In this document: piece after piece, positions 1-64,000 of the stretch | Layout of the letters: each line of letters starts with the position of its first letter | Numbering within the stretch: the stretch's first letter is position 1 | Sequence record: PZ445536.1 | DNA from: a phage | Length of the DNA stretch: 64,000 nucleotides | Strand: one strand, 5' to 3' | Translations under genes and position numbers: made by a program | Notes under the pieces: model-generated | Told to the model about the DNA's origin: nothing | Databases searched by the model: none | Seen by the model: the letters and a program-made list of their open reading frames with translations, nothing else

Positions 1-32
1 AATATATTAAAGCATATTAAAGAGGATTAAAA

Positions 33-2012
33 ATGACTTTATTATCTCCGGGCATTGAGCTCAAAGAAACTACGGTTCAAAGCACCGTGGTTAATAACTC
101 TACTGGTACAGCAGCTTTGGCCGGTAAATTCCAGTGGGGTCCTGCTTTTCAGATTAAACAGGTTACAAATGAAGTAGATTTAGTTAATACTTTTGGTCAA
201 CCAACAGCTGAAACTGCTGATTATTTTATGTCTGCGATGAATTTCTTGCAGTACGGAAATGACTTACGAGTAGTTCGTGCTGTTGATAGAGATACCGCTA
301 AAAACTCATCTCCGATTGCTGGTAATATTGAATACACAATTTCTACCCCAGGTAGTAACTATGCAGTTGGAGATAAAATCACGGTCAAATATGTTTCAGA
401 TGATATTGAAACTGAAGGTAAAATTACTGAAGTAGACGCAGATGGAAAAATTAAGAAAATTAATATTCCTACTGCAAAAATTATCGCTAAAGCGAAAGAA
501 GTCGGTGAATACCCAACATTAGGTTCTAACTGGACTGCAGAAATTTCTTCGTCTTCCTCTGGTTTAGCCGCAGTAATAACTCTTGGAAAAATTATTACTG
601 ATTCTGGTATTTTATTAGCTGAAATTGAAAATGCTGAAGCTGCTATGACAGCGGTTGACTTTCAAGCAAATCTCGAAAAATACGGAATTCCAGGAGTAGT
701 AGCTCTTTATCCAGGCGAATTAGGCGATAAAATTGAAATTGAAATTGTATCTAAAGCTGACTATGCAAAAGGAGCTTCTGCATTACTCCCAATTTATCCA
801 GGTGGTGGTACTCGTGCATCTACTGCTAAAGCAGTGTTTGGATATGGACCACAAACTGATTCACAGTACGCTATTATAGTTCGTCGTAATGATGCTATTG
901 TTCAGAGTGTTGTTCTTTCAACTAAGCGTGGTGAAAAAGATATTTACGATAGTAACATCTATATCGATGACTTTTTCGCAAAAGGTGGTTCAGAATATAT
1001 TTTTGCAACTGCACAAAACTGGCCAGAAGGCTTCTCTGGAATTTTAACTCTTTCTGGTGGATTATCATCAAATGCTGAAGTTACAGCAGGAGATTTGATG
1101 GAAGCTTGGGACTTCTTTGCTGACCGTGAATCCGTTGATGTTCAACTGTTTATTGCGGGTTCTTGTGCCGGTGAATCTTTAGAAACAGCATCTACTGTTC
1201 AAAAACACGTCGTTTCAATTGGGGATGCTCGCCAAGATTGCTTAGTATTGTGCTCACCACCGCGTGAAACTGTAGTTGGAATTCCTGTAACTCGTGCAGT
1301 AGATAATTTAGTTAACTGGAGAACTGCAGCAGGTTCATACACTGATAATAACTTTAATATCAGTTCAACCTATGCAGCAATCGATGGCAACTACAAATAT
1401 CAGTATGACAAATATAATGATGTGAATCGTTGGGTTCCATTAGCAGCTGATATTGCTGGTTTATGCGCAAGAACTGATAACGTATCTCAGACTTGGATGT
1501 CTCCAGCTGGTTATAATCGTGGCCAGATTCTTAACGTTATTAAACTTGCTATTGAAACTCGCCAGGCTCAGCGCGACCGTTTATACCAAGAAGCTATCAA
1601 CCCGGTAACTGGTACAGGTGGTGATGGTTACGTATTGTATGGTGATAAAACAGCTACTTCTGTTCCTTCTCCGTTTGATCGTATTAACGTTCGTCGTCTG
1701 TTTAATATGTTGAAAACGAATATCGGACGTAGTTCAAAATATCGTTTGTTCGAATTAAACAACGCGTTTACTCGTTCATCATTCCGCACAGAAACTGCCC
1801 AGTACTTGCAGGGAATTAAAGCTCTCGGTGGAATTTATGAATATCGTGTAGTTTGCGATACAACAAATAACACTCCGTCAGTAATTGATAGAAATGAGTT
1901 TGTTGCAACATTCTACATCCAACCGGCTCGTAGTATAAATTATATCCAACTTAATTTCGTCGCAACTGCTACTGGTGCAGATTTTGATGAGTTAACTGGT
2001 CTTGCAGGTTAA
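33..2012 (+). CDS. 18: tail sheath protein (gp18-like), 659 aa
   Basis: ATG at 33 with AGAGGA RBS upstream; length and N-terminus MTLLSPGIELKETTVQ match the T4-type contractile sheath protein. Confidence 0.93.
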   Translation: MTLLSPGIELKETTVQSTVVNNSTGTAALAGKFQWGPAFQIKQVTNEVDLVNTFGQPTAETADYFMSAMNFLQYGNDLRVVRAVDRDTAKNSSPIAGNIEYTISTPGSNYAVGDKITVKYVSDDIETEGKITEVDADGKIKKINIPTAKIIAKAKEVGEYPTLGSNWTAEISSSSSGLAAVITLGKIITDSGILLAEIENAEAAMTAVDFQANLEKYGIPGVVALYPGELGDKIEIEIVSKADYAKGASALLPIYPGGGTRASTAKAVFGYGPQTDSQYAIIVRRNDAIVQSVVLSTKRGEKDIYDSNIYIDDFFAKGGSEYIFATAQNWPEGFSGILTLSGGLSSNAEVTAGDLMEAWDFFADRESVDVQLFIAGSCAGESLETASTVQKHVVSIGDARQDCLVLCSPPRETVVGIPVTRAVDNLVNWRTAAGSYTDNNFNISSTYAAIDGNYKYQYDKYNDVNRWVPLAADIAGLCARTDNVSQTWMSPAGYNRGQILNVIKLAIETRQAQRDRLYQEAINPVTGTGGDGYVLYGDKTATSVPSPFDRINVRRLFNMLKTNIGRSSKYRLFELNNAFTRSSFRTETAQYLQGIKALGGIYEYRVVCDTTNNTPSVIDRNEFVATFYIQPARSINYIQLNFVATATGADFDELTGLAG

Positions 2013-2020
2013 TTGATTAT

Positions 2021-2036
2021 GGGGCTTCGGCCCCTA
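2021..2036 (+). terminator. GC hairpin GGGGC-UUCG-GCCCC immediately after gene 18 stop
   Basis: perfect 5-bp GC stem with UUCG tetraloop directly after TAA of gene 18; overlaps first ATG of the next ORF. Confidence 0.6.
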
Positions 2037-2051
2037 TTCTCGAGGAAACAA

Positions 2052-2657
2052 GTGATTATTTCTAAGTTTGTTACAATAAAACCAAGAAATCATTCAAAAA
2101 TGTGGTCGACAATTCTGGGATATAAAGTATCATATCATGATACACTATCTGTTCCAATAGAATTAATGCCAAAGAATAGTAATAAAATAGTTGACGCTAA
2201 ATGTGATTTGTGTGGTATTAAATTTAGTAGAAGCATTCAGCTTTTAAATAGAACACCCACGCATGCATGTAGAAAATGTAGCATTAAACAAGTTGCTATT
2301 AAAAATTCGGAAGTTCAATCTGGAATAAGTAGACCATGGCAAAGAGGTGATAAACATCCTCGATGGACTGGTAAAAGAAAAGAGTTTGCATTATATGCTA
2401 GTAGAGTTCATTCTATAACTAAGTCAGCTAAAATAAGAAAAATCTGGTCAAAATGGCCAAATGCTGATAAAATAGGAGTGTGTGGCGTAGAAGGTGCTTA
2501 CCAACTCGATCATAAAGTATCTATCAAATATGGATTTGATAATTTAATTCCGCCGGAAATTATAGCAAGCGTAAAAAATTTAGAAATAATCACTTGGGAA
2601 TCTAACCGAGAAAAGTCAAAAAGAAATAGCGTAGATCTTTGGGATTTACTAGAATGA
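2052..2657 (+). CDS. HNH-family homing-endonuclease-like protein (free-standing, mob-like)
   Basis: ORF track 2013..2657; two CxxC pairs (CDLCG, CRKCS) followed by an HNH-like motif (LDHKVSIKYGFDN...NLEIITWESNREKSKRN); start uncertain: GTG at 2052 has a GAGGA RBS, alternative ATG at 2019 or 2100. Confidence 0.6.
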   Translation: MIISKFVTIKPRNHSKMWSTILGYKVSYHDTLSVPIELMPKNSNKIVDAKCDLCGIKFSRSIQLLNRTPTHACRKCSIKQVAIKNSEVQSGISRPWQRGDKHPRWTGKRKEFALYASRVHSITKSAKIRKIWSKWPNADKIGVCGVEGAYQLDHKVSIKYGFDNLIPPEIIASVKNLEIITWESNREKSKRNSVDLWDLLE

Positions 2658-2664
2658 TTCTAAA

Positions 2665-2682
2665 GGCCTGTTTCGGCAGGCC
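2665..2682 (+). terminator. hairpin GGCCTG-loop-CAGGCC after the HNH ORF
   Basis: 6-bp inverted repeat directly after the TGA at 2655..2657; no clear U-tract. Confidence 0.4.
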
Positions 2683-2683
2683 A

Positions 2684-2691
2684 TATAAATA
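2684..2691 (+). promoter_or_regulatory. late promoter motif TATAAATA (distal copy upstream of gene 19)
   Basis: exact TATAAATA match on + strand. Confidence 0.5.
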
Positions 2692-2742
2692 CACTATATC
2701 CTTAATTCTTTAATTCTATATGCCCTAGGTTAAACATAGGGA

Positions 2743-2750
2743 TATAAATA
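2743..2750 (+). promoter_or_regulatory. late promoter TATAAATA for gene 19
   Basis: exact TATAAATA 15 nt upstream of the gene 19 ATG. Confidence 0.7.
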
Positions 2751-2764
2751 CTACAGAGGCTAAT

Positions 2765-3256
2765 ATGTTTGTAGATGATGTAACACGAGCGTTTGAATCT
2801 GGTGATTTTGCTCGACCTAACTTATTCCAAGTAGAAATTTCTTATCTTGGACAAAATTTTACGTTCCAATGTAAAGCCACTGCTTTACCAGCTGGTATTG
2901 TAGAAAAAATTCCAGTCGGATTTATGAACCGTAAAATTAACGTGGCAGGCGATCGTACATTCGATGACTGGACTGTTACAGTAATGAACGATGAGGCACA
3001 TGATGCTCGCCAGAAGTTCGTTGATTGGCAAAGCATTGCTGCTGGTCAAGGAAACGAAATTACTGGTGGAAAACCTGCAGAGTATAAAAAGAGCGCTATC
3101 GTTCGTCAATATGCTCGTGACGCTAAAACAGTAACAAAAGAAATTGAAATTAAAGGTCTGTGGCCTACTAACGTGGGTGAACTTCAATTAGATTGGGATT
3201 CAAACAATGAAATCCAAACCTTTGAAGTAACTCTTGCTCTCGATTATTGGGAATAA
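2765..3256 (+). CDS. 19: tail tube protein (gp19-like), 163 aa
   Basis: ATG with AGAGG RBS; 163-aa product, position after the sheath gene. Confidence 0.92.
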   Translation: MFVDDVTRAFESGDFARPNLFQVEISYLGQNFTFQCKATALPAGIVEKIPVGFMNRKINVAGDRTFDDWTVTVMNDEAHDARQKFVDWQSIAAGQGNEITGGKPAEYKKSAIVRQYARDAKTVTKEIEIKGLWPTNVGELQLDWDSNNEIQTFEVTLALDYWE

Positions 3257-3262
3257 AATGAA

Positions 3263-3278
3263 TGGGGAGAAATCCCCA
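3263..3278 (+). terminator. hairpin UGGGGA-GAAA-UCCCCA after gene 19
   Basis: 6-bp stem with GNRA-type loop just after the gene 19 stop. Confidence 0.5.
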
Positions 3279-3288
3279 TCCTGCTTAA

Positions 3289-4913
<1,625 letters not shown>

Positions 4914-4914
<1 letters not shown>

Positions 4915-5153
4915 TGGAAGGTTTAATTGAAGCTATTAAATCAAACGACCTCGTAGCCGCTCGTAAATTATTTGCTGAAGCCATGGCTGCAAGAACGACT
5001 GATTTAATTAAAGAAGAAAAAATCGCTATCGCTCGTAATTTCTTAATCGAAGGTGAAGAACCTGATGACGAGGATGATGACGAAGACGAAGATAGTGATG
5101 ATAAAGACGACAAAAAAGACAAAGACTCTGACGAAGACGAGGATGATGAATAA
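4914..5153 (+). CDS. 67: prohead core protein (gp67-like) with poly-acidic C-terminus
   Basis: TAATG overlap with gene 20; 79 aa ending in a D/E-rich tail. Confidence 0.85.
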
Positions 5154-5578
5154 TGCTTCTGATCCCTGAAACTCATGAATTAGTTCTCGAGAATGTCGAA
5201 GCACTTATTCCTGAAGCACAGGGTCGCTTTGACGAATTGTCTTCTGCTTTAAATAAAGACGATATAAATACAATTGTCGAGAATATGCTTGATGATGAAA
5301 CTGATTTAGCGGTTGCATTAGCTTCTATTAATGAAAATATGCCGTTAAATGAATTTATCGTTAAACATGTTTCTGCCCGTGGTGAAATTACTCGCACTAA
5401 AGATCGCAAAACCCGCGAACGTAATGCATTTCAAACTACCGGGTTGTCTAAAGCAAAACGTAGACAAATTGCTCGTAAAGCTACCAAAACGAAGATTGCC
5501 AATCCAGCAGGTCAATCTCGTGCTCAGCGTAAGCGTAAAAAAGCTCTTAAACGCCGTAAAGCATTAGGATTAAGCTAA
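5153..5578 (+). CDS. 68: prohead core protein (gp68-like), basic C-terminus
   Basis: TAATG overlap with gene 67; 141 aa; K/R-rich C-terminal 40 residues. Confidence 0.85.
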
Positions 5579-6216
5579 TGAATGAACCCCAATTACTAAT
5601 TGAAACTTGGGGTCAACCTGGCGAAATTATTGATGGCGTACCAATGCTTGAATCTCATGATGGAAAAGACTTAGGCTTAAAACCTGGTTTATACATCGAA
5701 GGAATATTCATGCAAGCGGAAGTCGTCAATAGAAATAAACGTCTTTATCCAAAACGTATATTAGAAAAAGCGGTAAAAGACTATATTAATGAGCAAGTTT
5801 TAACTAAACAAGCTCTCGGAGAATTAAATCATCCTCCACGCGCTAATGTTGACCCGATGCAAGCCGCTATCATTATAGAAGATATGTGGTGGAAAGGAAA
5901 TGACGTATACGGACGAGCTCGTGTTATTGAAGGTGACCATGGTCCTGGAGATAAATTAGCAGCTAATATTCGTGCCGGATGGATTCCAGGAGTTTCTTCT
6001 CGTGGATTAGGTTCATTGACTGACACAAATAAAGGTTATCGTATCGTAAACGAAGGATTCAAATTAACTGTAGGTGTTGATGCAGTATGGGGTCCAAGTG
6101 CTCCAGATGCATGGGTAACTCCTAAGGAAATTACCGAATCACAGACGGCGGAAGCCGATACAAGTGCCGATGACGCCTATATGGCTCTCGCAGAGGCCAT
6201 GAAAAAAGCGTTATAA
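5578..6216 (+). CDS. 21: prohead core scaffold protease (gp21-like), 212 aa
   Basis: TAATG overlap with gene 68; length and position match T4 gp21. Confidence 0.9.
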   Translation: MNEPQLLIETWGQPGEIIDGVPMLESHDGKDLGLKPGLYIEGIFMQAEVVNRNKRLYPKRILEKAVKDYINEQVLTKQALGELNHPPRANVDPMQAAIIIEDMWWKGNDVYGRARVIEGDHGPGDKLAANIRAGWIPGVSSRGLGSLTDTNKGYRIVNEGFKLTVGVDAVWGPSAPDAWVTPKEITESQTAEADTSADDAYMALAEAMKKAL

Positions 6217-6219
6217 ATA
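6212..6219 (+). promoter_or_regulatory. late promoter TATAAATA for gene 22
   Basis: exact motif overlapping the end of gene 21, about 28 nt before the gene 22 ATG. Confidence 0.65.
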
Positions 6220-6246
6220 TTATTATCTAAACAACAGGACTACAAA

Positions 6247-7056
6247 ATGCTTAAAGAACAACTGATTGCCGAAGCGCAGAAAATTGATGCTTCCGTTGCT
6301 CTTGATAGTATTTTCGAATCAGTTAATATTTCTCCGGAAGCAAAAGAAACTTTCGGCACTGTATTCGAAGCTACCGTCAAGCAGCACGCCGTTAAATTAG
6401 CTGAATCTCATATCGCTAAAATTGCTGAAAAAGCAGAAGAAGAAGTAGAAAAAAATAAAGAAGAAGCAGAAGAAAAAGCTGAGAAGAAAATCGCTGAGCA
6501 AGCTTCTAAATTCCTTGACCATCTTGCAAAAGAATGGCTCACTGAAAATAAATTAGCAGTAGATAAAGGCATTAAAGCCGAACTGTTTGAATCCATGCTT
6601 GGTGGATTGAAAGAGCTCTTCGTTGAACACAACGTTGTTGTTCCAGAAGAATCAGTTGATGTTGTAGCTGAAATGGAAGAAGAACTGCAAGAACATAAAG
6701 AAGAATCAGCTCGTCTGTTCGAAGAACTCAATAAGCGTGACGCATATATCAATTATGTGCAGCGTGAAGTGGCATTGAGCGAAAGTACTAAAGATCTGAC
6801 TGAGTCTCAAAAAGAAAAAGTCTCTGCTCTGGTCGAAGGTATGGATTATTCAGATGCATTCTCAAGTAAATTGAGTGCAATCGTAGAAATGGTGAAGAAA
6901 TCTAATAAAGATGAAAGCACTATTACTGAGAGTATAAATACTCCTGATACTGAAGCAGCCGGACTGAATTTCGTCACTGAAGCTGTAGAAGATAAATCTG
7001 CACAAGGTGCAGAAGATATTGTAAGTGTATATGCGAAAGTCGCATCTCGTTTCTAA
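6247..7056 (+). CDS. 22: prohead scaffolding core protein (gp22-like), 269 aa
   Basis: acidic coiled-coil-like 269-aa protein between the protease and major capsid genes. Confidence 0.9.
   Translation: MLKEQLIAEAQKIDASVALDSIFESVNISPEAKETFGTVFEATVKQHAVKLAESHIAKIAEKAEEEVEKNKEEAEEKAEKKIAEQASKFLDHLAKEWLTENKLAVDKGIKAELFESMLGGLKELFVEHNVVVPEESVDVVAEMEEELQEHKEESARLFEELNKRDAYINYVQREVALSESTKDLTESQKEKVSALVEGMDYSDAFSSKLSAIVEMVKKSNKDESTITESINTPDTEAAGLNFVTEAVEDKSAQGAEDIVSVYAKVASRF
6933..6940 (+). promoter_or_regulatory. late promoter TATAAATA inside the 3-prime end of gene 22 (P23)
   Basis: exact motif about 135 nt upstream of the gene 23 ATG. Confidence 0.6.
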
Positions 7057-7074
7057 TTTTAAAGGTTAACACAA

Positions 7075-8640
7075 ATGACTATCAAAACTAAAGCTGAACT
7101 TTTGAACAAATGGAAGCCATTACTGGAAGGTGAAGGTTTACCGGAAATTGCTAATAGCAAACAAGCGATTATCGCTAAAATCTTTGAAAACCAGGAAAAA
7201 GATTTCCAGACAGCTCCGGAATATAAAGACGAAAAAATTGCTCAGGCATTCGGTTCTTTCTTAACAGAAGCTGAAATTGGTGGTGACCACGGTTACAATG
7301 CTACCAACATCGCTGCAGGTCAGACTTCTGGCGCAGTAACCCAGATTGGCCCGGCTGTTATGGGTATGGTACGTCGTGCTATTCCTAACCTGATTGCTTT
7401 CGATATTTGCGGTGTTCAGCCGATGAACAGCCCGACTGGTCAGGTATTCGCACTGCGCGCAGTATATGGTAAAGACCCAATCGCTTCCGGCGCTAAAGAA
7501 GCATTCCACCCAATGTATGGTCCAGATGCAATGTTCTCTGGTCAGGGTGCTGCTAAGAAATTCGCTGCTTTGAAAGCAAGTGATACTCTTAAAGTCGGAA
7601 CTATTTACACTCACTTCTTCCAGGAAACTGGTACAGTATATCTGCAAGCTACAGAAGTTAAACAAATTGATTCAGGCGCATCTGACGCAGACAAATTAGA
7701 TGCTGAAATTAAGAAACAAATGGAAGCAGGTGTACTGGTAGAAATCGCTGAAGGTATGGCTACTTCTATCGCTGAACTTCAGGAAGGTTTTAACGGTTCT
7801 ACCGATAACCCATGGAATGAAATGGGCTTCCGTATCGATAAGCAAGTTATCGAAGCTAAATCTCGTCAGCTGAAAGCTGCTTACTCTATTGAATTAGCAC
7901 AAGACCTTCGCGCTGTTCATGGTATGGATGCTGATGCTGAACTGTCTGGTATTCTGGCTACCGAAATTATGCTGGAAATCAACCGTGAAGTTGTTGATTG
8001 GATTAACTACTCTGCTCAGGTTGGTAAATCTGGTATGACCCTGACTCCGGGTTCTAAAGCTGGTGTATTTGACTTCCAGGACCCAATCGATATTCGTGGT
8101 GCTCGCTGGGCGGGTGAATCCTTTAAAGCTCTGTTGTTCCAGATTGACAAAGAAGCAGTTGAAATTGCTCGTCAGACCGGTCGTGGTGAAGGTAACTTCA
8201 TTATCGCTTCCCGTAACGTAGTTAACGTTCTGGCTTCAGTTGATACCGGCATTTCTTATGCTGCACAAGGTCTGGCTACCGGCTTTAACACTGATACTAC
8301 CAAGTCAGTATTTGCTGGTGTTCTGGGTGGTAAATACCGTGTATATATCGACCAGTATGCTAAACAGGATTATTTCACTGTAGGTTATAAAGGTCCGAAC
8401 GAAATGGATGCTGGTATTTACTACGCTCCATATGTAGCTCTGACTCCACTGCGTGGTTCTGATCCGAAGAACTTCCAACCGGTAATGGGGTTCAAAACTC
8501 GTTACGGTATCGGTATCAACCCATTTGCAGAATCCGCTGCTCAGGCTCCGGATTCTCGCATTCAGAGTGGTATGCCTTCTATCCTGAACAGCCTTGGTAA
8601 GAACGCTTACTTTAGACGTGTATATGTTAAAGGTATCTAA
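7075..8640 (+). CDS. 23: major capsid protein (gp23-like), 521 aa
   Basis: 521-aa ORF, N-terminus MTIKTKAELLNKW; codon usage visibly richer in GC-ending codons, as expected for a highly expressed gene. Confidence 0.95.
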   Translation: MTIKTKAELLNKWKPLLEGEGLPEIANSKQAIIAKIFENQEKDFQTAPEYKDEKIAQAFGSFLTEAEIGGDHGYNATNIAAGQTSGAVTQIGPAVMGMVRRAIPNLIAFDICGVQPMNSPTGQVFALRAVYGKDPIASGAKEAFHPMYGPDAMFSGQGAAKKFAALKASDTLKVGTIYTHFFQETGTVYLQATEVKQIDSGASDADKLDAEIKKQMEAGVLVEIAEGMATSIAELQEGFNGSTDNPWNEMGFRIDKQVIEAKSRQLKAAYSIELAQDLRAVHGMDADAELSGILATEIMLEINREVVDWINYSAQVGKSGMTLTPGSKAGVFDFQDPIDIRGARWAGESFKALLFQIDKEAVEIARQTGRGEGNFIIASRNVVNVLASVDTGISYAAQGLATGFNTDTTKSVFAGVLGGKYRVYIDQYAKQDYFTVGYKGPNEMDAGIYYAPYVALTPLRGSDPKNFQPVMGFKTRYGIGINPFAESAAQAPDSRIQSGMPSILNSLGKNAYFRRVYVKGI

Positions 8641-8653
8641 TCTTTGACGATTT

Positions 8654-8686
8654 AAGGGACCTTCGGGTCCCTTTAGTTGTTTTTAT
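8654..8686 (+). terminator. intrinsic terminator after gene 23
   Basis: GGGACC-UUCG-GGUCCC hairpin followed by a T-rich tract. Confidence 0.75.
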
Positions 8687-8688
8687 GG

Positions 8689-8696
8689 TATAAATA
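8689..8696 (+). promoter_or_regulatory. late promoter TATAAATA for gene 24
   Basis: exact motif 28 nt upstream of the gene 24 ATG. Confidence 0.7.
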
Positions 8697-8723
8697 AATC
8701 ATATAAACCAAAAGGAAAGCGCA

Positions 8724-10007
8724 ATGGCTAAAATCAACGAACTTCTGCGCGAATCAACCACAACGAATAGCAACTCAATCGGTCGCCCAAATCTCGTTGC
8801 TTTGACTCGCGCTACCACTAAATTAATATATTCTGACATTGTAGCAACGCAAAGAACTAATCAACCTGTTGCTGCTTTTTATGGTATCAAATACCTTAAC
8901 CCAGACAATGAATTTACATTTAAAACTGGTGCTACTTATGCTGGCGAAGCTGGATATGTAGACCGAGAACAAATCACAGAATTAACAGAAGAGTCTAAAT
9001 TAACTCTCAATAAAGGCGATTTATTCAAATATAATAATATCGTTTATAAAGTATTAGAAGATACTCCATTTGCTGATATTGAAGAAAGCGATTTAGAATT
9101 AGCTCTTCAGATTGCAATCGTTCTTTTAAAGGTTCGTCTATTTTCTGATGCAGCGTCAACAAGCAAATTTGAAAGCTCTGATAGTGAAATTGCGGATGCT
9201 AGATTCCAGATTAATAAATGGCAAACCGCAGTTAAATCTCGCAAACTTAAAACTGGTATCACAGTTGAATTAGCACAAGATTTAGAAGCAAACGGATTCG
9301 ATGCTCCTAATTTCTTGGAAGATTTGCTTGCAACTGAAATGGCAGATGAAATCAATAAAGATATTCTGCAGTCTTTGATTACAGTATCAAAACGTTATAA
9401 AGTTACAGGAATTACTGATACTGGATTCATTGATTTGAGTTATGCATCTGCACCTGAAGCTGGTCGTTCATTATATCGAATGGTATGTGAAATGGTTTCA
9501 CATATCCAAAAAGAATCAACTTATACAGCAACGTTCTGTGTTGCTTCAGCTCGTGCTGCTGCGATTCTTGCTGCATCAGGTTGGTTAAAACATAAACCAG
9601 AAGATGATAAATATCTTTCACAAAATGCCTATGGGTTTTTAGCTAATGGTTTACCACTTTATTGCGATACTAACAGCCCATTAGATTATGTAATCGTTGG
9701 CGTAGTAGAAAATATCGGTGAAAAAGAAATTGTTGGATCAATTTTCTATGCTCCGTATACAGAAGGTCTCGACTTAGATGACCCTGAACATGTAGGTGCA
9801 TTTAAAGTTGTTGTTGATCCAGAAAGCTTACAGCCGTCTATCGGTTTATTAGTTAGATATGCTTTATCAGCAAATCCTTATACCGTAGCAAAAGATGAAA
9901 AAGAAGCAAGAATAATTGATGGTGGAGACATGGATAAAATGGCGGGTCGTTCAGATTTGTCTGTTTTATTAGGTGTTAAATTACCAAAAATTATCATTGA
10001 TGAATAA
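8724..10007 (+). CDS. 24: capsid vertex protein (gp24-like), 427 aa
   Basis: 427-aa ORF with sequence similarity to the gp23 fold region; AAGGAAA RBS. Confidence 0.9.
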   Translation: MAKINELLRESTTTNSNSIGRPNLVALTRATTKLIYSDIVATQRTNQPVAAFYGIKYLNPDNEFTFKTGATYAGEAGYVDREQITELTEESKLTLNKGDLFKYNNIVYKVLEDTPFADIEESDLELALQIAIVLLKVRLFSDAASTSKFESSDSEIADARFQINKWQTAVKSRKLKTGITVELAQDLEANGFDAPNFLEDLLATEMADEINKDILQSLITVSKRYKVTGITDTGFIDLSYASAPEAGRSLYRMVCEMVSHIQKESTYTATFCVASARAAAILAASGWLKHKPEDDKYLSQNAYGFLANGLPLYCDTNSPLDYVIVGVVENIGEKEIVGSIFYAPYTEGLDLDDPEHVGAFKVVVDPESLQPSIGLLVRYALSANPYTVAKDEKEARIIDGGDMDKMAGRSDLSVLLGVKLPKIIIDE

Positions 10008-10010
10008 AAC

Positions 10011-10037
10011 AAAGGGACCTTTCGGTCCCTTTTTATT
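10011..10037. terminator. bidirectional terminator between convergent gene 24 and rnlB
   Basis: AAAGGGACC-UUUC-GGUCCCUUU hairpin flanked by A/T tracts on both sides. Confidence 0.7.
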
Positions 10038-11041
10038 TAACTTACCAATTCAATCCAAGCCGGACGAAGTACATCTTGTACCATTTTAACTAATTCCTTT
10101 TTAATCAAAGAAGGATTATCCGCTTGAGTTAGAGTAATACCTTCACGAGAAGTTTCTTCCAAAATATCTTGAACAGTTAGCCCCATCACCTTTCCAAAAT
10201 CCTTTGGACCAATTTCGCCAATTTTAGAAATAACGTTATTTACTCGGTTTAGTGTAACGTAACAAGCTAAAATCCCCACCAATTTGTTATCAGCTTCTGA
10301 CAGTTCAACTTTAGCTTTAATAGGCTTATCAGACTTTTTCTTTTCACTAAATTTAGAATTCTTGCATTTGATGGCTACACGATTGCGATTAGGCAGCCAA
10401 GAAGGATAACAAGGTTTCAATACATATCCTTCAGCGGTAAATACTTCGCCTTTGGCTTCAGCTTTCCAAACACATTTGTTAGCGTCAATTAAACCTGCAT
10501 TATCTACGGTAAAATTATAAGACGGAACAACAGAATCCAAATCATTTGGAAGTTTAATAAGATCTTCAAATTTACCACGACCCAAAAGTGGAGCGATTTT
10601 AAACCCAAATGAATTACAAAACGATTCCATCATGTAATCATCAACATAAGTTACATCACCACTTTCGGTAGTGACAATAATGTCAAATACATAAAAATCT
10701 TTATCGCCATAATCAACATTCTTCTGAATGCCAGGTCCAGCGAATTCGCCAAAAACTTGATAAGTCACAACAGCTGAAGTTTCCATAATATCTTGTACTG
10801 CTTTAATGGAATCTTCGTAATTCTTTAAAATAATTTCATAACCGAAGAAATCTTCAGCAGGAAGAATCGGTCCAGTACGTTTAGCGCAAGTTACTTTATC
10901 ACGCTCAATAATCAATGAGAAATTTGTGCCGTGAATCTTTTCACGAGCTACCCATTCGCCGCCAGTCAATCCTAAGCTATAAAGTTTTTCAATAAATTTA
11001 GAGTTGTAATGATTTTCAAGACTGCTATACTTTTTAAACAT
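10037..11041 (-). CDS. rnlB: RNA ligase 2 (Rnl2-like), 334 aa
   Basis: 334 aa; nucleotidyltransferase motif I KIHGTN (lysine adenylylation site). Confidence 0.88.
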
Positions 11042-11050
11042 AATTAATCC

Positions 11051-11329
11051 TCAAAATGTAATTTCTAACCAATCACCATCACGCTGATCACTATTAACTT
11101 TAAAGATGAATCCTTCTTTTCTCAGCCAATCACCAATTTCTTCAGTAATCAATTTATCACGAGCAGTACAATAATAACTAAAATATGTTTTACCTTGTTC
11201 AGCTGCTTTATTAGCAAGTTCCGAAAAATCTTTAATAAAACACTCTAGTTTAAACTGTTTGCTTTTAAGTGCTTTTTCGCGTAATCGATTAGCAAAAGAT
11301 TCATTTTCATAAAGATCATACTGTTCCAT
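11051..11329 (-). CDS. hypothetical protein (92 aa)
   Basis: minus-strand ORF in tight array between rnlB and hoc. Confidence 0.6.
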   Translation of the reverse strand: MEQYDLYENESFANRLREKALKSKQFKLECFIKDFSELANKAAEQGKTYFSYYCTARDKLITEEIGDWLRKEGFIFKVNSDQRDGDWLEITF

Positions 11330-11531
11330 TTTTCACCTTTTTATTGATATGTCTTTTTCTATAGACAACTTTTTCTCGAGTTTCAAATTTATTCTTAGCA
11401 GTCATAGCTCGAGCCCATAATACAGCCACTTCTTTTGCCTGTAAGTTTAATTCACGAGCAATTTCAATGAATGACTTTCCAGACTCATGAAGAGTAAACA
11501 CCACAACCTCAGTTCTCATAATCAATCTCAT
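11316..11531 (-). CDS. hypothetical small protein with helix-turn-helix-like segment (71 aa)
   Basis: ATG start; segment SGKSFIEIARELNLQAKEVAVLWARA resembles an HTH. Confidence 0.5.
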   Translation of the reverse strand: MRLIMRTEVVVFTLHESGKSFIEIARELNLQAKEVAVLWARAMTAKNKFETREKVVYRKRHINKKVKNGTV

Positions 11532-11584
11532 GTTATCGAGTTGGTGCCATTATATACATCATTTTCTGATTGTGTTTTGTGTGC

Positions 11585-11616
11585 TTTCAAAATGAAGAAA
11601 GGGGCCGAAGCCCCTT
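11585..11616 (-). terminator. intrinsic terminator downstream of hoc
   Basis: on the - strand, GGGGC-UUCG-GCCCC hairpin followed by UUUCUUCAUUUUG. Confidence 0.7.
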
Positions 11617-11620
11617 ATGA

Positions 11621-12751
11621 TTATGGATAGGTATAGATGATACCAGTTTCTAAAGCAGTTTTATGAATGATGTATCCATTACGCGATTCTTGGACATCAA
11701 CTTCTGGATAGTCTTTCATCATCTTCTGAAGAGTGTAACGATGCAGGTAGTATTTACTATCTGGATCGTCAGTTTTCCAATCTTTACCTTCTTCGGTCAT
11801 TTTTTGGATTTCATCCATAACCCACCAACCGCACCAGATGTAAGCTGAAGTGCGATGTGGAAGAGGATGAACATAAGGCAATTCACCTTCTGGTTCTGGA
11901 GCAACTTTATCAGTTACCTGAACTTGACCTTCTGCTGTGATAGTTTTGCTATCATAATCAGTAGCAGTAACAGTTGCAGTAACTTCAATAGTTTGACTTC
12001 CAATAGATGATGTATCAACAGTGTATACATTAGTTGACCCTTCTACTGGAGAAGAATCTTTCTTCCATGAATATTCGATTTGTGCTTCTTCTGGAGCATC
12101 CGTAACATTAGCAGTAAATGTAGCCGAAGCATCTTGCTGAACGTTAATAGAAGGAGGAGTCAATGTAACCCGTGGATTCATTGTTTTCTTATTAACAGTC
12201 AGTGATACTTCATTAGAAGTAACTTCCTTTTCATTGTAATTTTCAGCAGTTACTTGAGCTACACACTTGATTTTTTTAACTCCGCTTGTGTCAGGAGTGT
12301 AATTGAATGTAGCGTCAGTTGCTTCGTCTACAGGAGAACCGTCAACGTGCCATTGATACGTAGCGTTTGCACCTGATGGCTGCGAAGCTAAGGCAGCAGT
12401 AAATTGAACTGGGGTTCCAATCACTCCAGCATCAGGGCTACCAGGAGTTACTGCCAAAGTAGTCGTCTGTGTCTTATTTTGAACTGTGATAGTTGTAGTA
12501 GCTTCTGCTGTTTCAGCTTCAGCTTCTGGAACTGTATTTGTTGCAACTACTTTAATAGTCTTTTGACCGGCAGGTCCTTTTAATACATAATTAAAAGTTG
12601 CTTCAGCTCCATCTTGTGGAAAATCATCTACAGTCCAAGCATATGTAATAGGTCCATCTCCAGTTTGACCACTGGGTGTAGCAGTAAACTGCTGAGTCTG
12701 ATCTATAACTCCAGTAGGTGTTTTAGGAGTTATATCAACTGTAAAAGTCAT
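11621..12751 (-). CDS. hoc: highly immunogenic outer capsid protein Hoc, 376 aa
   Basis: 376 aa; three tandem Ig-like repeat units plus a conserved C-terminal capsid-binding region (LPYVHPLPHR...WCGWWVMDE). Confidence 0.9.
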   Translation of the reverse strand: MTFTVDITPKTPTGVIDQTQQFTATPSGQTGDGPITYAWTVDDFPQDGAEATFNYVLKGPAGQKTIKVVATNTVPEAEAETAEATTTITVQNKTQTTTLAVTPGSPDAGVIGTPVQFTAALASQPSGANATYQWHVDGSPVDEATDATFNYTPDTSGVKKIKCVAQVTAENYNEKEVTSNEVSLTVNKKTMNPRVTLTPPSINVQQDASATFTANVTDAPEEAQIEYSWKKDSSPVEGSTNVYTVDTSSIGSQTIEVTATVTATDYDSKTITAEGQVQVTDKVAPEPEGELPYVHPLPHRTSAYIWCGWWVMDEIQKMTEEGKDWKTDDPDSKYYLHRYTLQKMMKDYPEVDVQESRNGYIIHKTALETGIIYTYP

Positions 12752-12760
12752 AAGTTATCC

Positions 12761-13441
12761 TTATTTTAATGTTACGAAAGAAGAATTGCGTGTTTCACGA
12801 ATTAAAACTGATCCGTCACGGTTAATGTAATAAATTAAGCTAAATAAAGTTTGGTGTGCTGACGCATGCTCAAAACTAGTTGGGTGAGATTTCCAATCCG
12901 GAGTTTCAGCAATCCACTGGTAAATCCACCAAGGAACGGTGCAGAATCCTGGATTTTTTCCAATCAGCTGAAGATTCGGACTAAAGTTTTCCGGAAGAGT
13001 AAATACAGACAGCTTTTCAGATTCAATAATCTCAGCTACAGCCTGCTCGAATTTTTCTTCAACAAAAGGAGTATCTTCAATCAAAACATCGGTATTTTCA
13101 GGAATTTTATCCGTTTCTACTACTTCAATTTTAATGTCAGATTTAACCGGAGAATCAATCAGAAGTGCTGCCTCTGGATTGACTTCTTCATCGTCATATT
13201 TTAACCCCTCTGCAGCATCAGCAGCATCAATTAAGTCTTTAATAGATAACCCATCAGTCTCTGGCATAGGTTCACTAGCGAGCTTCTGGAGGGCTTCTTC
13301 AATATCAACAACGATATTATCAAAAGATTTATTCTTTTTGACCTTTATACCAAACTGCTCAGCATATTCAGCTAATTTAGCTTTAGCTTCTTTGTTATCA
13401 TCAAGAGCCTTCAGCTCTGCAATATAATCTTTATCTATCAT
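12761..13441 (-). CDS. inh: Inh-like protein (inhibitor of prohead protease), 226 aa
   Basis: 226-aa ORF immediately upstream of hoc on the - strand, as in T4. Confidence 0.8.
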   Translation of the reverse strand: MIDKDYIAELKALDDNKEAKAKLAEYAEQFGIKVKKNKSFDNIVVDIEEALQKLASEPMPETDGLSIKDLIDAADAAEGLKYDDEEVNPEAALLIDSPVKSDIKIEVVETDKIPENTDVLIEDTPFVEEKFEQAVAEIIESEKLSVFTLPENFSPNLQLIGKNPGFCTVPWWIYQWIAETPDWKSHPTSFEHASAHQTLFSLIYYINRDGSVLIRETRNSSFVTLK

Positions 13442-13454
13442 AATATTTCCTCAG

Positions 13455-13462
13455 TATAAATA
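13455..13462 (+). promoter_or_regulatory. late promoter TATAAATA for uvsW
   Basis: exact motif 30 nt upstream of the uvsW ATG in the divergent inh/uvsW intergenic region. Confidence 0.65.
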
Positions 13463-13491
13463 TAGATATATTTATTACATGGTATTTAGAC

Positions 13492-15003
13492 ATGACTGAC
13501 ATTAAAGTACATTTTTATGATTTTAGTCACGTGAGAATTGATTGTGAAGAAAGTACATTTCATGAACTCCGTGATTTCTTTAGCTTTGAAGCTGATGGGT
13601 ATCGTTTTAATCCGAAGTACAGATATGGCCACTGGGATGGACGAATCCGTCTTTTAGATTATAATCGCCTTCTTCCATTCGGCTTGGTCGGGCAAATTAA
13701 AAAGTTCTGTGATAACTTTGGCTATAAAGCCTGGATTGACCCGCAAATTAACGAAAAAGAAGAATTATCAAGAAAAGATTTTGATGAATGGCTTTCTAAA
13801 TTAGAAATCTATTCAGGAAATAAAAGAATTGAACCGCACTGGTATCAAAAAGATGCAGTGTTCGAAGGATTAGTTAATCGTCGTAGAATTCTTAATCTTC
13901 CAACATCTGCAGGTAAATCGTTAATTCAAGCTCTGCTTGCTCGGTATTATTTGGAAAATTATGAAGGTAAAATTCTTATCATTGTTCCAACAACTGCTCT
14001 GACAACTCAGATGGCTGATGACTTCGTTGACTATCGTTTATTCAGTCATGCAATGATAAAGAAAATTGGTGGCGGAGCATCAAAAGATGATAAATATAAA
14101 AATGATGCACCAGTCGTTGTTGGTACATGGCAAACTGTAGTAAAACAACCGAAAGAATGGTTCTCACAGTTTGGAATGATGATGAATGATGAATGCCATC
14201 TTGCTACAGGAAAAAGTATTTCATCTATCATATCAGGTTTAAATAACTGCATGTTTAAATTTGGTCTATCAGGTTCATTACGTGACGGCAAAGCCAATAT
14301 CATGCAGTATGTTGGAATGTTTGGTGAAATATTTAAGCCAGTAACGACCTCTAAATTAATGGAAGATGGACAAGTAACTGAGTTAAAAATTAATAGTATT
14401 TTTCTTCGCTATCCCGATGAGTTCACTACTAAATTAAAGGGAAAAACTTACCAAGAAGAAATAAAAATTATTACTGGGCTCAGTAAAAGAAATAAATGGA
14501 TCGCTAAATTAGCTATTAAGCTTGCACAAAAAGATGAAAACGCTTTTGTCATGTTTAAACACGTATCGCACGGTAAAGCTATTTTCGATTTAATTAAAAA
14601 TGAATACGATAAAGTTTATTACGTATCAGGGGAAGTTGATACCGAAACCCGCAATATAATGAAAACCTTAGCTGAAAATGGTAAAGGAATAATTATAGTA
14701 GCGAGTTATGGTGTATTTTCTACTGGTATTTCAGTTAAAAATCTGCATCATGTTGTTTTAGCGCACGGCGTTAAATCAAAAATCATTGTATTACAAACAA
14801 TCGGTCGTGTATTACGTAAGCATGGTTCTAAGACAATAGCAACAGTCTGGGACCTCATCGATGATTGTGGTGTTAAGCCAAAATCTGCTAATACGAAAAA
14901 GAAATACGTTCATTTGAACTATCTTTTAAAACACGGCATTGATCGTATTCAGCGCTACGCAGATGAAAAATTTAATTACGTAATGAAAACAGTTAATTTA
15001 TAA
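13492..15003 (+). CDS. uvsW: UvsW RNA-DNA and DNA-DNA helicase, 503 aa
   Basis: Walker A LPTSAGKS and DECH box (NDECHLATG); 503 aa. Confidence 0.9.
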   Translation: MTDIKVHFYDFSHVRIDCEESTFHELRDFFSFEADGYRFNPKYRYGHWDGRIRLLDYNRLLPFGLVGQIKKFCDNFGYKAWIDPQINEKEELSRKDFDEWLSKLEIYSGNKRIEPHWYQKDAVFEGLVNRRRILNLPTSAGKSLIQALLARYYLENYEGKILIIVPTTALTTQMADDFVDYRLFSHAMIKKIGGGASKDDKYKNDAPVVVGTWQTVVKQPKEWFSQFGMMMNDECHLATGKSISSIISGLNNCMFKFGLSGSLRDGKANIMQYVGMFGEIFKPVTTSKLMEDGQVTELKINSIFLRYPDEFTTKLKGKTYQEEIKIITGLSKRNKWIAKLAIKLAQKDENAFVMFKHVSHGKAIFDLIKNEYDKVYYVSGEVDTETRNIMKTLAENGKGIIIVASYGVFSTGISVKNLHHVVLAHGVKSKIIVLQTIGRVLRKHGSKTIATVWDLIDDCGVKPKSANTKKKYVHLNYLLKHGIDRIQRYADEKFNYVMKTVNL

Positions 15004-15018
15004 GGGCTTCGGCCCTTT
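15004..15018 (+). terminator. hairpin GGGC-UUCG-GCCC after uvsW
   Basis: 4-bp GC stem with UUCG loop directly after the uvsW stop, followed by TTT. Confidence 0.45.
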
Positions 15019-15028
15019 GGAGAAAAAG

Positions 15029-15259
15029 ATGTTACTAGGATTTAAACAATTTCTTTATGAAGCTTCTATTGATGAATTTATGGGTAAAATTGCCTCTTGT
15101 CAAACATTAGAAGGTTTAGAAGAACTTGAAGCTTATTATAAGAAAAGAGTTAAAGAAACTGAATTAAAAGATACTGATGACATCTCTGTGAGAGATGCTT
15201 TGGCAGGAAAAAGAGCTGAATTAGAAGATTCAGACGATGAAGTAGAAGAAAGCTTTTAA
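15029..15259 (+). CDS. UvsW.1-like small acidic protein (76 aa)
   Basis: ORF track begins at a TTG (15017); ATG at 15029 with GGAG RBS gives 76 aa. Confidence 0.7.
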   Translation: MLLGFKQFLYEASIDEFMGKIASCQTLEGLEELEAYYKKRVKETELKDTDDISVRDALAGKRAELEDSDDEVEESF

Positions 15260-15314
15260 ATTAAAAAAGGCCCAACCGAAAAGGAAGGGCCAAAACTATA
15301 GACTAAAGGTCACA

Positions 15315-15482
15315 CTATAGCAAAAGTTGTGTTTCATTTAATTGTTCTTCCGAACTTTCTGAAACTGGTAGTTCTTTAATGTAATTATAGCAAGGCCCAG
15401 GATGTACAGGACCTTTGTCTGTTTCAACAACCAATGCAGAATCGATTGGAGTTTTACAGACAACACAAATCTTATCTGACAT
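15315..15482 (-). CDS. small Cys-rich protein (55 aa; uvsY.-2-like), not in the ORF track
   Basis: hand translation of the - strand: MSDKICVVCKTPIDSALVVETDKGPVHPGPCYNYIKELPVSESSEEQLNETQLLL; GAGGAG RBS 6 nt upstream of the ATG; below the 60-aa track cutoff. Confidence 0.6.
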   Translation of the reverse strand: MSDKICVVCKTPIDSALVVETDKGPVHPGPCYNYIKELPVSESSEEQLNETQLLL

Positions 15483-15510
15483 GATTGTCTCCTCTGAATT
15501 ATATATCTAT

Positions 15511-15735
15511 TTATACAACTCTCATATGCATATCAATGCCCATATCTTTAGAATAAAAATATTCATCAAGATATCCGGCAAATTTTCCTTTAATATAAAG
15601 GACATCTTCACCGCACGGGTGGTCGGCCAGGATACGAATATCCTGACGCTTAAGATTATGCTTTTTCATTAAGAATTGAATTTCCGTTTCAAATTCTTCT
15701 TCATAATTAAAAGCATCATCAATGCTATATCTCAT
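15511..15735 (-). CDS. hypothetical protein (74 aa; uvsY.-1-like)
   Basis: minus-strand ORF abutting the uvsY stop. Confidence 0.65.
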   Translation of the reverse strand: MRYSIDDAFNYEEEFETEIQFLMKKHNLKRQDIRILADHPCGEDVLYIKGKFAGYLDEYFYSKDMGIDMHMRVV

Positions 15736-16148
15736 TATTTTCCAGCCTCAAATGCCCGCATGTCTTGAATATGCTTAATAGCAAATCCACGTGATTTGAT
15801 AGCATCAAGAGCTCCGCTACAGAAATCTAATAAAATTCCCCAATATTGTAATGAAGTATCAACCTTTAAAACATCCTTATCAGCTGATAAAACTGTCTTC
15901 ATTTCTGATTTCTCGTAACGATCCATACTAAATTCATCACCATCTCCTCGTCCCGAGTAGTAGTCTAATTTAGCTTTAAGAGCAACTTTTTTCTGTGCAT
16001 CAATTCTAAGCATTTCCTTTTTAATACTTGAATGCTTATTAAGCCATTTACTATATAACATCACATTATTAGCTGCTTCATACTGTAATTTAGTCGAATC
16101 TATAAACACATCTTTCTTCAATTCTTCTTGAAGATCTTCTAATCTCAT
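15735..16148 (-). CDS. uvsY: UvsY recombination mediator, 137 aa
   Basis: 137 aa, N-terminus MRLEDLQEELKKDVFIDSTKLQYEAANN. Confidence 0.9.
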   Translation of the reverse strand: MRLEDLQEELKKDVFIDSTKLQYEAANNVMLYSKWLNKHSSIKKEMLRIDAQKKVALKAKLDYYSGRGDGDEFSMDRYEKSEMKTVLSADKDVLKVDTSLQYWGILLDFCSGALDAIKSRGFAIKHIQDMRAFEAGK

Positions 16149-16214
16149 ATTGTTCTCTATTCAATTGTTATTGGATGGACTTAGATTCATTATACCACGT
16201 TTATACGTGAAGCA

Positions 16215-16613
16215 TTATACTCTATTACTGGAAGCCAGTTGTAGTTTTATCTGCTCAATATCATCAGGGTTATCGATGACTGAAAAGCGTATTTCTACTA
16301 TCAAAGTATAATCATCATAAACCGGTATTACATTAACTGCTAATTTATCAATACGTGGCTCATAGTTTCTTACTGCGCTTTCGATATTACGCTCAACCGT
16401 GTCAGCAGTAAGAGGAGTCATATTCTCAAAAAGTTGGTCAGATAAATCACATCCAAATTCAGGGTCAAACGGTCTTGAACCTTTTCTTGTTGTAATAATT
16501 CCTAAAAGACTATTTTTAATTGACCTTAATCCAAGTGATCTTGAAACGTCTTTGTTCCAATCCATTTTCATCTCTGGGTCAATATCAGAATAAAGCTTAT
16601 TAATATTTGCCAT
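16215..16613 (-). CDS. 25: baseplate wedge protein gp25-like, 132 aa
   Basis: 132 aa; TAATG overlap with upstream gene 26. Confidence 0.88.
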   Translation of the reverse strand: MANINKLYSDIDPEMKMDWNKDVSRSLGLRSIKNSLLGIITTRKGSRPFDPEFGCDLSDQLFENMTPLTADTVERNIESAVRNYEPRIDKLAVNVIPVYDDYTLIVEIRFSVIDNPDDIEQIKLQLASSNRV

Positions 16614-17239
16614 TACAATAGCTCAAAGAATTCTTTGAGTCCTCTTATTACATGAGCGTGAGTTTTTCCACACTCTGGACACTTAATTGGAACAGCCAAA
16701 TAAACGGTAGGCTTTAAAAGCATATCTTTTATAGCTACAATATCTGACTCTGTGATGATAGAATATAAATCTTCCAGTTCTTTTTCATTTAAGTCTTCAA
16801 CTGGAATGCTTTCCCCGTTAGCATGAATCGTTTCTATACATGATACTATCATGTGGGCTATATTTTTATCATCAAAAATTTTAGGGTAATGGAATTTAAT
16901 TTTAATGTCACCCAGTGTATACCAGAGGTCTTCTGGTGCATCTATTTGTGTATGTAATAGATTTATATGGGTTGGTATTTCAGTTCCACAGGTGCACTTC
17001 CAGGAGTTTTCGTGATTAACTTCACCAAGAGAATGTGCCCATAAATGAATCAACAATAGTTCTGATTCTTGGCGGTTTAAATCTTTTGCATTTGTGCAGT
17101 CTTTGATTAGCTTTTTAACAATTACTTCTACGGAACCATTATTTTTGGCAGTAATAAGTTCTAGATATTCTTTAAGCGTGAATGCGCGACAATTGATTAT
17201 TTTAGAACCAACTCTCACATTAAATTTGTATTCATACAT
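16613..17239 (-). CDS. 26: baseplate hub protein gp26-like, 208 aa
   Basis: 208 aa, Cys/His-containing; divergent from gene 51. Confidence 0.85.
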
Positions 17240-17260
17240 ATTTAGCTCCTTTATTTATCA

Positions 17261-17272
17261 TATTTATAAATA
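17261..17272. promoter_or_regulatory. palindromic TATTTATAAATA carrying TATAAATA late promoter motifs on both strands (gene 26 leftward, gene 51 rightward)
   Basis: the 12-mer is its own reverse complement; TATAAATA lies 17 nt before the gene 51 ATG and 21 nt before the gene 26 ATG. Confidence 0.65.
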
Positions 17273-17289
17273 GAATAAAAGGAGCATCT

Positions 17290-18039
17290 ATGGCAAACAT
17301 TATTCGTTGTAAATTACCAGATGGTGTTCATCGTTTTAAACCATTTACGGTAGAAGATTATCGAGATTTTTTGTTAGTTCGAAACGATATAGAACATCGG
17401 TCACCACAAGAACAAAAAGAAATAATTGCTGATTTAATTGCCGATTATTTTGGAGACTATCCGAAGACTTGGCAACCATTTATATTTTTGCAGGTATTTG
17501 TAGGGTCAATAGGTAAAACTAAAGTACCGGTCACATTTGTATGTCCAAAATGTAAAAAAGAAAAGACAGTTCCATTTGAAATATATCAAAAAGAATTAAA
17601 GGAACCTGTTTTTGATGTAGCTAATGTTAAAATTAAATTAAAGTTTCCTTCTGAGTTTTATGAAAATAAAGCAAAGATGATTACTGAAAATATTCATTCC
17701 GTTCAAGTAGATGAAATGTGGTATGATTGGAATGAAATTAGCGAATCAAGTCAAATAGAACTTGTTGATGCCATCGAGATAGAAACATTAGAAAAAATTC
17801 TCGATGCAATGAATCCTATTAATTTAACATTGCATATGTCATGTTGTAATAAGTATGTAAAAAAATACACTGATATAGTAGATGTGTTTAAGCTATTAGT
17901 TAACCCAGATGAGATATTTACTTTTTATCAAATTAATCACACACTCGTAAAAAGTAATTATAGCTTAAATTCAATAATGAAAATGATTCCTGCCGAGCGC
18001 GGATTCGTATTAAAACTGATTGAGAAGGATAAACAATAA
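17290..18039 (+). CDS. 51: baseplate hub assembly catalyst gp51-like, 249 aa
   Basis: 249 aa; AAAGGAG RBS. Confidence 0.88.
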
Positions 18040-19214
18040 TGAGTATGTTGCAACGCCCAGGATATCCAAATCTCAGCGTTAAATTATTTGATAGCTACGA
18101 CGCTTGGAGTAATAATAGATTTGTTGAATTAGCTGCTACTATTACCACATTAACTATGCGGGATTCTCTTTATGGCCGAAATGAAGGAATGCTGCAGTTT
18201 TATGATTCTAAAAATATCCATACAAAAATGGATGGAAATGAAATAATTCAGATTTCTGTAGCTAATGCAAACGATATTAATAATGTTAAAACACGAATTT
18301 ATGGATGTAAGCATTTTTCTGTATCTGTAGATTCAAAGGGTGATAACATCATTGCTATTGAATTGGGAACTATTCATTCTATAGAAAATCTTAAATTTGG
18401 CAGACCGTTTTTCTCTGATGCAGGTGAATCTATAAAGGAAATGCTTGGTGTCATTTATCAGGATCGCACGTTATTAACTCCAGCAATAAATGCTATAAAT
18501 GCTTATGTTCCTGATATTCCGTGGACTAGTACATTTGAAAACTATTTGTCATATGTCAGAGAAGTTGCTCTAGCTGTAGGAAGTGACAAATTTGTATTTG
18601 TGTGGCAAGACATCATGGGAGTTAACATGATGGACTATGATATGATGATAAATCAAGAACCATATCCAATGATTGTCGGTGAGCCATCTTTAATAGGTCA
18701 ATTCATCCAAGAATTAAAATATCCATTGGCATATGATTTCGTTTGGTTGACTAAATCGAATCCTCACAAACGTGACCCAATGAAAAACGCTACTATCTAT
18801 GCGCATTCGTTTTTGGATTCTTCATTGCCAATGATTACTACAGGAAAAGGCGAAAACTCTATTGTAGTGTCAAGGTCAGGTGCTTATTCTGAAATGACTT
18901 ATAGGAATGGATATGAAGAAGCTATTCGTCTTCAAACTATGGCACAATATGATGGCTATGCTAAATGTTCTACTGTCGGTAATTTTAACTTGACTCCTGG
19001 CGTTAAAATTATTTTTAATGATAGTAAAAACCAATTTAAAACAGAATTTTACGTTGATGAAGTTATTCATGAATTATCCAATAATAATTCAGTAACTCAT
19101 CTATATATGTTCACTAATGCAACGAAACTGGAAACAATAGACCCAGTTAAGGTTAAAAATGAATTTAAATCTGATACTACCACTGAAGAAAGTAGTTCTT
19201 CCAATAAGCAATAA
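18039..19214 (+). CDS. 27: baseplate hub protein gp27-like, 391 aa
   Basis: 391 aa; TAATG overlap with gene 51. Confidence 0.9.
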
Positions 19215-19692
19215 AGAAGTTTCTATTCCTAAAATGGGTCTTAAACATTATAACATTTTAAAAGATGTTAAAGGCCCTGATGAAAATTTAAAACTTCTTA
19301 TTGATTCTATTTGTCCGAATTTATCACCGGCAGAAGTTGATTTCGTTTCTATTCATCTATTGGAATTTAATGGAAAGATTAAATCTCGTAAAGAAATAGA
19401 TGGTTATACTTATGACATTAATGATGTTTATGTATGCCAAAGATTGGAATTTCAATACCAAGGAAATACATTTTATTTTAGACCTCCTGGAAAATTTGAA
19501 CAATTTTTAACGGTGAGCGATATGTTATCTAAATGCTTGCTTAAGGTCAATGATGAAGTTAAAGAAATTAATTTTCTTGAGATGCCAGCATTCGTTTTAA
19601 AATGGGCAAATGATATTTTTACAACTTTAGCAATTCCTGGCCCTAATGGTCCAATAACCGGAATTGGCAATATTATTGGATTATTTGAATGA
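19159..19692 (+). CDS. 28: baseplate hub distal protein gp28-like, 177 aa
   Basis: 177 aa; start lies inside the 3-prime end of gene 27 in another frame. Confidence 0.85.
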
Positions 19693-21461
19693 AAAAGCCA
19701 CAAGAAATGCAAACGATGCGTAGAAAAGTTATTTCAGATAATAAACCAACACAGGAAGCGGCTAAATCCGCTTCCAACACTTTATCTGGACTTAACGATA
19801 TATCTACGAAATTGGATGATGCTCAAGCTGCCTCTGAATTAATAGCTCAAACTGTCGAAGAAAAATCGAATGAAATAATTGGAGCAATTGATAACGTAGA
19901 AAGCGCAGTGAGTGATACTACTGCCGGTTCTGAGTTAATTGCTGAAACTGTCGAAATTGGCAACAATATTAATAAAGAAATTGGTGAATCACTCGGAAGC
20001 AAATTAGATAAATTAACGAGTTTATTAGAACAAAAAATTCAGACAGCTGGAATTCAACAAACAGGAACCAGTTTAGCCACGGTTGAAAGCGCTATTCCTG
20101 TTAAAGTTGTTGAGGATGATACAGCTGAATCTGTGGGTCCTTTATTACCGGCCCCTGAAGCAGTTAATAATGATCCTGACGCTGATTTTTTCCCTACCCC
20201 TCAGCCAGTTGAACCCAAACAAGAATCGCCAGAAGAAAAACAGAAAAAAGACGCATTTAACTTAAAATTATCTCAAGCTTTAGATAAATTAACAAAGACT
20301 GTTGATTTCGGATTTAAGAAATCCATTTCAATTACTGATAAAATATCAAGCATGCTATTTAAGTACACCGTCAGTGCTGCTATTGAAGCTGCTAAAATGA
20401 CTGCAATGATATTGGCTGTTGTTGTTGGAATAGACCTGTTGATGGTTCATTTTAAATACTGGTCAGATAAATTTTCAAAAGCCTGGGATTTATTTAATAC
20501 TGACTTTACTAAATTCTCTAGCGAAACCGGAACATGGGGTCCTTTATTACAGAGCATCTTTGATTCTATTGATAAAATTAAACAACTTTGGGAAGCGGGA
20601 GATTGGGGTGGATTGACAGCAGCTATTGTTGAAGGACTCGGAAGTGTTCTTTTTAATTTAGGTGAACTTATTCAATTAGGTATGGCTAAATTATCTGCAG
20701 CAATTCTTCGAGTCATTCCTGGTATGAAGGATACTGCTGATGAAGTAGAAGGAAGAGCATTAGAAAATTTCCAAAATTCTACTGGAGCATCTCTCAATAA
20801 AGAAGACCAGGAAAAAGTTGCAAATTATCAAGATAAACGAATGAACGGAGACCTTGGTCCGATAGCAAAAGGATTAGATAAAATTGCTAATTGGAAAACT
20901 CGTGCATCTAATTGGATTCGTGGGGTTGATAATAAAGAAGCACTAACTACCGACGAAGAACGTGCAGCAGAAGAAGAAAAATTAAAGCAACTTTCACCTG
21001 AAGAAAGAAAAAATGCTTTAATGAAGGCTAATGAAGCCCGTGCCGCAATGATTCGCTTTGAAAAATATGCTGATTCAGCTGATATGAGTAAAGACTCAAC
21101 GGTTAAATCTGTTGAATCTGCCTATGAAGACCTTAAAAAACGGATGGATGACCCGGATTTAAATAATTCACCGGCAGTTAAAAAAGAACTTGCTGCTAGA
21201 TTTTCTAAAATTGATGCTACTTATCAAGAGCTCAAGAAAAATCAGCCTAATGCCAAACCTGAAACTTCTGCTAAATCGCCAGAAGCAAAACAAGTCCAGG
21301 TAATAGAAAAGAACAAAGCACAGCAAGCTCCTGTTCAACAAGCATCTCCTTCAATCAACAATACTAATAATGTTATTAAGAAAAATACTGTCGTTCATAA
21401 TATGACACCTGTCACAAGCACAACTGCTCCTGGTGTATTTGATGCGACTGGGGTTAATTAA
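19689..21461 (+). CDS. 29: baseplate hub / tail length determinator gp29-like, 590 aa
   Basis: 590 aa; ATGA overlap with gene 28. Confidence 0.9.
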   Translation: MKKPQEMQTMRRKVISDNKPTQEAAKSASNTLSGLNDISTKLDDAQAASELIAQTVEEKSNEIIGAIDNVESAVSDTTAGSELIAETVEIGNNINKEIGESLGSKLDKLTSLLEQKIQTAGIQQTGTSLATVESAIPVKVVEDDTAESVGPLLPAPEAVNNDPDADFFPTPQPVEPKQESPEEKQKKDAFNLKLSQALDKLTKTVDFGFKKSISITDKISSMLFKYTVSAAIEAAKMTAMILAVVVGIDLLMVHFKYWSDKFSKAWDLFNTDFTKFSSETGTWGPLLQSIFDSIDKIKQLWEAGDWGGLTAAIVEGLGSVLFNLGELIQLGMAKLSAAILRVIPGMKDTADEVEGRALENFQNSTGASLNKEDQEKVANYQDKRMNGDLGPIAKGLDKIANWKTRASNWIRGVDNKEALTTDEERAAEEEKLKQLSPEERKNALMKANEARAAMIRFEKYADSADMSKDSTVKSVESAYEDLKKRMDDPDLNNSPAVKKELAARFSKIDATYQELKKNQPNAKPETSAKSPEAKQVQVIEKNKAQQAPVQQASPSINNTNNVIKKNTVVHNMTPVTSTTAPGVFDATGVN

Positions 21462-21469
21462 GGAATAAT

Positions 21470-22564
21470 ATGGCAATTGTTAAAGAAATAACTGCTGATT
21501 TAATTAAAAAGTCCGGTGAGAAAATTTCAGCCGGACAGAGTACTAAATCAGAAGTAGGAACTAAAACATACACTGCCCAGTTTCCAACTGGGCGTGCTAG
21601 TGGTAATGACACTACAGGGGACTTCCAGGTAACAGATCTATATAAGAATGGATTATTATTTACTGCATACAATATGTCATCTAGGGATTCTGGAAGTCTT
21701 AGATCGATGAGATCTAACTACTCTTCTTCATCTTCGAGTATTTTAAGTACAGCTAGAAACACTATTAGTAGTACAGTATCAAAACTATCAAATGGATTAA
21801 TATCAAACAATAATTCAGGAACAATAAGTAAAGCTCCTGTCGCAAACATTCTTTTACCGAGATCTAAATCTGACGTTGATACATCATCACATAGATTTAA
21901 CGATGTCCAAGAAAGCCTTATCAGCAGAGGCGGAGGTACTGCTACTGGTGTGTTAAGTAATATTGCTTCAACTGCAGTATTTGGGGCACTGGAAAGTATA
22001 ACGCAAGGTATAATGGCTGATAATAATGAACAGATTTATACGACAGCCAGAAGTATGTATGGCGGTGCTGAGAATAGAACTAAAGTGTTTACATGGGATT
22101 TGACACCACGTTCAACAGAAGATTTGATGGCTATTATTAATATCTATCAGTATTTTAACTATTTTTCTTATGGTGAAACGGGCAAATCTCAATATGCTGC
22201 TGAAATAAAGGGGTATTTAGATGATTGGTATCGTTCTACTTTAATTGAACCTTTATCTCCGGAAGACGCAGCTAAAAATAAAACACTATTTGAGAAAATG
22301 ACATCGAGTTTAACTAACGTTCTAGTAGTTTCAAACCCGACAATTTGGATGGTGAAAAACTTTGGCGCAACATCTAAGTTTGATGGAAAAACGGAAATAT
22401 TTGGCCCATGCCAAATACAGAGCATCAGATTTGATAAAACACCTAATGGTAACTTTAACGGATTAGCTATTGCTCCAAACCTCCCTAGTACATTTACTCT
22501 TGAGATTACTATGAGAGAAATTATCACGTTAAACCGTGCTTCTTTATATGCGGGGACTTTTTAA
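21470..22564 (+). CDS. 48: baseplate tail tube cap / initiator gp48-like, 364 aa
   Basis: 364 aa; Ser-rich low-complexity segment (SNYSSSSSSILST). Confidence 0.88.
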   Translation: MAIVKEITADLIKKSGEKISAGQSTKSEVGTKTYTAQFPTGRASGNDTTGDFQVTDLYKNGLLFTAYNMSSRDSGSLRSMRSNYSSSSSSILSTARNTISSTVSKLSNGLISNNNSGTISKAPVANILLPRSKSDVDTSSHRFNDVQESLISRGGGTATGVLSNIASTAVFGALESITQGIMADNNEQIYTTARSMYGGAENRTKVFTWDLTPRSTEDLMAIINIYQYFNYFSYGETGKSQYAAEIKGYLDDWYRSTLIEPLSPEDAAKNKTLFEKMTSSLTNVLVVSNPTIWMVKNFGATSKFDGKTEIFGPCQIQSIRFDKTPNGNFNGLAIAPNLPSTFTLEITMREIITLNRASLYAGTF

Positions 22565-23529
22565 TGTATTCTTTAGAGGAATTTAATAATCAAGCAATAA
22601 ACGCAGATTTCCAACGTAATAATATGTTTAGCTGCGTTTTTGCGACAACTCCATCAACTAAAAGCTCTTCGTTGATAAGTTCAATTAGCAACTTTTCTTA
22701 TAATAACTTGGGTCTAAATTCAGATTGGTTAGGATTGACTCAAGGCGATATTAATCAGGGAATTACCACGCTAATTACTGCTGGCACACAAAAACTGATA
22801 AGAAAATCAGGGGTTAGTAAATATCTTATTGGTGCCATGAGTCAACGCACAGTTCAAAGTTTATTGGGCTCATTTACAGTTGGTACATATTTAATTGACT
22901 TCTTTAACATGGCATATAACTCATCTGGATTGATGATATATTCCGTAAAAATGCCAGAGAATAGATTATCCTATGAAACTGACTGGAACTATAATTCTCC
23001 TAATATTCGTATAACTGGGAGAGAATTAGACCCTTTGGTTATTTCATTTAGAATGGATTCAGAAGCTTGTAACTATCGTGCAATGCAAGACTGGGTTAAC
23101 TCTGTTCAGGACCCAGTAACTGGATTACGTGCTTTGCCACAAGATGTCGAGGCAGATATTCAGGTTAATCTTCATTCTCGTAATGGATTGCCTCATACTG
23201 CGGTGATGTTCACCGGATGCATTCCAATATCAGTGAGCGCTCCTGAGTTATCATATGATGGAGATAACCAAATAACTACATTTGATGTTACTTTTGCGTA
23301 CAGAGTGATGCAGGCTGGAGCGGTTGATAGGCAAGCTGCGCTTGAATGGCTTGAATCTGCTGCTATAAATGGTATTCAAAGCGTTCTCGGAAATAGTGGA
23401 GGTGTTACTGGACTATCTAATTCGCTTTCACGACTTAGTAGATTAGGAGGGACTGCTGGAAGCATTTCAAACATTAATACTATGACAGGAATTGTTAATT
23501 CGCAGAGTAAAATATTAGGAGCAATATAA
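22564..23529 (+). CDS. 54: baseplate tail tube initiator gp54-like, 321 aa
   Basis: 321 aa; TAATG overlap with gene 48; sequence related to gp48 and the tube protein. Confidence 0.88.
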   Translation: MYSLEEFNNQAINADFQRNNMFSCVFATTPSTKSSSLISSISNFSYNNLGLNSDWLGLTQGDINQGITTLITAGTQKLIRKSGVSKYLIGAMSQRTVQSLLGSFTVGTYLIDFFNMAYNSSGLMIYSVKMPENRLSYETDWNYNSPNIRITGRELDPLVISFRMDSEACNYRAMQDWVNSVQDPVTGLRALPQDVEADIQVNLHSRNGLPHTAVMFTGCIPISVSAPELSYDGDNQITTFDVTFAYRVMQAGAVDRQAALEWLESAAINGIQSVLGNSGGVTGLSNSLSRLSRLGGTAGSISNINTMTGIVNSQSKILGAI

Positions 23530-23533
23530 CAAT

Positions 23534-23560
23534 GGGGACCTTTCGGTCCCCATATTTTTA
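23534..23560. terminator. terminator between convergent gene 54 and the alt cluster
   Basis: GGGGACC-UUUC-GGUCCCC hairpin followed by AUAUUUUUA. Confidence 0.7.
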
Positions 23561-23848
23561 TTTACGGAATGAAATGAAAGCAGAAACTGAAGCAACTAAA
23601 CTGTCTTCAATATAAACTTCAATTTTTACCGGAGCTTCTGACTCAAATTTACCTGTTACTACACCCTGAAAAATACTTTCAGTCTGTTCTGGCTTTGAAA
23701 AATTTTCAGAAGGAAAAATTCCGAACTTTTTATCTGTTCCAAAAATTTTAATAAATTCATCGTAAACTGCTTCATTAAAAGCATTATCAACAGGAATAAC
23801 GCCTTCAACTACAAGTTCTTGACCTAAAAAGCGTAAAGAAGATTTCAT
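23558..23848 (-). CDS. hypothetical protein (96 aa; alt.-3-like)
   Basis: ATG at 23846..23848 with GAGGAA RBS 8 nt upstream. Confidence 0.65.
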   Translation of the reverse strand: MKSSLRFLGQELVVEGVIPVDNAFNEAVYDEFIKIFGTDKKFGIFPSENFSKPEQTESIFQGVVTGKFESEAPVKIEVYIEDSLVASVSAFISFRK

Positions 23849-23856
23849 TTTGTGTT

Positions 23857-23908
23857 CCTCATGTTATGTCAGTAAGACTACTATAACACAACACGAGGGA
23901 CTTGTAAA
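23857..23908 (-). promoter_or_regulatory. PeSL-like early promoter / stem-loop cassette upstream of the alt.-3-like ORF
   Basis: on the - strand: GTTTAC (-35), 17-nt spacer, TATAGT (-10); imperfect inverted repeat CCTCATG/CACGAGG brackets the -10 and includes the RBS; near-identical to 39084..39136. Confidence 0.55.
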
Positions 23909-25885
23909 CTACATTTTGAACTTTTTAGACATTCCGTTGATGTTAACCAAAGAAGCCAAGATTTGAGAAACTTCGTTTTCCTCTTCTTTTGATTCTTCTA
24001 CAAGGAATTGATTAAATCCAGCCATTGGACGAACTTCACCAGTTTCCATTAAATGGTCGCCATCATATACTGATTCTTCTAATTGTTCAGAAGGAGGAAC
24101 GATTGTACCTTCGATTAGATACTTGTTATAAGCAGTTTCTTTCATAAAGTACGTACTTACTTTATTAATCTTCAGTAAAATTCCACGCGGTAGAATAACT
24201 TCAGCTTCTGATGGAAATCCTGATAAATGACCTGGAACGATAACTTTGATTCGCTCAGCTCCTTTAATTACCATACCCACGCTAGTTTCAGCATCTTCAT
24301 TGGCATATGTAGAATGACTACCCATATGCATCAAATCTTCTGCATCAACAGAACCTTCTCCTTCGCCAGAAAATACTGCGCCGGAATCATCTAGAGCCAT
24401 ATAGTTTTTACCATGCTCACCGAAGATATTTGGTTTAAGCGATGTAGATACGAAGTTCTTGAAATAGAACATTTTGTTTTCAATGTTATGACGCAAAGTT
24501 TTAAAGGTAACTTCTTGTCCACGATAAAGCGTAGTTCCTGGAGGAAGAACTGAACCTTTAGCGAATGCAGAATCTAACGTCTCGATGTGCTTAATAGCTC
24601 GTTCCATATATTCTTCACGGGTAGAATCTGGTTTACCCAAAAGGAACGAGTTCATTTCAACATATGAATCTGCACAATAATCTTCAATTACATCAGATTC
24701 AGCTTGGGTTAATCCTTTTGGAGTTACTTCGGTGCTTGTGTATTCATATGCCTGAGCAGCAGATTCATTAATCAATTTATAAATGCCATTCATTACAAAT
24801 TGAATAATAGCTGTCTTTTCATCTGATGTAGCTTTAGAACCTTTAACTAAATCATTGATAATTTTCTTAATAACATCAAAGCTATTAGAAATATTAATGT
24901 CAGCAAGATCGCTTAAAATTTTATCAGTTTTATAATCAAAGAATTCTTTATTCTTTAAATATTCTTGAGAACCTTGATATGTTATATCGCTCTGCAGCTT
25001 GATAGATGGATCGCGTAAACGTGCATGGGCTAATGCAATATGATTTCGGAAGTTTTCTAGTTCATAATCATTAGATTTAAAACGAGAAGCACTTCTCATA
25101 CCACCGATAGCTCCTTTGCTGAAGTTTGAACCAATCTGGATAACGCCAGAGTTCATTGGTCCTTCTGCTTTATATACCGGAACTTTAGATTCAAACTCTT
25201 GATATTTCTTGGCAGCGAAGCTATCACCCTGAAGTGAAGCATCAACAGTAGAATATTGAGCTTGTGCTGCTAATCGACGACTAATTTTAGTTTTCTGAAT
25301 AACAGCTTGATCAGTGCGCTTATCATTTTCTAAAGCAATAGAAGCAGCAACAGCGACAGCTTTAGGAACAGCATTACCTGTTTTAACGTCTACATAAACA
25401 TCACCAACCTTTGATTCAACTTTTGTGAATAACTCAGTTGAAATAGGAGGTACACCTGGAATGTCTTCTAAATTGGCATTTTTACGGTAAACCATAATAT
25501 ATGCATACTTTTTATCATAGTCCCAGATTTCCTTTAAAAGAACATATCGACCTGCTCCTTTAGTACGTACTAAACGGTCAGCAATAACTTGTATTTGACG
25601 AGCAGCGCCATTTGTTTTACTTTTTAGTACGCGGAATAGGCATGCGTCAATTTTATACTGTTTCATTGTTTGAAGAGCAGTATCAAAAACAGCATTAATG
25701 ACGCCAATTGGATTTCCACCCAAGTTTCTAAGCTTAACTAGTGATAATTTCTCGTTGACACCTATCATTACGATATGCATCATTTTATCGCCCGGCTTAA
25801 CGTTTTTATTCGTATCACCGCCAGAGGTGTATGTACAAAAATCTAAATCCAGGAAGCACGCTTTCTTCACCGGCTTGAATAGCAA
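23909..25885 (-). CDS. Alt-like ADP-ribosyltransferase paralog, main ORF (N-terminal 50 codons lie in another frame); possibly frameshifted or a pseudogene
   Basis: 658-aa ORF begins at a TTG with no RBS; shares the conserved N-terminal domain and ART motifs (YRGQ, FVSTSL, EAEVILPRG) with the adjacent alt gene. Confidence 0.7.
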   Translation of the reverse strand: MLFKPVKKACFLDLDFCTYTSGGDTNKNVKPGDKMMHIVMIGVNEKLSLVKLRNLGGNPIGVINAVFDTALQTMKQYKIDACLFRVLKSKTNGAARQIQVIADRLVRTKGAGRYVLLKEIWDYDKKYAYIMVYRKNANLEDIPGVPPISTELFTKVESKVGDVYVDVKTGNAVPKAVAVAASIALENDKRTDQAVIQKTKISRRLAAQAQYSTVDASLQGDSFAAKKYQEFESKVPVYKAEGPMNSGVIQIGSNFSKGAIGGMRSASRFKSNDYELENFRNHIALAHARLRDPSIKLQSDITYQGSQEYLKNKEFFDYKTDKILSDLADINISNSFDVIKKIINDLVKGSKATSDEKTAIIQFVMNGIYKLINESAAQAYEYTSTEVTPKGLTQAESDVIEDYCADSYVEMNSFLLGKPDSTREEYMERAIKHIETLDSAFAKGSVLPPGTTLYRGQEVTFKTLRHNIENKMFYFKNFVSTSLKPNIFGEHGKNYMALDDSGAVFSGEGEGSVDAEDLMHMGSHSTYANEDAETSVGMVIKGAERIKVIVPGHLSGFPSEAEVILPRGILLKINKVSTYFMKETAYNKYLIEGTIVPPSEQLEESVYDGDHLMETGEVRPMAGFNQFLVEESKEEENEVSQILASLVNINGMSKKFKM

Positions 25886-25967
25886 AAATTTGTGGTATTT
25901 TATGCTTAGGATTTAAGTTAACAACCGGCGCCGAAGCGCCGTCAAATAATTCTGTAATAAGTTCCAT
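25815..25967 (-). CDS. N-terminal fragment ORF of the Alt-like paralog (50 codons, alt.-1-like)
   Basis: ATG with AGGA RBS; hand translation MELITELFDGASAPVVNLNPKHKIPQIFAIQAGEESVLPGFRFLYIHLWR*, collinear with the Alt N-terminus up to PGFRF, then out of frame. Confidence 0.6.
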   Translation of the reverse strand: MELITELFDGASAPVVNLNPKHKIPQIFAIQAGEESVLPGFRFLYIHLWR

Positions 25968-25970
25968 GAT

Positions 25971-28061
25971 TTATCCTTGAACGAACTTGTAAGGCATGTT
26001 TGCAATATCTATGCAAGACACAATAATTCCAAGAGATGATTCTACTTTCTGTTTAACATTTGATGAAACAAATGATGCAAAGTCAACTCTATCTTCTATA
26101 TCACCTGTCATTGCAACTACTTCGCCGGTTTCCATTAAACGGTCTCCGTCATAGATTACCGATTCGGTGAGTTCTTCGGTGGTCATAACTTCAGCTTGAA
26201 TGAGTTTTGTATTATTAGACGTGGTTCCGTCATTATTAGAAGCATCAGTTATTTTATTAACTTTGACCATCAATCCACGCGGTAGAATAACTTCAGCTTC
26301 TGTTGCTATTCCTAGACTTCCTGGATATACAACATTAACTTTATGAGCTCCATCAATTGCCCATCCTATTTGAACTTTAACGTATTCAGGATTTTCTTTA
26401 TACGCTCTTATTTCGTTTGGATTAATAGTTATTCCTTCTTCATTTTTATCAACTGTCAATTCATTACGAGCTTCTGGTTCTAAAAGACCAATACCAGCAT
26501 GTGTAATTCCAAAACGCCCAAAAATGATAGGAGTTAAAGAAGTAGATACAAAATTTCTGAAATAGAACACTTTATTTTTAACTAGTGCTTCGTATATAGG
26601 AGCAGTCATACTTTGTGCACGATAAACTGTAATGCCTTCCGGTATACGGTCACCATTTTCAAAAGCTGAATCTAAGTTATTTATAGCAGATTCAATTTCT
26701 TTTTCACTCATTACATCATATCGTTCTGGATTGTAGCGTCCTAAAAGAAGATTATTGATGTCAGTATATCCTGAACCACAATACTCTCTAATGCCGCGCT
26801 TTTGTGATGGAGTATATTTAGAACCATCACGGGCAATAGTAATATCAATCATTGGACCTGCACCAATTCCAGAAAAGCTATAAATCATTCGTTTGAGGAA
26901 TTTAGTTTTTGCTGCGTTCCAGGAATTTTTAGTTATTTCTTCCCAGACTTCATCTGGCTGTCCTTTACGGGTTTTATTATGTTTATCAAGCCAAGTATCT
27001 TTATATTCTTCAAAGAATTTATTAATAGCTGCTGCATACTTCTCTAAACATTTTATTGAAGTAGTTGGTTCATTTTTGATCGCATTAAGAATTACATCTT
27101 TAATTTTTTCAGAAACTTCATTAACCTCACTTTTTGAAAAGAATTTATAATCATAGTGAAGTTCATCTGCAGTTCCTTCGGCAATAATTTTTGCTGCCTT
27201 AGTTTTAGAAGCCAATGAATTAATTCCAAGTTTCATTTCTTCTGCTTCGGGAATTAAAGGAGCGGTAGCAGGTTTATTGAAATTAGCTGCGGTAGATTCA
27301 TACTTCTGGAATAATTCACTTTCAAATCTAGAAGATTCCAATGATTGACTTTGCGCAATTGCTCTACGGGAAATTTTAACTTTAACGATTACAGCTTGGT
27401 CAGAACGTTTATCATTTTCTTGTGCAATAGATGCTGCAATTGCCTCATTTTTAGTTACTTGAGCTCCAGTATCTTTATTGATATAAACATCGCCGACTTT
27501 CGATTCAACTTTAGTAAAGAGCTCGGTACTAATTTCCGGAACTCCTGGAATGTCTTCTAGTGATACATTTTTGCGATGTATAAGAATATATGCATACTTT
27601 TTATCATAATCCCAGAGTTCCTTAAGAAGGACGTATCTGCCACCTGAACGACTACGGATAAGTCTATCAGCAATAACTTGAATTTGTCGAGCTTGACCAG
27701 CGGTTTTAGACTTAAGAATACGAAGCATACAAGCATCAATTTTATACTGACGCATTGTTTGCATTGCAACAGTAAAAACTGAATTGATATAATTAATTGG
27801 GCTTGGACCAAGACCTTTTAATTTAGCAATTGAACCTTTAGCAGTTAATGTAAAAGGAACAATATGCATCATTTTATCGCCCATCTTTAAATCGCGATTA
27901 GTATCACCTCCAGATGTATAGGTGCATAAACGAAAGCCTGGTTGTTCAATTGCATCATCAACACGAACTGAAAAAATTTGTGGTATTTTCTTCTTTGGAT
28001 TTAAGTTTGTAATCGGAAGAGTAGTATCTTCGTCAAATAATTCTGTAATAAGTTCCATCAT
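25971..28061 (-). CDS. alt: Alt, capsid-packaged RNA polymerase ADP-ribosyltransferase
   Basis: N-terminus (M)MELITELFDEDTTLPITNL; ART triad R (VYRAQ), S-T-S (FVSTSL), E-x-E (EAEVILPRG); true start may be the second Met. Confidence 0.88.
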   Translation of the reverse strand: MMELITELFDEDTTLPITNLNPKKKIPQIFSVRVDDAIEQPGFRLCTYTSGGDTNRDLKMGDKMMHIVPFTLTAKGSIAKLKGLGPSPINYINSVFTVAMQTMRQYKIDACMLRILKSKTAGQARQIQVIADRLIRSRSGGRYVLLKELWDYDKKYAYILIHRKNVSLEDIPGVPEISTELFTKVESKVGDVYINKDTGAQVTKNEAIAASIAQENDKRSDQAVIVKVKISRRAIAQSQSLESSRFESELFQKYESTAANFNKPATAPLIPEAEEMKLGINSLASKTKAAKIIAEGTADELHYDYKFFSKSEVNEVSEKIKDVILNAIKNEPTTSIKCLEKYAAAINKFFEEYKDTWLDKHNKTRKGQPDEVWEEITKNSWNAAKTKFLKRMIYSFSGIGAGPMIDITIARDGSKYTPSQKRGIREYCGSGYTDINNLLLGRYNPERYDVMSEKEIESAINNLDSAFENGDRIPEGITVYRAQSMTAPIYEALVKNKVFYFRNFVSTSLTPIIFGRFGITHAGIGLLEPEARNELTVDKNEEGITINPNEIRAYKENPEYVKVQIGWAIDGAHKVNVVYPGSLGIATEAEVILPRGLMVKVNKITDASNNDGTTSNNTKLIQAEVMTTEELTESVIYDGDRLMETGEVVAMTGDIEDRVDFASFVSSNVKQKVESSLGIIVSCIDIANMPYKFVQG

Positions 28062-28081
28062 AGCCTCTCTAGTGTTTATTC

Positions 28082-28089
28082 TATTTATA
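28082..28089 (-). promoter_or_regulatory. late promoter TATAAATA (minus strand) upstream of alt
   Basis: + strand TATTTATA, i.e. TATAAATA on the - strand, about 20 nt upstream of the alt ATG with GAGAGG RBS in between. Confidence 0.6.
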
Positions 28090-28094
28090 AAATT

Positions 28095-28112
28095 AAAGGC
28101 CCGAAGGCCTTT
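28095..28112 (-). terminator. hairpin AAAGGCC-CGAA-GGCCUUU between the 62-aa ORF and alt
   Basis: 7-bp stem with 4-nt loop. Confidence 0.5.
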
Positions 28113-28299
28113 AATAATCTAGTGGTAAGAGAGTACGATATATTTCAAACTTTGGTCCTTTTTCATAGGCATCAAATGTTTCTGTAAATTTATTATAAGC
28201 GTATGCATCTACAAATTCGAGAATGACTTGTGATACAGAAGTAGAAACATCTCCACCTTCTTTTTGAGCAATGACAATTGTTTCTAAGTAAGCTTTCAT
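28111..28299 (-). CDS. hypothetical protein (62 aa)
   Basis: ATGA start/stop overlap with the ligase gene. Confidence 0.6.
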   Translation of the reverse strand: MKAYLETIVIAQKEGGDVSTSVSQVILEFVDAYAYNKFTETFDAYEKGPKFEIYRTLLPLDY

Positions 28300-29759
28300 A
28301 GACCAGTTACCTCATGAAAATCACCAAATACATCCTCGAATGTATTAGCTTTAGTTTTATCTTCACGTAAACGAATCGCAATCGGAAGAAATAATTTAAC
28401 GTAATCAGTGCGGCCATCAGATTTTAACCAACCGTTGCATTCGCACTCTAGAATTTTTCCAATATAATAATTTTGGTTTTCCATAATGCGAGTACGGTCA
28501 AGTTCATGCGATTTTACACCGGCTTTATCTTTTAAGCCTGAACCAGCATTTACCTTAATTTTTCCACACTCTGACTCAAGAATAAATCCACCTGCTTTAG
28601 TAGGGTCTTTACGGTGAGGATAAATTCCTACAATTTTTAAATCAACATCAATTACTTCTTTAAATTTATAAAGATTTTTTGAACGAGCATTTTCCCATAA
28701 TCCATCGATATTTTTGAGAATAATACCTTCAAGACCTTGGTCAATATATTTTTTATAAATTACCTTAGCTTCATTTAGGTTATTTACTACCTGGTTTTCA
28801 ATTAAAATTACTTTATCATAGCCTGATGTCATTTGTTCTAGTTTAGAAAAACGTACATCATATTTCAAACGAAATGCAGGAAGACCGTATATTTCTACCA
28901 ACGGAACATAATCCCAGACCTGAAACTTCATGCATTGTGCTTCTTTTTCTGAAATAGTTCCCTTTAAAGATTTATTAGCGATTCCATTAGAAGTAGTACG
29001 TGATTCAGCTACTTCAGCAAACTCTTTAGCTTTACTAATTTCAGGATAAGCATCAAAAAGAAAATCTAGGCCTTCTGGCTCCTTTTTAACTTGCTCATGG
29101 TATACCAATTCGCCATCAATTAACACACCTTCTGGATGAATCTGGCGGGCTTCAGCGGTCATTTTGATTAACTCTTCCTTAAGAAGATCTAATCCTAGAT
29201 ATTCATTACCAGCTCGTGATAAAAGACGGACATCATCTAATTCATCACCTCTAACTTCAGCAAAACACCGAGCTCCATCTGCTTTTAATTGTGCAAAGGC
29301 TGGAAATTTGATATTCTTACTAATGCCTTTTTCATCATAAGAACTTGCGAGCATTTGAGGTTGTTCAGGAATTAAACCTGGCCAAACTTTGTTTGCAATA
29401 GATACTGAAGCACCACATTCAAGGTCTCGCATCATCACTCGACGCAAAACTTCAACATCATCTTTTTTACCGTCAGTAATATAACCTACTAATTCCTCAA
29501 TTGCCGCATTTCCAGTCAATTTCCGAGTAGCTAATGTAAATTCAATGAAGTCAAGCATATCGGTAAGAGTCAACATTCCAAAACTCTGGGTAGCAATACC
29601 AGGTTTAGGCCATTTCTTGATATAATACTGCAACCCACGAGAATAAGTCAGACGATATACTCGTTTAAGCAATTCATTATCTTTATTCTTTTCAAGAATT
29701 GCTTGCTTCTGCTTAGTTGAACCAATAGATGCTATTTCGTTCAGAATTTTAAGAATCAT
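28296..29759 (-). CDS. 30: ATP-dependent DNA ligase (gp30-like), 487 aa
   Basis: 487 aa; N-terminus MILKILNEIASIGSTKQKQAILEKNKDNELLKRVY; adenylylation motif KADGAR. Confidence 0.93.
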   Translation of the reverse strand: MILKILNEIASIGSTKQKQAILEKNKDNELLKRVYRLTYSRGLQYYIKKWPKPGIATQSFGMLTLTDMLDFIEFTLATRKLTGNAAIEELVGYITDGKKDDVEVLRRVMMRDLECGASVSIANKVWPGLIPEQPQMLASSYDEKGISKNIKFPAFAQLKADGARCFAEVRGDELDDVRLLSRAGNEYLGLDLLKEELIKMTAEARQIHPEGVLIDGELVYHEQVKKEPEGLDFLFDAYPEISKAKEFAEVAESRTTSNGIANKSLKGTISEKEAQCMKFQVWDYVPLVEIYGLPAFRLKYDVRFSKLEQMTSGYDKVILIENQVVNNLNEAKVIYKKYIDQGLEGIILKNIDGLWENARSKNLYKFKEVIDVDLKIVGIYPHRKDPTKAGGFILESECGKIKVNAGSGLKDKAGVKSHELDRTRIMENQNYYIGKILECECNGWLKSDGRTDYVKLFLPIAIRLREDKTKANTFEDVFGDFHEVTGL

Positions 29760-30025
29760 TGTTCATCCTTTAGAGTTTGGTTTACAGCTCTATTATAAAT
29801 CAATTCATCATTAAGCTCAGTCAAAGACCTATGATATGTGGTTCTAACTTTATTTCCTTGCATCCAGTGCTTGACGTAAATGAAACCTTGCTCTACACAT
29901 TTTTTAAAAATTCGTTCGTCTTTTTGAGCTCGGAATTCTGGATTGCATCTAAAAAATTGATTTACGTGACCGTAATCACGTGTAGTATTACCTTCATTTT
30001 CATAAATAGTATGAACGACAAACAT
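29756..30025 (-). CDS. hypothetical protein (89 aa; 30.1-like)
   Basis: tight operon array, 4-nt overlap with gene 30. Confidence 0.65.
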   Translation of the reverse strand: MFVVHTIYENEGNTTRDYGHVNQFFRCNPEFRAQKDERIFKKCVEQGFIYVKHWMQGNKVRTTYHRSLTELNDELIYNRAVNQTLKDEQ

Positions 30026-30861
30026 TAGAATGCTCCTTGGAAAATATTATCACCACTAGTAGGTCTATTATACAAATACTCTATGCCACCGGGTTTAATA
30101 TAATTCCATGTCTGAAACGGATGTGTATAATATGGATGATATGGATTATAAGGATTAAATCCAGGAGTTCTCCAGGTAGTATTCCAACGAAAAGAATCGT
30201 TTTTAATCATCTTCTCGATTGCATCTTTTATAGCTTTTTCACGATCAAAACTTTCTTTATTTTCCTTCGGTGGAAAAAGCTTATTCTCTACATCATTCCA
30301 TGTATAAACTCGCTGTGCAGTTTTTGGAATACTGTCACGCTCTCCTCGAGCCATCCAATAAACTGGAACATTTAATATTTCACTCGCATGATCGCAGTGG
30401 TGAGCGAGATCGTCAATATAACAAATTACATTATATTTCTCTTTTGCCTTTTTGAACAACTCTTCTTTTGAAGAATCATGACCACACATCATTACTTCTG
30501 AGAAGGCACCAGGAAAAAGAGCATTCAAATTAAATTGACGATTCAGCAGAGCGTCAATAGAATCACCCAATGCTGTAACAGCTACAAAATTATAATCTTC
30601 TTTTAATTTGTTAATTACGCACAGAGCATCTTTATATGGAGACAAGTAACGAATAAAATCTGAACGATTGTATTTTTCAATTAACTTGACGCCAAGTTCT
30701 TCATCACAATTAAAGAGTTTACCTGGAGAAATAAATTTCTCATCTTGGATCATTTTTAAAATATGTTCCAACGGAAGATTATATTTCTGAGCAAAATAAG
30801 GAAGACCTGATTGCCAGCTTAAACATACTCCATCAATATCAGTTAAAATAGTAGGCTTCAT
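30025..30861 (-). CDS. HAD-superfamily phosphatase-like protein (278 aa; 30.2-like)
   Basis: N-terminal HAD motif I ILTDIDGV. Confidence 0.65.
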   Translation of the reverse strand: MKPTILTDIDGVCLSWQSGLPYFAQKYNLPLEHILKMIQDEKFISPGKLFNCDEELGVKLIEKYNRSDFIRYLSPYKDALCVINKLKEDYNFVAVTALGDSIDALLNRQFNLNALFPGAFSEVMMCGHDSSKEELFKKAKEKYNVICYIDDLAHHCDHASEILNVPVYWMARGERDSIPKTAQRVYTWNDVENKLFPPKENKESFDREKAIKDAIEKMIKNDSFRWNTTWRTPGFNPYNPYHPYYTHPFQTWNYIKPGGIEYLYNRPTSGDNIFQGAF

Positions 30862-31322
30862 AAAGAGTCTCTTAATAAGTTTAACACATCAATAAATTCA
30901 GCTTCGGTTAGTATTGTATCATCTTTTGTTAGACCACTAGCCATGCTGTGCTTCAAAACTTTTCCTTTCGAGGCTTGTAATGCATCACGAAAGCCCTTGT
31001 TTTGGATCGCTGCTTCAAAATATGCATTTGTGTATAATTCTTTCCACGCCGGGGAGTATCTTGAAAACGGAACTCCAATCCAGAAGAGGGTCCCACGGTC
31101 CTGAGCTCTAGCATAAGACCTTCCAGCTTGTTGGGCGGCAAGCCCGGATAACCCAAATATACGACGTTGTTGTTCAACATTTTTCACCTTACACCCTTGG
31201 AGGAATCCTTCAAGACCTCCAAATTGAATACCATCCATAACGAAAGGCCATTGGGCGAAATTACTTAATGCACATGATGGCCACCTAAAATTGCTTCTAA
31301 TCTCTAACTCAGACATTTTCAA
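30858..31322 (-). CDS. NADAR (YbiA-like) domain protein (154 aa; 30.3-like)
   Basis: NADAR-type signature SNFRWPSCALSNFAQWPFVMDGIQFGGLEGFLQGCKVK. Confidence 0.65.
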   Translation of the reverse strand: MKMSELEIRSNFRWPSCALSNFAQWPFVMDGIQFGGLEGFLQGCKVKNVEQQRRIFGLSGLAAQQAGRSYARAQDRGTLFWIGVPFSRYSPAWKELYTNAYFEAAIQNKGFRDALQASKGKVLKHSMASGLTKDDTILTEAEFIDVLNLLRDSL

Positions 31323-31515
31323 TGCTTATAATTTCAACATCAGCCCAATGACCATAGCAAGGAAGACGAAATTCAACTGGCCAGTTAGGGTCCTTTTCTA
31401 ATATAATAGACTTAACTTGTGGTTCTTCATGTTCATCAGTATATGGATTTTTATCTGTTACTTTATATGTGACCTTAATGTACTGAATTCCAAAAATCTT
31501 ATTAATTATATTCAT
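31309..31515 (-). CDS. hypothetical protein (68 aa)
   Basis: minus-strand ORF in 30.x array. Confidence 0.55.
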   Translation of the reverse strand: MNIINKIFGIQYIKVTYKVTDKNPYTDEHEEPQVKSIILEKDPNWPVEFRLPCYGHWADVEIISIENV

Positions 31516-31709
31516 ACTAGTTCCTTTAATCCGTAAATAGGAGATAATTCATCACCCATACGAAGGTCTTCATTTCCATCTACCCAGGAAACAATATAAG
31601 CCTCTTTTATTTGAACACCACTCCATTTAAATGGAGGTAGAACCTTAGAAATTAATCCAGGTATACCAACTCCCTTTAATTCAACAGTTTGACCTAAAAA
31701 GAATTTCAT
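31512..31709 (-). CDS. hypothetical protein (65 aa)
   Basis: minus-strand ORF in 30.x array. Confidence 0.55.
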   Translation of the reverse strand: MKFFLGQTVELKGVGIPGLISKVLPPFKWSGVQIKEAYIVSWVDGNEDLRMGDELSPIYGLKELV

Positions 31710-31996
31710 TAGAACCTCATCTGAAAACCATGCGATTTAACATTACCACCACCAATATCAGAGATATTAATTTCGCGCGCAATTGAAGGGTCAATGTCAA
31801 TTTCGCGATTGAGTTTAGTGATAGCTAAAGTATCACGCCCATTTACTGTACGGAATTCTAAAGGACAAACCACATCAACGTAATTTTTAATCGATTCACT
31901 GGTAGGCTGCAAATGAGCAGGAAGGTCTTTAGGCGCCTTTGAGAAAACAACTTCACAGAAATTTTTGCGGGTATCAAAATAAGTAGTCATAAACAT
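31709..31996 (-). CDS. hypothetical protein (95 aa)
   Basis: ATG with GAGGAAAA RBS. Confidence 0.6.
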   Translation of the reverse strand: MFMTTYFDTRKNFCEVVFSKAPKDLPAHLQPTSESIKNYVDVVCPLEFRTVNGRDTLAITKLNREIDIDPSIAREINISDIGGGNVKSHGFQMRF

Positions 31997-32013
31997 AATA
32001 TTTTCCTCAGTAA

Positions 32014-32027
32014 GGGGCCGAAGCCCC
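32014..32027 (-). other. intercistronic GC hairpin GGGGC-CGAA-GCCCC
   Basis: stable hairpin between two minus-strand ORFs with no downstream U-tract on the transcribed strand; likely an RNA stability or processing element, not a terminator. Confidence 0.5.
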
Positions 32028-32037
32028 TCATTTTATT

Positions 32038-32403
32038 TTAAATATCAAATTCGTTAAGAACTACATCAAAGATTGCTTCAAGATGCTCAGGTTTAGCTCT
32101 GTTACTCAGAATATGACGAATCCAAGTTTTAACTAAAAGCTTGCGATTAGCACCATTCCAGCAAGGATGAGTCCCTAAATCGCGTTGACGGAAATCATCA
32201 TCTAATGCGATTTTGAAGTTGGAACCTTCCATCGTGATGGAAACTGTAATACCATTTTCAAATCGCATATAAACGTAGTTAGGAGTCATATACTGTTCAA
32301 TTTCGCATACTGATCCATTTTGATGTTTCCAAAGGCAGATGGTATCAATAGAACCTGCAATACCATTAGAAACATATTTACGTTCAAAGTTGATGTAGTT
32401 CAT
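32038..32403 (-). CDS. hypothetical protein (121 aa)
   Basis: minus-strand ORF with GGAGA RBS. Confidence 0.6.
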   Translation of the reverse strand: MNYINFERKYVSNGIAGSIDTICLWKHQNGSVCEIEQYMTPNYVYMRFENGITVSITMEGSNFKIALDDDFRQRDLGTHPCWNGANRKLLVKTWIRHILSNRAKPEHLEAIFDVVLNEFDI

Positions 32404-32429
32404 TTTTATTCTCCGAGATGTTTAATTGT

Positions 32430-32469
32430 GGTACAGGTATATAATATCATGTCCTGTACCAAAGTAAAC
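32430..32469 (-). promoter_or_regulatory. PeSL-like early promoter / stem-loop cassette
   Basis: - strand GTTTAC, 17 nt, TATTAT; perfect 8-bp inverted repeat GGTACAGG/CCTGTACC brackets the -10. Confidence 0.55.
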
Positions 32470-32471
32470 AA

Positions 32472-32804
32472 TTATTTTACTACTTTCCAATGCTTCATGT
32501 CAAGTTTACCAACTTTTTTCATCTTCTCAATTAAGCGTTCGGCACGTTGGCGAGCTGTAACATAATGCCATTCGCCTAATTCATTTTGTTCAATTTTTCC
32601 AACGATTACTGTATTCAATTCATAAATCCAACCAGTAAAGAAATTATGAACTTGAATTGTAAAGGTGAAATCTGTTCCCATACCTTCTGTTGTTTCTACT
32701 TCAATAATATCACCTTCAACTGCCATTAAGAACCACATAGTTTCATCATATTTACCATTGAAGCATTTAGTTTTAACTGCAGCGTTCAGATTAATCGTTT
32801 TCAT
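32472..32804 (-). CDS. hypothetical protein (110 aa)
   Basis: minus-strand ORF. Confidence 0.6.
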   Translation of the reverse strand: MKTINLNAAVKTKCFNGKYDETMWFLMAVEGDIIEVETTEGMGTDFTFTIQVHNFFTGWIYELNTVIVGKIEQNELGEWHYVTARQRAERLIEKMKKVGKLDMKHWKVVK

Positions 32805-32877
32805 TTTATTCTCCTTTGTTTGTGTAAGATAATACTATCACAAAGGAACTATACTGTAAACAACTTTATGCAATCTT

Positions 32878-32910
32878 TGGAAAATAAAAAAGGACTCCCG
32901 AAGGAGTCCT
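32878..32910 (-). terminator. intrinsic terminator (AGGACUCC-CGAA-GGAGUCCU then U-tract on - strand)
   Basis: 8-bp stem; - strand continues UUUUUAUUUU. Confidence 0.7.
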
Positions 32911-32914
32911 CAAC

Positions 32915-33091
32915 TTATGCTTTCTGCTTACCAAAACGAGAAGCATCATCTCGAAGAACCGCACGTGCTCGACGCATGATCTTCTCAACAGTTTGATTGA
33001 TACGAGAGTTCGACACACGCTTGTAGCCAGCGCGTTTAGAATCACCAACTTTCTTTTCAACTGCTTTCTTTGCTTTAACTTGTTTTGCCAT
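32915..33091 (-). CDS. small basic protein (58 aa)
   Basis: ATG at 33089..33091 (ORF track extends to an upstream alternative start); MAKQVKAKKAVEKKVGDSKRAGYKRVSNSR..., Lys/Arg-rich. Confidence 0.55.
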   Translation of the reverse strand: MAKQVKAKKAVEKKVGDSKRAGYKRVSNSRINQTVEKIMRRARAVLRDDASRFGKQKA

Positions 33092-33287
33092 TATAAATTC
33101 TCTTTTAAATGAAAATGCAGGACTTATTGACATTGCCTGCGCAAGCCCTCAAGGGGAACATAGGTTTTTGGATATTTAACGACCAGGATAACCATAAACC
33201 TCGTCAACATTCAAGAGGTACACCGTAAAACAAAGTTCGACGGCTCCTCGTTTTAACTTCACACTAAGGCAGTGACTCTCCAATAAA

Positions 33288-33536
33288 TTATTTCAGTGTT
33301 ACCACAAAGTGACGAACTGCTTTTCGTGCAGCAGAAGCCAGAGGCTTAGCATACTTAAGTTCATCTTTTTCCTGAAGCTCAGCAGCTAATGCAGTTTGAG
33401 CAGGATTCAGATGTTTGAAATAACGCAGGATTTCAAGAGCTTCGGCTTCAACATCAATAGATGCGCCATAGTTTTCGTGACCATTATTCCATGCGTTTCG
33501 TTGCAGTTCAAGAGCGTGTTGTAATTGTTTAATCAT
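33288..33536 (-). CDS. rIII: rIII lysis inhibition accessory protein, 82 aa
   Basis: 82 aa, MIKQLQHALELQRNAWNNGHENY, position next to gene 31. Confidence 0.8.
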   Translation of the reverse strand: MIKQLQHALELQRNAWNNGHENYGASIDVEAEALEILRYFKHLNPAQTALAAELQEKDELKYAKPLASAARKAVRHFVVTLK

Positions 33537-33683
33537 TTAAAAATTCTCGTTAGAGATTAAAACTCGGTAGTCACGTTCTTCTGAATTTCATCTTCTTTCG
33601 ACAGATCTCTCAGTTGTAGACTACCACATAGAATTGTTCGGTTAACTTATTATTCCGACACCCAATTCATATTATTATTTATA

Positions 33684-34019
33684 TCACTTATAAAGACACG
33701 GAATAGCTTTATAGTGACAGGTAACGAATTTTTGTTTAATTTCTTTTGGCTTCTTAAGACCCAGAGCTACAAAAGGATGCGGAACATTTCGAATTTGACC
33801 AACTGGAAGAGAAGTCAAATCACCAACTTCGCAGAAACCTTCAGGAACATCAGGACCAACAGAGTGAACTACACACAGTTCAGGAACTTCACCTTGAACA
33901 CGTTTACCGATAATAAGTCCTGATTCTGTAACTTCTTCATCACCGGCTTGTGCAGGTTCAGAAACTAAAATAACATATTCACCGACAGCACGAATTGGTA
34001 GCTGTTGTACTTCAGACAT
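33684..34019 (-). CDS. 31: co-chaperonin for GroEL (gp31-like), 111 aa
   Basis: 111 aa, [30 protein letters not shown]. Confidence 0.88.
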
Positions 34020-34075
34020 CGTTTTTCCTTTTTGTTAACAGATGAGTTAATAATAACAAATAATTCTTAAAGCAT

Positions 34076-34384
34076 TTATTTACCAATAAATTGAAGCAAA
34101 TGCTCAACTTTCATACCATTAACGGAAATCAATTTGTCAATAGAAAAGCCTCGCCATGCACCAAGCTCAACATCAAATACTGGAATCATATCAATAGATT
34201 CTTTCCGAGTAGATTCAGTCAATTTACCGGTTTGCATAGTTGGCATAAAGTCAGCATCACGAGTGCCTTTCATAGTACGAATAGTACCATCAGACTTTTC
34301 AAAAACCACGTTTGAAATACCCATGGACAATTTAGTTTTCAAAATTTCACGAATTGCTTGCTTCTGCTTAGTTGTCAGTTTCAT
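34076..34384 (-). CDS. hypothetical protein (102 aa; 31.1-like)
   Basis: minus-strand ORF. Confidence 0.6.
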   Translation of the reverse strand: MKLTTKQKQAIREILKTKLSMGISNVVFEKSDGTIRTMKGTRDADFMPTMQTGKLTESTRKESIDMIPVFDVELGAWRGFSIDKLISVNGMKVEHLLQFIGK

Positions 34385-34621
34385 TTATTTACCTATTACA
34401 GTTTTAATATGGGTTGTTCCACGTTCTTTAAGAGTGGAAAGCAATTTTTGGCATTTTTCTAAATCAGATTTCCAACTATATGGTCTATCAATACAAACCC
34501 ATTCTGACTTATAATACTGCTTCCATTTAGAGAAAAAATATTTCTTATACTCTACAGCAAATGAAATGTTCTCATTAGAATAAGAACTAATTGCTGTGAG
34601 TTGTACCAAACGAAATTTCAT
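34385..34621 (-). CDS. hypothetical protein (78 aa; 31.2-like)
   Basis: minus-strand ORF abutting cd. Confidence 0.6.
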   Translation of the reverse strand: MKFRLVQLTAISSYSNENISFAVEYKKYFFSKWKQYYKSEWVCIDRPYSWKSDLEKCQKLLSTLKERGTTHIKTVIGK

Positions 34622-35202
34622 TATTCACCACAGAATTCGTTGATATTTTCCCAATTTAACTTATTCAAGTTTTTCTTAGGAACATTAAACACTTCAATAC
34701 CTGCATTTCGCAGAATATCATCCCAGCCAGGTTTATTCTTATCGTATGTTTCGCAATAAACCAGCTTTTTAATTCCAGATTGAGCTATCGCTTTTGCACA
34801 ATCTGGGCAAGGAGAAAGTGTTACATACATAGTAGCACCTTCAATTGAAGAACCGTTTCGCGCAGCAAACAAAATTGCATTTAGCTCAGCATGAATTTCA
34901 TTTTTAGACGACCATTCAGAGTGAGCGCCGCGATGTTCTTTCGCCAAAACAAAACGATCAGTTGAACCAAACGATACACATTCGGGCTTATGACCTTGAA
35001 TGATAGTATGTTTAGGTTTATTCAGCAACCAACCTTGCTCAGCAGCATAATCACAACAGTTCACACCGCCTGCGGGCGAACCATTATACCCAGTAGAAAT
35101 AATACGTCCATTCTTTTCAATTACTGCTCCTACCTTCCAGGAGCAACATTTGGATTCTTGTGATACTAAATATGCAATTTGAAGTACTGTACTCGCTTTC
35201 AT
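34621..35202 (-). CDS. cd: dCMP deaminase, 193 aa
   Basis: cytidine/deoxycytidylate deaminase zinc motifs HAELNAI and PCPDCAKAI. Confidence 0.9.
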   Translation of the reverse strand: MKASTVLQIAYLVSQESKCCSWKVGAVIEKNGRIISTGYNGSPAGGVNCCDYAAEQGWLLNKPKHTIIQGHKPECVSFGSTDRFVLAKEHRGAHSEWSSKNEIHAELNAILFAARNGSSIEGATMYVTLSPCPDCAKAIAQSGIKKLVYCETYDKNKPGWDDILRNAGIEVFNVPKKNLNKLNWENINEFCGE

Positions 35203-35537
35203 TTCATAATCACCAGATAAGCAGATTTAGCAGTTTCAACACGATAAATTTCATGACGAAGTTTAGTTATACTTTTAATAACAGAACTAATTATATTCTG
35301 CCCATCTTTAAAGCGGTTTTTCTTATCAATGAAAATTGCACCAGCCATCTTTTTGTGAAGCTCAACTGGATACTTCGTCACAATAATAGCATCATACACA
35401 GAAGGATGAATACTATTCACTAGAGTATCGTTCATTAAAGTTATTCTAATGAACTGTGCTGTTTCAGAATCAAGCGCTCTATGATCGCCAGTATCATTTT
35501 CAAGACAATTATCAATTATATCAGTTAAATTCATCAT
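35199..35537 (-). CDS. hypothetical protein (112 aa; cd.1-like)
   Basis: ATGA overlap with cd. Confidence 0.6.
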   Translation of the reverse strand: MMNLTDIIDNCLENDTGDHRALDSETAQFIRITLMNDTLVNSIHPSVYDAIIVTKYPVELHKKMAGAIFIDKKNRFKDGQNIISSVIKSITKLRHEIYRVETAKSAYLVIMK

Positions 35538-35770
35538 AGTACGCCATACACCCTTTGTGCTTCAACTAATCCATCAAAATCCAATTTGAGATGTGTTATT
35601 TGGTCACCATCGCCTGGATTCACAATTACTAATACTGAACGAGGAGTTTCGGTAATAACACGAACCGATGTTTCAGGAAATCGTTCAGAAACCTTATTTA
35701 CCAATTCCTGAGCAAATAGTTTAACTTTTTCTTGGAATTCTTTAACAGTAATTGGTTTTTCACTTAGCAT
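35534..35770 (-). CDS. hypothetical protein (78 aa; cd.2-like)
   Basis: ATG with GAGGAA RBS. Confidence 0.6.
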   Translation of the reverse strand: MLSEKPITVKEFQEKVKLFAQELVNKVSERFPETSVRVITETPRSVLVIVNPGDGDQITHLKLDFDGLVEAQRVYGVL

Positions 35771-35791
35771 TTCAATTTCCTCATTTATTTT

Positions 35792-35830
35792 GGTAGAGCT
35801 ATAATATCACAACTCTACCGTAAAGTAAAC
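35792..35830 (-). promoter_or_regulatory. PeSL-like early promoter / stem-loop cassette
   Basis: - strand GTTTAC, 18 nt, TATTAT; 7-bp inverted repeat GGTAGAG/CTCTACC brackets the -10. Confidence 0.55.
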
Positions 35831-35832
35831 TA

Positions 35833-36108
35833 TTAAATTGCTTTGAATTCTGATGTCTGCGATTCAAAACGAATATCGCCTTTAATGACTAGCTCAGCAT
35901 CAAGACCGAATACGACAATGATATGCGCGGAACCTGGATACAGCGTAATGGCGATAGAATCAACCTGGTCTGGAAGCAAAGTGTTCAATACATGAGTCAC
36001 TTGAGCATGAATTCGAAGCTCAGCTGCGTTATCAAGCTTTTCAAACATATTATTAGCGATAATTTGGCTAAACACTACTTCTACGATTTTAGAATAAGTC
36101 GGAAACAT
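35833..36108 (-). CDS. hypothetical protein (91 aa)
   Basis: minus-strand ORF. Confidence 0.6.
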   Translation of the reverse strand: MFPTYSKIVEVVFSQIIANNMFEKLDNAAELRIHAQVTHVLNTLLPDQVDSIAITLYPGSAHIIVVFGLDAELVIKGDIRFESQTSEFKAI

Positions 36109-36110
36109 AT

Positions 36111-36311
36111 TTACCTCACATAATTTTCTTCAAGCCAATCAATAACATCCAACGCATTATCAAAAGTTGAACCATCTACTTTGTCTTCTGTTTCATAATC
36201 AAGAACATCTAAGCCTACTCTTCCATCAACAATAGGCCATAAACAAAATAGATATTTCTTTTCTTTTTCAATCTTATCGCAAAGACGATAAATCTTTTCT
36301 AAGTTATTCAT
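36111..36311 (-). CDS. hypothetical protein (66 aa)
   Basis: minus-strand ORF. Confidence 0.55.
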   Translation of the reverse strand: MNNLEKIYRLCDKIEKEKKYLFCLWPIVDGRVGLDVLDYETEDKVDGSTFDNALDVIDWLEENYVR

Positions 36312-36500
36312 AAGTTTTCCATGGTAAAGGCAGTTTAGTTTTCTTTACTGTTAGTTCAACATCGGGATTCTTTTCTCTTAATTTAAGACATTCCTCCCAA
36401 GCTCTGATTTCACTAGTGAAAACACAAAATTGACCATTACTAGTACCGACTAAACCACTATTTACAATAATAATAGCCCAAGTTTCATGATGCCACGCCA

Positions 36501-36501
<1 letters not shown>
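36304..36501 (-). CDS. hypothetical protein (65 aa)
   Basis: minus-strand ORF abutting pseT. Confidence 0.55.
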
Positions 36502-37704
<1,203 letters not shown>

Positions 37705-37708
<4 letters not shown>

Positions 37709-37935
37709 TTATTTTTCTCAACCAATGATTGAATATAATCATGCAGGTCTTTAGATGCTTTACCCCACTTATTTTGGTATTCATTTTTAAGATTAGCACG
37801 TGATTGAGCTAATAAAACATCATTAGTTGGAGGTAAAGATTCTAATCGTTGAATCTGACGTCCATAAATCATTGCTGCCATCTCTGATTCATAAATCAAT
37901 CCTTTGAGATGTTCAAATTGATGCCATGAAATCAT
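37705..37935 (-). CDS. hypothetical protein (76 aa)
   Basis: minus-strand ORF. Confidence 0.55.
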
Positions 37936-38231
37936 TTACATTTATCCTCTTTTAACTCTTGACGATAATAACATATCATAGTTTTCTGGTCATGTACATA
38001 TCGTTTTACATCATTAAGCCAAATACGAAATTCCTGAGAATCTTCAAATGGCATACCGACCCAAGCTTTACCATCGATAACTTTAACTTGCCAAGATAGT
38101 TTAGCTTCGTCATATGACTTTATTTGCACAGGCCAATTAGGATGAACTGTTTCTTTCTTTACTTCTAGAGGCTTTGTCGAACAACCAACTAGAAGACCAA
38201 TAGATAATATTACTGCTGATAGTTTAATCAT
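37932..38231 (-). CDS. putative lipoprotein (99 aa)
   Basis: N-terminal signal peptide with lipobox MIKLSAVILSIGLLVGCSTK. Confidence 0.6.
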   Translation of the reverse strand: MIKLSAVILSIGLLVGCSTKPLEVKKETVHPNWPVQIKSYDEAKLSWQVKVIDGKAWVGMPFEDSQEFRIWLNDVKRYVHDQKTMICYYRQELKEDKCK

Positions 38232-38581
38232 TTAGAAAGGTCCTGGATGTCTTCTGCGAACTTGTTGAAGGAGTTGTTGATTTGTTTTTCAACCAATCCT
38301 GGCTTATGAGCCACCACATCCGCCTTCTTTGCGTCTTTGCGCAGCTTTTCATTTTCACGCTCAATTGCAGCAATTGATTCACGATTTTTATTATTCATTG
38401 CATCAATATAATTATATTGATTTTTTAAATCATTTAATGCTAAGGCGTTTTCATTGGCCGTTTTTGTAATTTCTACAACAGACGTTTCTAATCTTTCAAT
38501 TTTATTTTTTAAAATTAAAGAAGTTCCGCCCAATGCAATTACAATTAATAACAAGCCTGCTGTCGTATTACTTAATTGCAT
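38228..38581 (-). CDS. membrane-anchored coiled-coil protein (117 aa)
   Basis: N-terminal hydrophobic segment AGLLLIVIALGGTSLIL followed by a charged helical region. Confidence 0.55.
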   Translation of the reverse strand: MQLSNTTAGLLLIVIALGGTSLILKNKIERLETSVVEITKTANENALALNDLKNQYNYIDAMNNKNRESIAAIERENEKLRKDAKKADVVAHKPGLVEKQINNSFNKFAEDIQDLSK

Positions 38582-39078
38582 AAAGTTTTAATAACCTCTA
38601 TAATATCGTCTTGAGAAAGACCGTTAATTAAAATATGATGTTCCGCCGGAGATTTAGAAATTTTAAAGCATGCCGCAACATCTTCTGCCATATCTGATGC
38701 GCTACGATTTGGATTACTAATTCCAAGACGATGTTTTCCCGTTAAAGGATTAACGATAATATAGCATTTACAGCTATTGATATGAACATTAGGTTGAGTC
38801 TGATTAATGAACACTTCACAATCATACTTAGCGAGTTGATTTTCTAAAAAGACTTTCATCTCCTCAACCGCATCAGGAAGCATATCACGGGCTTGCTCAA
38901 GACGACGATTTCGATATTCTTTAATGGTCGTTTTCCGCTTGACTTGCTTAGCTAAATCTTTCTTAAGATCGGTGATATATCCAACTCGACGATTTCCTTT
39001 GAATACAGAAATCCCATCTGTAGTATCACCGTATGCTTCAACGACCATTTCAGTAGTAATAAGCTGTAAATCCATCAT
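38572..39078 (-). CDS. alc: Alc-like protein (inhibitor of host transcription on cytosine-containing DNA), 168 aa
   Basis: position between the pseT array and rnlA and length match T4 alc; assignment by synteny, no search done. Confidence 0.6.
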   Translation of the reverse strand: MMDLQLITTEMVVEAYGDTTDGISVFKGNRRVGYITDLKKDLAKQVKRKTTIKEYRNRRLEQARDMLPDAVEEMKVFLENQLAKYDCEVFINQTQPNVHINSCKCYIIVNPLTGKHRLGISNPNRSASDMAEDVAACFKISKSPAEHHILINGLSQDDIIEVIKTLCN

Positions 39079-39083
39079 AAAGT

Positions 39084-39136
39084 CCTCATGTTATGTCAGT
39101 AAGACTACTGTAACACAACATGAGGGACTTGTAAAC
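39084..39136 (-). promoter_or_regulatory. PeSL-like early promoter / stem-loop cassette upstream of alc
   Basis: - strand GTTTAC, spacer, TACAGT; perfect 9-bp inverted repeat CCTCATGTT/AACATGAGG whose downstream arm includes the alc RBS; about 96 percent identical to 23857..23908. Confidence 0.55.
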
Positions 39137-39139
39137 AGC

Positions 39140-40727
<1,588 letters not shown>

Positions 40728-40750
40728 AATAAAATGGGCCTTGCGGCCCA
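40728..40750 (-). terminator. hairpin GGGCC-GCAA-GGCCC plus U-tract between nrdB and denA
   Basis: on the - strand the hairpin follows the nrdB stop and is followed by AUUUUAUU then the denA ATG. Confidence 0.55.
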
Positions 40751-40754
40751 CTCC

Positions 40755-41933
40755 TTAAAAATATTTTTTAAAACTCATCATAACTTTATCATCAACATCA
40801 TTATCAATCTGTGCAACAAGGTAAGATGACAGTTCTACTTCTTGTGGCGCGGATTGAACATTATCAGAATTAAGATATTCACGAATCCAAGGATATGGAT
40901 GTTTAACCGGAGCATCGATAATTGGGCATGGAAGACCACACTGTTTCATACGAGATACAGTTAAGTAATCAATAAAGCTCCACATGCTATTTGTATTTAA
41001 TCCAGGAACATCGCCATCTTTAAATAAATGAACTGCCCAATCTTTTTCTTGGCGGTTAACTTCCATGAAAATATCAACTGCTTCTTGTTCACACTCTTGA
41101 GCAATTTTAACCCATTCATCGCCATCAGTACCAGATTGAAGTTGACGAATAATATATTGTGTACCTTTAAGATGAAGCTGCTCATCACGTGCAATGAACT
41201 TCATAATCTTTGCATTGCCTTCCATAATTTCCATGTTCTTATGGAAGTTAAAGGTACATGCGAAAGATACATAAAAACGAATAGCTTCCAATGCGTTGAT
41301 TACATGCAAACAGAGGTAAAGAGATTTCATTAGCTCACGCTTCCAATATGTCTCATGCTCAATAGCATCTTCAATAACATCTTCGTCTGCATTAATTTCT
41401 TTTTGGTATTCGATATCAGCTTTAGCGTTTTCCCAATAACGAGTTTTAGTCAGAACATCATCATAATAACGTCCAATGGATTCAGCACGTTTCATAATAG
41501 CTTCATCTAATACAATCTCATCAAATACCTTCGATGGATCAGTATAAAGATTTCGCATGATATGTGTATATGAACGAGAGTGAATAGTTTCACTAAAAGT
41601 CCACGTAGCAACCCATGTATCAAGGCTTGGGTCTGAAATTAATGACATAAGTACAGCAGACGGCGCACGACCCTGAATGCTATCCAAAAGTGATTGATAC
41701 TTCAGATTATTAGTAAAAATATTTTGCTGATACTGAGGAAGCTTATTAAACTGTGCAGCATCCATCATTAAGTTTACTTCTTCAGGACGCCAGAAAAATG
41801 ATAATTGCTTTTCGGTTAAATCTTCAAAAACTTTATGGCGTTGAATATCATAACGCGCAATACCAAGACCTGAACCAAAAAACATAGGTTCTTTTAAAAC
41901 ATCAACTGGATTTGTATTAAAAACTGTGCTCAT
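40755..41933 (-). CDS. nrdB: ribonucleotide reductase small subunit NrdB, uninterrupted
   Basis: 392-codon continuous ORF with di-iron/tyrosyl radical family features; no intron-like interruption. Confidence 0.9.
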   Translation of the reverse strand: MSTVFNTNPVDVLKEPMFFGSGLGIARYDIQRHKVFEDLTEKQLSFFWRPEEVNLMMDAAQFNKLPQYQQNIFTNNLKYQSLLDSIQGRAPSAVLMSLISDPSLDTWVATWTFSETIHSRSYTHIMRNLYTDPSKVFDEIVLDEAIMKRAESIGRYYDDVLTKTRYWENAKADIEYQKEINADEDVIEDAIEHETYWKRELMKSLYLCLHVINALEAIRFYVSFACTFNFHKNMEIMEGNAKIMKFIARDEQLHLKGTQYIIRQLQSGTDGDEWVKIAQECEQEAVDIFMEVNRQEKDWAVHLFKDGDVPGLNTNSMWSFIDYLTVSRMKQCGLPCPIIDAPVKHPYPWIREYLNSDNVQSAPQEVELSSYLVAQIDNDVDDKVMMSFKKYF

Positions 41934-41984
41934 AAATTTTCCGCTTAGTTAATAGTTGGTGACTCGTCCGTGAGTCAAATTATA

Positions 41985-44249
41985 TCATAATTTACAGGAT
42001 GAACAATCTTCAGCTTTTGGAGTTTCTATTTCATAATCATCAGTACCAGAACCATCACGGGTATTATGATAATAGAAATTTTTTCCGCCAAAATACCAAA
42101 AATACAAAAGGTCATCAATCATTATTGACATTGGAACCTTTCCTTTTGGAAAAATCTGTGGGTCATAATATGTATTCGCTGAAGCTGATTGACATACCCA
42201 TTTCAGCATAATAGCTACCTGCGTAAGATAAGGTTTATTACCTTTCTTAGCTAATTTCCATGTATAATCATAGAGGTCTATGTTATGCTCAATATTGGGC
42301 ACGACTTGATTAAAGGAGCCCTCTTTTGATTCTTTAACAGAGACTGGTCCACGTGGAGGCTCGATACCGTTTGTACTGTTAGAAACTTGGGAAGATGACT
42401 CACATGGCATAAGTGCTGATAATGTGCTATTACGGATGCCAAAGAGCTTAAGGTCTTCCCGCAGCGACGACCAGTCACAAACGTATTTTGGAGCTGCGAT
42501 TTGGTCAATCTTTTTATTGTACCAGTCGATAGGTAATTCGCCTCGAGACCAACGAGTGTCTGAATAATATTCACAAGGTCCTTTTTCTTTGGCGAGCTTA
42601 ATGGATGCTTTAATGAGTCCATACTGTAATCTCTCAAATAGTTCATGTGTTAAATCGTTAGCATCTTCATAAGAAGCAAAGTTACTTGCCAGCCAAGCTG
42701 CATAGTTAGTAACACCTACACCAAGGTTTCGACGCTTTTTAGCTTTTTCTGCTTCAGGAACTGGATATCCTTGGTAATCCAAAAGATTATCAAGAGCACG
42801 AACTTGAACTTCTGCTAATTCATTAATTTTATCTTGGTCTTGCCAATCGAAGTTATCCAACACAAATGCAGATAACGTGCACAATCCAATTTCAGCATCA
42901 GGGCTATTCACATCATTTGTTGGAATAGCAATTTCACAGCACAAGTTACTCTGACGAATAGGTGCCTTTTCACGAATAAACGGAGTATAGTTATTCGTAT
43001 TATCAATGAACTGCACATAAATCCTTGCTGTTCCTGAGCGTTCAGTCATGAGCAATTCAAATAGTTCACGGGCTTTAATGCGCTTTTTACGAATATTAGG
43101 GTCTTTTTCTGCTGCTTCGTATAATTCACGGAAACGGTCTTGGTCTTTAAAATAAGAATAATAAAGCTCTCCACCCATTTCATGTGGACTGAACAAAGTA
43201 ATGTAATCGTTCTTTCCAAAACGTTCCATCATTAGATCATTCAGTTGAACACCATAATCCATATGACGAATGCGGTTTTCTTCTACACCTTTGTTATTTT
43301 TCAAAACGAGAAGATTTTCAACTTCCAAATGCCAAATAGGATAATAAGCAGTAGCAGCGCCGCCACGAATTCCACCCTGTGAGCATGATTTAACAGCAGT
43401 CTGAAAATGTTTCCAAAAAGGAATAACACCGGTATGGCGTACTTCACCCATGCCAATCTTAGAACCTTCAGCACGAATCATACCAACGTTAATACCAATT
43501 CCAGCGCGTTTAGAGATATATTCAACAATTGAAGCGGAAGCCTTATTGATAGACTTTAATGAATCACCTGCCTCAATAACAACACATGAACTAAACTGTC
43601 GAGTCGGAGTACGGCAACCAGCCATAATAGGAGTTGGCAATGAAATCTGTCGAGTAGATACTGCTTCATAAAAACGGATAACGTGTTTTAATCTATCAAC
43701 AGGTTCATCTTGATGCAATGCCATTCCAATAGTCATAAATGCAAACTGTGGAGTTTCATAAATTTGACCAGTGGTTTTATCTTTAACTAGATATTTTTCT
43801 TTTAATTGCATCGCCCCGGAATAAGTAAATTCCATATCCCGCTCGTGCTTAATTTTTGATTCTAAAAATGTAATTTCTTCTGCTGAATATTTTGACAATA
43901 ATTCAGGGTCGTATTTACCTTCATTTACACAGTAAGAAATATGGTCAATAAATGAACGTGGTTCATACTGCCCATAAACATGCTTACGAAGAGCGAACAT
44001 TAGACAACGTGCAGCTACATATTGATAATCAGGCTCTTCAACCGAAATAGAATTCGCAGCGGCCTTAATGACAATAGTCTGAATATCATCAGTTGTCATT
44101 CCATCACGGAGATAAGATTTAATATTTTCATATAATTCATAAGGATCTACCGATGTTCCTTCAGCTGCCCAAGATAAAACTTTAATAATTTTTTGTGGGT
44201 CAAAGCTCTGAGAAACACCACTACTTTTGATAACATTAATTAATTGCAT
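41985..44249 (-). CDS. nrdA: ribonucleotide reductase large subunit NrdA, 754 aa
   Basis: 754 aa with N-terminal ATP-cone region and C-terminal redox-active Cys pair (CSSCKL). Confidence 0.92.
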   Translation of the reverse strand: MQLINVIKSSGVSQSFDPQKIIKVLSWAAEGTSVDPYELYENIKSYLRDGMTTDDIQTIVIKAAANSISVEEPDYQYVAARCLMFALRKHVYGQYEPRSFIDHISYCVNEGKYDPELLSKYSAEEITFLESKIKHERDMEFTYSGAMQLKEKYLVKDKTTGQIYETPQFAFMTIGMALHQDEPVDRLKHVIRFYEAVSTRQISLPTPIMAGCRTPTRQFSSCVVIEAGDSLKSINKASASIVEYISKRAGIGINVGMIRAEGSKIGMGEVRHTGVIPFWKHFQTAVKSCSQGGIRGGAATAYYPIWHLEVENLLVLKNNKGVEENRIRHMDYGVQLNDLMMERFGKNDYITLFSPHEMGGELYYSYFKDQDRFRELYEAAEKDPNIRKKRIKARELFELLMTERSGTARIYVQFIDNTNNYTPFIREKAPIRQSNLCCEIAIPTNDVNSPDAEIGLCTLSAFVLDNFDWQDQDKINELAEVQVRALDNLLDYQGYPVPEAEKAKKRRNLGVGVTNYAAWLASNFASYEDANDLTHELFERLQYGLIKASIKLAKEKGPCEYYSDTRWSRGELPIDWYNKKIDQIAAPKYVCDWSSLREDLKLFGIRNSTLSALMPCESSSQVSNSTNGIEPPRGPVSVKESKEGSFNQVVPNIEHNIDLYDYTWKLAKKGNKPYLTQVAIMLKWVCQSASANTYYDPQIFPKGKVPMSIMIDDLLYFWYFGGKNFYYHNTRDGSGTDDYEIETPKAEDCSSCKL

Positions 44250-44566
44250 AAGTCCTCAACTTGAAAATCGTCTTTAAACAATCGGTTAACTATATGAGCT
44301 ATTATATCACCATGACACGGCTTTGGTTTACATGTGCATCCTAGCCTCATTCCACGTAAAGGCTCTAAATGTGCTTTAGTTATTTCTCCGGATTTAATTC
44401 GACGTATAAAATCTTTTTTGAATAATTCAATGGCAGCCTCCCGGCTGCCAGCATCTTTACCGACGTAATTTCCCCAAAATGTACCGCGGTGAATATTAAC
44501 ATCAAAGTCGGATTTGTATTTATTCACTACCCGGCATAGACGGCCCGGTTGGTAATAATTCTTCAT
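44240..44566 (-). CDS. hypothetical protein (108 aa; nrdA.1-like)
   Basis: minus-strand ORF overlapping the nrdA start by 10 nt. Confidence 0.6.
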
Positions 44567-44795
44567 ATTGTTTTTCCGTTAAAACAGTAATATCGTAGTA
44601 ACAGTCAGAAGAAGTTTTAACTGTGGAAATTTTATTGTCAAAATACTCACGAGTCATTTTATGAGTATAGTATTTTTTACCATAAATGGTAATAGGCTGT
44701 TCTGGTCCTGGAACTTCTAACTCGCTTGGATTAGGAAGTGTAAAAAGAACGACACCAGAAGTATCTTTAAATCGTAAAATCATATATCCTCTCAA
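44520..44795 (-). CDS. hypothetical protein (91 aa; nrdA.2-like)
   Basis: minus-strand ORF. Confidence 0.55.
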
Positions 44796-44806
44796 TTAAA
44801 TTAAAA

Positions 44807-45667
44807 TTATACCGCCATTTTTCCTTTAATTGGCAGATGAGATACATAGTTGTTAAGAACAAAATTATGAGGCTTTGCAAATTGACTCAACCAAAATACC
44901 TGCGATTCTGTGTCCCATTCATCAAATTCATCTGGAAATTTTAATTGTAATTCGCATAAATCCATAGGTTCACGACGCAAAATTTCTTTACATTGTTCTA
45001 CGTGATTCATATAGATATGAGTATTACCACCAGAAAATATCAAATCTCCCGGAATAAGATTACACATCTTAGCTACAATATGAACTAACGTAGCATATGA
45101 TGCAATATTAAATGGAAGACCGAGGAAAACATCTACCGAACGTTGATACCACTGCAAATCTAAATAGCCATTACGCACATTAAACTGATAGAACATATGA
45201 CAAGGAGGTAATGCCATATATTTAAGTTCAGCTGGATTCCACGCAGAAACAATTTGACGCCTATCATTTGGCAGTTTTTTAATACGATCAACAACTTCTA
45301 TAATTTGGTCTACACCGCCAAAATCACGCCACTGTTTTCCATAAATTGGACCAAGTTCACCGCTATGGTATCCTAAATCTTTTGCCTGATTTTCGTAATT
45401 TTCATCCCAAACTGTTTTGCCTTGGATTAACGAATCGTGTTGAATTAATCGTAAATCATTAACATTTGTGCTTCCTGATAAAAACCATATTAGCTCAGCA
45501 ATGCATGCATTCCAGGCGAGCTTCTTAGTTGTTACTGCAGGAAAACCTTTGGTTAAATCCCAACGCAATTTAGTACCGAACAGAGCAATTGTTCCTGTGC
45601 CCGTTCGGTCATCGGTTTCATAGCCATTTTCAAAAATGTCTTTAATTAAATCTTGGTATTGTTTCAT
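44807..45667 (-). CDS. td: thymidylate synthase, 286 aa, uninterrupted
   Basis: continuous 286-codon ORF; catalytic region LPPCHMFYQF. Confidence 0.92.
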   Translation of the reverse strand: MKQYQDLIKDIFENGYETDDRTGTGTIALFGTKLRWDLTKGFPAVTTKKLAWNACIAELIWFLSGSTNVNDLRLIQHDSLIQGKTVWDENYENQAKDLGYHSGELGPIYGKQWRDFGGVDQIIEVVDRIKKLPNDRRQIVSAWNPAELKYMALPPCHMFYQFNVRNGYLDLQWYQRSVDVFLGLPFNIASYATLVHIVAKMCNLIPGDLIFSGGNTHIYMNHVEQCKEILRREPMDLCELQLKFPDEFDEWDTESQVFWLSQFAKPHNFVLNNYVSHLPIKGKMAV

Positions 45668-45712
45668 TTAGTACCTTATATAAATTATAATACATTTTAT
45701 GAAGCTAAATAA

Positions 45713-46060
45713 TCAATACGGTTTAGCATCAAATTTTCTCTCAATTTCAGGTGTGAAATATAATTCTTTACCGCGTTTGGAAAAACGACCAATAATATGA
45801 TAATTATTCTCATCAAACGTGATATTACCAATATCCATAGCTTTCAACCAAATATCAATATTTCTATCCAGCTTTATGTCAAAATTCCAATACGGAGAAC
45901 TATTACCGAAAATACTGCAAGCGGATTCAGTGAAACAACTACTATAAATCTTGTCTTTAGGAACTACTAATTGATAAACGCCTTTAATAAACTGAGGACC
46001 CTGCCACTTTGGCTGTTTCTCATCTTTTTCTAATAGAATAGGGTAATAATTAAAATTCAT
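45713..46060 (-). CDS. hypothetical protein (115 aa) inserted between frd and td
   Basis: ORF with ATG start occupying a 412-bp interval between frd and td; no motif recognised. Confidence 0.55.
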   Translation of the reverse strand: MNFNYYPILLEKDEKQPKWQGPQFIKGVYQLVVPKDKIYSSCFTESACSIFGNSSPYWNFDIKLDRNIDIWLKAMDIGNITFDENNYHIIGRFSKRGKELYFTPEIERKFDAKPY

Positions 46061-46079
46061 ATTTCCGCCACGCGTTATT

Positions 46080-46906
<827 letters not shown>

Positions 46907-46916
46907 ATTATTTTCC

Positions 46917-47159
46917 TTAAACAGACTTTTTCACAATTTTCCAATCGGCTTTAAACTGCTCGACGTCAGAATGGTAAATCCAAAATCCTGCGCTTTCACC
47001 GTCTTCATAAAGCGGACACCCATCACATTCATCTTCCCATCCCATGCCACGTAAAAGGTGTTCAGCTTTTTCAACAAGTTCAGAATCTTTACCGATGATA
47101 TTAAAATACCATTTACCTCTAACTTCCGAATCTTTGATGCTCTGACGTTGTAATCTCAT
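46917..47159 (-). CDS. hypothetical protein (about 80 aa; frd.2-like)
   Basis: ATG at 47157..47159 with AGGAG RBS (ORF track extends to an upstream alternative start). Confidence 0.55.
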   Translation of the reverse strand: MRLQRQSIKDSEVRGKWYFNIIGKDSELVEKAEHLLRGMGWEDECDGCPLYEDGESAGFWIYHSDVEQFKADWKIVKKSV

Positions 47160-47180
47160 TTTATTCTCCTTAGTTGATAA

Positions 47181-47214
47181 GGCTATAGTATCATTACCAT
47201 AGCCCGTTGTAAAC
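47181..47214 (-). promoter_or_regulatory. PeSL-like early promoter / stem-loop cassette
   Basis: - strand GTTTAC, spacer, TACTAT; inverted repeat GGCTAT/ATAGCC around the -10. Confidence 0.5.
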
Positions 47215-47216
47215 AA

Positions 47217-47519
47217 TTATTTTTGAATTTTATCGAGCCACTTACCAAGCTTAATCATTTCTTTAGTAGCCTTTTCCATACTTCTGAACTTGACCAATAG
47301 AGGATAGGTATCGACACCCATAACTAAACCGGTTACAAGACTGTGTTCACCCACAAGCCATAACGAATACGTTTGAATATCGAGCCCGTAATTTCTGTCT
47401 TTATGGACCCGTACACCCATCACTTCAAATTTCTCACTAGCTTTTTCTACCGCATCCAGGAAATCATCTTTAGTCATATTAGGCCTTAAAAGTTTTTCGC
47501 AAAAGTTCAATGATTTCAT
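47217..47519 (-). CDS. hypothetical protein (100 aa; frd.3-like)
   Basis: minus-strand ORF. Confidence 0.6.
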   Translation of the reverse strand: MKSLNFCEKLLRPNMTKDDFLDAVEKASEKFEVMGVRVHKDRNYGLDIQTYSLWLVGEHSLVTGLVMGVDTYPLLVKFRSMEKATKEMIKLGKWLDKIQK

Positions 47520-47859
47520 CTACATTGTTTTCATCTACAATGCAGTGAATTTTTGTTACGCCAGAAACCTTGTCTTTGACTTCATCTTCTTCAGAAGTCG
47601 GTTCTTTATACTCACGAAAACAATGAAATTCATCTTCGCAAATTTCTAAAAGTCTATCTTTGAGGTAAAAATGCTTTCCATTTGCGCATTCAATGTGTTT
47701 TACTGCTTTATATCCATTAGCGACGGAAACTTCTTTAACTTCAAACCATCCGCCATTATCTCGAATAGCTTTAACGATTGATGAATTAGAACGTGGGCTA
47801 TAATTAATAAATGTATCAATAAGTCTTGGAACAAGTTCATACTTTTTACCGGTATACAT
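47479..47859 (-). CDS. hypothetical protein (126 aa)
   Basis: ATG with GAGGAAAC RBS. Confidence 0.6.
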   Translation of the reverse strand: MYTGKKYELVPRLIDTFINYSPRSNSSIVKAIRDNGGWFEVKEVSVANGYKAVKHIECANGKHFYLKDRLLEICEDEFHCFREYKEPTSEEDEVKDKVSGVTKIHCIVDENNVDEIIELLRKTFKA

Positions 47860-47903
47860 TACGGTTTCCTCATTTTAATAGGGGCTTGATAGCCCCTTGA
47901 TAA

Positions 47904-48131
47904 TTATTGTTCAATCAGTCCCATGTAAAATTCTGCGTCTTCAGAATCCATGCCATCACAATATTCATTAGCCATAAAGCGGGTGAGGTCTTCAAGAGGA
48001 CCTTCAATGACAATAGAAAAATTGCAATAATTGGGATCATCGTGAATACTTGTGATACTAAGTTCAGGATAACGATTACGAATAATTTCTTCGATATATT
48101 CAAAATCAACGATGTCAATATCAACTTTAGC
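47904..48131 (-). CDS. hypothetical acidic protein (about 76 aa)
   Basis: ATG at 48129..48131 with AGAGGAAAA RBS; ORF track extends further upstream. Confidence 0.55.
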
Positions 48132-48230
48132 CATATTATTTTCCTCTTTAATCATCAGCAGTATTGCCGATAGTTGTATAGTACCATGGAAGGACAAGGA
48201 TGTAAACTGTTTTGTGAAAAAAATTTTTGA

Positions 48231-48260
48231 AATAAAAAAAGGGGACCTCTAGGGTCCCCC
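48231..48260 (-). terminator. strong intrinsic terminator downstream of gene 32
   Basis: on the - strand GGGGACC-CUAGA-GGUCCCC followed by UUUUUUU. Confidence 0.8.
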
Positions 48261-48282
48261 AATTAATTAATAATATAATCTA

Positions 48283-49191
48283 TTAAAGGTCATTCAAAAG
48301 GTCATCCAGGTCCGTGTCATCAGCACTAGATGAACTGCCAGAGCTTGAGCTCATAAAATCATCTTCAGTTTTTGTATTGAAGTCATCAACATTGAATGCA
48401 TCCAAATCATCAGCAACTTTATCAGCTTTCTTAGCAGCAGTCGCTGCGGCACCGCCCATCACAGCAGTTCCCATAACTTGACCGAATTTAGTATTCAGTT
48501 CTTCAAATGATTTGAATTTATCTTTAGAAGTCATTTCAGAAAGGTCAACCATTTGTTCGAACAGTTCTTTCTGGAAAGATTCATCATCAATGTTTGGAAT
48601 CGCAGATTGATTCAGGAATTTAGATTCGTCGTAGTTACTAAATCCAGAAACTTGTTTAACTTTCAGTACAAAGTTAGCACCTTCCCACGGACAAGTTACA
48701 TCAACTGGAGTTTCACCCATTTCAACATCAACCGCAATCATTGCATTGATTTTATCCCAGATTTTCTTACCGAAACGGTATTTAAATACTTTACCTTCGT
48801 TTTCTGGAGCAGCTGGGTCTTTTACTACAAGAATGTTAGCCCAGTAAGAAGTTTTACGTTTAACAAGACTGTACTCTTTATTGTCAGTGTTGTACAGATC
48901 ATTTTTACTAATGTATTGACATACTGGGCAAGAATCGTAATCACCGTGGGTAGATGAACAGTTTTCAATATACCATTTACCATTTTTCTTGAAACCGTGA
49001 TTTACAAGAATTGCGAATGGTGCTTGTTCATCATTTTTAGACGGAAGAAAACGAATTACTGCTTGACCGTTACCCGCATTGTCGAGTTTCAGTTTCCACT
49101 CGCCTTTATCTTCAGAAGAAAAACCACCTTTATTTCCAGCCAGTTTAGCCATTTGTGCAGCGAGTTCAGCAGTAGATTTACGTTTAAACAT
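48283..49191 (-). CDS. 32: single-stranded DNA-binding protein gp32
   Basis: [25 protein letters not shown]-terminus, zinc-binding Cys/His cluster, acidic Ser/Asp-rich C-terminus. Confidence 0.93.
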
Positions 49192-49290
49192 TTTTATTTC
49201 CTTTTTAATTTAATTAACAGTTGGTGCTATGACGATGTATGACCTCATAGCTGGTCAGTGAGATAATTATAATCTATTTATAATAAGCAA

Positions 49291-49944
49291 TTAATACTTA
49301 CAAGATTTCACAGTTTCAATGAAAACACTTTTAGCTTTCTGTGAATCAATATTTAAAATTTTTCTATAAGCCTTTAACTTTATAGAATAATTATTCCAGA
49401 CTAAATTATCAGTCTGTTCATCATGTTTATCAATTATATTTAAAAATGAATCAAGCAAGATAAACGTCTCAAACGAAATTATGTTCGACTGAAGCAGTTT
49501 AAAAATATAACTTGATTGAACTTTTGGATTATATTCAAAAATTTCTTTAAAAGCAGAAACTTCAACTTTTTTACTAAAATAATAAATGTTGCGAATATCT
49601 TCTTCAAACTTAAATTTAATTTGCTTTAAGCGTCCGATATATTCACGATAAAACACAAGTGCATCAGCGTCAGAGATGTCACCAATCCAAGCATCTTGGT
49701 TAGCAACCAAATTACTTATAAAGATTAAAGCAAGTTCCTTTAATTTATATTTTTCTGATAACTTCTGGAAAAAATACTTATCCCTTCGCTTTTGATAAGC
49801 GGCATCAGACACCCGCATGCACCAATTATACTTAATTACATCATACTTTCCATTCATATGTTGTTTTATCATTAAGTATAATTTATAAACTGATTTACCA
49901 TCAATGTATCTTTCACCACCAGCAGGCATGCGGAGTTTAATCAT
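49291..49944 (-). CDS. 59: gp59 helicase loader, 217 aa
   Basis: 217 aa, position between genes 32 and 33. Confidence 0.85.
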   Translation of the reverse strand: MIKLRMPAGGERYIDGKSVYKLYLMIKQHMNGKYDVIKYNWCMRVSDAAYQKRRDKYFFQKLSEKYKLKELALIFISNLVANQDAWIGDISDADALVFYREYIGRLKQIKFKFEEDIRNIYYFSKKVEVSAFKEIFEYNPKVQSSYIFKLLQSNIISFETFILLDSFLNIIDKHDEQTDNLVWNNYSIKLKAYRKILNIDSQKAKSVFIETVKSCKY

Positions 49945-50279
49945 AGTAGAAAATCTAATGTATTAGTTTTTTCACAACGAACAACAGAAGGACGTAAAAG
50001 ATTTTCGTCAATAGCTTCTGACTGAATTTTTTCAATTATACCCGAAGGAATAAATTTAGCAAATTGAGTTTCAGGAATAGAATTTTCTTCCAAGAATGCT
50101 GTCGTAGCTTCAAGATAACTCATTCCAAACTCTTCTACCATTTTTTCAATAATAAATCCATTTTCTTGACGATCAAGAAGCTTTGCTATTTCATCCTTTT
50201 CTTTCTTAATTGAAAGTTCTTTTTCTGAAAGACCGGTCTCATCGACCGGACGAATATCATTTAGAGAAAACTGTGTCAT
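49941..50279 (-). CDS. 33: late promoter transcription accessory protein gp33, 112 aa
   Basis: ATG at 50277..50279 gives MTQFSLNDIRPV and 112 aa (ORF track starts 3 codons upstream). Confidence 0.85.
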   Translation of the reverse strand: MTQFSLNDIRPVDETGLSEKELSIKKEKDEIAKLLDRQENGFIIEKMVEEFGMSYLEATTAFLEENSIPETQFAKFIPSGIIEKIQSEAIDENLLRPSVVRCEKTNTLDFLL

Positions 50280-50526
50280 AAAGTTCAACTACCTCTTCAG
50301 TTTCAGCTTCAAACACATCACGGTTATCTTTATGATACAAAGCTAATAGACGATTAAACATCTTACCATCAACGCCAAGTTCATCTTTGGCACGAATTCG
50401 AATATCTTTAATCAGTTCATTATAACCGGAAATTTTCAGTTTATGATCAGATGCTTCTTTAATAAATTTAGCCAAGTCTTCGCCATGGATAGCTTCATCA
50501 AATTCAACCATTTCTTTTTTAGCCAT
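50257..50526 (-). CDS. dsbA: DsbA dsDNA-binding late transcription protein, 89 aa
   Basis: 89 aa, overlaps the start of gene 33 by 23 nt. Confidence 0.8.
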   Translation of the reverse strand: MAKKEMVEFDEAIHGEDLAKFIKEASDHKLKISGYNELIKDIRIRAKDELGVDGKMFNRLLALYHKDNRDVFEAETEEVVELYDTVFSK

Positions 50527-50534
50527 TATTCACC

Positions 50535-51452
50535 TCAAAATTCATTAATGCTATTAGTTAATTTAGAAAGACCCGCTTTTACAAAATATGAATAAATTTT
50601 GCCACGCGGTGGTAATTTATATGAATTATAGTAATTCACAATGTTTGAAGCAATATTATCAGGAATATAATCAAAATCAATTAGAACTAAATTTTCTTTA
50701 TAACGATTATATTCAGATTCTGTGAGAAGCACCTTAGCTTGCTCACGGTCATTAGCAATAGCTTCAACGATTGAAGTTTTCATTGAAGGAGTTCGTTCAC
50801 CTTCAACTCTGGTAAACCAAAAGTCAGATCGTACTTTAACTGAAGCAACGTTATCCTTTTTGTCGCCTTTAAGGATTTTAGTCATGCAATCAATTTCAGC
50901 AGAACCGCTTTTAATTTTAACCCATTTCTTATGCATCGGTGACCATTGCTTAACATTTGGATATTTGTGAAGCTGTGTAAAGTCACCATCCGATGAAATG
51001 ATTAAAATCTTGTGTCCTTCTAAAGAGAACTTTTTAACAAGAACAGCAATGTGGTCATCCGCTTCATACTTATCAATATCCATAACAATGTATGGCATAT
51101 AAGCTTTCAATTCATCTATAACTTTATGGCTGGATTCAAAATAACCTTCCCAGTCCCAAGTAGATTCTTCTCGTGCTTTTCCACGGTTTTTCTTATAATA
51201 ATAAGCGAAATCACGACGCCAGTATCCAGATTTCGCGTTATCAATACACAGTACAATTTTAGTGTATCCAAGCGTTTTTGCTTTTTTGACATTAAACTTA
51301 ATTGAGTTCAATATCAAATGACGAACCATTGATAAATTAATTTTTTCTTTATCTGGGAAGTTTACTAAAGCAGTTGAAAGCGCAATTTGACTAAAGTCAA
51401 TAAAGCAAATTCCTTCTTTGTAATCTTCATCCAACATCATTTCTAAATCCAT
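50535..51452 (-). CDS. rnh: RNase H / 5-prime-3-prime exonuclease (FEN family), 305 aa
   Basis: ATG at 51450..51452 with GAGG RBS gives MDLEMMLDEDYKEGICFIDF and 305 aa; ORF track start is a TTG. Confidence 0.9.
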   Translation of the reverse strand: MDLEMMLDEDYKEGICFIDFSQIALSTALVNFPDKEKINLSMVRHLILNSIKFNVKKAKTLGYTKIVLCIDNAKSGYWRRDFAYYYKKNRGKAREESTWDWEGYFESSHKVIDELKAYMPYIVMDIDKYEADDHIAVLVKKFSLEGHKILIISSDGDFTQLHKYPNVKQWSPMHKKWVKIKSGSAEIDCMTKILKGDKKDNVASVKVRSDFWFTRVEGERTPSMKTSIVEAIANDREQAKVLLTESEYNRYKENLVLIDFDYIPDNIASNIVNYYNSYKLPPRGKIYSYFVKAGLSKLTNSINEF

Positions 51453-51473
51453 ATGAACCTCGTTCAATTAGTG

Positions 51474-51511
51474 AGATTTCTATTATATACCATCCAAATC
51501 TTAAAGTAAAC
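51474..51511 (-). promoter_or_regulatory. early promoter with flanking inverted repeat (PeSL-like) for rnh
   Basis: - strand GTTTAC, 18 nt, TATAAT; inverted repeat AGATTT/AAATCT brackets the -10. Confidence 0.55.
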
Positions 51512-51514
51512 AAG

Positions 51515-51522
51515 TATAAATA
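51515..51522 (+). promoter_or_regulatory. late promoter TATAAATA for gene 34
   Basis: exact motif 35 nt upstream of the gene 34 ATG. Confidence 0.7.
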
Positions 51523-51556
51523 CTTATTATTGAAAACACAATAGGAGCCCGGGAGA

Positions 51557-54500
51557 ATGGCCGAGATTAAAAGAAAGTTCAGAGCAGAAGATGGTCTGGA
51601 CGCAGGTGGCGATAAAATAATCAACGTAGCTTTAGCTGATCGTACCGTAGGAACTGACGGTGTTAACGTTGATTACTTAATTCAAGAAAACACAGTTCAA
51701 CAATACGATCCAACTCGTGGATATTTAAAAGATTTTGTAATCATTTATGATAACCGCTTTTGGGCTGCTATAAATGATATTCCAAAACCGGCAGGAGCTT
51801 TTAATAGCGGACGCTGGAGAGCATTACGTACCGATGCTAACTGGATTACAGTCTCATCTGGTTCATATCAATTAAAATCCGGTGAAGCTATTTCGGTTAA
51901 CACCGCAGCTGGTAATGATATTACATTTACTTTACCATCTTCTCCAATTGATGGTGATACTATCGTTCTCCAAGATATTGGAGGAAAACCTGGAGTTAAC
52001 CAAGTTTTAATTGTAGCTCCGGTGCAAAGTATTGTAAACTTCAGAGGTCAACAAGTACGTTCAGTACTAATGACTCATCCAAAGTCACAGCTAGTTTTAA
52101 TTTTTAGTAATCGTCTGTGGCAAATGTATGTTGCTGATTATAGTAGAGAAGCTGTAGTTATAACACCAGCAAGTCTCTATCAGGCGCAATCTAATGATTT
52201 TATCGTACGTAGATTTACTTCTGCTGCACCAATTAATGTTAAACTTCCAAGATTTGCTAATCATGGCGATATTATTAATTTCGTTGATTTAGATAAACTG
52301 AATCCACTTTATCATACAATTGTTACTACATACGATGAAACGACTTCAGTACAAGAAGTTGGAACTCATTCCATTGAAGGCCGTACATCGATTGACGGTT
52401 TCTTGATGTTTGATGATAATGAGAAATTGTGGAGATTGTTTGACGGTGACAGTAAAGCGCGTTTACGCATTATAACGACTAATTCTAATATTCGTCCAAA
52501 TGAAGAAGTCATGGTATTTGGTGCGAATAACGGAACAACTCAAACAATTGAGCTTCAGCTTCCAACTAATATTTCTGTTGGTGATACTGTTAAAATTTCC
52601 ATGAATTACATGAGAAAAGGACAAACAGTTAAAATCAAAGCTGCCGGTGAAGATAAAATTGCTTCTTCAGTTCAATTGCTGCAATTCCCAAAACGTTCAG
52701 AATATCCGCCTGAAGCTGAATGGGTAACTGTTCAAGAATTAGTTTTTAACGGTGAAACTAATTATGTTCCAGTTTTACAACTTGCTTATATAGAAGATTC
52801 TGATGGAAAATACTGGGTTGTACAACAAAACGTTCCAACCGTAGAAAGAGTAGACTCTTTGAATGATTCTACTAGAGCAAGATTAGGCGTAATTGCTTTA
52901 GCTACACAAGCTCAAGCTAATGTCGATTTAGAAAATTCTCCACAAAAAGAATTAGCAATTACTCCAGAAACATTAGCTAACCGTACTGCTACAGAAACTC
53001 GCAGAGGTATTGCAAGAATAGCAACTACTGCTCAAGTGAATCAGAACACCACATTCTCTTTTGCAGATGACCTTATCATTACTCCTAAAAAGCTGAATGA
53101 AAGAACTGCTACAGAAACTCGCAGAGGTGTTGCTGAAATTGCTACGCAGCAAGAAACTAATGCAGGAACCGATGATACTACAATCATCACTCCTAAAAAG
53201 CTTCAAGCTCGTCAAGGTTCTGAATCATTATCTGGTATTGTAACTTTTGTATCTACCACAGGCGCTACTCCAGCTTCTAGTCGTGAATTAAATGGTACAA
53301 ACGTTTATAATAAAAACACTAATAATTTAGTTGTTTCACCTAAAGCTTTGGATCAGTATAAAGCTACTCCAACGCAGCAAGGTGCAGTAATTTTAGCAGT
53401 TGAAAGTGAAGTAATTGCTGGACAAAGTCAGGAAGGATGGGCAAATGCTGTTGTAACACCAGAAACGTTACATAAAAAGACATCAACTGATGGAAGAATT
53501 GGTTTAATTGAAATTGCTACTCAAAGCGAAGTTAATACAGGAACTGATTATACTCGTGCAGTCACTCCTAAAACTTTAAATGACCGTAGAGCAACTGAAA
53601 GTTTAAGTGGTATAGCTGAAATTGCTACACAAGTTGAATTCGACGCAGGCGTCGACGATACTCGTATCTCTACACCATTAAAAATTAAAACTAGATTTAA
53701 TAGTACTGATCGTACTTCTGTTGTTGCTCTATCTGGATTAGTTGAATCAGGAACTCTCTGGGACCATTATACCCTTAATATTCTTGAAGCAAATGAGACA
53801 CAGCGTGGTACACTTCGTGTAGCTACACAGGTCGAAGCTGCTGCAGGAACATTAGATAATGTTTTAATAACTCCTAAAAAGCTTTTAGGTACTAAATCTA
53901 CCGAATCACAGGAAGGTGTTATTAAAGTTGCAACCCAGTCTGAAACTGTTACTGGAACGTCAGCAAATACTGCTGTATCTCCAAAAAATTTAAAATGGAT
54001 TGTGCAGAGTGAACCTACTTGGGCAGCTACTACTGCGATAAGAGGTTTTGTTAAAACTTCATCTGGTTCAATTACATTCGTTGGTAATGATACAGTTGGT
54101 TCTACACAGAGCTTAGAGCTATACGAGAAAAATAGCTATGCAGTATCACCATATGAATTAAACCGTGTATTAGCAAATTATTTGCCGTTAAAAGCAAAAG
54201 CTGCTGATACAAATTTATTAGATGGTCTAGATTCATCTCAGTTCATTCGTAGGGATATTGCACAGACGGTTAATGGTTCACTAACCTTAACCCAACAAAC
54301 GAATCTGAGTGCCCCTCTTGTATCATCTAGTACTGCTACGTTTGGTGGATCAGTTTCGGCAAATAGTACATTAACTATTTCTAATACTGGAACGGCAACT
54401 CGTCTGATATTTGAGAAAGGACCTCAAACTGGAACGAACCCAGCGCAGACGATGACTATCAGAGTTTGGGGAAATCAGTTTGGTGGTGGATCAGATACAA

Positions 54501-55426
54501 CACGTTCTACTGTATTTGAAGTTGGTGATGAAACATCTAATCACTTTTATTCTCAACGTAATAAAGCTGGTAATATTACGTTTAGCATTAATGGTACTGT
54601 GATGCCAATAAATGTTAACGCTTCCGGTTCATTGAATGCGAATGGCGTTGCAACATTTGGTAGTTCAGTTACTGCTAATGGCGAATTCATCAGCAAGTCT
54701 GCAAATGCTTTTAGAGCAATTAGTGGTGATTACGGATTCTTTATTCGCAATGATGCTGCTACCACATATTTTATGCTCACTGCATCCGGTGATCAGACTG
54801 GCGGATTTAATGGATTACGTCCTTTAGCTATTAATAATGCATCTGGCCAAGTAACGATTGGTGAAAGCTTAATCATTGCCAAAGGTGCTACTATAAATTC
54901 AGATGGTTTGACTGTTAACTCGAGAATTCGTTCTCAGGGTACTAAAACATCTGATTTATATACCCGTGCGCCAACATCTGATACTGTAGGATTCTGGTCA
55001 ATCGATATTAACGATTCAGCCACTTATAACCAGTTCCCGGGTTATTTTAAAATGGTTGAAAAAACTAATGAAGTGACTGGACTTCCATACTTAGAACGTG
55101 GCGAAGAAGTTAAATCTCCTGGTACACTGACACAGTTTGGTAACACACTTGATTCGCTTTACCAAGATTGGATTACTTATCCAACGACACCAGAAGCGCG
55201 TACCACTCGCTGGACACGTACATGGCAGAAAACCAAAAACTCTTGGTCAAGTTTTGTTCAGGTATTTGACGGAGGTAACCCTCCTCAACCATCTGATATC
55301 GGTGCTTTACCATCTGATAATGCTACAATGGGGAATCTTACTATTCGTGATTTCTTACGAATTGGTAATGTTCGCATTATTCCTGACCCAGTGAATAAAA
55401 CGGTTAAATTTGAATGGGTTGAATAA
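51557..55426 (+). CDS. 34: long tail fibre proximal subunit gp34, 1289 aa
   Basis: 1289 aa; internal repeated units of the form ITPKKL..R.ATE...G.AEIAT. Confidence 0.93.
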   Translation: MAEIKRKFRAEDGLDAGGDKIINVALADRTVGTDGVNVDYLIQENTVQQYDPTRGYLKDFVIIYDNRFWAAINDIPKPAGAFNSGRWRALRTDANWITVSSGSYQLKSGEAISVNTAAGNDITFTLPSSPIDGDTIVLQDIGGKPGVNQVLIVAPVQSIVNFRGQQVRSVLMTHPKSQLVLIFSNRLWQMYVADYSREAVVITPASLYQAQSNDFIVRRFTSAAPINVKLPRFANHGDIINFVDLDKLNPLYHTIVTTYDETTSVQEVGTHSIEGRTSIDGFLMFDDNEKLWRLFDGDSKARLRIITTNSNIRPNEEVMVFGANNGTTQTIELQLPTNISVGDTVKISMNYMRKGQTVKIKAAGEDKIASSVQLLQFPKRSEYPPEAEWVTVQELVFNGETNYVPVLQLAYIEDSDGKYWVVQQNVPTVERVDSLNDSTRARLGVIALATQAQANVDLENSPQKELAITPETLANRTATETRRGIARIATTAQVNQNTTFSFADDLIITPKKLNERTATETRRGVAEIATQQETNAGTDDTTIITPKKLQARQGSESLSGIVTFVSTTGATPASSRELNGTNVYNKNTNNLVVSPKALDQYKATPTQQGAVILAVESEVIAGQSQEGWANAVVTPETLHKKTSTDGRIGLIEIATQSEVNTGTDYTRAVTPKTLNDRRATESLSGIAEIATQVEFDAGVDDTRISTPLKIKTRFNSTDRTSVVALSGLVESGTLWDHYTLNILEANETQRGTLRVATQVEAAAGTLDNVLITPKKLLGTKSTESQEGVIKVATQSETVTGTSANTAVSPKNLKWIVQSEPTWAATTAIRGFVKTSSGSITFVGNDTVGSTQSLELYEKNSYAVSPYELNRVLANYLPLKAKAADTNLLDGLDSSQFIRRDIAQTVNGSLTLTQQTNLSAPLVSSSTATFGGSVSANSTLTISNTGTATRLIFEKGPQTGTNPAQTMTIRVWGNQFGGGSDTTRSTVFEVGDETSNHFYSQRNKAGNITFSINGTVMPINVNASGSLNANGVATFGSSVTANGEFISKSANAFRAISGDYGFFIRNDAATTYFMLTASGDQTGGFNGLRPLAINNASGQVTIGESLIIAKGATINSDGLTVNSRIRSQGTKTSDLYTRAPTSDTVGFWSIDINDSATYNQFPGYFKMVEKTNEVTGLPYLERGEEVKSPGTLTQFGNTLDSLYQDWITYPTTPEARTTRWTRTWQKTKNSWSSFVQVFDGGNPPQPSDIGALPSDNATMGNLTIRDFLRIGNVRIIPDPVNKTVKFEWVE

Positions 55427-55434
55427 GAGGTATT

Positions 55435-56550
55435 ATGGAAAAATTTATGGCAGAGTTTGGACAAGGATATGTCCAAACGCCATTTTTATCGGAAAGCAAT
55501 TCAGTAAGATACAAAATAAGTATAGCGGGTTCTTGCCCGCTTTCTACTGCAGGGCCATACGTTAAATTTCAAGATAATCCTGTAGGAAGTCAAACATTTA
55601 GCGCAGGTCTTCATTTAAGAGTTTTTGACCCTTCCACAGGAGCATTAGTTGATAGTAAGTCATATGCTTTTTCGACTTCAAATGATACTACATCAGCTGC
55701 TTTTGTTAGTTTCATGAATTCTTTGACGAATAATCGAATTGTTGCTATATTAACTAGTGGAAAGGTTAATTTTCCTCCTGAAGTAGTATCTTGGTTAAGA
55801 ACCGCCGGAACGTCTGCTTTTCCATCTGATTCTATATTGTCAAGATTCGACGTATCATATGCTGCTTTTTATACTTCTTCTAAAAGAGCTATCGCATTAG
55901 AGCATGTTAAATTAAGTAATAGAAAAAGCACAGATGATTATCAAACTATTTTAGATGTTGTATTTGACAGTTTAGAAGACGTCGGAGCTACCGGGTTTCC
56001 AAGAAGAACGTATGAAAGCGTTGAGCAATTCATGTCAGCGGTTGGTGGAACTAATAACGAAATTGCGCGTCTACCAACTTCAGCTACTATAAGTAAATTA
56101 TCTGATTATAATTTAATTCCTGGCGATGTTCTTTATCTTAAAGCCCAGTTATATGCTGATGCCGATTTACTTGCTCTTGGAACTACGAATATATCCATTC
56201 GATTTTATAATGCATCGAACGGATATATTTCCTCGACACAAGCTGAGTTTACTGGACGGGCTGGGTCTTGGGAATTAAAAGAAGACTATGTAGTTGTTCC
56301 AGAAAACGCTGTAGGATTTACGATATACGCACAAAGAACTGCACAAGCTGGCCAAGGTGGCATGAGGAATTTAAGCTTTTCTGAGGTATCAAGAAATGGC
56401 GGTATTTCAAAACCTGCTGAATTTGGCGTCAATGGTATTCGTGTTAATTATATCTGTGAATCTGCTTCACCTCCGGATATAATGGTACTTCCTACGCAAG
56501 CATCGTCTAAAACTGGTAAAGTGTTTGGGCAAGAATTTAGAGAAGTTTAA
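55435..56550 (+). CDS. 35: long tail fibre hinge (knee) protein gp35, 371 aa
   Basis: 371 aa; GAGG RBS immediately after the gene 34 stop. Confidence 0.88.
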   Translation: MEKFMAEFGQGYVQTPFLSESNSVRYKISIAGSCPLSTAGPYVKFQDNPVGSQTFSAGLHLRVFDPSTGALVDSKSYAFSTSNDTTSAAFVSFMNSLTNNRIVAILTSGKVNFPPEVVSWLRTAGTSAFPSDSILSRFDVSYAAFYTSSKRAIALEHVKLSNRKSTDDYQTILDVVFDSLEDVGATGFPRRTYESVEQFMSAVGGTNNEIARLPTSATISKLSDYNLIPGDVLYLKAQLYADADLLALGTTNISIRFYNASNGYISSTQAEFTGRAGSWELKEDYVVVPENAVGFTIYAQRTAQAGQGGMRNLSFSEVSRNGGISKPAEFGVNGIRVNYICESASPPDIMVLPTQASSKTGKVFGQEFREV

Positions 56551-56553
56551 ATT

Positions 56554-56580
56554 GAGGGAGCCTTCGGGTTCCCTTTTTCT
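56554..56580 (+). terminator. intrinsic terminator after gene 35
   Basis: GGGAGCC-UUCG-GGUUCCC hairpin followed by UUUUUCU. Confidence 0.7.
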
Positions 56581-56581
56581 T

Positions 56582-56589
56582 TATAAATA
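56582..56589 (+). promoter_or_regulatory. late promoter TATAAATA for gene 36
   Basis: exact motif 23 nt upstream of the gene 36 ATG. Confidence 0.7.
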
Positions 56590-56612
56590 CTATTAAAATA
56601 AAGGGGCATACA

Positions 56613-57278
56613 ATGGCTGATTTAAAAGTAGGTTCAACAACTGGAGGCTCTGTCATTTGGCATCAAGGAAATTTTCCATTGAATCCAGCCGGTGACGATG
56701 TACTCTATAAATCATTTAAAATATATTCAGAATATAACAAACCACAAGCTGCAGATAACGATTTCGTTTCTAAAGCTAACGGTGGTACTTATGCATCAAA
56801 GGTAACATTTAATGCTGGTGTTCAAGTACCATATGCTATAAACAATACAAACCAAAGTGGTATTTATCCTGGTAATGGAGATGCAGCTACTTTTGTTACA
56901 GCAAATATTGATATTGTTTCATGGTATGGTATTGGTTTTAAATCATCACAGGGTTCAGCAGCCAGAACTGTAGTAATCAATACACGTAATGGTGATATTA
57001 GTACAAAAGGCGTTGTATCCGCTGCAGGTCAAGTAAGAAGTGATGCAGCTGCTCCTATAGCAGCGAATGACCTTACTAGAAAGGACTATGTTGATGGAGC
57101 AATAAATACTGTTACAGCAAATGCAAACTCTAGAGTGTTACGATCTGGTGACACTATGACGGGAAACTTAACCGCACCAAACTTTTTCTCGCAGAATCCT
57201 GCATCTCAACCTTCACATGTTCCACGATTTGACCAAATCGTAATTAAGGATTCTGTTCAAGATTTCGGCTATTATTAA
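56613..57278 (+). CDS. 36: long tail fibre distal connector gp36, 221 aa
   Basis: 221 aa, position between genes 35 and 37. Confidence 0.88.
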
Positions 57279-57286
57279 GAGGACTT

Positions 57287-60200
57287 ATGGCTACTTTAAA
57301 ACAAATACAATTTAAAAGAAGCAAAACCGCAGGTGCACGTCCTGCTGCTTCAGTATTAGCCGAAGGTGAATTGGCTATAAACTTAAAAGATAGAACAATT
57401 TTTACTAAAGATGATTCAGGAAATATCATTGATTTAAGCATTTCCGCTGGCGGTAATATCAGTGGAAATGTAACTATTGATGGAACTTTACGCGTCAATG
57501 GACCAATAAACAATTTTGGAAATTTTTCCACAAGTGGCCAGATTACCGCTGGTAGTAGTATTTCAGCTCAAGTTTTTAGAGCATTGCAAGGTTCGTTTTA
57601 TACAAGAGCATCAAATGATGTCTCAAATGCCCATTTATGGTTTGAAAATGCCGATGGCACTGAACGAGGTGTTATATATGCTCGTCCTCAAACTACAACT
57701 GACGGTGAAATACGCCTTAGGGTTAGACAAGGAACAGGAAGCACCATTAATAGCGAATTCTATTTCCGTTCTATAAACGGCGGTGAATTTCAAGCCAATC
57801 GTATTTTAGCATCAGATTCGTTAGTAACAAAACGCATTGCAGCTGATACAGTTATTCACGGTGGCAAAGCCTTTGGTGTATATGATACGGATTCATTAGT
57901 TAACTACGTATACCCAGGCACCGGTGAAACTAACGGAGTAAACTATCTTCGTAAAGTTCGCGCTAAATCAGGCGGTACCATATGGCATGAGCTTTGTACT
58001 GCTCAATCAGGCCAAGCTGATGAAATGTCTTGGTGGACCGGTTCTACTCCTATTTCAAAACAATTTGGTATTCGTCATGACGGTCGGATGATTGTCCGCA
58101 ATAGTCTTGCATTAGGCACTATGACTACTGATTTTCCATCGAGCGATTATGGTAATGGTGGCGCATTAGGATTCGGTGCTTATTTGGCTCTAGGTGATAA
58201 CGGAACTGGTTTACGCTATCAAAAAACCGGTGTTTATGATTTAGTTGGTTCCGGATTGTCTGTTGCATCTATTACTCCAGATAGTTTCCGTAGTACTCGT
58301 AAAGCATTATTTGGACGTTCAGAAGACCAAGGCACCACATGGATTATGCCTGGAACGAACGCTGCATTTTTATCAGTTCAAACACAGGCTGATGAAAACA
58401 CTGCTGGAGACGGCCAGACGCATATTGGCTATAACTCAGGCGGAAAAATGAACCACTATTTCCGTGGTAAAGGCAAAACTAATATTAATACTCAGGAAGG
58501 TATGGAAGTTAATCCGGGTATTTTGAAATTGGTAACTGGCTCTAATAATGTAATGTTTTATGCTGATGGCGGTATTACATCTGTTAAGCAGCTTTCAATA
58601 TATAATGGCATATATTTAGCAGCTAATAATTCTACTGCTGGGCTAACATTCGCTCCAACTACTACAGTTGATGGTACTAAGCAAATTTTGTGGGAAGGCG
58701 GTACTCGTGCTGGGCAGAATAAAAGCTATGTAACTGTTAAAGCGTGGGGTAATTCATTTAACGCATCTGGCGATCGTTCCCGTGAAACAGTTTTTGAGGT
58801 AGGTGATGGGCAAGGTTACCATTTTTATTCTCAACGTGTAGCTCCTGCGCCTGGTTCGACTGTCGGGCCTATTCAACTCCGAGTTGATGGTGGTTTATTA
58901 ACTTCAGGTAGTATTGTTGCTTCTGGTTCTATTACAACCGAATCTTCTTTGAGTGTTAATAATGGCATGTCAGTAAACGGACAAGCTAAATTCGGTGGAA
59001 CTGCTGATGCATTAAGAATTTGGAATGCCGAATACGGTGCTATTTTCCGTCGCTCAGAAACAGCATTACATATTATCCCGACTCCCAAAGATGCCGGTGA
59101 AAGTGGTGGAATAAGTAATCTCCGCCCACTTAGTATTAGTCTTAATAATGGTATGGTACAAATGCGCCATTCTGTTACGTTAGGCGATGATGGCGCTGGC
59201 GGTAATATGATTACTGTGGACAACGATACCAAACTTGTTGTTGTTACTAGTAATAGTCGCATTTCTCCTAATTACCGTATGCAGGTAGGACAAGCAGCTT
59301 ATATTGATGCTGAATGTACTGACACAGTTCGCCCGGCTGGTGCAGGGTCTTTTGCTTCACAAAATAATGAAAACGTTCGTGCTCCATTCTATATGAATAT
59401 TAATCGCACAGATACAAGTACTTACGTTCCTATTTTGAAACAGCGATATGTCCAAGGAAACAGTTGTTATTCTCTGGGAACTCTAATTAACGGCGGTAAC
59501 TTCAGAGTTCATTATCATGAAGGCGGCGATGGCGGTTCGACTGGCGCTATTATAAAGGATTTAGGTTGGGAATTTACCAAAAATGGTGATTTTATATCTC
59601 CTAAGCGTGTTTCTGCTGGGGGTTCAGTTTATTTAGGTACAGACGGCAATATTACAGGTGGTTCTGGCAATTTTGCTAATTTAAACAGTACAATTGAATC
59701 ACTTAAAACCGATATTGTATCGAGTTACCCAATCGGTGCTCCTATTCCATGGCCAACGGATACTCCTCCTGACGGTTACGCTATTATGGAAGGCCAGACT
59801 TTTGATAAGTCTGCATACCCAAAATTGGCTATGGCTTACCCATCTGGCGTAATTCCAGATATGCGCGGGCAAACTATTAAAGGTAAACCAAGTGGTCGAG
59901 CTGTATTAAGCGCAGAAGCCGATGGTGTTAAGGCTCATAGCCATAGTGCATCGGCTTCAAGTACTGACTTGGGTACTAAAACTACGTCGAGTTTTGATTA
60001 TGGTACTAAGACGACAAGTAGCTTTGACTATGGCACTAAGACTAGCAATACCACAGGTAACCACTCTCATACTGTAAGCGGTACTACGAGTTCTGCTGGT
60101 GCACACCAACATGCGCGCTCAGGTCCTCAGTTACAAGCCGGCATACCCAATAACATATTCTATGACGGATATAATAGTGTAGGTGCAAACGCCAACGCTA

Positions 60201-60481
60201 AAATCACCGGATCTGTGAGCGGTGCTACTGCAGGGTCGAATATAGCCAAAACTTCTTCAGACGGTGCTCATACCCATACTTGGTCTGGTACTACAAGCAC
60301 TACAGGTAACCATGCTCACACAGTAGGTATTGGTGCTCATACCCATACTGTAGGTATCGGTGCTCATACCCACACGGTAGCAATTGGCTCGCATGGTCAT
60401 ACTATCACTGTAAATAGTACAGGTAATACAGAAAACACGGTTAAAAACATCGCTTTTAACTATATCGTTCGTTTAGCATAA
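57287..60481 (+). CDS. 37: long tail fibre distal subunit gp37 (receptor-binding), 1064 aa
   Basis: C-terminus ends [15 protein letters not shown]; His-box repeats ([31 protein letters not shown]); ORF longer than the roughly 1026 aa recalled for T4 gp37. Confidence 0.9.
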
Positions 60482-60484
60482 GGA

Positions 60485-60503
60485 GAGGGGCTTCGGCCCC
60501 TTC
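60485..60503 (+). terminator. hairpin GGGGC-UUCG-GCCCC after gene 37
   Basis: stable tetraloop hairpin between genes 37 and 38, overlapping the gene 38 RBS region. Confidence 0.55.
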
Positions 60504-60508
60504 TGAAT

Positions 60509-61060
60509 ATGAAAATATATCATTATTATTTTGACACTAAAGAATTTTACAAAGAAGAAAATTACAAACCGGTTAAAGGACTCGGTCTTCCTGCTCATTC
60601 AACAATTAAAAAACCTTTAGAACCTAAAGAAGGATACGCAGTTGTATTTGATGAACGTACTCAAGATTGGATTTATGAAGAAGACCATCGCGGCAAACGA
60701 GCATGGACTTTTAATAAAGAAGAAATTTTTATAAGTGACATTGGAAGCCCGGTTGGTATAACCTTTGATGAGCCCGGCGAATTTGATATATGGACTGATG
60801 ACGGTTGGAAAGAAGACGAAACATATAAACGCGTTTTAATTCGCAATAGAAAAATTGAAGAATTATACAAAGAATTCCAAGTTTTAAATAATATGATTGA
60901 AGCTTCTGTCGCGAATAAAAAGGAAAAATTCTATTATAAAAACCTTAAGCGGTTCTTTGCTCTTTTAGAAAAGCATGAGCATTTAGGTGGTGAATTCCCT
61001 TCATGGCCTGAAAAAGAACGGAAACCTTGGTATAAGCGTTTATTCAAGCATTACGTATAA
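60509..61060 (+). CDS. 38: tail fibre assembly chaperone gp38 (T4-type, 183 aa)
   Basis: 183 aa, MKIYHYYFDTKEFYKEENYKPVKG. Confidence 0.88.
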   Translation: MKIYHYYFDTKEFYKEENYKPVKGLGLPAHSTIKKPLEPKEGYAVVFDERTQDWIYEEDHRGKRAWTFNKEEIFISDIGSPVGITFDEPGEFDIWTDDGWKEDETYKRVLIRNRKIEELYKEFQVLNNMIEASVANKKEKFYYKNLKRFFALLEKHEHLGGEFPSWPEKERKPWYKRLFKHYV

Positions 61061-61064
61061 ATAT
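61057..61064 (+). promoter_or_regulatory. late promoter TATAAATA for gene t
   Basis: exact motif overlapping the gene 38 stop, 17 nt upstream of the t ATG. Confidence 0.65.
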
Positions 61065-61080
61065 CTTAAAAGGAGGGTCT

Positions 61081-61737
61081 ATGGCAGCACCTAGAATATC
61101 ATTTTCGCCCTCTGATATTCTATTTGGTGTTCTAGATCGCTTGTTCAAAGATAACGCTACTGGGAAAGTTCTTGCTTCCCGGGTAGCTGTCGTAATTCTT
61201 TTATTTATGATGGCGATTGTTTGGTATAGGGGAGATAGTTTCTTTGAGTACTATAAGCAATCAAAGTATGAAACATACAGTGAAATTATTGAAAAGGAAA
61301 GAAATGCACGCTTTGAATCTGTCGCCCTGGAACAACTCCAGATAGTTCATATATCATCTGAGGCAGACTTTAGTGCGGTGTATTCTTTCCGCCCTAAAAA
61401 CTTAAACTATTTTGTTGATATTATAGCATACGAAGGAAGATTACCTTCAACAATAACTGAAAAATCACTTGGAGGATATCCTGTTGATAAAACTATGGAT
61501 GAATATATAGTTCATTTAAATGGACGTCATTATTATTCTGACTCAAAATTTGCTTTTTTACCAACTAAAAAGCCTACTCCCGAAATAAACTACATGTACA
61601 GTTGTCCATATTTTAATTTGGATAATATCTATGCTGGAACGATAACCATGTACTGGTATAGAAATGATCATATAAGTAATGACCACCTTGAATCAATATG
61701 CGCTCAGGCGGCCAGAATATTAGGAAGGGCTAAATAA
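61081..61737 (+). CDS. t: holin T, 218 aa
   Basis: 218 aa, single N-terminal TM segment (VAVVILLFMMAIVWY) and large periplasmic domain; AAGGAGGG RBS. Confidence 0.9.
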   Translation: MAAPRISFSPSDILFGVLDRLFKDNATGKVLASRVAVVILLFMMAIVWYRGDSFFEYYKQSKYETYSEIIEKERNARFESVALEQLQIVHISSEADFSAVYSFRPKNLNYFVDIIAYEGRLPSTITEKSLGGYPVDKTMDEYIVHLNGRHYYSDSKFAFLPTKKPTPEINYMYSCPYFNLDNIYAGTITMYWYRNDHISNDHLESICAQAARILGRAK

Positions 61738-62010
61738 TTATTTGTTCGTATACATCTCTAGATATCGATATACACCCTCAAAACCCTCGTTGAATTCGTC
61801 GATGAGGGTTTTCTTATCTTCTTGAGTTAATTCAGAAACAATTTTACGGAATGAATTCTGATTTAATTTTCTACCTTCATGCGTTACTCCAATCTCATTC
61901 AGAAATGCAATAAAATTAGCACGATTCTCAACAATATCTTCTCTGGAAAATTTAATCAAAATAGACGCAACAGTAATAATTTCACGAACTGTATCAATGT
62001 TTTTATTCAT
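61738..62010 (-). CDS. asiA: anti-sigma70 factor AsiA, 90 aa
   Basis: 90 aa, MNKNIDTVREIITVASILIKFSREDIVENRANFIAFLNEIGVTHEGRKL. Confidence 0.9.
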   Translation of the reverse strand: MNKNIDTVREIITVASILIKFSREDIVENRANFIAFLNEIGVTHEGRKLNQNSFRKIVSELTQEDKKTLIDEFNEGFEGVYRYLEMYTNK

Positions 62011-62022
62011 TAACTATACCAC

Positions 62023-62175
62023 TCAATTAGTTGACTTTGTTATAATATCATCAGACGCTTGATTTGTAAACTGGTCTGTGTTATTTTCTTCAAAAATTTT
62101 TTCTACGAATTCCTTGAACGACTTACGTTCCTGAGCTACATTATGCTCGATTACTTTTTCAAGATTATGACTCAT
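62023..62175 (-). CDS. small acidic protein (50 aa), not in the ORF track
   Basis: hand translation MSHNLEKVIEHNVAQERKSFKEFVEKIFEENNTDQFTNQASDDIITKSTN; its ATG overlaps the arn stop as ATGA. Confidence 0.45.
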   Translation of the reverse strand: MSHNLEKVIEHNVAQERKSFKEFVEKIFEENNTDQFTNQASDDIITKSTN

Positions 62176-62450
62176 TCGAAATAATCTTCAATTTCATAAT
62201 CATGGACGTAAATCATTATAGTTTTTAATACATCATCAATACTTTTTCCTGGAGCTGGAATTACGTAGAAATATCCTGCTTTTGAGAGGTCTTTATAAGT
62301 TCCAATCAAGAAATCATTATTCTCAAGATGTAGTTCTTCAACTAATTCATTAACAATTGAATGGTATAGGTTTGGTAGAAACTTATATAGCTTTTCTAGA
62401 ATATCAATTTTGATTGTGTATTGAACCACGGATTGAGAATCAATAATCAT
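62172..62450 (-). CDS. arn: Arn-like anti-restriction protein (McrBC inhibitor), 92 aa
   Basis: 92-aa acidic protein next to asiA; assignment by position and size. Confidence 0.65.
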   Translation of the reverse strand: MIIDSQSVVQYTIKIDILEKLYKFLPNLYHSIVNELVEELHLENNDFLIGTYKDLSKAGYFYVIPAPGKSIDDVLKTIMIYVHDYEIEDYFE

Positions 62451-62533
62451 AGACCTTCCCCTTATGTTTCTGTTTGCGATTAGATTCTTTAAACGCTTTC
62501 TTCTTATCCTTATGAACAGAAGCTTTATTAAAA

Positions 62534-62752
62534 TTATGTTTTGCGACTAAATTGTTCATAGTGCTGAATTACCTCTCTCAAACATTTGCATGTGAATGAA
62601 AACTTTTTAGCTACACCACATTCAAATATATGTTCTCTTAAATCGCGTGTATCGGTATATCCCATCTCAACAATAAAATGCCGTATTAGATTTTTATCTT
62701 TATCATTGAGAGAATTAAAATAGTCAGATTTTGAATTAATTTCCCTGGCCAA
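62534..62752 (-). CDS. hypothetical protein (72 aa)
   Basis: minus-strand ORF; Cys-containing (CGVAKKFSFTCKC). Confidence 0.5.
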   Translation of the reverse strand: MAREINSKSDYFNSLNDKDKNLIRHFIVEMGYTDTRDLREHIFECGVAKKFSFTCKCLREVIQHYEQFSRKT

Positions 62753-63032
62753 ATTGAATCACCTTCAGTTGACGTTTTAACTCTTTTATCATTTCTTCGT
62801 TCATCGCAATATAAAGATCGCGCAAAGCAGGTTTTAGCGTTCCATTTACTGGAGAACTAAATGGACATATATAATCTTTTCCTACAAGCTTTTTAGTGAA
62901 TTCCATATCACAGAACTTAAATCCAGGCTCATTGGTATAAATTCCCCAATTGGTTGACATCATTTTATTGGCATATTCTAGTGCCTGGATTTGATTCATA
63001 ATTCCATCAATTTGAAACTTTTTAATATTCAT
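62736..63032 (-). CDS. hypothetical protein (98 aa)
   Basis: minus-strand ORF. Confidence 0.55.
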   Translation of the reverse strand: MNIKKFQIDGIMNQIQALEYANKMMSTNWGIYTNEPGFKFCDMEFTKKLVGKDYICPFSSPVNGTLKPALRDLYIAMNEEMIKELKRQLKVIQFGQGN

Positions 63033-63493
63033 TAGTAAAGGTCCTCAGAGTAAAGTTCTTTTTCACTACCACCACGTTCAATACGTACTTGTCCAGCGTA
63101 AGTTGCAATAATCATTGCTTCTTCACGTGTCCAATAATTACTATATTGGTCAATAAACCCTTGGTCATCATCACAAACTTGTTGAGTAACTAATTGAGGT
63201 TTAACTACATCTAAAACTTCTGCCATATCTTTAGAATAATGACGAGCACCTGGAATAATAAGAGTTCGTCCATCTTTTAATTTAAAACGGTTGGCTGCAC
63301 AGACAATTCGTCGTTGATACTTTTGGTTTTCATCCCAATACGCAGTCTGCCAACAGATTTCAGGAACTTCTTTCAGAATATCTTCTTCTGTGCATTTATA
63401 ACCATGCGCTTTAAATTTTTCAACAAGACTTTCTGGAGTTTCACGAGATAAAGGAACATTCAGCATTTTTAAACGATTAATAAATGGGTTCAT
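63032..63493 (-). CDS. hypothetical protein (153 aa)
   Basis: minus-strand ORF, TAATG-type junction with neighbours. Confidence 0.6.
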
Positions 63494-63819
63494 TTAAACC
63501 ATCCTTTAATACGTTGCCACAAAGTTTTCTGCTGAGCTTTGTTAACACCAATTGAACGAATAACCGGTTGAGATTCCTGGAATTCTTTATAATCAGCAAG
63601 GTAAATTTCGTAAGCTGCATCTGTAAATGAACTTATTGCTGCCATAAAATTATTGCGAATACCTACTGGAGCATCTTTACTTTCACGAATAATCATGTAT
63701 TTACCAGTCTTAATCTTTACGATAGTTCCAAGATAAGCTCCATGGTACCAAATATCCCAACCCTCTTGAGTAGGTTCTGCGCAACGACGAAGTTCATTAA
63801 CGATTTCTAACTTGTTCAT
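63490..63819 (-). CDS. hypothetical protein (109 aa)
   Basis: ATG with GGA RBS. Confidence 0.6.
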
Positions 63820-63829
63820 TATTTATTCC

Positions 63830-64000
63830 TCACAGTTCAGATGCTACAGTGATTACAGCTTCAATGTTTTCTACCGAGCGTTTAATGTCAAGATACACAT
63901 TACCGTTTTTAGCGATTTTACATGACATTCCGATATCAGTAAATTTCTGAATATGATGTTCCATCATTTTGTATCCAAAAATTCGCATATTTCCATTGTT
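63830..64000 (-). CDS. partial CDS (C-terminal 56 codons; 5-prime end beyond the window)
   Basis: the - strand frame is open from the window edge to a TGA at 63830..63832. Confidence 0.45.
   Translation of the reverse strand, partial: NNGNMRIFGYKMMEHHIQKFTDIGMSCKIAKNGNVYLDIKRSVENIEAVITVASEL

What the first reader, a model, noticed from the sequence alone, without database searches (positions are those of the whole stretch)
2013..2691. HNH endonuclease-like ORF between tail sheath and tail tube genes, with its start buried in the gene 18 hairpin; td and nrdB are intron-free
A 200 to 214-codon ORF with two CxxC pairs and an HNH-like motif sits between genes 18 and 19. As far as I recall, the T4 reference has no gene there. 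Its first in-frame ATG (2019) lies inside the GGGGC-UUCG-GCCCC hairpin that follows gene 18, and the best RBS-supported start is a GTG at 2052, so translation is probably structure-limited as in known free-standing homing endonucleases. The ORF is followed by its own hairpin and an extra TATAAATA (2684..2691) in addition to the gene 19 promoter at 2743..2750, suggesting the insert brought or duplicated regulatory signals. By contrast td (44807..45667) and nrdB (40755..41933) are continuous ORFs with no group I intron, and no endonuclease ORF lies between nrdA and nrdB or between genes 23 and 24. This phage therefore carries a different set of selfish endonuclease insertions from T4.
Basis: partly seen in the sequence, partly recalled or inferred. 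Interest (0 to 1): 0.6.

Follow-up and report, generated by a model that had tools for sequence, protein, structure and literature searches.

The report
Likely homing endonuclease gene, ORF19.1
Between the tail sheath and tail tube genes this T4-type phage carries ORF19.1, an uncharacterised gene first recorded in phage T6 in 1994, which most likely encodes a selfish DNA-cutting enzyme that copies itself into related phages; this kind of element is common in these phages.

Summary

No Pfam HNH model matches it. The HNH assignment rests on other evidence:
- a confident AlphaFold model has a C-terminal beta-beta-alpha fold;
- D153-H154, N176 and N185 are invariant across the family;
- remote relatives fuse the same module to NUMOD3 or DUF7487 domains.

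Every phage homologue examined lies just downstream of gene 18. Occupancy is sporadic: about 118 occupied and 382 empty junctions in T4-like coliphage records. Its similarity pattern disagrees with gp18's, and two subfamilies sit at two different points of the same spacer. Near-identical phages that differ at this locus carry a sharp cluster of mostly synonymous changes in the last ~100 nt of gene 18.

Best reading: a free-standing HNH homing endonuclease that targets the 3' end of gene 18.

The td, nrdB, mobE and segD statements are correct.

The parts
1905..2012 (+). Last 108 nt of gene 18 (tail sheath; the whole gene is 33..2012). This is the variant tract linked to the insert. I predict it is a co-conversion or immunity tract that contains the nuclease target (codons P-A-R-S-I-N-Y-I onward).
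   Evidence: There are 16 mismatches to T4 in these 108 nt, against 2.8% in the rest of the gene (binomial P = 7e-7). Eleven changed codons are synonymous and one is non-synonymous. The same sharp-edged tract appears in three other near-identical phage pairs.
2013..2656 (+). Segment present here and absent from T4. It is 644 bp and replaces the T4 sequence TACGGTGC.
   Evidence: Base-by-base comparison with T4 and five other empty-site phages, and blastn of the window against T4.
2021..2034 (+). GGGGC-UUCG-GCCCC hairpin carried by the insert, directly after the gene 18 stop codon.
   Evidence: -10.8 kcal/mol and 80% of the ensemble. It is absent from the T4 spacer. A stable hairpin precedes the ORF in all 11 loci examined.
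2042..2046 (+). Shine-Dalgarno sequence GAGGA, 5 nt before the GTG start.
   Evidence: Read from the sequence. It is not paired in the centroid structure.
2052..2657 (+). ORF19.1: 201 aa, GTG start, TGA stop.
   Evidence: Most aligned homologues start M-I-I at this codon. All 12 orthologous ORFs are intact. It matches T6 ORF19.1 / T6ORF160 and PHROG 5104 at E = 1e-81.
2052..2320 (+). N-terminal beta-rich domain with a CxxC...CxxC zinc finger (C51, C54, C73, C76). I presume it binds DNA and sets specificity.
   Evidence: The cysteines are invariant or nearly so. There are weak DUF4379 treble-clef matches in 15 of 40 members. This half of the gene is swapped in the RB9-type allele.
2469..2621 (+). 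C-terminal HNH (beta-beta-alpha-metal) nuclease module. D153-H154 lie at 2508-2513, N176 at 2577-2579 and N185 at 2604-2606.
2665..2682 (+). Resident UUCG hairpin of the 18-19 spacer. It is not part of the insert.
   Evidence: It is identical in T4 and in all the empty sites compared. -12.8 kcal/mol.
2684..2691 (+). Resident late-promoter motif TATAAATA. It is not part of the insert.
   Evidence: It is present at the same place in T4.
2743..2750 (+). Second resident late-promoter motif, just upstream of gene 19 (2765..3256).

Best explanation
ORF19.1 is a free-standing homing endonuclease gene.

The protein has two parts. The N-terminal part is a zinc-finger domain that presumably binds DNA. 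The C-terminal part is a divergent HNH (His-Me finger) nuclease whose catalytic residues are D153-H154, N176 and N185.

Expression (inferred). In this phage the ORF has no late promoter of its own. It would be transcribed late by read-through from gene 18, past the hairpin that the insert carries, and translated from a weak GTG start.

Mechanism (inferred). In a mixed infection the enzyme nicks or cuts the 18-19 region of a relative that lacks the gene. The most likely target is the conserved S-I-N-Y-I codons about 80 nt before the gene 18 stop codon. Recombinational repair from the ORF19.1-bearing genome then copies the gene and about 100 nt of neighbouring gene 18 into the recipient. The carrier's own gene 18 would be protected by synonymous codon changes.

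Shown: gene structure, predicted fold, conserved residues, distribution, and footprints of lateral movement.
Inferred: nuclease activity, the target site, the immunity mechanism and the expression route.

The confidence of 0.7 is for the homing-endonuclease reading as a whole. The specific target site and the immunity mechanism are less certain, at about 0.4.
For: Nuclease
- The AlphaFold2 model is confident (mean pLDDT 89.4) and has a C-terminal beta-beta-alpha unit.
- Foldseek against viral models reaches proteins annotated as HNH or homing endonucleases at E = 1e-5 to 1e-4.
- D-H...N...N are invariant in the family. They are the only invariant columns in 50 remote relatives.
- Among those 50 relatives, the Pfam scan found NUMOD3 in 2 (best E = 2.7e-8), DUF7487 in 3, and weak PF01844 or HNH_4 matches in 3.
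- DUF7487 is also the non-nuclease module of the 'Hef-like' homing endonucleases of phage LIMEstone1.

Mobility
- The boundaries are precise: 644 bp replace 8 nt, and the resident hairpin and promoters are untouched.
- Occupancy is sporadic: about 118 occupied junctions against 382 empty ones among T4-like coliphage records. T4 and T2 are empty and T6 is occupied.
- Protein identities disagree between gp18 and gp19.1. Window/RB9 are 99% against 56%. UGJNEcP3/EcoM005 are 97% against 40%. VR7's gp19.1 is closest to the window's, at 60%.
- In one genus (Dhakavirus), one subfamily sits upstream of the resident spacer and another sits downstream of it.
- The RB9-type allele keeps the leader and the HNH module at about 90% nucleotide identity but has an unrelated N-terminal 130 aa.
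- All 14 sheath-containing loci examined have the gene right after the sheath gene: 11 phage records, the VR26-like contig L023, and metagenomic relatives P0091 and P0084. A further relative, P0149, lies directly upstream of a tube gene on a short contig that does not reach the sheath gene.

Footprint
- In four near-identical pairs that differ in ORF19.1 status or allele, the last ~100 nt of gene 18 carry a sharp cluster of changes.
- Synonymous to non-synonymous changed codons are 11:1, 21:3, 14:3 and 24:1.
- In the last 600 nt compared, the bins upstream of the tract mostly carry 0-3 mismatches per 60 nt. P = 7e-7 and 2e-24 for the two pairs tested over the whole gene.
Against: - No curated HNH model matches the protein.
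- hhalign finds no relation to T4 MobE or to two other nrdA/nrdB HNH endonucleases.
- No cleavage or homing experiment was found in the literature searched.
- All 12 orthologues are intact, and several are packed 1-8 nt from gene 19 or overlap it. That fits a gene kept by selection at least as well as a selfish element that cycles through decay.
- The 'immune' codon set ATA-AAT-TAT also occurs in 3 empty sites.
- The last 60 nt of gene 18 differ by 8 between the two empty-site contigs L022 and L024. The tract could therefore be plain linkage or a recombination hot spot.
Confidence: 0.7

Rival explanations
1. It is an old resident accessory gene of the sheath-tube operon. It is inherited vertically and has been lost many times (T4 and T2 are deletion derivatives). 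It is not a mobile element.
For: Every sheath-containing locus examined has it at the same place, from T-even phages to Sinorhizobium phage phiM12 and metagenomic myoviruses. All copies are intact. Several are tightly packed against gene 19.
Against: - gp19.1 and gp18 identity patterns disagree strongly.
- Two subfamilies occupy two different points of the same spacer within one genus.
- The T4 empty site carries 8 nt (TACGGTGC) that cannot be produced by a simple deletion of the occupied site.
- The RB9-type allele is a mosaic.
Confidence: 0.1
2. It is a nuclease with a job for the phage rather than a selfish one. Possibilities are an HNH partner of the terminase in DNA packaging (as in HK97 gp74 or GVE2 HNH), degradation of host or competitor DNA, or a counter-defence role.
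For: One of the two top structural matches is the phage GVE2 HNH (5h0o). From memory, not checked here, that enzyme is described as terminase-associated. The gene lies one gene downstream of terminase gene 17. All copies are intact and the catalytic residues are conserved.
Against: - It is absent from about three quarters of T4-like coliphage junctions, including T4 and T2, which package DNA normally (established knowledge of T4 headful packaging by gp17).
- It has no match in PADLOC or NCBIfam.
- This reading does not explain the flank footprint or the allele shuffling.
Confidence: 0.1
3. The protein no longer cuts DNA. It is a DNA- or RNA-binding zinc-finger protein, for example a regulator of tail gene expression, built on a dead HNH scaffold.
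For: There is no Pfam HNH match. The metal ligand is Asn rather than the classical second His. The gene sits between two genes whose products are needed in fixed ratios.
Against: The D-H...N...N residues are invariant across relatives down to about 25% identity, while everything else varies. That argues for retained catalysis. From memory, H-N-N variants are active in I-HmuI-type enzymes.
Confidence: 0.07

Closest known systems
T4 Mob endonucleases (MobA-E) and I-HmuI: free-standing or intron-encoded HNH homing endonucleases of phages
   Same: Both have an HNH-type active site. Both are small ORFs in an intergenic spacer between conserved phage genes, are sporadic among close relatives, and are expressed late and weakly. 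The known enzymes nick a site in a neighbouring conserved gene (review PMC2988022).
   Different: The domain order is reversed: here the zinc finger is N-terminal and the HNH module is C-terminal. There is no NUMOD domain in this protein. Neither Pfam HNH models nor hhalign against MobE detect it. The locus (18/19) is not among the T4 sites listed in that review.
'Hef-like' homing endonuclease F-LimVIII of Dickeya phage LIMEstone1
   Same: It occupies the same sheath-tube intergenic position (PMC3296691). It shares the DUF7487 module with some remote ORF19.1 relatives.
   Different: It is on the opposite strand and is 596 aa long. Its weak (below-cutoff) nuclease-domain matches are to Vsr/DUF559-type domains, not HNH. 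hhalign finds no relation to ORF19.1.
Gme HNH (4h9d) and phage GVE2 HNH (5h0o) nicking endonucleases
   Different: They are about 95-aa single-domain proteins with only 10-17% identity to ORF19.1. They lack the zinc-finger N-terminal half. Neither is described in the search output as a homing endonuclease.
T6 ORF19.1 / VR7 gp19.1 / PHROG 5104
   Same: This is the same gene: 98-99% identical to the T6 protein and assigned to PHROG 5104 at E = 1e-81.
   Different: Those records give no function ('hypothetical protein', 'unknown function'). A few pipelines call it HNH endonuclease, homing endonuclease, type II restriction endonuclease or head morphogenesis protein, without evidence.

Membership tests
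HNH / His-Me finger nuclease superfamily | Beta-beta-alpha-metal fold | tested here: met
HNH / His-Me finger nuclease superfamily | Catalytic His at the end of strand 1, plus a conserved Asn and an Asn/His metal ligand in the helix | tested here: met
   D153-H154, N176 and N185 are invariant in 31 to 40 family members. They are the only invariant columns in 50 remote relatives.
HNH / His-Me finger nuclease superfamily | Match to a curated HNH profile (PF01844, PF13395, PF14279) | tested here: not met
   The window protein has no match at E <= 10. One of 40 members matches HNH_4 at E = 0.078. Three of 50 remote relatives match at E = 0.002-0.003, below the curated cut-offs.
HNH / His-Me finger nuclease superfamily | Metal-dependent DNA nicking or cleavage | not testable with these tools
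   This needs purified protein.
Free-standing homing endonuclease genes (functional class) | Own ORF in a spacer between conserved genes, with presence/absence polymorphism among near-identical genomes and clean boundaries | tested here: met
   644 bp replace 8 nt, with identical flanks. About 118 junctions are occupied and 382 are empty. The same polymorphism is seen for S16 against the near-identical contig L020 and for the VR26-like contig L023 against L022 and L024.
Free-standing homing endonuclease genes (functional class) | Evidence of lateral movement independent of the host genome | tested here: met
   The gp18 and gp19.1 identity matrices disagree. There are two insertion points in one spacer. 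The RB9-type allele is a mosaic.
Free-standing homing endonuclease genes (functional class) | Co-conversion or target-site divergence next to the gene | tested here: inconclusive
   A sharp, mostly synonymous divergence tract is found in the last ~100 nt of gene 18 in four of four pairs. However, the same codon set occurs in 3 empty sites, so linkage alone could explain it.
Free-standing homing endonuclease genes (functional class) | Site-specific cutting of the allele that lacks the gene, and super-Mendelian inheritance in mixed infection | not testable with these tools
   This needs cleavage assays and phage crosses. No published test was found.
T4 Mob / I-HmuI-type HNH homing endonucleases | N-terminal HNH domain recognised by PF01844, followed by NUMOD-type DNA-binding modules | tested here: not met
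   In ORF19.1 the HNH module is C-terminal and there is no NUMOD domain. hhalign probability against MobE and against two MobE-site endonucleases that do show this architecture is below 1%.
Hef-like homing endonucleases | DUF7487 module plus a Vsr/DUF559-type nuclease domain (as found here in F-LimVII and F-LimVIII) | tested here: not met
   The window protein has neither domain. hhalign finds no relation to F-LimVIII. The original Hef sequence and paper (PMC1275590) were not available.
Terminase-associated HNH packaging proteins | Present throughout the phage group and needed for packaging | tested here: not met
   It is absent from T4, T2 and most relatives.

The most novel reading that the evidence does not exclude
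The sheath-tube junction may be a long-lived docking site, used across much of the T4-like phage world by at least three nuclease lineages: two ORF19.1 subfamilies and a Hef-like enzyme. ORF19.1 would then represent a large HNH clade with no curated profile (6,625 clusters at 50% identity with E <= 0.001). That clade would be kept intact by selection because cutting the sheath gene of co-infecting relatives excludes rival genomes. Immunity would be encoded purely in synonymous codons of S-I-N-Y-I in gp18.
Probability: 0.2. Interest if true: 0.6.

Novelty: new member of a known kind. Interest (0 to 1): 0.4.

Why it matters
If the protein is active, it adds an uncharacterised HNH lineage and a new target, the essential tail sheath gene, to the T-even homing endonuclease set. 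It would also give a function to a gene that has been labelled 'hypothetical' in hundreds of phage genomes since the 1990s.

It offers a concrete prediction that can be tested. The target would be the S-I-N-Y-I codons of gene 18, and immunity would come from the synonymous codons ATA-AAT-TAT.

It also matters for practical work. The 3' end of gene 18 should not be used as a neutral phylogenetic marker. Crosses or engineered recombinants between T6-like and T4-like therapeutic phages may show biased inheritance around genes 18 and 19.

Tried and rejected
- Pfam, NCBIfam and PADLOC scans of the protein and of family members gave no usable family.
- A profile search of PDB sequences returned only weak zinc-finger matches, such as mitoribosomal mS66.
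- Foldseek against the PDB found nothing significant. The AFDB50 library was not available.
- hhalign of the family profile against T4 MobE, the G50 and slur13 nrdA/nrdB endonucleases and LIMEstone1 F-LimVIII found no relation. Membership in the Mob or Hef-like families is therefore rejected.
- Literature searches for 'gp19.1' and 'ORF19.1' returned SPP1 and Candida papers. The Sandegren 2005 Hef paper is not held. Other searches found no study of this gene.
- The scan found no intrinsic terminator around the ORF.
- The idea that a hairpin hides the ribosome-binding site is rejected.
- Whole-gene ungapped mismatch statistics are unreliable for the L023/L022 and UGJNEcP3/EcoM005 pairs, because these pairs are divergent or offset by indels further upstream. 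Only the last 600 nt were used for those pairs.
- The annotation 'head morphogenesis protein' in some records has no support.

Full report
**What is there**

Window 33..2012 is gene 18 (tail sheath) and 2765..3256 is gene 19 (tail tube). Between them lies an ORF at 2013..2657.

T4 has only a 116-nt spacer at this position. Base-by-base comparison with T4 and five other empty-site phages shows the following:
- Window 2013..2656 (644 bp) replaces the T4 octamer TACGGTGC.
- From ATTCTAAAGG onward the sequence is identical to T4. That stretch includes the hairpin at 2665-2682 and both TATAAATA motifs (2684-2691 and 2743-2750).
- The downstream signals are therefore resident.
- The insert did bring the GGGGC-UUCG-GCCCC hairpin at 2021-2034. 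As a result, gene 18 is still followed directly by a stable stem-loop.

**Start codon and expression**

Most aligned homologues begin M-I-I at the codon that is GTG 2052 here. Of the 12 loci examined, 7 start with GTG and 5 with ATG. The T6 GenBank entry also says 'likely begin by GTG'.

GAGGA lies 5 nt upstream of the GTG. The initiation region is unstructured, and the hairpin does not cover it. No TATAAATA lies upstream of the ORF within the window, and no terminator was called. Expression would therefore be late, by read-through from gene 18, and limited by the GTG start. This is an inference. In VR7, Acj61, WSPA and EcoM005 the homologue has its own TATAAATA.

**Identity of the gene**

The ORF is not new. 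It is 98-99% identical to T6 ORF19.1 / T6ORF160. It belongs to PHROG 5104, 'unknown function'.

The window itself is an unnamed T4-like coliphage. Its best match over 24.5 kb is 98.2% identical, and its gp38 is T4-sized at 183 aa.

**Is it an HNH nuclease?**

Curated profiles do not recognise it. The case rests on other evidence:
- The AlphaFold2 model is confident (mean pLDDT 89.4). It shows an N-terminal beta domain carrying the two CxxC pairs, a helical linker, and a C-terminal beta-beta-alpha unit.
- Foldseek against viral models reaches annotated HNH and homing endonucleases.
- D153-H154, N176 and N185 are invariant.
- A profile search of 1.84 billion representative proteins finds 6,625 clusters at E <= 0.001. 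Many carry only the C-terminal module behind other N-terminal domains.
- In 50 such relatives, D, H, N and N are the only invariant columns.
- The Pfam scan of those 50 found NUMOD3 in 2, DUF7487 in 3 and weak HNH matches in 3.

DUF7487 is also the non-nuclease module of the 'Hef-like' homing endonucleases of phage LIMEstone1. Their nuclease-domain matches, which fall below Pfam's cut-offs, are to Vsr/DUF559-type domains. This shuffling of modules is typical of homing endonucleases.

The protein is not related to the T4 Mob proteins in sequence or in domain order.

**Is it mobile?**

1. Position. All 14 sheath-containing loci examined have the gene directly downstream of the sheath gene. These are 11 phage records (T6, VR7, RB9, S16, phiM12, Ci1, UGJNEcP3, Acj61, EcoM005, WSPA, Roth78), the VR26-like contig L023, and metagenomic relatives P0091 and P0084. 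A further relative, P0149, lies directly upstream of a tube gene on a short contig. One remote relative, P0133, lies elsewhere.
2. Sporadic occupancy. Among T4-like coliphage records there are about 118 occupied junctions and 382 empty ones. Presence/absence polymorphism is also seen for S16 against L020 and for L023 against L022 and L024.
3. Incongruent similarity. Window/RB9 are 99% identical in gp18 but 56% in gp19.1. UGJNEcP3/EcoM005 are 97% against 40%. VR7's gp19.1 is closest to the window's.
4. Two insertion points. In Dhakavirus, the S16-like allele (UGJNEcP3) sits upstream of the resident spacer, while the 'MITN' allele (EcoM005) sits downstream of it, abutting gene 19. The VR26-like locus shows the same downstream arrangement.
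5. Mosaic allele. The RB9-type allele shares the leader and the HNH module with the window (about 90% nucleotide identity) but has an unrelated N-terminal 130 aa.

These points rule out simple vertical descent.

**Footprint in gene 18**

Between the window and T4, the bin 61-120 nt before the gene 18 stop codon holds 12 mismatches. The gene-wide mean is about 2 per 60-nt bin.

The same sharp-edged tract begins at codons P-A-R-S-I-N-Y-I in S16/L020, L023/L022, L023/L024 and UGJNEcP3/EcoM005:
- Synonymous to non-synonymous changed codons are 11:1, 21:3, 14:3 and 24:1.
- In the last 600 nt compared, the bins upstream of the tract mostly carry 0-3 mismatches per 60 nt.
- The enrichment in the last 108 nt gives P = 7e-7 (window/T4) and 2e-24 (S16/L020).

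The codons for I-N-Y are ATA-AAT-TAT in eight occupied loci from several genera. The T4-type ATT-AAC-TAC was seen in four empty sites and, among occupied sites, only in EcoM005.

This is what co-conversion or target-site immunity would leave. Three empty sites also carry ATA-AAT-TAT, however, so linkage alone is not excluded.

Alignment with T4 confirms that the window lacks segD, segE, the nrdB intron with I-TevIII, nrdB.1 plus mobE, the td intron with I-TevI, and segG.

**Verdict**

This is a real but already catalogued ORF. It is most likely a free-standing HNH homing endonuclease of a lineage that curated profiles do not recognise, targeting the 3' end of gene 18. No experiment on it was found. 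The kind of element is ordinary for T-even phages. The persistence at one locus and the predicted target make it a good small experimental project.

Noticed in passing
window 1934-1941: The variant gene 18 tract creates TATAAATT, a 7-of-8 match to the late-promoter motif TATAAATA, 110 nt upstream of the ORF19.1 GTG. The T4-type tract has no such sequence at this position. It might give ORF19.1 its own late transcription in T6-type phages. The other occupied lineages have GATAAATT here.
   Followed up: no
window 45671-46074 (ORF 45713..46060, - strand): About 400 bp of extra DNA with a 115-aa ORF lies between td and frd, which overlap in T4. The ORF has no Pfam match and belongs to PHROG 1928, unknown function.
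   Followed up: partly
window 37407-37701 (ORF 37406..37708, - strand): About 295 bp of extra DNA with a 100-aa ORF lies next to pseT and is absent from T4. The ORF belongs to PHROG 2364, unknown function.
   Followed up: partly
window 23909-28061 (- strand): There are two full-length alt-like ORFs in tandem (658 and 696 aa). T4 has one alt gene plus the alt.-1 and alt.-2 remnants of an old duplication. This region aligns only poorly with T4 (69-80% identity).
   Followed up: no
window 58846-60337: The distal part of gene 37 (long tail fibre tip) is strongly diverged from T4 (74-79% identity, or unalignable). gp38 is T4-sized at 183 aa. This may mean a different receptor specificity.
   Followed up: no
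L005 (RB9) 2463-3118, compared with window 2013-2657: About 48 T4-like coliphage records carry a second allele at the same site. It has the same leader and HNH module but an unrelated N-terminal half, which is closer to the S16 and Klebsiella phage versions. This is a natural swap of the presumed DNA-binding domain.
   Followed up: partly
L040 (Dickeya phage LIMEstone1) 8129-9919: A 596-aa 'Hef-like' homing endonuclease (F-LimVIII; DUF7487 plus weak, below-cutoff Vsr/DUF559-type nuclease matches) also sits between the sheath and tube genes, on the opposite strand. The same junction is therefore used by an unrelated nuclease class.
   Followed up: partly
L011 (vB_EcoM_005) 3747-4328: A further small ORF between genes 19 and 20 is annotated 'HNH endonuclease'. 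Its weak Pfam matches are to a SegE-type GIY-YIG domain and NUMOD3, so the annotation is probably wrong. This would be a second endonuclease gene one gene further along.
   Followed up: partly
L031 2105-4324: In a metagenomic T4-like contig that carries a 385-aa ORF19.1 relative, the neighbouring portal gene contains an intein (Intein_splicing domain inside Portal_T4).
   Followed up: no
L006 (Salmonella phage S16) 2501-3121: The S16 record annotates only the last 106 codons (gp100.1). The full 206-codon ORF with a GTG start is intact. RB9 and some other records do not annotate the gene at all.
   Followed up: yes

Follow-up and report, generated by a model that had tools for sequence, protein, structure and literature searches.

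Predicted hairpins between early promoter spacers and their own leaders in a Tequatrovirus genome, and their possible use as translational gates

Why should an early promoter be bracketed by an inverted repeat whose arms differ from site to site, and does such a repeat act as DNA, as a recombination linker or as RNA? The question is raised by a 64,000-nt stretch of sequence record PZ445536.1 (the window), which belongs to a Tequatrovirus and shows 96-99.8% identity to T4-like phages. For the timing of phage gene expression, T4 serves as the reference system. The initial annotation of this DNA had described six minus-strand sites at which a sigma-70-type early promoter carries one repeat arm in the -35/-10 spacer and the other just downstream of the -10, and had likened them to the promoter-early-stem-loop (PeSL) cassettes of T4-type phages.

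The six promoters were recovered without exception. Each is a minus-strand GTTTAC-N16/17-TAnnnT element with a Shine-Dalgarno sequence (SD) and an ATG directly downstream. They are the early promoters of alt.-3 (23880..23909; GTTTACA, 17-nt spacer, TATAGT, TG upstream of the -10; orthologue of T4 promoter 123093), 30.7 (32441..32469; GTTTACT, 16-nt spacer, TATTAT), cd.2 (35801..35830; GTTTACT, 17-nt spacer, TATTAT; Pe133295 in the T4 record), alc (39107..39136; GTTTACA, 17-nt spacer, TACAGT), frd.1 (47185..47214; GTTTACA, 17-nt spacer, TACTAT) and rnh (51482..51511). A seventh cassette, absent from the initial list, lies upstream of 30.8 on the same strand (promoter at 32832..32861; GTTTACA, 17-nt spacer, TAGTAT). 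With 30.8 included, GTTTAC[AT]-N16/17-TAnnnT is present at seven of seven sites, mostly with TG before the -10, and all seven promoters fit the PST/T4 early consensus TTTACW-N17-TAYWAT. The cassettes are intergenic and, as is usual for PeSLs, precede small and often uncharacterised genes of a hyperplastic region, the downstream genes being alt.-3, 30.7, 30.8, cd.2, alc and frd.1. Searched against the Rfam covariance models, the whole window yielded no hit at the gathering threshold.

Minus-strand RNA folding was compared with 200 dinucleotide shuffles per site, and the inverted repeats stood up at five of the six listed sites: alt.-3 (hairpin at 23854..23901; z -4.98, 0/200 shuffles as good), 30.7 (UGGUACAGG / CCUGUACCA, 32429..32461; z -3.30, 1/200), cd.2 (GGUAGAGUUGUG / UAUAGCUCUACC, 35792..35819; z -5.25, 0/200), alc (39080..39130; z -5.65, 0/200) and frd.1 (GGGCUAUGGUA / UACUAUAGCCU, 47180..47205; z -4.75, 0/200). 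The additional 30.8 hairpin (UUCCUUUGU / ACAAAGGAG, 32811..32848) gave z -2.34, with 5/200 shuffles as good. The AGATTT/AAATCT repeat at rnh (51474..51501, within the site listed as 51474..51511) was rejected as a chance match (z +0.49; 122/200 shuffles fold equally well or better), and the T4 equivalent of this promoter has a spacer-leader pairing p of 0.35. The rnh promoter is the first of its co-oriented block and the only one that has no co-oriented gene upstream, and it has no hairpin. The stems are longer than first described. Those of alt.-3 and alc comprise about 22 pairs (-23 and -26.1 kcal/mol) with the -10 hexamer inside the stem, and those of cd.2 and frd.1 comprise 11-12 pairs, the 3' arm overlapping the -10.

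A uniform placement of the arms had been claimed, and this was not found. In three cassettes, termed class A, the 5' arm lies in the spacer and the 3' arm holds the SD: alt.-3 (GAGG 23857..23860, ATG 23848), alc (GAGG 39084..39087, ATG 39078) and 30.8. In the three of class B (30.7, cd.2 and frd.1) the hairpin ends 7-20 nt upstream of the SD; that of 30.7 brackets the -10 and ends about 15 nt short.

Complementarity between spacer and leader occurs genome-wide among T4 early promoters. When spacer and leader were permuted separately with the -10 held fixed, the spacer paired with its own leader at p<0.01 in 18 of the 39 GTTTAC-type early promoters of T4, a level reached by only 3.6% of random minus-strand windows (Fisher p 8e-12). 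The genome-wide comparison that the initial annotation had named as a possible refutation, carried out on T4, shows a very large excess of such repeats at early promoters. The pairing is specific, the own leader being the best partner among the 39 leaders for 15 spacers where about 1 was expected (permutation p<=1e-5). The hairpin set includes T4 promoters 65413, 65799, 66498, 73572 and 73939 in the ipI/ipII/ipIII region. An anti-SD sequence occupies the -35/-10 spacer in 9 of the 39, among them those of alc, regB and modB. These three T4 class A genes all have host-takeover functions, and production of ModA is strongly toxic according to the review by Hinton (PMC2988021).

That a structure is kept rather than a sequence, as had been proposed, is borne out by compensatory changes between genera and between paralogous cassettes. 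At the alc promoter an anti-SD/SD hairpin is present in 8 Tevenvirinae genera with different arms (each p<=0.004); RB69 has no alc hairpin. The alc spacers and leaders average -21.1 kcal/mol in their own combinations vs -12.5 in swapped chimeras (p 5e-5), and each of six stem positions beside the SD is occupied by 2-3 kinds of standard pair across genera. Within Tequatrovirus, all stem polymorphisms of alc and alt.-3 fall at wobble pairs (G.U/A-U; U.G/C-G/U-A). Compensatory changes are found in the cd.2 stem in RB69 and Bp7 and also in the frd.1 stem, whose arms differ among T4, RB69, Mineola and RZH at the same promoter. The 30.7 arms are kept in T4 and RB69 and are different in Mineola.

For class A the initial annotation had suggested that the hairpin hides the ribosome-binding site in read-through RNA only, and folding of the two kinds of transcript agrees with this for alt.-3 and alc. 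The predicted cost of opening the SD is 12.9 kcal/mol in read-through RNA vs 1.8 in own-promoter RNA for alt.-3, 8.2 vs 1.2 for alc and 10.0 vs 0.2 for 30.8. These costs rank 2-4 among the 44 translation starts of the region, and rank 1 is a mis-assigned SD. The three hairpins are thus predicted to sequester the SD in RNA initiated upstream. Transcripts from the own promoter should lack the 5' arm by geometry, the start being assumed 7 nt after the -10.

These observations suggest a mechanism to which we assign a probability of about 60%: the hairpins at the five sites and at 30.8 would be read-through-only structures, those of class A gating translation and those of class B acting on the RNA. 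Since the 5' arm lies upstream of the presumed transcription start, the hairpin could form only in RNA arriving from a promoter upstream, as read-through RNA presumably does at each site, and own-promoter RNA would carry the 3' arm alone. The spacer of the promoter is complementary to the leader that this promoter transcribes. In class A, read-through RNA, either delayed-early or from a middle promoter, would be translationally silent for the gene concerned and the immediate-early RNA of the own promoter would be translatable, which would tie synthesis of the protein to the brief period of early promoter firing. More tentatively, and with somewhat less than even confidence, it is proposed that a substantial fraction of T-even early promoters carry a spacer anti-SD and so form a previously undescribed translational gate set by transcript origin. 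Translation of the gene would be restricted to its own immediate-early transcript, and read-through RNA that persists after early promoter shut-off would be silent for it; at alc, compensatory changes would have kept the gate in at least eight Tevenvirinae genera. Neither transcription-start data nor ribosome data on these sites turned up in the searchable literature.

Sequestration of the ribosome-binding site is no general explanation, because half of the real cassettes leave it untouched. The class B hairpins end upstream of the SD, and that of 30.7 leaves predicted SD accessibility unaffected. They are as well conserved as those of class A, so that one mechanism fails to cover all cassettes. 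Our guess is that the class B hairpin most likely serves as an RNA-level element: present in read-through RNA only, it would act on stability or processing of the RNA or insulate one cistron from the next.

Among the alternatives, the classical PeSL interpretation survives best and is nevertheless unlikely. In this interpretation the stem-loop is a terminator or attenuator that insulates small genes, promoter and stem-loop together form a recombination linker, and both functions are selected. Arbiol 2010 (PMC2839356) defines PeSLs in RB49/phi1 with experiments, lists as subclasses those whose stem-loop overlaps the -10 or sits in the -35/-10 interval, mentions T-even analogues with AT-rich stem-loops on T4 early promoters, and reports that one RB49/phi1 stem-loop cut downstream lacZ expression as much as a strong terminator, so that some attenuation may occur at the present hairpins too. 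In the window, however, a U-tract follows none of the seven hairpins, and the terminator scan calls none of them. The same scan does call two real terminators in the region, both on the minus strand: a hairpin with a U-tract at 32890..32911, 29 nt upstream of the 30.8 promoter, and one at 48240..48260, after gene 32 and directly upstream of the frd.3 promoter (48178..48207, minus strand), which has no bracketing hairpin (z -1.75). A further true terminator was called at 23532..23553.

The linker half of the PeSL interpretation draws on the duplicate that had been noted upstream of alt.-3 and alc. The two cassettes are indeed near-identical (52/54 positions from GTTTAC to GAGGA, with GAGG in both 3' arms), and the homology stops exactly at both borders. 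The alc cassette was copied to the alt.-3 locus, where other genera carry a different promoter. Aligned with T4, the window loses homology at two cassettes, 20 nt upstream of that of alt.-3 and across that of frd.1, and T4 promoters are mosaics built of shared 5' or 3' halves. For PeSLs, mediation of recombination is recognised by indels at the cassettes between close relatives and by mini-circles. Against a linker function, the arm sequences are site-specific, only one pair of cassettes within the window shares more than about 25 nt of homology, and of the roughly five indels that distinguish the window from T4, introns excluded, 3 do not abut a cassette (2 do); compensatory evolution and inclusion of the SD are also left unexplained. 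The evidence for a role in recombination is circumstantial, consisting of one duplicate, the T4 mosaic halves and the two adjoining indels. We regard the cassettes, because they are repeated and partly alike, as homology patches for recombination, this being a consequence and not a selected function.

A structure at the level of DNA is less probable still. A cruciform, a single-stranded fold in replication or recombination, or a site for a dimeric protein would modulate the promoter or create recombination hot spots. Such a structure would suit a repeat centred on the -10, the melting region, and arms that are 93% Watson-Crick; the antisense DNA strand also folds at most sites, and with DNA parameters 30.7, cd.2 and alc fold about equally on both strands. 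A common protein site is nevertheless excluded by arms that differ at every site, and class A would form unfavourable cruciforms, because their effective loops span 15-30 nt or their stems depend on G.U pairs. On the antisense DNA strand the alt.-3 repeat fails to reach significance (z -0.78), and from genus to genus the 3' arm follows the SD, which is sensible for RNA only. On the sense strand G.U pairs exceed A.C pairs by 14 to 4 (p 0.03), an excess that is only modestly significant, counted outside the TGn/-10 motif in an alignment that takes no account of mismatch type, with related cassettes included; over full hairpins the count is 34 to 3, a figure raised artificially by the G/T-rich TGTG motif. 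Chance, or a side effect of the extended T4 early consensus (in which TGTG precedes a self-complementary, TATA-rich -10), accounts for the rnh repeat and for the innermost G.U pairs of several stems, and a generic sigma-70 scan found promoter-like sites no commoner than in shuffled sequence, but as a general reading it is very improbable, being refuted for five of the six sites by the shuffles, the permutation with the -10 fixed, the random windows and the chimeras between promoters that share the consensus, and opposed by the covariation between genera.

If the proposed gate is real, anti-SD hairpins would restrict the toxic takeover proteins Alc, RegB and ModB to immediate-early transcripts. 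This would be a simple, cis-encoded timer and a third factor in the steep fall of early protein synthesis, parallel to promoter shut-off and cleavage by RegB. The PeSL concept is also qualified, in that the stem-loop half, at least in T-even phages, is more than a terminator or recombination linker and is under selection for a structure tied to the ribosome-binding site downstream. In annotation and phage engineering, a promoter moved apart from its leader would break a co-evolved pair.

The resemblance to PeSL cassettes that had been proposed is correct in the broad sense of PMC2839356, an early promoter overlapped by a stem-loop; it does not extend to a stem-loop with terminator features. 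In Arbiol 2010 (PMC2839356) and Comeau 2014 (PMC4122927), PeSLs likewise combine a strong sigma-70-type early promoter with a stem-loop that may sit between -35 and -10 or overlap the -10; they are likewise intergenic, lie in variable early regions ahead of the SD and start codon of a small gene, are associated with indels, and are described as having G-T pairs in the stems. Their stem-loops are described there as terminators or attenuators. The stems of RB49/phi1 are polyG/polyC with assigned terminator activity, whereas those analysed here are AT-rich, site-specific and free of a U-tract. In the T4/PST elements of 2014 the stem-loop lies just upstream of the promoter (PMC4122927), whereas here the arms bracket the -10; the terminator at 32890..32911 followed by the 30.8 promoter does have the described PST/T4 layout. 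Half of the present cassettes contain the SD, and the accessible parts of the PeSL papers neither propose RBS sequestration nor report covariation. The early-promoter and stem-loop elements flanking the internal-protein (IP) loci in T-even phages (Repoila et al. 1994, as summarised in PMC2839356) are likewise built on T4 early promoters, and their AT-rich stem-loops vary in size; they are described as recombination linkers local to those loci, whereas the hairpins reported here occur genome-wide in T4. Rho-independent terminators are likewise stable RNA hairpins between co-oriented genes, from which the present hairpins differ in having no U-tract and in escaping the scan.

The closest functional parallel is provided by the T4 genes e, soc, 49 and I-TevI (Uzan and Miller 2010, PMC3014915). 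There, a hairpin hides the SD and/or AUG in long transcripts, as in class A, and transcripts from a promoter internal to the 5'-strand region lack the 5' arm and are translated, as is predicted here. The structures listed in that review do not include alc, alt.-3, 30.8, regB or modB, and no report of an early-promoter version was found in a search whose reach did not include key T4 reviews. The internal promoter of e, soc, 49 and I-TevI is late (gp55), so that expression is delayed until late in infection. With an early sigma-70 promoter the timing would be the opposite, and expression would be limited by the gate to the first minutes. The cassettes are of a kind known in the T4 family (PeSL-like), and the early-promoter gate would carry the principle of these four genes over from late promoters to early ones.

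In its alc region the window (record PZ445536.1) shares 96-99.8% identity with several hundred Tequatrovirus genomes, and Escherichia phage teqhad is the top match. Genes downstream of the six promoters for which the initial annotation proposed a bracketing inverted repeat were assigned by alignment to T4 (AF158101). All six sites lie on the minus strand, the early-gene strand, and each consists of GTTTAC[AT], a spacer of 16-17 nt and TAnnnT, followed by a Shine-Dalgarno (SD) sequence and ATG at most 20-35 nt further on. RNA was folded against 200 dinucleotide shuffles per site. Non-random hairpins were found upstream of alt.-3 (23857..23908, z -4.98), 30.7 (32430..32469, z -3.30), cd.2 (35792..35830, z -5.25; the promoter is named Pe133295 in the T4 record), alc (39084..39136, z -5.65) and frd.1 (47181..47214, z -4.75). 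At the rnh site (51474..51511, z +0.49) 122 of the 200 shuffles folded equally well or better. The cassette, an early promoter with a hairpin arm in its -35/-10 spacer and the other arm in its own leader, is real at five of the six sites and broader than first noted. A seventh, minus-strand copy precedes 30.8 (promoter 32832..32861, hairpin 32811..32848, z -2.34) and carries the SD (AAAGGAG) in its 3' arm. The stems also proved longer than described, with about 22 pairs at alt.-3 and alc (-23 and -26 kcal/mol; -10 within the stem) and 11-12 pairs, overlapping the -10, at cd.2 and frd.1. The near-identity of the alt.-3 and alc copies was confirmed at 52/54 positions, from GTTTAC through GAGGA; beyond both borders they are unrelated. 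No bracketing hairpin of cassette type was found by folding against shuffles at the frd.3 promoter (48178..48207). A near-consensus sigma-70 promoter (TTGACA, 18 nt, TAAAAT; 11/12 matches), shared with T4, lies at 32474..32503 on the minus strand, 35 nt ahead of the 30.7 promoter; its RNA would begin about 6 nt upstream of the 30.7 hairpin and would thus carry it as a 5'-terminal stem-loop.

The possibility that such repeats are no commoner at promoters than expected by chance was addressed in T4, using 39 GTTTAC-type minus-strand promoter candidates from the early regions, with spacer and leader permuted separately and the -10 fixed. Folding between spacer and leader was significant (p<0.01) in 18 of the 39, against 0.4 expected and against 9/250 random minus-strand windows (3.6%) at the same level (Fisher p 8e-12). 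When all spacers were combined with all leaders, the own leader was the single best partner in 15/39 promoters, where about one is expected (permutation p<=1e-5), so the complementarity is specific to the own leader and does not follow from the consensus that the promoters share. Hairpin strengths were bimodal, with about 17 promoters at -14 to -24 kcal/mol and the remainder without a hairpin. In the window, a generic sigma-70 scan gave no enrichment over shuffles and did not discriminate. By our own gene assignment, the T4 hairpins whose 3' arm holds the SD (class A) precede motB.2, modB, nrdC.8, regB, denV, alt.-3, 30.8, alc and ndd.4.

Conservation was examined in the matching region of RB69, Bp7, Mineola and vB_EluP_RZH and in the alc promoter of eight further phages. 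Pairing of the alc spacer with the SD region of alc occurs in eight lineages of Tevenvirinae (seven named genera and the unclassified Klebsiella phage HMGUkp2), and the arms differ (5'/3'): Tequatrovirus CCCTCATGTT/AACATGAGG, Dhakavirus TCTCCTCAT/ATGAGGAGA, Jiaodavirus TCCTCATCAG/CTGATGAGGA, Karamvirus TCTCCATTTGGTTG/CAACCAAATGGAGA, Winklervirus TCCTCATTTCGTT/AACGAAATGAGGA, Roskildevirus TCTCCTCAG/CTGAGGAGA, HMGUkp2 CCTCGTTTGTT/AACAAACGAGG and Kanagawavirus TCCCATTTTGTT/AACAAAATGGGG(A). The Kanagawavirus arms come out of ATCCCATTTTGTT... and ...AACAAAATGGGGAT; the G of the 3' arm exceed the C of the 5' arm by one, which leaves one G bulged. Each of the eight hairpins is individually significant (p<=0.004); the mean energy is -21.1 kcal/mol when a spacer is joined to its own leader and -12.5 in chimeras (p 5e-5). 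At each of the six stem positions beside the SD, two or three kinds of standard pair occur. The alc hairpin is absent from RB69, TH40 and Aeromonas phage 25. Compensatory change was also seen in the cd.2 stem (T4 GGTAGAG/CTCTACC, Bp7 GGTAGGACT/AGTCCTACC) and in the frd.1 stem, which has four different arm pairs among the phages compared. Within Tequatrovirus, the alc/alt.-3 stem varies only at two wobble pairs (G.U/A-U and U.G/C-G/U-A), all pairing-compatible, in six sequences, too few for significance.

Because the MAFFT alignment of the eight-genus alc promoters was out of structural register, alignment-free chimeras and rank-by-rank pair counts were used. A covariance model of the Tequatrovirus cassette recovered 7/9 divergent alc promoters in the searched loci and missed HMGUkp2; it also caught antisense matches and unrelated promoters, and its alignment was therefore left out of the pair counts. 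The five IMG/VR loci related by Alc were near-identical and thus useless for covariation, and a 15-mer cassette scan of IMG/VR gave mostly random matches with about nine real copies. No Rfam family matched at gathering threshold in any part of the window. In Acinetobacter phage AB-Navy71 (Twarogvirinae; locus L022, 213..268) the alc promoter has a 17-bp hairpin around the -10 (TTTGATAAGACTATTGA / ...GGTCTTATCAAA) that excludes the SD, so the architecture reaches beyond Tevenvirinae.

For the 7-nt SD region, the free energy needed for opening was computed by partition function in RNAs beginning 60 nt upstream of the -35 (read-through) or 7 nt past the -10 (own-promoter). Predicted costs were 12.9 and 1.8 kcal/mol, respectively, for alt.-3, 8.2 and 1.2 for alc, and 10.0 and 0.2 for 30.8. 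Sequestration of the ribosome-binding site in read-through RNA, as originally suggested, is well supported computationally at these three class A genes (8-13 versus 0.2-1.8 kcal/mol). The suggestion does not extend to 30.7, cd.2 and frd.1 (class B), where the hairpin ends upstream of the SD and the SD is predicted to be sequestered in neither RNA (<=3.6 kcal/mol versus 8-13 in class A). Among 44 minus-strand, heuristically placed translation starts between 23.5 and 51.6 kb (median about 3 kcal/mol), the class A genes rank 2-4; rank 1, denA, was discarded as a mis-assigned SD. The nrdB-denA gap (40727..40775, minus strand) contains UAAGGAG, a terminator-looking GUGGGCC-GCAA-GGCCCAU hairpin and then UUUUAUUAUG. 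With a distant SD on one side and the AUG of denA on the other, that hairpin may bring together a split ribosome-binding site.

In the mechanism that we infer (start sites, read-through RNA at each site and effect on translation alike), the 5' arm would lie upstream of the start site, and the hairpin would mark RNA arriving from upstream. Class A read-through RNA would be silent in translation and own-promoter RNA translatable, which would limit synthesis of the protein to the period of early-promoter firing. For class B, a role in RNA stability, processing or insulation is a guess. The rnh promoter is the first of its co-oriented block, gene 34 upstream being divergent; read-through cannot reach it, and it has no hairpin, an internal control that agrees with the mechanism. 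A literature search returned no T4 transcription-start or term-seq studies.

A role of the repeats at the DNA level retains a low probability, since under DNA parameters the two strands fold equally at several sites, though weakly. The link to the SD and a G.U bias nevertheless point to the sense-strand RNA. Among the 17 T4 hairpins, the sense strand has the more stable minimum free energy structure in 15 (mean -18.5 versus -13.3 kcal/mol), with 34 G.U pairs in sense and 3 in antisense, a difference judged to be inflated by the G/T-rich TGTG motif, which is conserved. A more stringent count, based on a mismatch-type-blind alignment and restricted to positions outside the TGn/-10 motif, covered 35 hairpins from five phages and gave 326 Watson-Crick pairs, 14 G.U, 4 A.C and 8 transversion mismatches (p 0.03, with some of the cassettes related). 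As each site has arms of its own, a common protein-binding site was rejected. Intrinsic termination was rejected as well, as all seven hairpins lack a U-tract and the terminator scan called none of them terminator-like.

The alt.-3 promoter of Bp7, Mineola, RZH and RB69 has another architecture, a palindrome within the spacer, whereas the alc hairpin is kept at alc; this makes it probable that the Tequatrovirus lineage acquired its alt.-3 cassette as a copy of the one at alc. Some 20 nt upstream of the alt.-3 cassette, homology of the window to T4 breaks off at the end of a deletion that removed most of a second alt paralogue from T4. This paralogue is full-length here (23909..25885, minus strand); Bp7 likewise carries two copies, and in T4 just alt.-1 and alt.-2 survive as remnants. 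Homology is also broken across the frd.1 cassette, where the arms differ from those of T4 and the window has an additional ORF of 100 codons; three other non-intron indels lie away from cassettes. Small minus-strand ORFs that T4 lacks at the corresponding positions were found at 47217..47519, 37406..37708, 45713..46060 and 46661..46906, and the td and nrdB introns, mobE/nrdB.1 and segG of T4 are missing.

T4 promoters are mosaic, many pairs being alike in one half and not in the other. The leader acaactatcaactactgatacggatttggagaataaaATG is common to at least six T4 early promoters with unrelated spacers (27080, 53943, 55384, 70696, 163673 and 167086; T4 regions L002, L006 and L005) and is partly present at window 48150..48178. 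The promoter at T4 166807 joins one family's spacer to another family's leader. Different promoters of several genera share a palindrome (CACAAGGAnGTG or ACCACAAGGATGTGG) that lies wholly within their -35/-10 spacer: T4 2458, 50973 and 167086, RB69 rnlA (L012 15760), and alt.-3 of three other phages (L013 32235, L014 31240, L015 31809). Cassette copying, homology breaks and mosaic halves would fit the recombination idea proposed for promoter-early stem-loops (PeSLs), in a small sample.

The PeSL label given initially is acceptable in a wide sense. The cassettes have the structure by which PeSLs are defined in Arbiol et al. (PMC2839356) but lack the terminator signature, and they match the T-even analogues credited there to Repoila 1994. 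PST/T4 PeSLs are drawn as terminator-then-promoter in PMC4122927. That layout is seen at two G+C-rich, minus-strand terminator-like hairpins with U-tracts, at 32890..32911 just upstream of the 30.8 promoter and at 48240..48260 just upstream of the frd.3 promoter. The scan also placed a bidirectional terminator-like hairpin (23532..23553, both strands) between the convergent genes 54 and alt.-3. Hairpins over early promoters are unmentioned in the two reviews consulted, Uzan-Miller (PMC3014915) and Hinton (PMC2988021), and an early-promoter translational gate would be a moderately novel mechanistic reading. In the gates at e, soc, 49 and I-TevI a late promoter lies within the 5' strand (PMC3014915); the class A arrangement would work alike but with early promoters in place of late ones, as their mirror image.

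Follow-up and report, generated by a model that had tools for sequence, protein, structure and literature searches.

Gene content of the locus

The window analysed here, a 64,000-nucleotide stretch of phage DNA (sequence record PZ445536.1), comes from a Tequatrovirus with ~98% identity to phage FriedrichMiescher. On its minus strand, the interval between gene 30 (DNA ligase) and the baseplate gene 54 holds two tandem Alt-type ADP-ribosyltransferase (ART) genes, Alt and Alt2, in the order lig – alt.1 – Alt – Alt2 – alt.-3 – gp54, a conserved position near the baseplate genes (Table 1). This pair is the standard Tequatrovirus Alt/Alt2 arrangement and already known biology: the tandem is annotated across hundreds of Tequatrovirus genomes, the second gene being called alt.-2 in RB32, RB3 and T6 and Alt2 in the BASEL phages, and RefSeq labels its homologues 'Alt-like RNA polymerase ADP-ribosyltransferase'. 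The three minus-strand open reading frames of the initial annotation (Alt, and the 5' fragment and body of Alt2) were recovered at the same coordinates. That annotation had described the split copy as the upstream one, which holds in plus-strand coordinates only; in terms of transcription Alt2 is the downstream, promoter-distal paralog.

How would the two genes be expressed? A match to the T4 late-promoter consensus precedes Alt; the consensus occurs 19 times in the window against 8.7 expected, and if the copy at 28089..28082 acts as a promoter, late expression would be consistent with a head-packaged protein. The Alt stop codon (TAA, 25973..25971) and the Alt2 ATG at 25967, both read from the sequence, lie so close that the two genes are tightly coupled. 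A terminator-like hairpin beyond alt.-3 is likely the 3' end of the Alt–Alt2–alt.-3 transcript.

Table 1. Features of the Alt–Alt2 locus, in coordinates of the window.
Feature	Position	Strand	Remarks
T4 late-promoter consensus match TATAAATA	28082..28089	-	~20 nt 5' of the Alt ATG
Alt	28061..25971	-	696 aa; promoter-proximal; intact
Alt, YRAQ motif	26624..26613	-	residue 480
Alt, STS motif	26546..26538	-	residue 506
Alt, EAEVIL motif	26300..26283	-	EAE at residue 588
Shine-Dalgarno sequence of Alt2, AAGGA	25974..25978	-	within the 3' end of Alt; 6 nt before ATG 25967
Alt2	25967..23909	-	2059-nt locus; frameshifted; aligns to relatives without gaps once repaired
Alt2 5' fragment ORF	25815..25967	-	50 aa; ATG start
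Alt2 body ORF	23909..25885	-	658 aa from the listed TTG; +1 frame; open from 25912
Lesion, coding-strand T5 (plus-strand A5)	25837..25841	-	context AGA-TTT-TTG; run of four Ts in every relative compared
Alt2, R482 (YRGQ)	24523..24521	-	ART motif
Alt2, S507-T-S509	24448..24440	-	ART motif
Alt2, E587-A-E589	24208..24200	-	ART motif
Alt2, M125I (ATG>ATA)	25592	-	private nonsynonymous substitution; surrounding 81-mer in 0/394 records
Alt2, P381S	24826	-	private nonsynonymous substitution against aligned relatives
Alt2, A410T	24739	-	private nonsynonymous substitution against aligned relatives
9-nt direct repeat ACTTTTTAG	23920..23928 and 25619..25627	.	both copies kept in the window
Bidirectional terminator-like hairpin	23532..23553	.	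between alt.-3 and gene 54

Two paralogs of the Alt family

The view that both genes encode Alt-type ARTs, proposed earlier from shared motifs, is borne out by profile comparisons. Alt matches PF03496 (ADPrib_exo_Tox) with 129.2 bits (gathering cut-off 23.4) and PHROG 802 (Alt-like ART) over positions 1–674 (E = 5e-272), and the body of Alt2 matches the same two families with 72.1 bits and E = 9e-238. The R, STS and ExE motifs are present in both proteins and align to each other, giving the R-S-E triad by which the Alt/VIP2 clade is defined (PMC5512222). Alt is read in a single uninterrupted frame (a second ATG at 28058 would give 695 aa) and is 98% identical to RB32 Alt and 70% to T4 Alt; compared with the latter, identity in 50-column windows is 96–100% across the first 250 residues and just 14–49% in the middle region.

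The long reading frames of Alt and Alt2 share 40% identity across ~670 aa (E = 4e-143), far beyond chance. The conserved N-terminal domain claimed for both copies is real, spanning ~250 residues at 54–78% identity, and the remainder falls to 6–50% with the minimum in the middle region. From this divergence it is plausible that Alt and Alt2 have different targets.

How close is the pair to T4 Alt (gpAlt), a head-packaged, injected mono-ADP-ribosyltransferase? Enzymes of this type use NAD to ADP-ribosylate host targets, among them the alpha subunit of RNA polymerase, and as head proteins they have a short N-terminal propeptide and a C-terminal segment that each end in a gp21-type cleavage site after Glu. 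Shared with T4 Alt are PF03496, PHROG 802 and the R-S-E triad, together with a propeptide-like MELITE N-terminus, a C-terminal LMETGE, baseplate-gene neighbours and a late-promoter motif (PMC5512222, PMC9026906), but Alt2 is only 41% identical to it. T4 Alt is non-essential; a 7-residue propeptide is cleaved from its N-terminus, and its C-terminus is processed too (PMC9026906). Both paralogs of the window begin with MELITE and carry LMETGE close to the C-terminus (LMETGEV in Alt), and Alt2 may be packaged and processed as Alt is; in the copy described here its N-terminal 43 residues are uncoupled from the body. A literature search for Alt2 returned nothing, with no report on its targets, packaging or processing, and no sequence-related solved structure was found.

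A frameshift near the start of Alt2

Alt2 is broken at the T5 run, and the frame break assigned to the plus-strand AAAAA was reproduced exactly. The extra T falls at codons 43–44, and the zero frame ends shortly afterwards at a TGA (25817..25815). The resulting 50-aa ORF consists of 43 native residues (MELITELFD...LPGFRF) followed by seven out-of-frame ones (LYIHLWR). As stated in the initial annotation, it has an ATG and a ribosome-binding site and is collinear with the Alt N-terminus. The 658-aa ORF has neither an ATG nor a Shine-Dalgarno sequence at its 5' end, again as first described. The 50-aa ORF covers PHROG 802 positions 2–46 and the 658-aa ORF positions 45–674, thus the two tile one gene; the former also matches phrog_23015 (E = 2.7e-31). 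Removing one T does fuse the pieces, giving an ORF of 2058 nt without internal stop, collinear with the intact Alt2 of relatives; the protein is exactly 685 aa long rather than the ~700 aa first estimated. By descent, Alt2 would be a pseudogene member of the Alt-type ARTs.

Is this break shared with other phages? The 81-mer carrying the T5 allele was found in none of 454 comparable phage records, nor was the allele found in IMG/VR, metagenome or GTDB contigs, while the intact four-T allele is present throughout all these sets. All 20 full-length relatives aligned have four Ts, so the split, whose conservation among T4-like genomes had been raised as a check, is conserved in none of them. Five aligned loci and 20 distinct, gaplessly aligned full-length relatives combine the four-T run with an intact 685-aa ORF, and the gene spans exactly 2058 nt in 46 of the 48 full-length Alt2 alleles of a spread sample. 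In RB32, RB3, T6 and FriedrichMiescher, Alt2 lies at the same place (after alt, before alt.-3 and gene 54), has the same length as the repaired gene (2058 nt, 685 aa), shows 95–98% nucleotide identity without gaps and carries the same ART motifs; the window's Alt2 differs from these intact comparators by the one extra T and three private amino-acid changes. The T5 lesion is therefore private to this genome.

A course of events can be proposed. Two paralogous R-S-E ADP-ribosyltransferases would be made late in infection, and in Alt2 the four-T run at codons 43–44 would have gained one T. Ribosomes starting from the intact ATG and ribosome-binding site would release a 50-residue peptide at the TGA, and the 642 codons downstream, catalytic domain included, would go essentially untranslated as their own start signal is absent. 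The body of Alt2 would thus yield no protein, and the phage would still carry an intact Alt.

Mutation or sequencing error?

The initial annotation had offered three readings of the break: an inactivated paralog, recoded expression or a sequencing error. The first and the last are still standing, and recoding has dropped out as a serious candidate. We favour a genuine recent inactivating mutation, making Alt2 a strain-private pseudogene, over a homopolymer error, with a probability of about 0.65; the extra T would then reside in the phage DNA and not merely in the assembly. Of ~88 FriedrichMiescher genes matched in the window, Alt2 is the sole broken one, the others aligning in one frame. About seven other unpaired 1-nt indels all fall, on our reading of the alignments, outside the FriedrichMiescher gene-match coordinates. 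Indels that avoid genes except at the Alt2 site form a pattern of selection, not of random base-calling error.

Against this, one miscalled base in the homopolymer would give an identical picture. Could the real phage have four Ts and an intact 685-aa Alt2? This is possible, if rather unlikely. A one-base homopolymer difference is the classic type of sequencing or assembly error, the intact allele is present in each of the 454 relatives, no further lesion interrupts the full-length repaired ORF, and the pairwise dN/dS of this Alt2 against relatives (0.03–0.06) is the same as among intact copies. However, it would be the sole such error in ~60 kb of coding sequence, the other unpaired 1-nt indels being all intergenic on the same reading, and five bases make a short run for a systematic homopolymer error. 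An indel miscall would also leave unexplained the three private substitutions in Alt2, all of them nonsynonymous.

These substitutions deserve a closer look. Intact Alt2 is under strong constraint, as indicated by its dN/dS of 0.01–0.06, and 16 relatives carry 23 nonsynonymous to 71 synonymous private changes, against three to none here (binomial p = 0.015); in flanking genes, the window's own private changes number four to 16 (Fisher p = 0.02). The 148-nt stretch that holds P381S and A410T is 98.0% identical to the best of 380 records. Constraint looks relaxed on the Alt2 lineage of the window only, the signal consisting of three substitutions tested post hoc.

Could the broken gene still be translated?

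If the mutation is genuine, might some Alt2 nevertheless be made? Ribosomes that terminate at the TGA could reinitiate at an in-frame ATG-ATG (M62/M63, 25783..25778), ~30 nt past the stop, to give a truncated Alt2 of ~624 aa. Bacteria and phages are known to use termination–reinitiation over gaps of this size. The product would keep the ART domain without the N-terminal propeptide, so that it would be active in the producing cell and improbable as packaged cargo. We consider this quite improbable: no Shine-Dalgarno sequence can be recognised ahead of the ATG-ATG (sequence GCCGGGCGATAAAATGATG), there is no conservation argument, and the three private nonsynonymous changes suggest that selection no longer acts on the body.

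Fainter still is the chance that full-length Alt2 arises from ribosomes shifting to the +1 frame on AGA-UUU-UUG, or from transcriptional slippage at the T5 run, whether programmed or as a useful low-dose leak. The local sequence has some appeal, in that tRNA-Phe, having slipped by +1 on U-UUU-U, can pair again without mismatch, the next codon becoming UGU and the wild-type F-C-T-Y being restored; furthermore, the two frames overlap by ~95 nt (25912..25818), and any +1 event there would give a near-native fusion. As at the E. coli prfB +1 site, the P-site tRNA could pair anew in the +1 frame, but Alt2 lacks the conservation, the in-frame stop or hungry codon, the upstream Shine-Dalgarno stimulator and the structure. 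Specifically, the split arrangement is unconserved in the 454 records, the 20 aligned relatives and the three large contig collections; the A-site codon is UUG, which is not a stop codon and not among the known hungry codons; the sequence contains no Shine-Dalgarno-like stimulator at the proper distance from the shift site; and local RNA folding is no better than that of shuffled sequence (z = 0.42). Efficient transcriptional slippage requires runs of ~8–9 or more, and the T run here has only five. With a private T5, no stimulatory RNA structure and a short run, programmed +1 frameshifting or slippage is unsupported.

Against a null allele, tRNA-Phe that spontaneously slips by +1 on U-UUU-U, even at a low level, would restore F-C-T-Y, and the allele may then be leaky. 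We give little credence to spontaneous slippage yielding a small amount of full-length, packageable Alt2. If it did, the phage would carry an injected effector in low-dose or switchable form, and the short 5' homopolymers of Alt2 (the T run here, an A run altered in T4) would be on/off or dosage sites of a host-specific accessory effector. The junction peptide expected from a recoded Alt2 is ...LPGFRFCTYTSGGDTNK.

Implications and loss of Alt2 in T4-type phages

Private 1-nt insertions in dispensable paralogs are commonplace, whether they come from gene decay or from a slip in assembly. In annotation, the two ORFs of 50 and 658 aa are best merged as one flagged frameshifted Alt2 pseudogene, or corrected upon a read check, and calling two genes or a recoding site should be avoided.

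Natural loss of Alt2 occurs elsewhere, in T4-type phages. In 96 of 498 records (~19%), T4 itself included, only a remnant of Alt2 (~348 nt from its 5' end) is left. The T4-type remnant originated by a 1699-bp deletion between copies of the 9-nt direct repeat, leaving alt.-1/alt.-2, recognised by Nolan et al. 2006 (PMC1524935) as paralogous duplications of alt. Alt2 has been lost by at least three routes: the T4-type deletion, the frameshift of the window and a possible insertion in ZCEC14. Strong purifying selection where the gene is intact, together with repeated loss, fits a conditionally useful injected effector. Is the Alt2 of the window simply another T4-type remnant? This is ruled out, as the gene is complete (2058+1 nt) and neither repeat is missing. 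The T4 remnant ORFs (PHROG 23015 and 15247) resemble the window's Alt2 in being a decayed second paralog, and T4 likewise has a homopolymer altered by 1 nt (A5 to A4), ~30 nt further downstream than the extra T of the window; they differ in that T4-type phages have lost 1699 bp, whereas the window retains the whole gene, broken at another homopolymer.

The Alt/Alt2 locus

The window belongs to a T4-like phage of the genus Tequatrovirus, with Escherichia phage FriedrichMiescher from the BASEL set as its top match (98.0% identity over 24 kb); the phage collection holds no record identical to it, and the E. coli genome collection gave no match. Exact-protein look-ups with Alt (as 696 and as 695 aa) and with the 50-aa ORF likewise returned no entry. 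Its tandem pair of Alt-type ADP-ribosyltransferase (ART) genes is already known and is an ordinary feature. The same two genes are annotated alt and alt.-2 in RB32, RB3 and T6, with the note ‘apparent insertion in alt.-2; similar to alt’, RefSeq calls both ‘Alt-like RNA polymerase ADP-ribosyltransferase’, and in FriedrichMiescher they are labelled Alt and Alt2. At least 80% of Alt2 is held by 402 of the 498 phage records that match it. Literature searches for ‘Alt2’ or ‘Alt-like RNA polymerase’ returned nothing relevant.

Features of the Alt/Alt2 region, in window positions
Feature	Coordinates	Strand	Remarks
DNA ligase gp30	29759..28296	minus	
alt.1, 62 aa	28111..28299	minus	matches Pfam PF24647 ‘Phage blade protein’ (Phage_blade)
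T4 late-promoter consensus TATAAATA	28089..28082	minus	~20 nt upstream of Alt start codon
Alt, 696 aa	28061..25971	minus	
Alt2, split second paralog	25967..23909	minus	
alt.-3, 96 aa	23848..23558	minus	matches DUF5498
Bidirectional hairpin	23532..23553		3' of alt.-3, then gene 54 on plus strand

A second exact copy of the late-promoter consensus lies inside the Alt coding sequence (26678..26685, minus strand), ~710 nt upstream of Alt2, and may be either a chance occurrence or an internal late promoter. At the Alt2 stop, ahead of alt.-3, there is a sigma-70-like promoter match (TTTACA-17-TATAGT with an upstream TG, 23908..23880).

All the sequence features described in the initial annotation are present, although the split copy, there called upstream, is transcriptionally the downstream paralog. 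Alt2 opens with a 50-aa ORF (25967..25815), which has an ATG and, 6 nt upstream and within the end of Alt, an AAGGA Shine-Dalgarno sequence. This ORF covers positions 2-46 of the Alt-like ART profile PHROG 802 and the 658-aa ORF, in the +1 frame, covers positions 45-674; therefore the two ORFs tile one gene. The frame switch does coincide with a homopolymer, a coding-strand run of five T's (plus-strand A5 at 25837..25841). Removing one T fuses the pieces, as predicted, into a 2058-nt ORF with no internal stop, but the product has 685 aa and not about 700.

The common origin proposed for the two long ORFs is borne out by 40% identity over ~670 residues (E = 4e-143), and so is their family: Alt and the Alt2 body both exceed the gathering score of Pfam ADPrib_exo_Tox, and the R / S-T-S / E-x-E triad is present and aligned in both. 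Along the alignment the first ~250 columns show 54-78% identity and the middle 10-20%; in the catalytic region the conserved parts reach ~40-50%, with one low patch. A search for solved structures with sequence similarity to Alt2 found none. Phage T4 Alt is non-essential and present at ~40 copies per head; its 7-residue N-terminal propeptide is removed and its C-terminus is also cut by gp21 (PMC9026906). As both window paralogs carry an N-terminal MELITE and, near the C-terminus, LMETGE, Alt2 is probably handled in the same way, by analogy.

Alt alleles are mosaics. Against T4 Alt (L003 3320..5368), window Alt (25971..28061) shows 96-100% identity in each 50-column interval of its first 250 residues, only 14-49% at residues ~250-450 and 30-97% in the catalytic and C-terminal parts. 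At the DNA level the match is limited to the first 810 nt against phage T4, BCH953P2 and two IMG/VR or metagenome alleles. The pattern points to exchange between phages of a variable middle module of Alt, which may serve in target recognition.

Distribution of the five-T allele

Is the split shared by other T4-like phages? Its conservation was not borne out. When the window is aligned with RB32, 310Ecol104PP, T4, FL12 and BCH953P2, five T's occur only in the window and the other five sequences have four. None of the 454 phage records matched by an 81-nt query centred on the run is identical to it; the best are 98.8% identical and span 80 nt, one base fewer. The repaired Alt2, with one T removed, aligns without gaps to 20 of 20 distinct full-length relatives (from GenBank, IMG/VR and metagenomes), and GATTTAGATTTTGTACAT was read in all 16 relatives inspected directly. 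In a sample of 48 full-length alleles spread evenly over the ranking, 46 span exactly 2058 nt; the remaining two have an in-frame 6-nt deletion (OE5505, NC_054926.1) and a ~1.8 kb insertion (ZCEC14, OP168898.1). The ZCEC14 match falls into two pieces spanning 3858 nt, and its insertion, partly annotated as thymidylate synthase, represents a genuine interruption of the gene or else an assembly fault. Exact-pattern scans found the five-T allele in no IMG/VR, JGI metagenome or GTDB genome contig, and the four-T allele in four IMG/VR and five metagenome contigs.

Mutation, artefact or recoding

Is the extra T a genuine mutation, or an error in reading a homopolymer? We put the probability that it is genuine at about two in three. 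The competing reading, that it is a sequencing or assembly artefact of the run, is unlikely. An assembly full of homopolymer errors is rejected: the other matched FriedrichMiescher genes are unbroken, and the remaining unpaired 1-nt indels fall between genes. About 88 FriedrichMiescher proteins align to the window over 95-100% of their length in a single frame, and no frame break besides that of Alt2 was seen in the matched genes. This comparison leaves out five proteins without a window match and three partly matched ones, namely gp37 (divergent distal half), MotA (cut short by the end of the window) and Hoc part 2 (matched from residue 21). In the DNA alignment to FriedrichMiescher most 1-nt gaps are paired artefacts within divergent stretches. 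Besides the Alt2 site, the sole unpaired 1-nt indel in coding sequence, there are ~7 unpaired ones, all outside the gene-match coordinates by reading of the alignment and matches. Most of the window by far is coding, so random miscalls would be expected mainly within genes; the intergenic-only pattern of these other indels is the mark left by selection.

The substitutions in Alt2 point the same way. Where Alt2 is intact, purifying selection on it is strong (pairwise dN/dS 0.01-0.06). Against 20 relatives, window Alt2 has three private substitutions, M125I, P381S and A410T (25592, 24826, 24739), all nonsynonymous and all G:C to A:T transitions. That relatives share these amino-acid changes is rejected, the surrounding sequence being matched exactly in 0 of 394 and 0 of 380 records. 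Private Alt2 changes in 16 relatives comprise 23 nonsynonymous and 71 synonymous ones (binomial p = 0.015 for the window's three); in gp48, gp54, alt.-3 and ligase the window itself has 4 nonsynonymous and 16 synonymous private changes (Fisher p = 0.02). This signal, small and post hoc, suggests that Alt2 drifted without constraint on the window lineage. It fits a real inactivation, whereas a single miscalled base would leave the private, all-nonsynonymous substitutions unexplained. Private changes in the neighbouring genes have a mixed spectrum; the numbers are too small to interpret.

What would a genuine insertion do? A gap of only 3 nt separates the Alt stop from the Alt2 start, and the two genes are probably co-transcribed late and translationally coupled. 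In the window phage, Alt2 translation would stop after 50 codons, leaving the catalytic body, which has no start signals, essentially silent, and the phage would depend on Alt alone, like T4. Reinitiation at an ATG-ATG ~30 nt past the stop, giving a truncated enzyme without the N-terminal propeptide, is a minor possibility; no Shine-Dalgarno sequence supports it. Recoding, in which +1 frameshifting or transcriptional slippage yields full-length Alt2 and the junction peptide LPGFRFCTYTSGGDTNK, is rejected, with a background-level leak expected at most. The two frames do overlap from 25912 to 25818, and a +1 slip of tRNA-Phe on U-UUU-U could re-pair and restore the native F-C-T-Y. However, a programmed site should recur in relatives, and this one is confined to the window; a commonplace UUG occupies the A site, no Shine-Dalgarno-like stimulator is present, and the 141 nt around the site are predicted to fold no more stably than shuffled versions (z = 0.42), which speaks against a stimulatory structure. 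Efficient RNA polymerase slippage needs a run well longer than five T's, and the Alt2 run is well below that length. Alt2 is the accessory copy of a known paralog pair and carries a strain-private single-base insertion. Its most suitable annotation, subject to a check of the reads, is that of a frameshifted pseudogene.

Loss of Alt2 in phage T4 and other relatives

Natural phages can do without Alt2: ~19% of the matching records, phage T4 included, retain only its first 347-348 nt and last 20 nt. Phage T4 alt.-1/alt.-2 have been listed as paralogous duplications of alt (Nolan et al. 2006; PMC1524935). A partial duplication is rejected here in favour of a repeat-flanked deletion: the T4 junction reads GAACTTTTTAGTACGCG, and the 9-nt repeat ACTTTTTAG (L003 2970..2978 in T4) occurs twice in the window (23920..23928 and 25619..25627), so a 1699-bp deletion between these direct repeats has reduced a full-length Alt2 to alt.-1/alt.-2. 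GenBank notes differ, with ‘old duplication of the first part of alt’ for T4 and ‘apparent insertion in alt.-2’ for RB32 and T6. Phage T4 also lacks one A of an A5 run ~30 nt downstream of the site mutated in the window.

Other differences from FriedrichMiescher

A 214-aa Cys-rich ORF (2013..2657, plus strand) between the genes for gp18 (tail sheath) and gp19 (tail tube) lies in a stretch to which FriedrichMiescher does not align, and is probably a free-standing homing endonuclease insertion. Four FriedrichMiescher genes (at 15454, 38404, 45094 and 50731; window ~13480, 35770-35836, 41946-41989 and 46908) are absent from the window; three carry the annotation putative homing endonuclease and the fourth is hypothetical, a typical mobile-element presence/absence among T-even phages. 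The distal half of gene 37 (long tail fibre, 57287..61060) is only ~55% identical to that of FriedrichMiescher, and nothing in the window matches the gp38 adhesin; the window phage has a different receptor-binding module. Finally, hoc (11624..12751, minus strand) is matched in a single frame, whereas the FriedrichMiescher annotation divides it into an overlapping pair, ‘Hoc part 1 / part 2’, another frame-split accessory gene in this phage group.

Follow-up and report, generated by a model that had tools for sequence, protein, structure and literature searches.

The locus at 30025..31322 raises the question of whether a NADAR-type protein and a HAD-like phosphatase, encoded side by side next to a DNA ligase gene, act together or are neighbours only. 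An earlier note on this DNA had proposed that the three proteins could form a DNA-damage-reversal or anti-defence module. The window, by which we mean the whole stretch of 64,000 nt that was analysed, comes from a Tequatrovirus (T4-like phage; 97.8% DNA identity to Tequatrovirus genomes), and its gene order is that of T4. The identity of each protein, its gene neighbourhood and published genetic data on T4 are considered here.

Gene order and transcription around 30.3 and 30.2

Both predicted open reading frames are present on the minus strand and correspond to genes 30.3 and 30.2. The features relevant to the locus are as follows:

28296..29759, minus strand: gene 30, ATP-dependent DNA ligase, 487 aa (Pfam PF01068, E = 3.8e-32; phrog_114)
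29756..30025, minus strand: gene 30.1, DUF3045, 89 aa, between 30.2 and the ligase gene (Pfam PF11243, E = 2.9e-64)
30025..30861, minus strand: gene 30.2, HAD phosphatase, 278 aa (268/278 residues identical to T4 gp30.2)
30858..31316, minus strand: gene 30.3 (adfN), NADAR fold, 152 aa (PF08010; 150/152 residues identical to T4)
31309..31515, minus strand: gene 30.4, 68 aa (8-nt overlap of its stop with the adfN start)
32474..32503, minus strand: best sigma-70-like promoter match, upstream of 30.7 (TTGACA, 18-nt spacer, TAAAAT; 11/12; consensus scan only)

The two genes had been placed immediately downstream of the ligase gene. In the direction of transcription both are located upstream of it, with 30.1 in between. 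The genes from 30.4 to the ligase gene are contiguous on one strand and have overlapping stop and start codons. Overlaps of the ATGA type and tight packing are the norm among T4 early genes.

The reading frame originally assigned to 30.3 (30858..31322) opens with a TTG at 31322. Translation of adfN almost certainly begins instead at the ATG at 31316, since the resulting product of 152 aa is collinear with T4 gp30.3 and since this start overlaps the 30.4 stop by 8 nt. No Shine-Dalgarno sequence of its own was identified for adfN, which, taken together with the overlap, indicates that 30.4 and adfN are probably translationally coupled. The genes 30.4, 30.3, 30.2, 30.1, 30, and alt.1 would accordingly be read as one translationally coupled string of early genes. 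Judged from sequence, the promoter match at 32474..32503 is likely the start of a transcription unit extending from 30.7 to alt.1; the numbers of promoter-like and terminator-like sites in the scan were not above those in shuffled sequence. No terminator-like sites were found by the sequence scan between 30.6 and alt.

gp30.3 is a NADAR-fold protein of the AdfN branch

gp30.3 matched the Pfam family Phage_30_3 (PF08010) at E = 4.3e-70 over model positions 1-138 of 138, while no direct match to NADAR (PF08719) was obtained at E <= 0.1. Direct sequence searches of gp30.3 and gp30.2 against the PDB returned only noise (E >= 1), and profiles were needed. The sequence profile of the gp30.3 family had a single PDB match, E. 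coli YbiA (2b3w; E = 0.0045), aligned on SNF...E...Q..K. The AF2 model of gp30.3 (pLDDT 92.9, pTM 0.88) has the NADAR alpha+beta fold with a helical core and small beta-hairpins at the flanks. Its only Foldseek matches in the PDB at a probability of at least 0.99 were solved NADARs, namely YbiA (2b3w), PnNADAR (8bau), and the G. lovleyi NADAR (8bat). The residues expected of a NADAR protein were located in an alignment of 46 gp30.3 homologues (A1):

31257..31265, minus strand: S18-N19-F20 motif (invariant in A1; aligns with SNF of YbiA)
31209..31211, minus strand: E36, catalytic glutamate (invariant in A1)
31188..31190, minus strand: K43, phosphate-coordinating lysine (at least 90% conserved in A1)
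30948..30950, minus strand: H123, last-strand residue (invariant in A1)

gp30.3 also has W23, D28-G29, and F32, so that the NADAR/YbiA-type signature initially noticed in the letters is present in full, as are E36, K43, and the phage-type H123. Q40 is likewise invariant in A1, and H123 sits in strand 120-122/123 of the model. E36 is equivalent to E43 of PnNADAR and E88 of the E. coli C7 NADAR, and the equivalents of K43, PnNADAR K50 and E. coli C7 K95, are essential (PMC11543638). The Glu and Lys are spaced seven residues apart, as in other NADARs. The phage gp30.3 branch carries His as its last-strand residue, members of the YbiA branch carry Glu, and NADARs linked to DarT1 carry Asp (PMC11125620, PMC11543638). 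The reading frame (459 nt) is full length, the C-terminal helix at residues 138-151 is intact, and the frameshift of the RB69 type, by which the last 15 residues are lost, is absent from adfN of the window. These results confirm gp30.3 as a NADAR-fold protein of the phage gp30.3/AdfN branch.

The anti-DarT function of gp30.3 is already known from published work on T4, where the protein was named AdfN (anti-DarT factor NADAR) by Johannesman et al. (Nat Commun 2025, PMC11825919). In vitro, T4 gp30.3 hydrolyses guanine-ADPr, not thymine-ADPr (Toxins 2024, PMC11125620). T4 and T2 without adfN fail to plate on DarTG1 hosts, plating of RB69 is restored by adfN alone in trans, and the E36A and K43A mutants of T4 AdfN are impaired (PMC11825919). 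In an independent data set, published T4 transposon sequencing, insertions in 30.3 were lost on DarTG1 (log2FC -7.25, adjusted p = 0). In uninfected cells T4 AdfN failed to neutralise DarT1, and its rescue of T5 and Bas25 was weak. The authors of that work inferred that full activity needs a further T-even cofactor, and the label 'stand-alone' may therefore be incomplete for AdfN.

T4 AdfN and gp30.3 of the window are equal in length, share E36, K43, H123, and a complete C-terminal helix, and are both encoded between 30.4 and 30.2. They differ only at two conservative, non-catalytic sites, I80 for L and M125 for I, and at position 125 most family members in A1 have M. From this likeness in sequence we infer that AdfN of the window acts like T4 AdfN. 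The guanine-ADP-ribose DNA hydrolase and anti-DarT role suggested in the earlier note would thus apply by analogy with the 99%-identical T4 protein, for which it has been published (PMC11125620, PMC11825919).

Among known NADARs, E. coli YbiA (2B3W), the founding NADAR/DUF1768 member, is the best structural match to AdfN (E = 4.4e-5, TM-score 0.70). In contrast to AdfN, with which it shares 18% identity, YbiA has a Glu as last-strand residue, acts on riboflavin intermediates as a housekeeping N-glycosidase, and does not protect against DarT1 in vivo. DarG1 (BC4488 branch; G. lovleyi 8BAT) and PnNADAR (8BAU) share with AdfN the NADAR fold (Foldseek probability 0.99-1.00), the seven-residue spacing of Glu and Lys, and guanine-ADPr hydrolase chemistry. 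However, sequence identity is only about 15%, and AdfN lacks the N-terminal extension of DarG1 and has a His in place of the catalytic Asp of DarG1 or the Glu of YbiA. Further, AdfN is not encoded beside a toxin and is no substitute for DarG1 in uninfected cells.

In the mechanism we propose, the host DarT1 toxin would attach ADP-ribose to guanine in single-stranded phage DNA. AdfN, as a stand-alone NADAR-fold N-glycosidase, would then cleave the bond between guanine N2 and ribose C1'' of the ADP-ribose adduct. E36 and H123 are predicted to flank the distal ribose while K43 would hold the diphosphate. The reaction would free ADP-ribose and give back normal guanine, so that replication could proceed in DarTG1-carrying hosts.

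gp30.2 is a HAD-superfamily phosphatase

The neighbouring reading frame (30025..30861) starts MKPTILTDIDGV and contains the HAD motif I (DIDGV) to which the earlier note had drawn attention. Motifs II to IV were identified in addition, with conservation determined in an alignment of 44 gp30.2 homologues (A2):

30826..30840, minus strand: HAD motif I, D8-I-D10-G-V12, nucleophile Asp and acid/base Asp (D8, D10, and G11 invariant in A2)
30574-30576, minus strand: HAD motif II, T96 (at least 90% conserved in A2)
30466-30468, minus strand: HAD motif III, K132 (invariant in A2)
30409..30414, minus strand: HAD motif IV, D150-D151 (at least 90% conserved in A2)

The second Asp of HAD motif I separates phosphotransferases from dehalogenases. 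In the structural model, residues 1-200 form a Rossmann-like HAD core (core pLDDT above 90) with a C1 helical cap at about residues 16-86. With all four motifs and the C1 cap, gp30.2 is a phosphatase of the HAD superfamily. The C-terminal tail (approximately residues 200-278) is disordered, varies among phages, and has a high content of aromatic residues, Pro, and Asn. A candidate sliding-clamp-binding motif in this tail (IEYLY) was dropped because the motif semi-conserved in the tail is a different one, [WY]xNx(0-1)P[RK]xT, and because the tail is absent from half of the homologues.

Pfam and NCBIfam provided no usable name for gp30.2; the protein itself had no Pfam match even at E <= 1 and did not reach the threshold for NT5C (PF06941). 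Nine of the 44 homologues matched Pfam NT5C weakly (best 1.2e-4), and the sole PDB match of the family profile was mouse cdN (E = 0.022). The top Foldseek matches of the gp30.2 model were 5'(3')-deoxyribonucleotidases and a dNT-like protein (E = 5e-8 to 1e-7). Like gp30.2, cdN/mdN (Pfam NT5C PF06941; PDB 2JAO, 2I7D, 1Q92) and the dNT-like protein of S. epidermidis (3BWV) have a HAD core, the DxD motif, and a small helical C1 cap. The motif I context reads DIDGVCLSWQSGL in gp30.2 compared to NMDGVLADFESGL in the D12N variant of cdN. gp30.2 is thus predicted to be a nucleotidase-type phosphatase. It would be Mg-dependent, use the nucleophile of the DxD motif, and act on a substrate that is most likely small, phosphorylated, and nucleotide-like. 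A full-text literature search on gp30.2 found no paper, a broader one gave irrelevant matches only, and of the papers retrieved on deoxyribonucleotidases and T4-like phages none concerned gp30.2 by title or abstract.

Relationship between adfN, 30.2, and the ligase gene

Comparison of gene neighbourhoods demonstrated that the genomic link of 30.2 is to the ligase gene, not to adfN. In 22 of 26 gp30.2 lineages the ligase gene occurs within 700 bp downstream of 30.2 on the same strand, which makes it the most persistent neighbour, and across T4-like phages the stop and start codons of the pair often overlap. alt is found near 30.2 in 18/26 lineages and every other 30.x gene in at most 10/26. 30.3 lies within 1.5 kb in just 10/26, 30.1 adjoins 30.2 in 3/26 only, and in several Tevenvirinae genomes 30.2 and 30.3 are about 55-60 kb apart. 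As seen from adfN, 30.2 or the ligase gene is located within 10 kb in only 5 of 20 AdfN lineages. Among 80 viral loci encoding AdfN homologues, no conserved partner gene was observed outside the T4/RB69 group; the immediate neighbours of the homologues beyond this group were all different. At 50% identity the gp30.2 lineages all fall into a single family, and inherited synteny could therefore explain the pairing of 30.2 with the ligase gene. Visual inspection of the sequences around the most distant gp30.2 homologues (L070, L075, and L077) showed only neighbours of a generic kind, for replication and nucleotide metabolism.

If the NADAR protein, the HAD phosphatase, and the ligase formed one unit, adduct removal by AdfN would be followed by processing of a phosphorylated by-product or DNA end by gp30.2 and by sealing of the strand by the ligase. 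The contiguity of the genes on one strand with overlapping codons fits this view, as do the persistent position of 30.2 next to the ligase gene and the reported need of AdfN for a T-even factor. However, tight packing of this kind is usual in T4 early genes, and the three components do not stay together across lineages. In addition, NADAR chemistry restores the base intact and leaves the strand unbroken, so that a phosphatase or ligase step is not chemically required. T4 insertions in 30.2 (71 TA sites) were neutral on DarTG1 (log2FC -0.12, p = 0.61, adjusted p = 1), in contrast to the loss of those in 30.3, and 30.1 gave a log2FC of -0.01. The ligase gene is essential in the same transposon sequencing (7/115 TA sites hit), and its role in DarT counter-defence is therefore not readable from these data. 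The module is thus largely refuted with regard to 30.2, and we consider it very improbable. The neutral 30.2 insertions also rule out gp30.2 as the T-even cofactor of AdfN. A main activity of gp30.3 on another substrate, such as intermediates of the riboflavin pathway (the case of YbiA) or soluble signals derived from ADP-ribose, or a reversal of the ADP-ribosylation introduced by Alt/Mod of the phage itself, might be suggested by the two Alt paralogues located 3-7 kb from its gene and by the lack of antitoxin function in uninfected cells. Against this, two independent laboratories obtained direct evidence that guanine-ADPr DNA is hydrolysed in vitro and that the gene is clearly required on DarTG1 hosts. 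Insertions in alt were neutral on DarTG1 (log2FC -0.01), so no functional link between AdfN and the Alt ADP-ribosyltransferases is seen. Further substrates may exist and are not needed to explain retention of the gene; a main activity on one of them appears quite unlikely.

The persistent pairing of 30.2 and the ligase gene would be explained if gp30.2 were a DNA-end 3'-phosphatase that prepares nicks for the adjacent ligase, similar to the HAD domain of polynucleotide kinase-phosphatase. HAD chemistry with a DxD motif fits such a role, and T4 Pnk and mammalian PNKP each have a 3'-phosphatase domain that belongs to the HAD enzymes. The model of gp30.2, however, has a helical C1 cap, which is typical of HAD phosphatases acting on small molecules, while those acting on macromolecules are usually capless. 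Its closest structures appear to be mononucleotidases, the sole match of its sequence profile is one, T4 already possesses the 3'-phosphatase of Pnk, and 30.2 is fully dispensable on K-12 (72/72 TA sites hit in the published T4 transposon sequencing). We regard a 3'-phosphatase as unlikely. A somewhat broader function, a ligase-coupled phosphatase that clears what hinders nick sealing, be it a blocked 3' end or a phosphorylated nucleotide, is a minor possibility. Insertions in 30.4 were mildly depleted on DarTG1 (log2FC -1.79, adjusted p = 0.014; published T4 transposon sequencing). Instead of reflecting a polar effect, this could mean that gp30.4 is the T-even factor needed by AdfN, which is a weaker possibility than that of a ligase-coupled gp30.2. 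Taken together, it is highly probable that 30.3 and 30.2 are two independent early genes of this T4-like phage, encoding AdfN and a separate HAD phosphatase, respectively.

With these results, gp30.2 is removed as a candidate for the T-even factor that potentiates AdfN. If the coupling of gp30.2 to the ligase is true, 30.2 and 30 would represent a two-gene functional pair that is so far uncharacterised. The T4-like phage of the window carries an intact copy of the published counter-defence gene adfN, which is no discovery in itself and is useful for host-range prediction: unlike RB69 with its truncated allele, this phage is predicted to resist DarTG1 hosts.

Gene order and predicted transcription of the region

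Over 28000-32500, the window shares 97.8% identity with Tequatrovirus genomes (e.g. Shigella phage SfPhi01), and this region matched 726 phage records; the window belongs to a T4-like phage. All genes of the region lie on the minus strand, in the order known from T4:

25971-28061, minus: alt
28111-28299, minus: alt.1
28296-29759, minus: 30 (DNA ligase)
29756-30025, minus: 30.1
30025-30861, minus: 30.2
30858-31316, minus: 30.3
31309-31515, minus: 30.4 (68 aa)
upstream of 30.4, minus: 30.5, 30.6 and 30.7

The products of the two ORFs that the earlier note had flagged as HAD-like and NADAR-type were identical to T4 proteins at 268/278 and 150/152 positions, respectively, identifying the ORFs as T4 genes 30.2 and 30.3 (the latter renamed adfN). 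A mechanical ORF list has 30.3 begin at a TTG (31322), but from the ATG at 31316 the product is the 152-aa protein of T4, and this start overlaps the stop codon of 30.4. The proposed position immediately downstream of the ligase gene holds in plus-strand coordinates only; transcriptionally, 30.3 and 30.2 are located upstream of ligase, with 30.1 intervening.

From 30.4 to alt.1, every junction is an ATGA or TAATG overlap, and a clear Shine-Dalgarno sequence is absent from adfN and 30.2, suggesting that this gene string is likely co-transcribed and translationally coupled. A sequence scan found no terminator-like site between 30.6 and alt. A putative near-consensus sigma-70 promoter (11/12 matches; 32474-32503, minus) occurs 5' of 30.7 and is itself preceded by a strong terminator of the hairpin-plus-T-run type (32890-32911, minus). 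As predicted from these two elements, an early transcription unit probably extends from 30.7 through ligase. The window also encodes tandem full-length Alt-type ADP-ribosyltransferase paralogues of 658 and 696 aa (23909-25885 and 25971-28061, minus), which share 40% identity, each with a match to PF03496. In T4, by contrast, the second alt copy has decayed to the fragments alt.-1 and alt.-2.

AdfN is a full-length NADAR protein

The 30.3 product (gp30.3, AdfN) matched the Pfam family Phage_30_3 (PF08010) with E = 4.3e-70. In an alignment of 46 homologues (34-86% identity), the invariant positions include S18, N19, F20, E36, G37, F38, Q40 and H123, with K43 conserved to at least 90%. The profile of this alignment reached E. 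coli YbiA (PDB 2b3w, E = 0.0045), aligning over SNF...E...Q..K. When the AlphaFold2 model built on the alignment (mean pLDDT 92.9) was compared to the PDB by Foldseek, only three entries had a probability of at least 0.99, the remainder being noise: YbiA, a Phytophthora NADAR with ADP-ribose (8bau), and the DarT1-associated NADAR of Geobacter lovleyi (8bat). The catalytic positions known from structural work, E36, K43 and H123, are all found in the window protein. E36/K43 correspond to E43/K50 of PnNADAR, the lysine following seven residues after the glutamate in both, whereas the residue in the last strand varies: YbiA has Glu, the antitoxin DarG1 has Asp and the phage proteins have His (H123). 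Thus, the profile HMM and structure prediction suggested in the earlier note both place gp30.3 among the NADARs, and its assignment of the ORF beginning at 30858 was correct.

The ADP-ribosyl-DNA hydrolase and anti-DarT role predicted for this ORF has already been demonstrated for the 99% identical T4 protein (PMC11125620, PMC11825919), so that its function is known in detail; neither lack of catalytic residues nor lack of hydrolase activity, named as counter-evidence, applies to the T4 protein. T4 gp30.3 hydrolyses guanine-linked, not thymine-linked, ADP-ribose on DNA (Toxins 2024, PMC11125620). The Methods of that study give the construct as 'residues 1-208', compared to 152 aa in NC_000866 and the window, which may reflect a tag, a typing error or an allele from another phage. 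T-even resistance to the DarTG1 defence system maps to the 3' part of 30.3, according to Johannesman et al. (Nat Commun 2025, PMC11825919), who gave the gene its new name, adfN. T4 or T2 without adfN did not plaque on DarTG1 hosts, adfN in trans restored RB69, E36A and K43A mutants were impaired, and purified AdfN removed ADP-ribose from DarT1-modified DNA (PMC11825919). RB69 is DarTG1-sensitive due to a frameshift that costs its 30.3 product the last 15 residues (PMC11825919); in contrast, the allele in the window has its full length and, with it, the C-terminal helix (138-151). In an independent transposon-sequencing preprint, 30.3 insertions were wholly lost on DarTG1 (10.1101/2025.11.20.689424).

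Within adfN, a putative 75-codon internal ORF occurs in the +1 frame (30953-31180, minus), annotated 30.3' in T4. Its 76-codon stop-to-stop frame is open in 12/13 T4/RB69-like loci examined (T4 included), to about 80% nucleotide identity; the ATG is not kept in every locus.

The 30.2 product is a predicted HAD phosphatase

The 30.2 product (gp30.2), a member of phrog_420, had no match in Pfam, and an NCBIfam search yielded nothing further. Across an alignment of 44 homologues, D8, D10 and G11 of motif I and K132 of motif III are invariant, and T96 (motif II) and D150-D151 (motif IV) are at least 90% conserved. Together with the HAD-like AlphaFold2 model, these four motifs corroborate the HAD-type call. 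A motif I with both aspartates indicates phosphoryl transfer, not dehalogenation. In the model, residues 1-200 have pLDDT above 90, the helices between strands 1 and 2 (residues 16-86) form a C1-type cap, and the chain is disordered past about residue 230. Foldseek ranked 5'(3')-deoxyribonucleotidases of mouse and human highest, alongside a staphylococcal dNT-like protein (E about 1e-7). In the PDB, the family profile reached mouse cdN alone (E = 0.022), and 9/44 homologues weakly matched Pfam NT5C. The best reading is a predicted small-molecule, nucleotide-type phosphatase, not firmly an NT5C member. A full-text literature search returned no paper mentioning gp30.2.

The C-terminal tail (residues 200-278; 30028-30264, minus) is predicted to be disordered, is rich in aromatic residues, Pro and Asn (WNTTWRTPGFNPYNPYHPYYTHPFQTWNY...), and is missing from about half of the homologues. 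Some tail-bearing homologues share the short motif [WY]xNx(0-1)P[RK]xT, and the tail may be a protein-interaction peptide.

Relationship of AdfN to its neighbours

The earlier note had proposed that NADAR, HAD protein and ligase form one module. NADAR hydrolysis restores guanine intact and leaves the strand unbroken (PMC11543638), making a phosphatase or ligase step unnecessary. For the effect of insertions in T4, the HIDEN-SEQ comparison 'Control vs DarTG1' was used (sheet S6 of Extended Data Table 6).

Effect of DarTG1 on T4 insertions (log2FC)
30.3: -7.25, adjusted p = 0
30.2 (71 TA sites): -0.12, p = 0.61
30.1: -0.01, not significant
alt: -0.01, not significant

Ligase, being essential, cannot be scored this way. 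On plain K-12, 30.2 carried insertions at 72/72 sites (published T4 transposon data).

In uninfected cells, T4 AdfN fails to neutralise DarT1, and its rescue of T5 and Bas25 is only weak; a further T-even factor was inferred by the authors (PMC11825919). As this factor, 30.2 is excluded by the transposon data, unless redundant. Although the preprint (10.1101/2025.11.20.689424) highlights 30.3 only, insertions in T4 30.4 also showed a mild depletion on DarTG1 (log2FC -1.79, adjusted p = 0.014). Since 30.4 ends 8 nt into adfN and the latter lacks its own ribosome-binding site, lost translational coupling to adfN is the simplest account of this depletion, and a likely one. That gp30.4 is a true cofactor, the T-even factor AdfN needs, is a long shot.

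Viral loci encoding a homologue of gp30.2 (77 loci) or of gp30.3 (80 loci) were collected, their neighbours were scored with HMMs, and lineages were dereplicated at 70% identity.

Neighbours of gp30.2 homologues
ligase, within 700 bp downstream: 22/26 lineages
alt, within 3.2 kb: 18/26 lineages
30.3, within 1.5 kb: 10/26 lineages

The HAD gene lies directly upstream of the ligase gene in 22/26 T4-like lineages (window 28296-30861; loci L002-L078), a pairing more persistent than that with any other 30.x neighbour. Where 30.1 is absent, stop and start codons of 30.2 and ligase often overlap, and one GenBank record labels the gp30.2 homologue P0180 'DNA ligase'. At 50% identity, the gp30.2 lineages all fall into a single family, so that inherited synteny could explain even the HAD-ligase pairing. 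In several Tevenvirinae genomes, 30.2 and 30.3 are about 55-60 kb apart. Within 10 kb of 30.3, ligase or 30.2 occurs in only 5/20 gp30.3 lineages, and AdfN homologues from outside the T4/RB69 group all have different flanking genes. Chemistry, T4 transposon data and comparative genomics all argue against one functional module, which is not supported despite the tight packing. The neighbourhood data point to the HAD and ligase genes, rather than the HAD and NADAR genes, as the stable pair, and to AdfN as a mobile, stand-alone gene.

Follow-up and report, generated by a model that had tools for sequence, protein, structure and literature searches.

A small gene family of T4-like phages is kept between the dihydrofolate reductase and thymidylate synthase genes, a slot that is empty in T4

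Between the dihydrofolate reductase gene (frd) and the thymidylate synthase gene (td) of the phage of sequence record PZ445536.1, of which a stretch of 64,000 nucleotides was analyzed (here named the window), lies an open reading frame (ORF) of 115 codons that we call gene A. We consider it probable that gene A is a genuine member of a family restricted to T4-like phages and at home in the frd-td slot, that the junctions found in T-even phages are reduced forms of this arrangement, and that the product is likely a non-enzymatic binding module. As a difference between genomes, gene A is an ordinary and already annotated presence/absence polymorphism, in which T4 is the exception among its relatives.

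An earlier sequence-only reading of the window had placed the end of frd at 46080, the start of td at 45667 and, in the 412-bp interval between them (45668..46079), a 115-codon ORF with its own ATG at 45713..46060 on the minus strand; these coordinates proved to be exact. The start of frd was taken at 46661 (MIKLVFAY, as annotated in T4, teqhal and T6; the mechanical ORF reaches 46688), and its stop codon is the TGA at 46082..46080. The frd stop is followed after 19 nt by the ATG of gene A, whose own stop lies 45 nt before the ATG of td, and two copies of a 9-bp direct repeat, TAAATGAAA, are spaced 416 bp apart. The features of the locus are as follows:

46080..46661, minus strand: frd, dihydrofolate reductase, 193 aa, ending ...ESVYK-TGA (Pfam DHFR_1, E 5e-19)
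46078..46086, minus strand: left copy of the 9-bp direct repeat TAAATGAAA, across the frd stop codon (sequence reading)
46075..46083, minus strand: two-codon mini-ORF ATG-AAA-TAA, its ATG overlapping the frd stop as ATGA (sequence reading)
46061..46079, minus strand: 19-nt spacer between frd and gene A, a decayed frd tail, holding the weak Shine-Dalgarno-like GGCGGA (46064..46069)
45713..46060, minus strand: gene A, 115 aa, RB32ORF229c / PHROG 1928 family, ATG start
45677..45708, minus strand: 32-nt block within the spacer between gene A and td, absent from the allele of phage Shf125875 and carrying the promoter-like site (alignment)
45682..45705, minus strand: promoter-like GCTTCA-N12-TAATTT, with TATAAT two bases upstream of TAATTT (pattern match)
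45673..45676, minus strand: Shine-Dalgarno sequence AGGT of td
45662..45670, minus strand: right copy of the direct repeat TAAATGAAA, across the td start codon (ATG 45665..45667)
44807..45667, minus strand: td, thymidylate synthase, 286 aa, no intron (Pfam Thymidylat_synt, E 1e-92)

Judging from its substitution pattern, gene A is under strong purifying selection. More specifically, the window copy differs from that of T2 by 17 synonymous and 1 non-synonymous changes, from that of T6 by 12 and 1, and from that of Shf125875 by 30 and 10, respectively, corresponding to dN/dS values of 0.01-0.05. Across 64 family sequences, residues W19, G27, Y29, G91, F93, K95 and G97 show no or almost no variation, and the last four of them make up the hairpin motif G91-R-F93-x-K95-x-G97. 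The AT-rich genome and the weak Shine-Dalgarno sequence could be quoted in favor of a chance ORF in a non-coding spacer, a reading that retains practically no probability, as it is already refuted by the conservation pattern: low dN/dS, conservation of the protein across genera and a confidently predicted structure (pLDDT 93.8) all stand against it.

Over this region, Escherichia phage teqhal, a Tequatrovirus, shows 100% identity to the window and has gene A annotated as hypothetical protein teqhal_107. The same gene is named "RB32ORF229c" in T6 and "putative homing endonuclease" in phages of the BASEL collection, and one Klebsiella phage record likewise labels its homologue "putative homing endonuclease". 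The protein matches phrog_1928 (E 3.1e-36 over residues 4-111) and is 97-99% identical to the copies of T2, T6 and RB32; indeed, the hypothetical proteins filed as RB32ORF229c, PHROG 1928 or VOG5130 in T2, T6, RB32, RB51 and others are the same gene as the window ORF, and nothing sets them apart from it. A tblastn search with the gene A protein retrieved 582 phage records, with at least 80% of its length covered in 581 of them. Intact copies with at least 90% identity were present in 363 records, including T2, T6, RB32 and RB68, and matches below 60% identity in 219 records, from phages of Klebsiella, Enterobacter, Edwardsiella, Erwinia, Citrobacter, Serratia and Proteus. The family is already catalogued and annotated in hundreds of genomes, without a described function. 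No paper mentioning gene A came up when the literature was searched for the ORF name, its accession numbers and the PHROG number, and searches for the first description of the T4 overlap and for comparative studies yielded nothing specific to it.

An exhaustive HMMER profile search was needed in order to define the family, as a word-indexed search gave 3 and then 17 clusters. Among 1.84 billion representative proteins the exhaustive search returned 54 matches, about 48 of them genuine and all of these 95-148 aa long; the long repetitive matches (P0049, P0061 and others) were rejected as members, being repeat artefacts. The family is small and confined to T4-like phages. Applied to the window, its profile gave a single match, gene A itself (E 2e-26), and no further member elsewhere in the 64,000 nucleotides; in T4 no member was found in the 110.9 kb scanned (best E 0.29).

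Gene A in the window, and its homologues in 15 of 15 other phages and contigs examined, follow directly on frd and precede td. Nine of these phages, from other genera or genus-level groups, were inspected: Enterobacter phage MY742, Kanagawavirus PEi26, a Jiaodavirus, Roskildevirus Cronus, Moonvirus Moon, Winklervirus CBH8, a Muldoonvirus, a Marfavirus and a Gelderlandvirus. In all nine the homologue comes directly after frd, mostly overlapping the frd stop codon, and ahead of td. The homologues in the slot of these relatives are 25-47% identical to gene A, and two metagenomic contigs again carry one between frd and td. Most of the nine phages have a second ORF, of 113-145 aa, after the first, and since a profile made of only the first ORFs matches these second ORFs (E 6e-14 to 1e-6), we regard them as paralogues (A'). 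The closest relative of gene A outside Tequatrovirus, at 63% identity, was found on the metagenomic contig L018, where the order is frd, A, A', a 69-aa ORF and td, with a stop/start overlap at every junction. In the relatives, the slot is a cassette of frd, A, A', a 68-aa ORF and td, most of these genes being linked through overlaps of stop and start codons. Among T4-like phages in general, the slot holds from 0 to 5 small ORFs, and tandem paralogues of the A family are common.

At the level of the family, the presence of a gene in the frd-td slot is clearly the old state. The sequence-only reading had described the ORF as a lineage-specific insertion into an otherwise tightly coupled operon, which is unsupported as stated: the family fills the same slot in at least 10 named T4-like genera, gene A itself is present in the 363 close records, T2 and T6 among them, and the three most divergent family members found, all on T4-like contigs, are also located between the dihydrofolate reductase and thymidylate synthase genes. 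The overlap that the same reading had stated for T4 is real. In the T4 reference record, frd occupies 145109..145690 and td ends at 145112, giving a 4-nt ATGA overlap, and no gene lies between them there, contrary to an objection that had been considered possible.

The comparison of the frd-td junction across T4-like phages, which had been proposed as a check, revealed three alleles in T-even phages, beside the family members in the slot of more distant relatives. The alleles were defined by a search with the T4 junction as query, by representative records and by tblastn with the 68-aa ORF:

Empty allele, with the ATGA overlap: T4, G2133, F1 and typical Dhakavirus and Mosigvirus, such as Dhakavirus IME08 and VR5 and Mosigvirus JS09; about 60 records match the 44-nt T4 junction contiguously, a count that leaves out Mosigvirus copies, which are too diverged for a contiguous 44-nt match
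68-aa ORF allele, the ORF overlapping both neighbours: Shinka, JS10; about 135 records at 90% identity or more
Gene A allele: this window, T2, T6 and most Tequatrovirus; 363 records

The ATGA overlap of frd and td is present in T4, JS09 and VR5 and absent in the window. The 68-aa ORF of the second allele is the same gene as the ORF directly before td in the full cassette of the relatives. It begins MSNKLKVKDVPNAMALFICRQ... and was seen as a 68-69-aa ORF on L014 (898..1104), L016 (about 895..1102) and the contig L018 (4670..4879); relatives of it at 40-44% identity occur in phAPEC8-like phages, outside the T4 group. A "DUF4858" label on the copy of phage Shinka was not reproduced by a Pfam scan. 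T4 is atypical at this junction, and its textbook overlap should not serve as the standard for frd and td in T-even phages.

The T4 junction, GTATATAAATGAAACAATACC, equals the window sequence minus one copy of TAAATGAAA and all the DNA between the two copies (416 bp), and the difference in span observed in the junction search (about 1016 versus 600) agrees with the 416-bp spacing of the repeats. Read from the sequence, the empty junction is exactly what a single deletion between the two repeats would leave. At the other end of the interval, the 19-nt spacer between frd and gene A aligns with the 3' tails of frd in L018, L019 and Shf125875, tails which overlap the start of the homologous ORF. 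Shf125875 has a run of A that is 2 nt longer, and its frd reads through (...IYKNEIATGGKYEF*) into the start of gene A, like that of L018 and L019; in T2 the run is 2 nt shorter, frd stops prematurely and the ATG-AAA-TAA mini-ORF is the same as in the window, which has lost one further base downstream, relative to T2. We favor reduction over insertion because of this series from Shf125875 through T2 to the window, and because each allele can be derived by one deletion at short repeats. A reading of the repeat at the frd stop as a target-site duplication, that is, as a remnant of the td start that an insertion had left behind, was dropped as decisive evidence, since Shf125875 has the same bases within its longer frd tail (K-N-E-I). 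This Shigella phage is classified as a Mosigvirus; the 3' end of its frd is about 97% identical to the window and its gene A about 88% (DNA), its td was noted as RB69-like, and its mosaic genome has a breakpoint close to the boundary of frd and gene A.

The opposite polarity deserves some weight, although we hold it to be the less probable one: the empty ATGA junction may be ancestral in the T-even group, and the ancestor of Tequatrovirus may have re-gained gene A by recombination with a relative bearing the full cassette, uncoupling frd from td. T4, Mosigvirus JS09 and Dhakavirus VR5 and IME08 share the empty junction despite diverged flanks (the Frd of JS09 and VR5 is at 58-72% identity), and the short Frd end VYK* is common to all T-even alleles except Shf125875. 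Gene A of the window is nearest to the A of L018 (63%), yet its Frd (49%) and Td (78%) are more distant from L018 than those of L018 are from its own relatives. In the trees, A of the window pairs with that of L018 (100% bootstrap), whereas Frd and Td together place the window outside L018 and its relatives (92%), a conflict that suggests an exchange of gene A between lineages, and the divergence of the window from Shf125875 rises abruptly where frd gives way to gene A. Against such a re-insertion, the family sits in the frd-td slot of every other lineage examined, which makes absence a derived state at some level; single deletions at short repeats (of the ATGA type or TAAATGAAA) suffice to obtain all three alleles from one cassette; the order from Shf125875 to T2 to the window is more natural as decay than as insertion; and the same junction can arise repeatedly by repeat-mediated deletion. 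The T4 junction is the reduced state at the level of the family, and probably also inside the T-even group.

Whichever direction the change took, the tight coupling of frd and td known from T4 is broken in the window. The flanking genes are the same in both phages, and the window frd still ends ...VYK-TGA with an ATG across its stop; in T4 this ATG opens td, whereas in the window it opens only the two-codon ATG-AAA-TAA, with td following 416 bp further on (its start lies 412 nt after the frd stop). The frd gene would no longer be coupled to any downstream gene, and the mini-ORF at its stop may be a relic of the former arrangement. Gene A and td would each use a ribosome-binding sequence of their own, with a promoter-like block just before td. 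The AGGT of td lies 5 nt upstream of its ATG. For gene A, a weak Shine-Dalgarno-like GGCGGA is present 4 nt upstream of the ATG. Transcription and translation of the gene A region, as well as the promoter-like site, are inferred from sequence.

The T4 MotA middle promoter has the consensus (a/t)(a/t)(a/t)TGCTT(t/c)A, 11-13 bp, TAnnnT, with the box at about -30. In full, the site before td reads tttAGCTTCA-N12-TAATTT (45682..45708), with an A replacing the T of TGCTT in the MotA box. The 32-nt block resembles a MotA-type middle promoter, which we offer as a lead; the relaxed pattern GCTTYA-N11-13-TANNNT has 14 matches in the window versus 6.8 expected by chance, and a sigma-70-like TTGATT-18-TATTAT overlaps the site. 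No second copy of the 32-nt block was found in the window. Neither of the two spacers showed a terminator or a stable RNA structure, and the block itself has no notable RNA structure.

The profile and structure-prediction searches that had been proposed for the 115-aa protein were performed and yielded, beside the PHROG 1928 match, a confident model and no assigned function. AlphaFold, run on a 64-sequence alignment, gave a model with pLDDT 93.8 and pTM 0.86, which replaced an earlier one made from 18 sequences (pLDDT 70). The gene A protein is predicted to adopt a small, mostly beta-strand fold with one helix, with strands at residues 6-12, 27-34 and 62-64, a helix at 68-76 and further strands at 80-82, 86-96 and 99-104. 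Comparison of the model with PDB structures gave no significant match and no nuclease fold, and the BFVD matches, some of them from Aeromonas phages, were all uncharacterised proteins of T4-like phages. The best structural matches were OB-folds, weak and under the usual significance level; the order of strand, helix and hairpin in these nucleic-acid-binding domains is similar to that in the model. No match was obtained for the protein in Pfam, NCBIfam or PADLOC scans, nor below E 0.25 in a PDB sequence-profile search, and scans of the 64 family members gave no more than singleton matches, none of them stronger than E 0.003. Of the charged residues of the family, K95 alone is conserved.

The invariant residues are only aromatic residues, glycines and one lysine, and for this reason a non-enzymatic binding module is the most likely nature of the product, rather than an enzyme or a nuclease. 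The sequence-only reading had called the function unrecognised, which is fair, except that a few records carry the label "putative homing endonuclease", for which no support was found. A free-standing homing endonuclease, or another self-mobile element, appears very unlikely to us. In its favor are that label, in the records of BASEL-collection phages and of one Klebsiella phage, the presence or absence of an intergenic gene between conserved genes, as is the case for the seg and mob genes of T4, and the match of 1 of 64 family members to Pfam HNH_repeat (E 0.097), which is the sole nuclease-related match. However, no GIY-YIG, HNH, LAGLIDADG or PD-(D/E)xK match was found for the gene A protein in Pfam, NCBIfam or PDB profiles, K95 stands alone as a conserved charged residue in a confident model that matches no nuclease fold, and 115 aa is smaller than the characterised seg and mob enzymes. 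The seg and mob genes are likewise small and come and go between conserved T-even genes, whereas gene A shows neither a nuclease motif nor a nuclease fold and keeps an old and fixed position, stable across genera at 25-47% identity, unlike a recent invader. On the evidence of sequence and model the label appears unsupported, and since it is spreading in GenBank it should not be trusted.

What a binding module would bind can be addressed with more caution. The linkage of gene A to frd and td is so constant that we tentatively guess at a role as accessory partner, either of the phage enzymes for thymidylate and folate or of the dNTP-synthesis complex. This guess is drawn from gene position and residue conservation, and constant synteny may simply mirror a low rearrangement rate of a conserved block of genes. 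A bolder version, which we rate as improbable, would make the A family and its tandem paralogue a dedicated, hitherto unrecognised partner of dihydrofolate reductase and thymidylate synthase with a new fold, tethering or regulating both or linking them to the dNTP-synthesis complex; if true, it would explain why the family, in all T4-like phages that have it, has persisted between frd and td with stop and start codons overlapping, and why the gene never came to light in T4, which served as the model for all the biochemistry. No less plausible than the accessory partner, and equally tentative, is a protein for host takeover or anti-defence that is unrelated to folate and thymidylate metabolism, its position being historical only. 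Such a role would suit a small, phage-restricted, early-region gene that is dispensable (it is absent in T4, Mosigvirus and Dhakavirus), a plastic slot with 0 to 5 small ORFs and a gene tree that suggests exchange between lineages; no PADLOC or other match was found for it, and the deep, fixed position would be unusual, as counter-defence genes tend to be patchy and mobile. The similarity of the model to OB-folds raises a further reading, to which we give little probability, of an OB-like nucleic-acid binder, which might for instance regulate frd/td translation by binding RNA, or bind single-stranded DNA.

The hyperplastic regions of T4-type genomes are marked by the gain, loss and shuffling of small ORFs. 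The frd-td slot is similar to these regions in its 0 to 5 small ORFs, exchange of alleles and deletions at short repeats, whereas the position of the A family varies far less than that of the ORFs typical of them; no repeated promoter/stem-loop cassette was found. Gene A would be dispensable in the laboratory, because T4 lacks it. With a narrow and strongly constrained family, a confident fold that matches no solved structure and a place kept between two nucleotide-metabolism enzymes across many genera, gene A is a reasonable and cheap target for functional study, although as a finding alone it is of little weight.

Several observations were made on the genes around the slot. The td gene is intronless in the window, and those of T4 and T6 carry a group I intron with I-TevI. 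An 81-aa ORF of the RB32ORF231c type, with no Pfam match, lies at 46661..46906 on the minus strand, abutting the start of frd, between frd and the frd.1 homologue; T4 has only a 71-nt gap at this position, which makes it a second difference in gene content, adjoining the first. The frd.1 homologue (46917..47159, minus strand) is a DUF5417 protein, and the nrdA.1 homologue (44240..44566, minus strand) is a DUF4326 protein (E 5e-22) whose homologues adjoin nrdA in distant relatives too. In the teqhal record, the nrdA.2 homologue (about 44520..44783 in the window) is named "putative prohead core scaffold protein" and the frd.1 homologue "putative portal vertex of the head", names that look like annotation-transfer errors.
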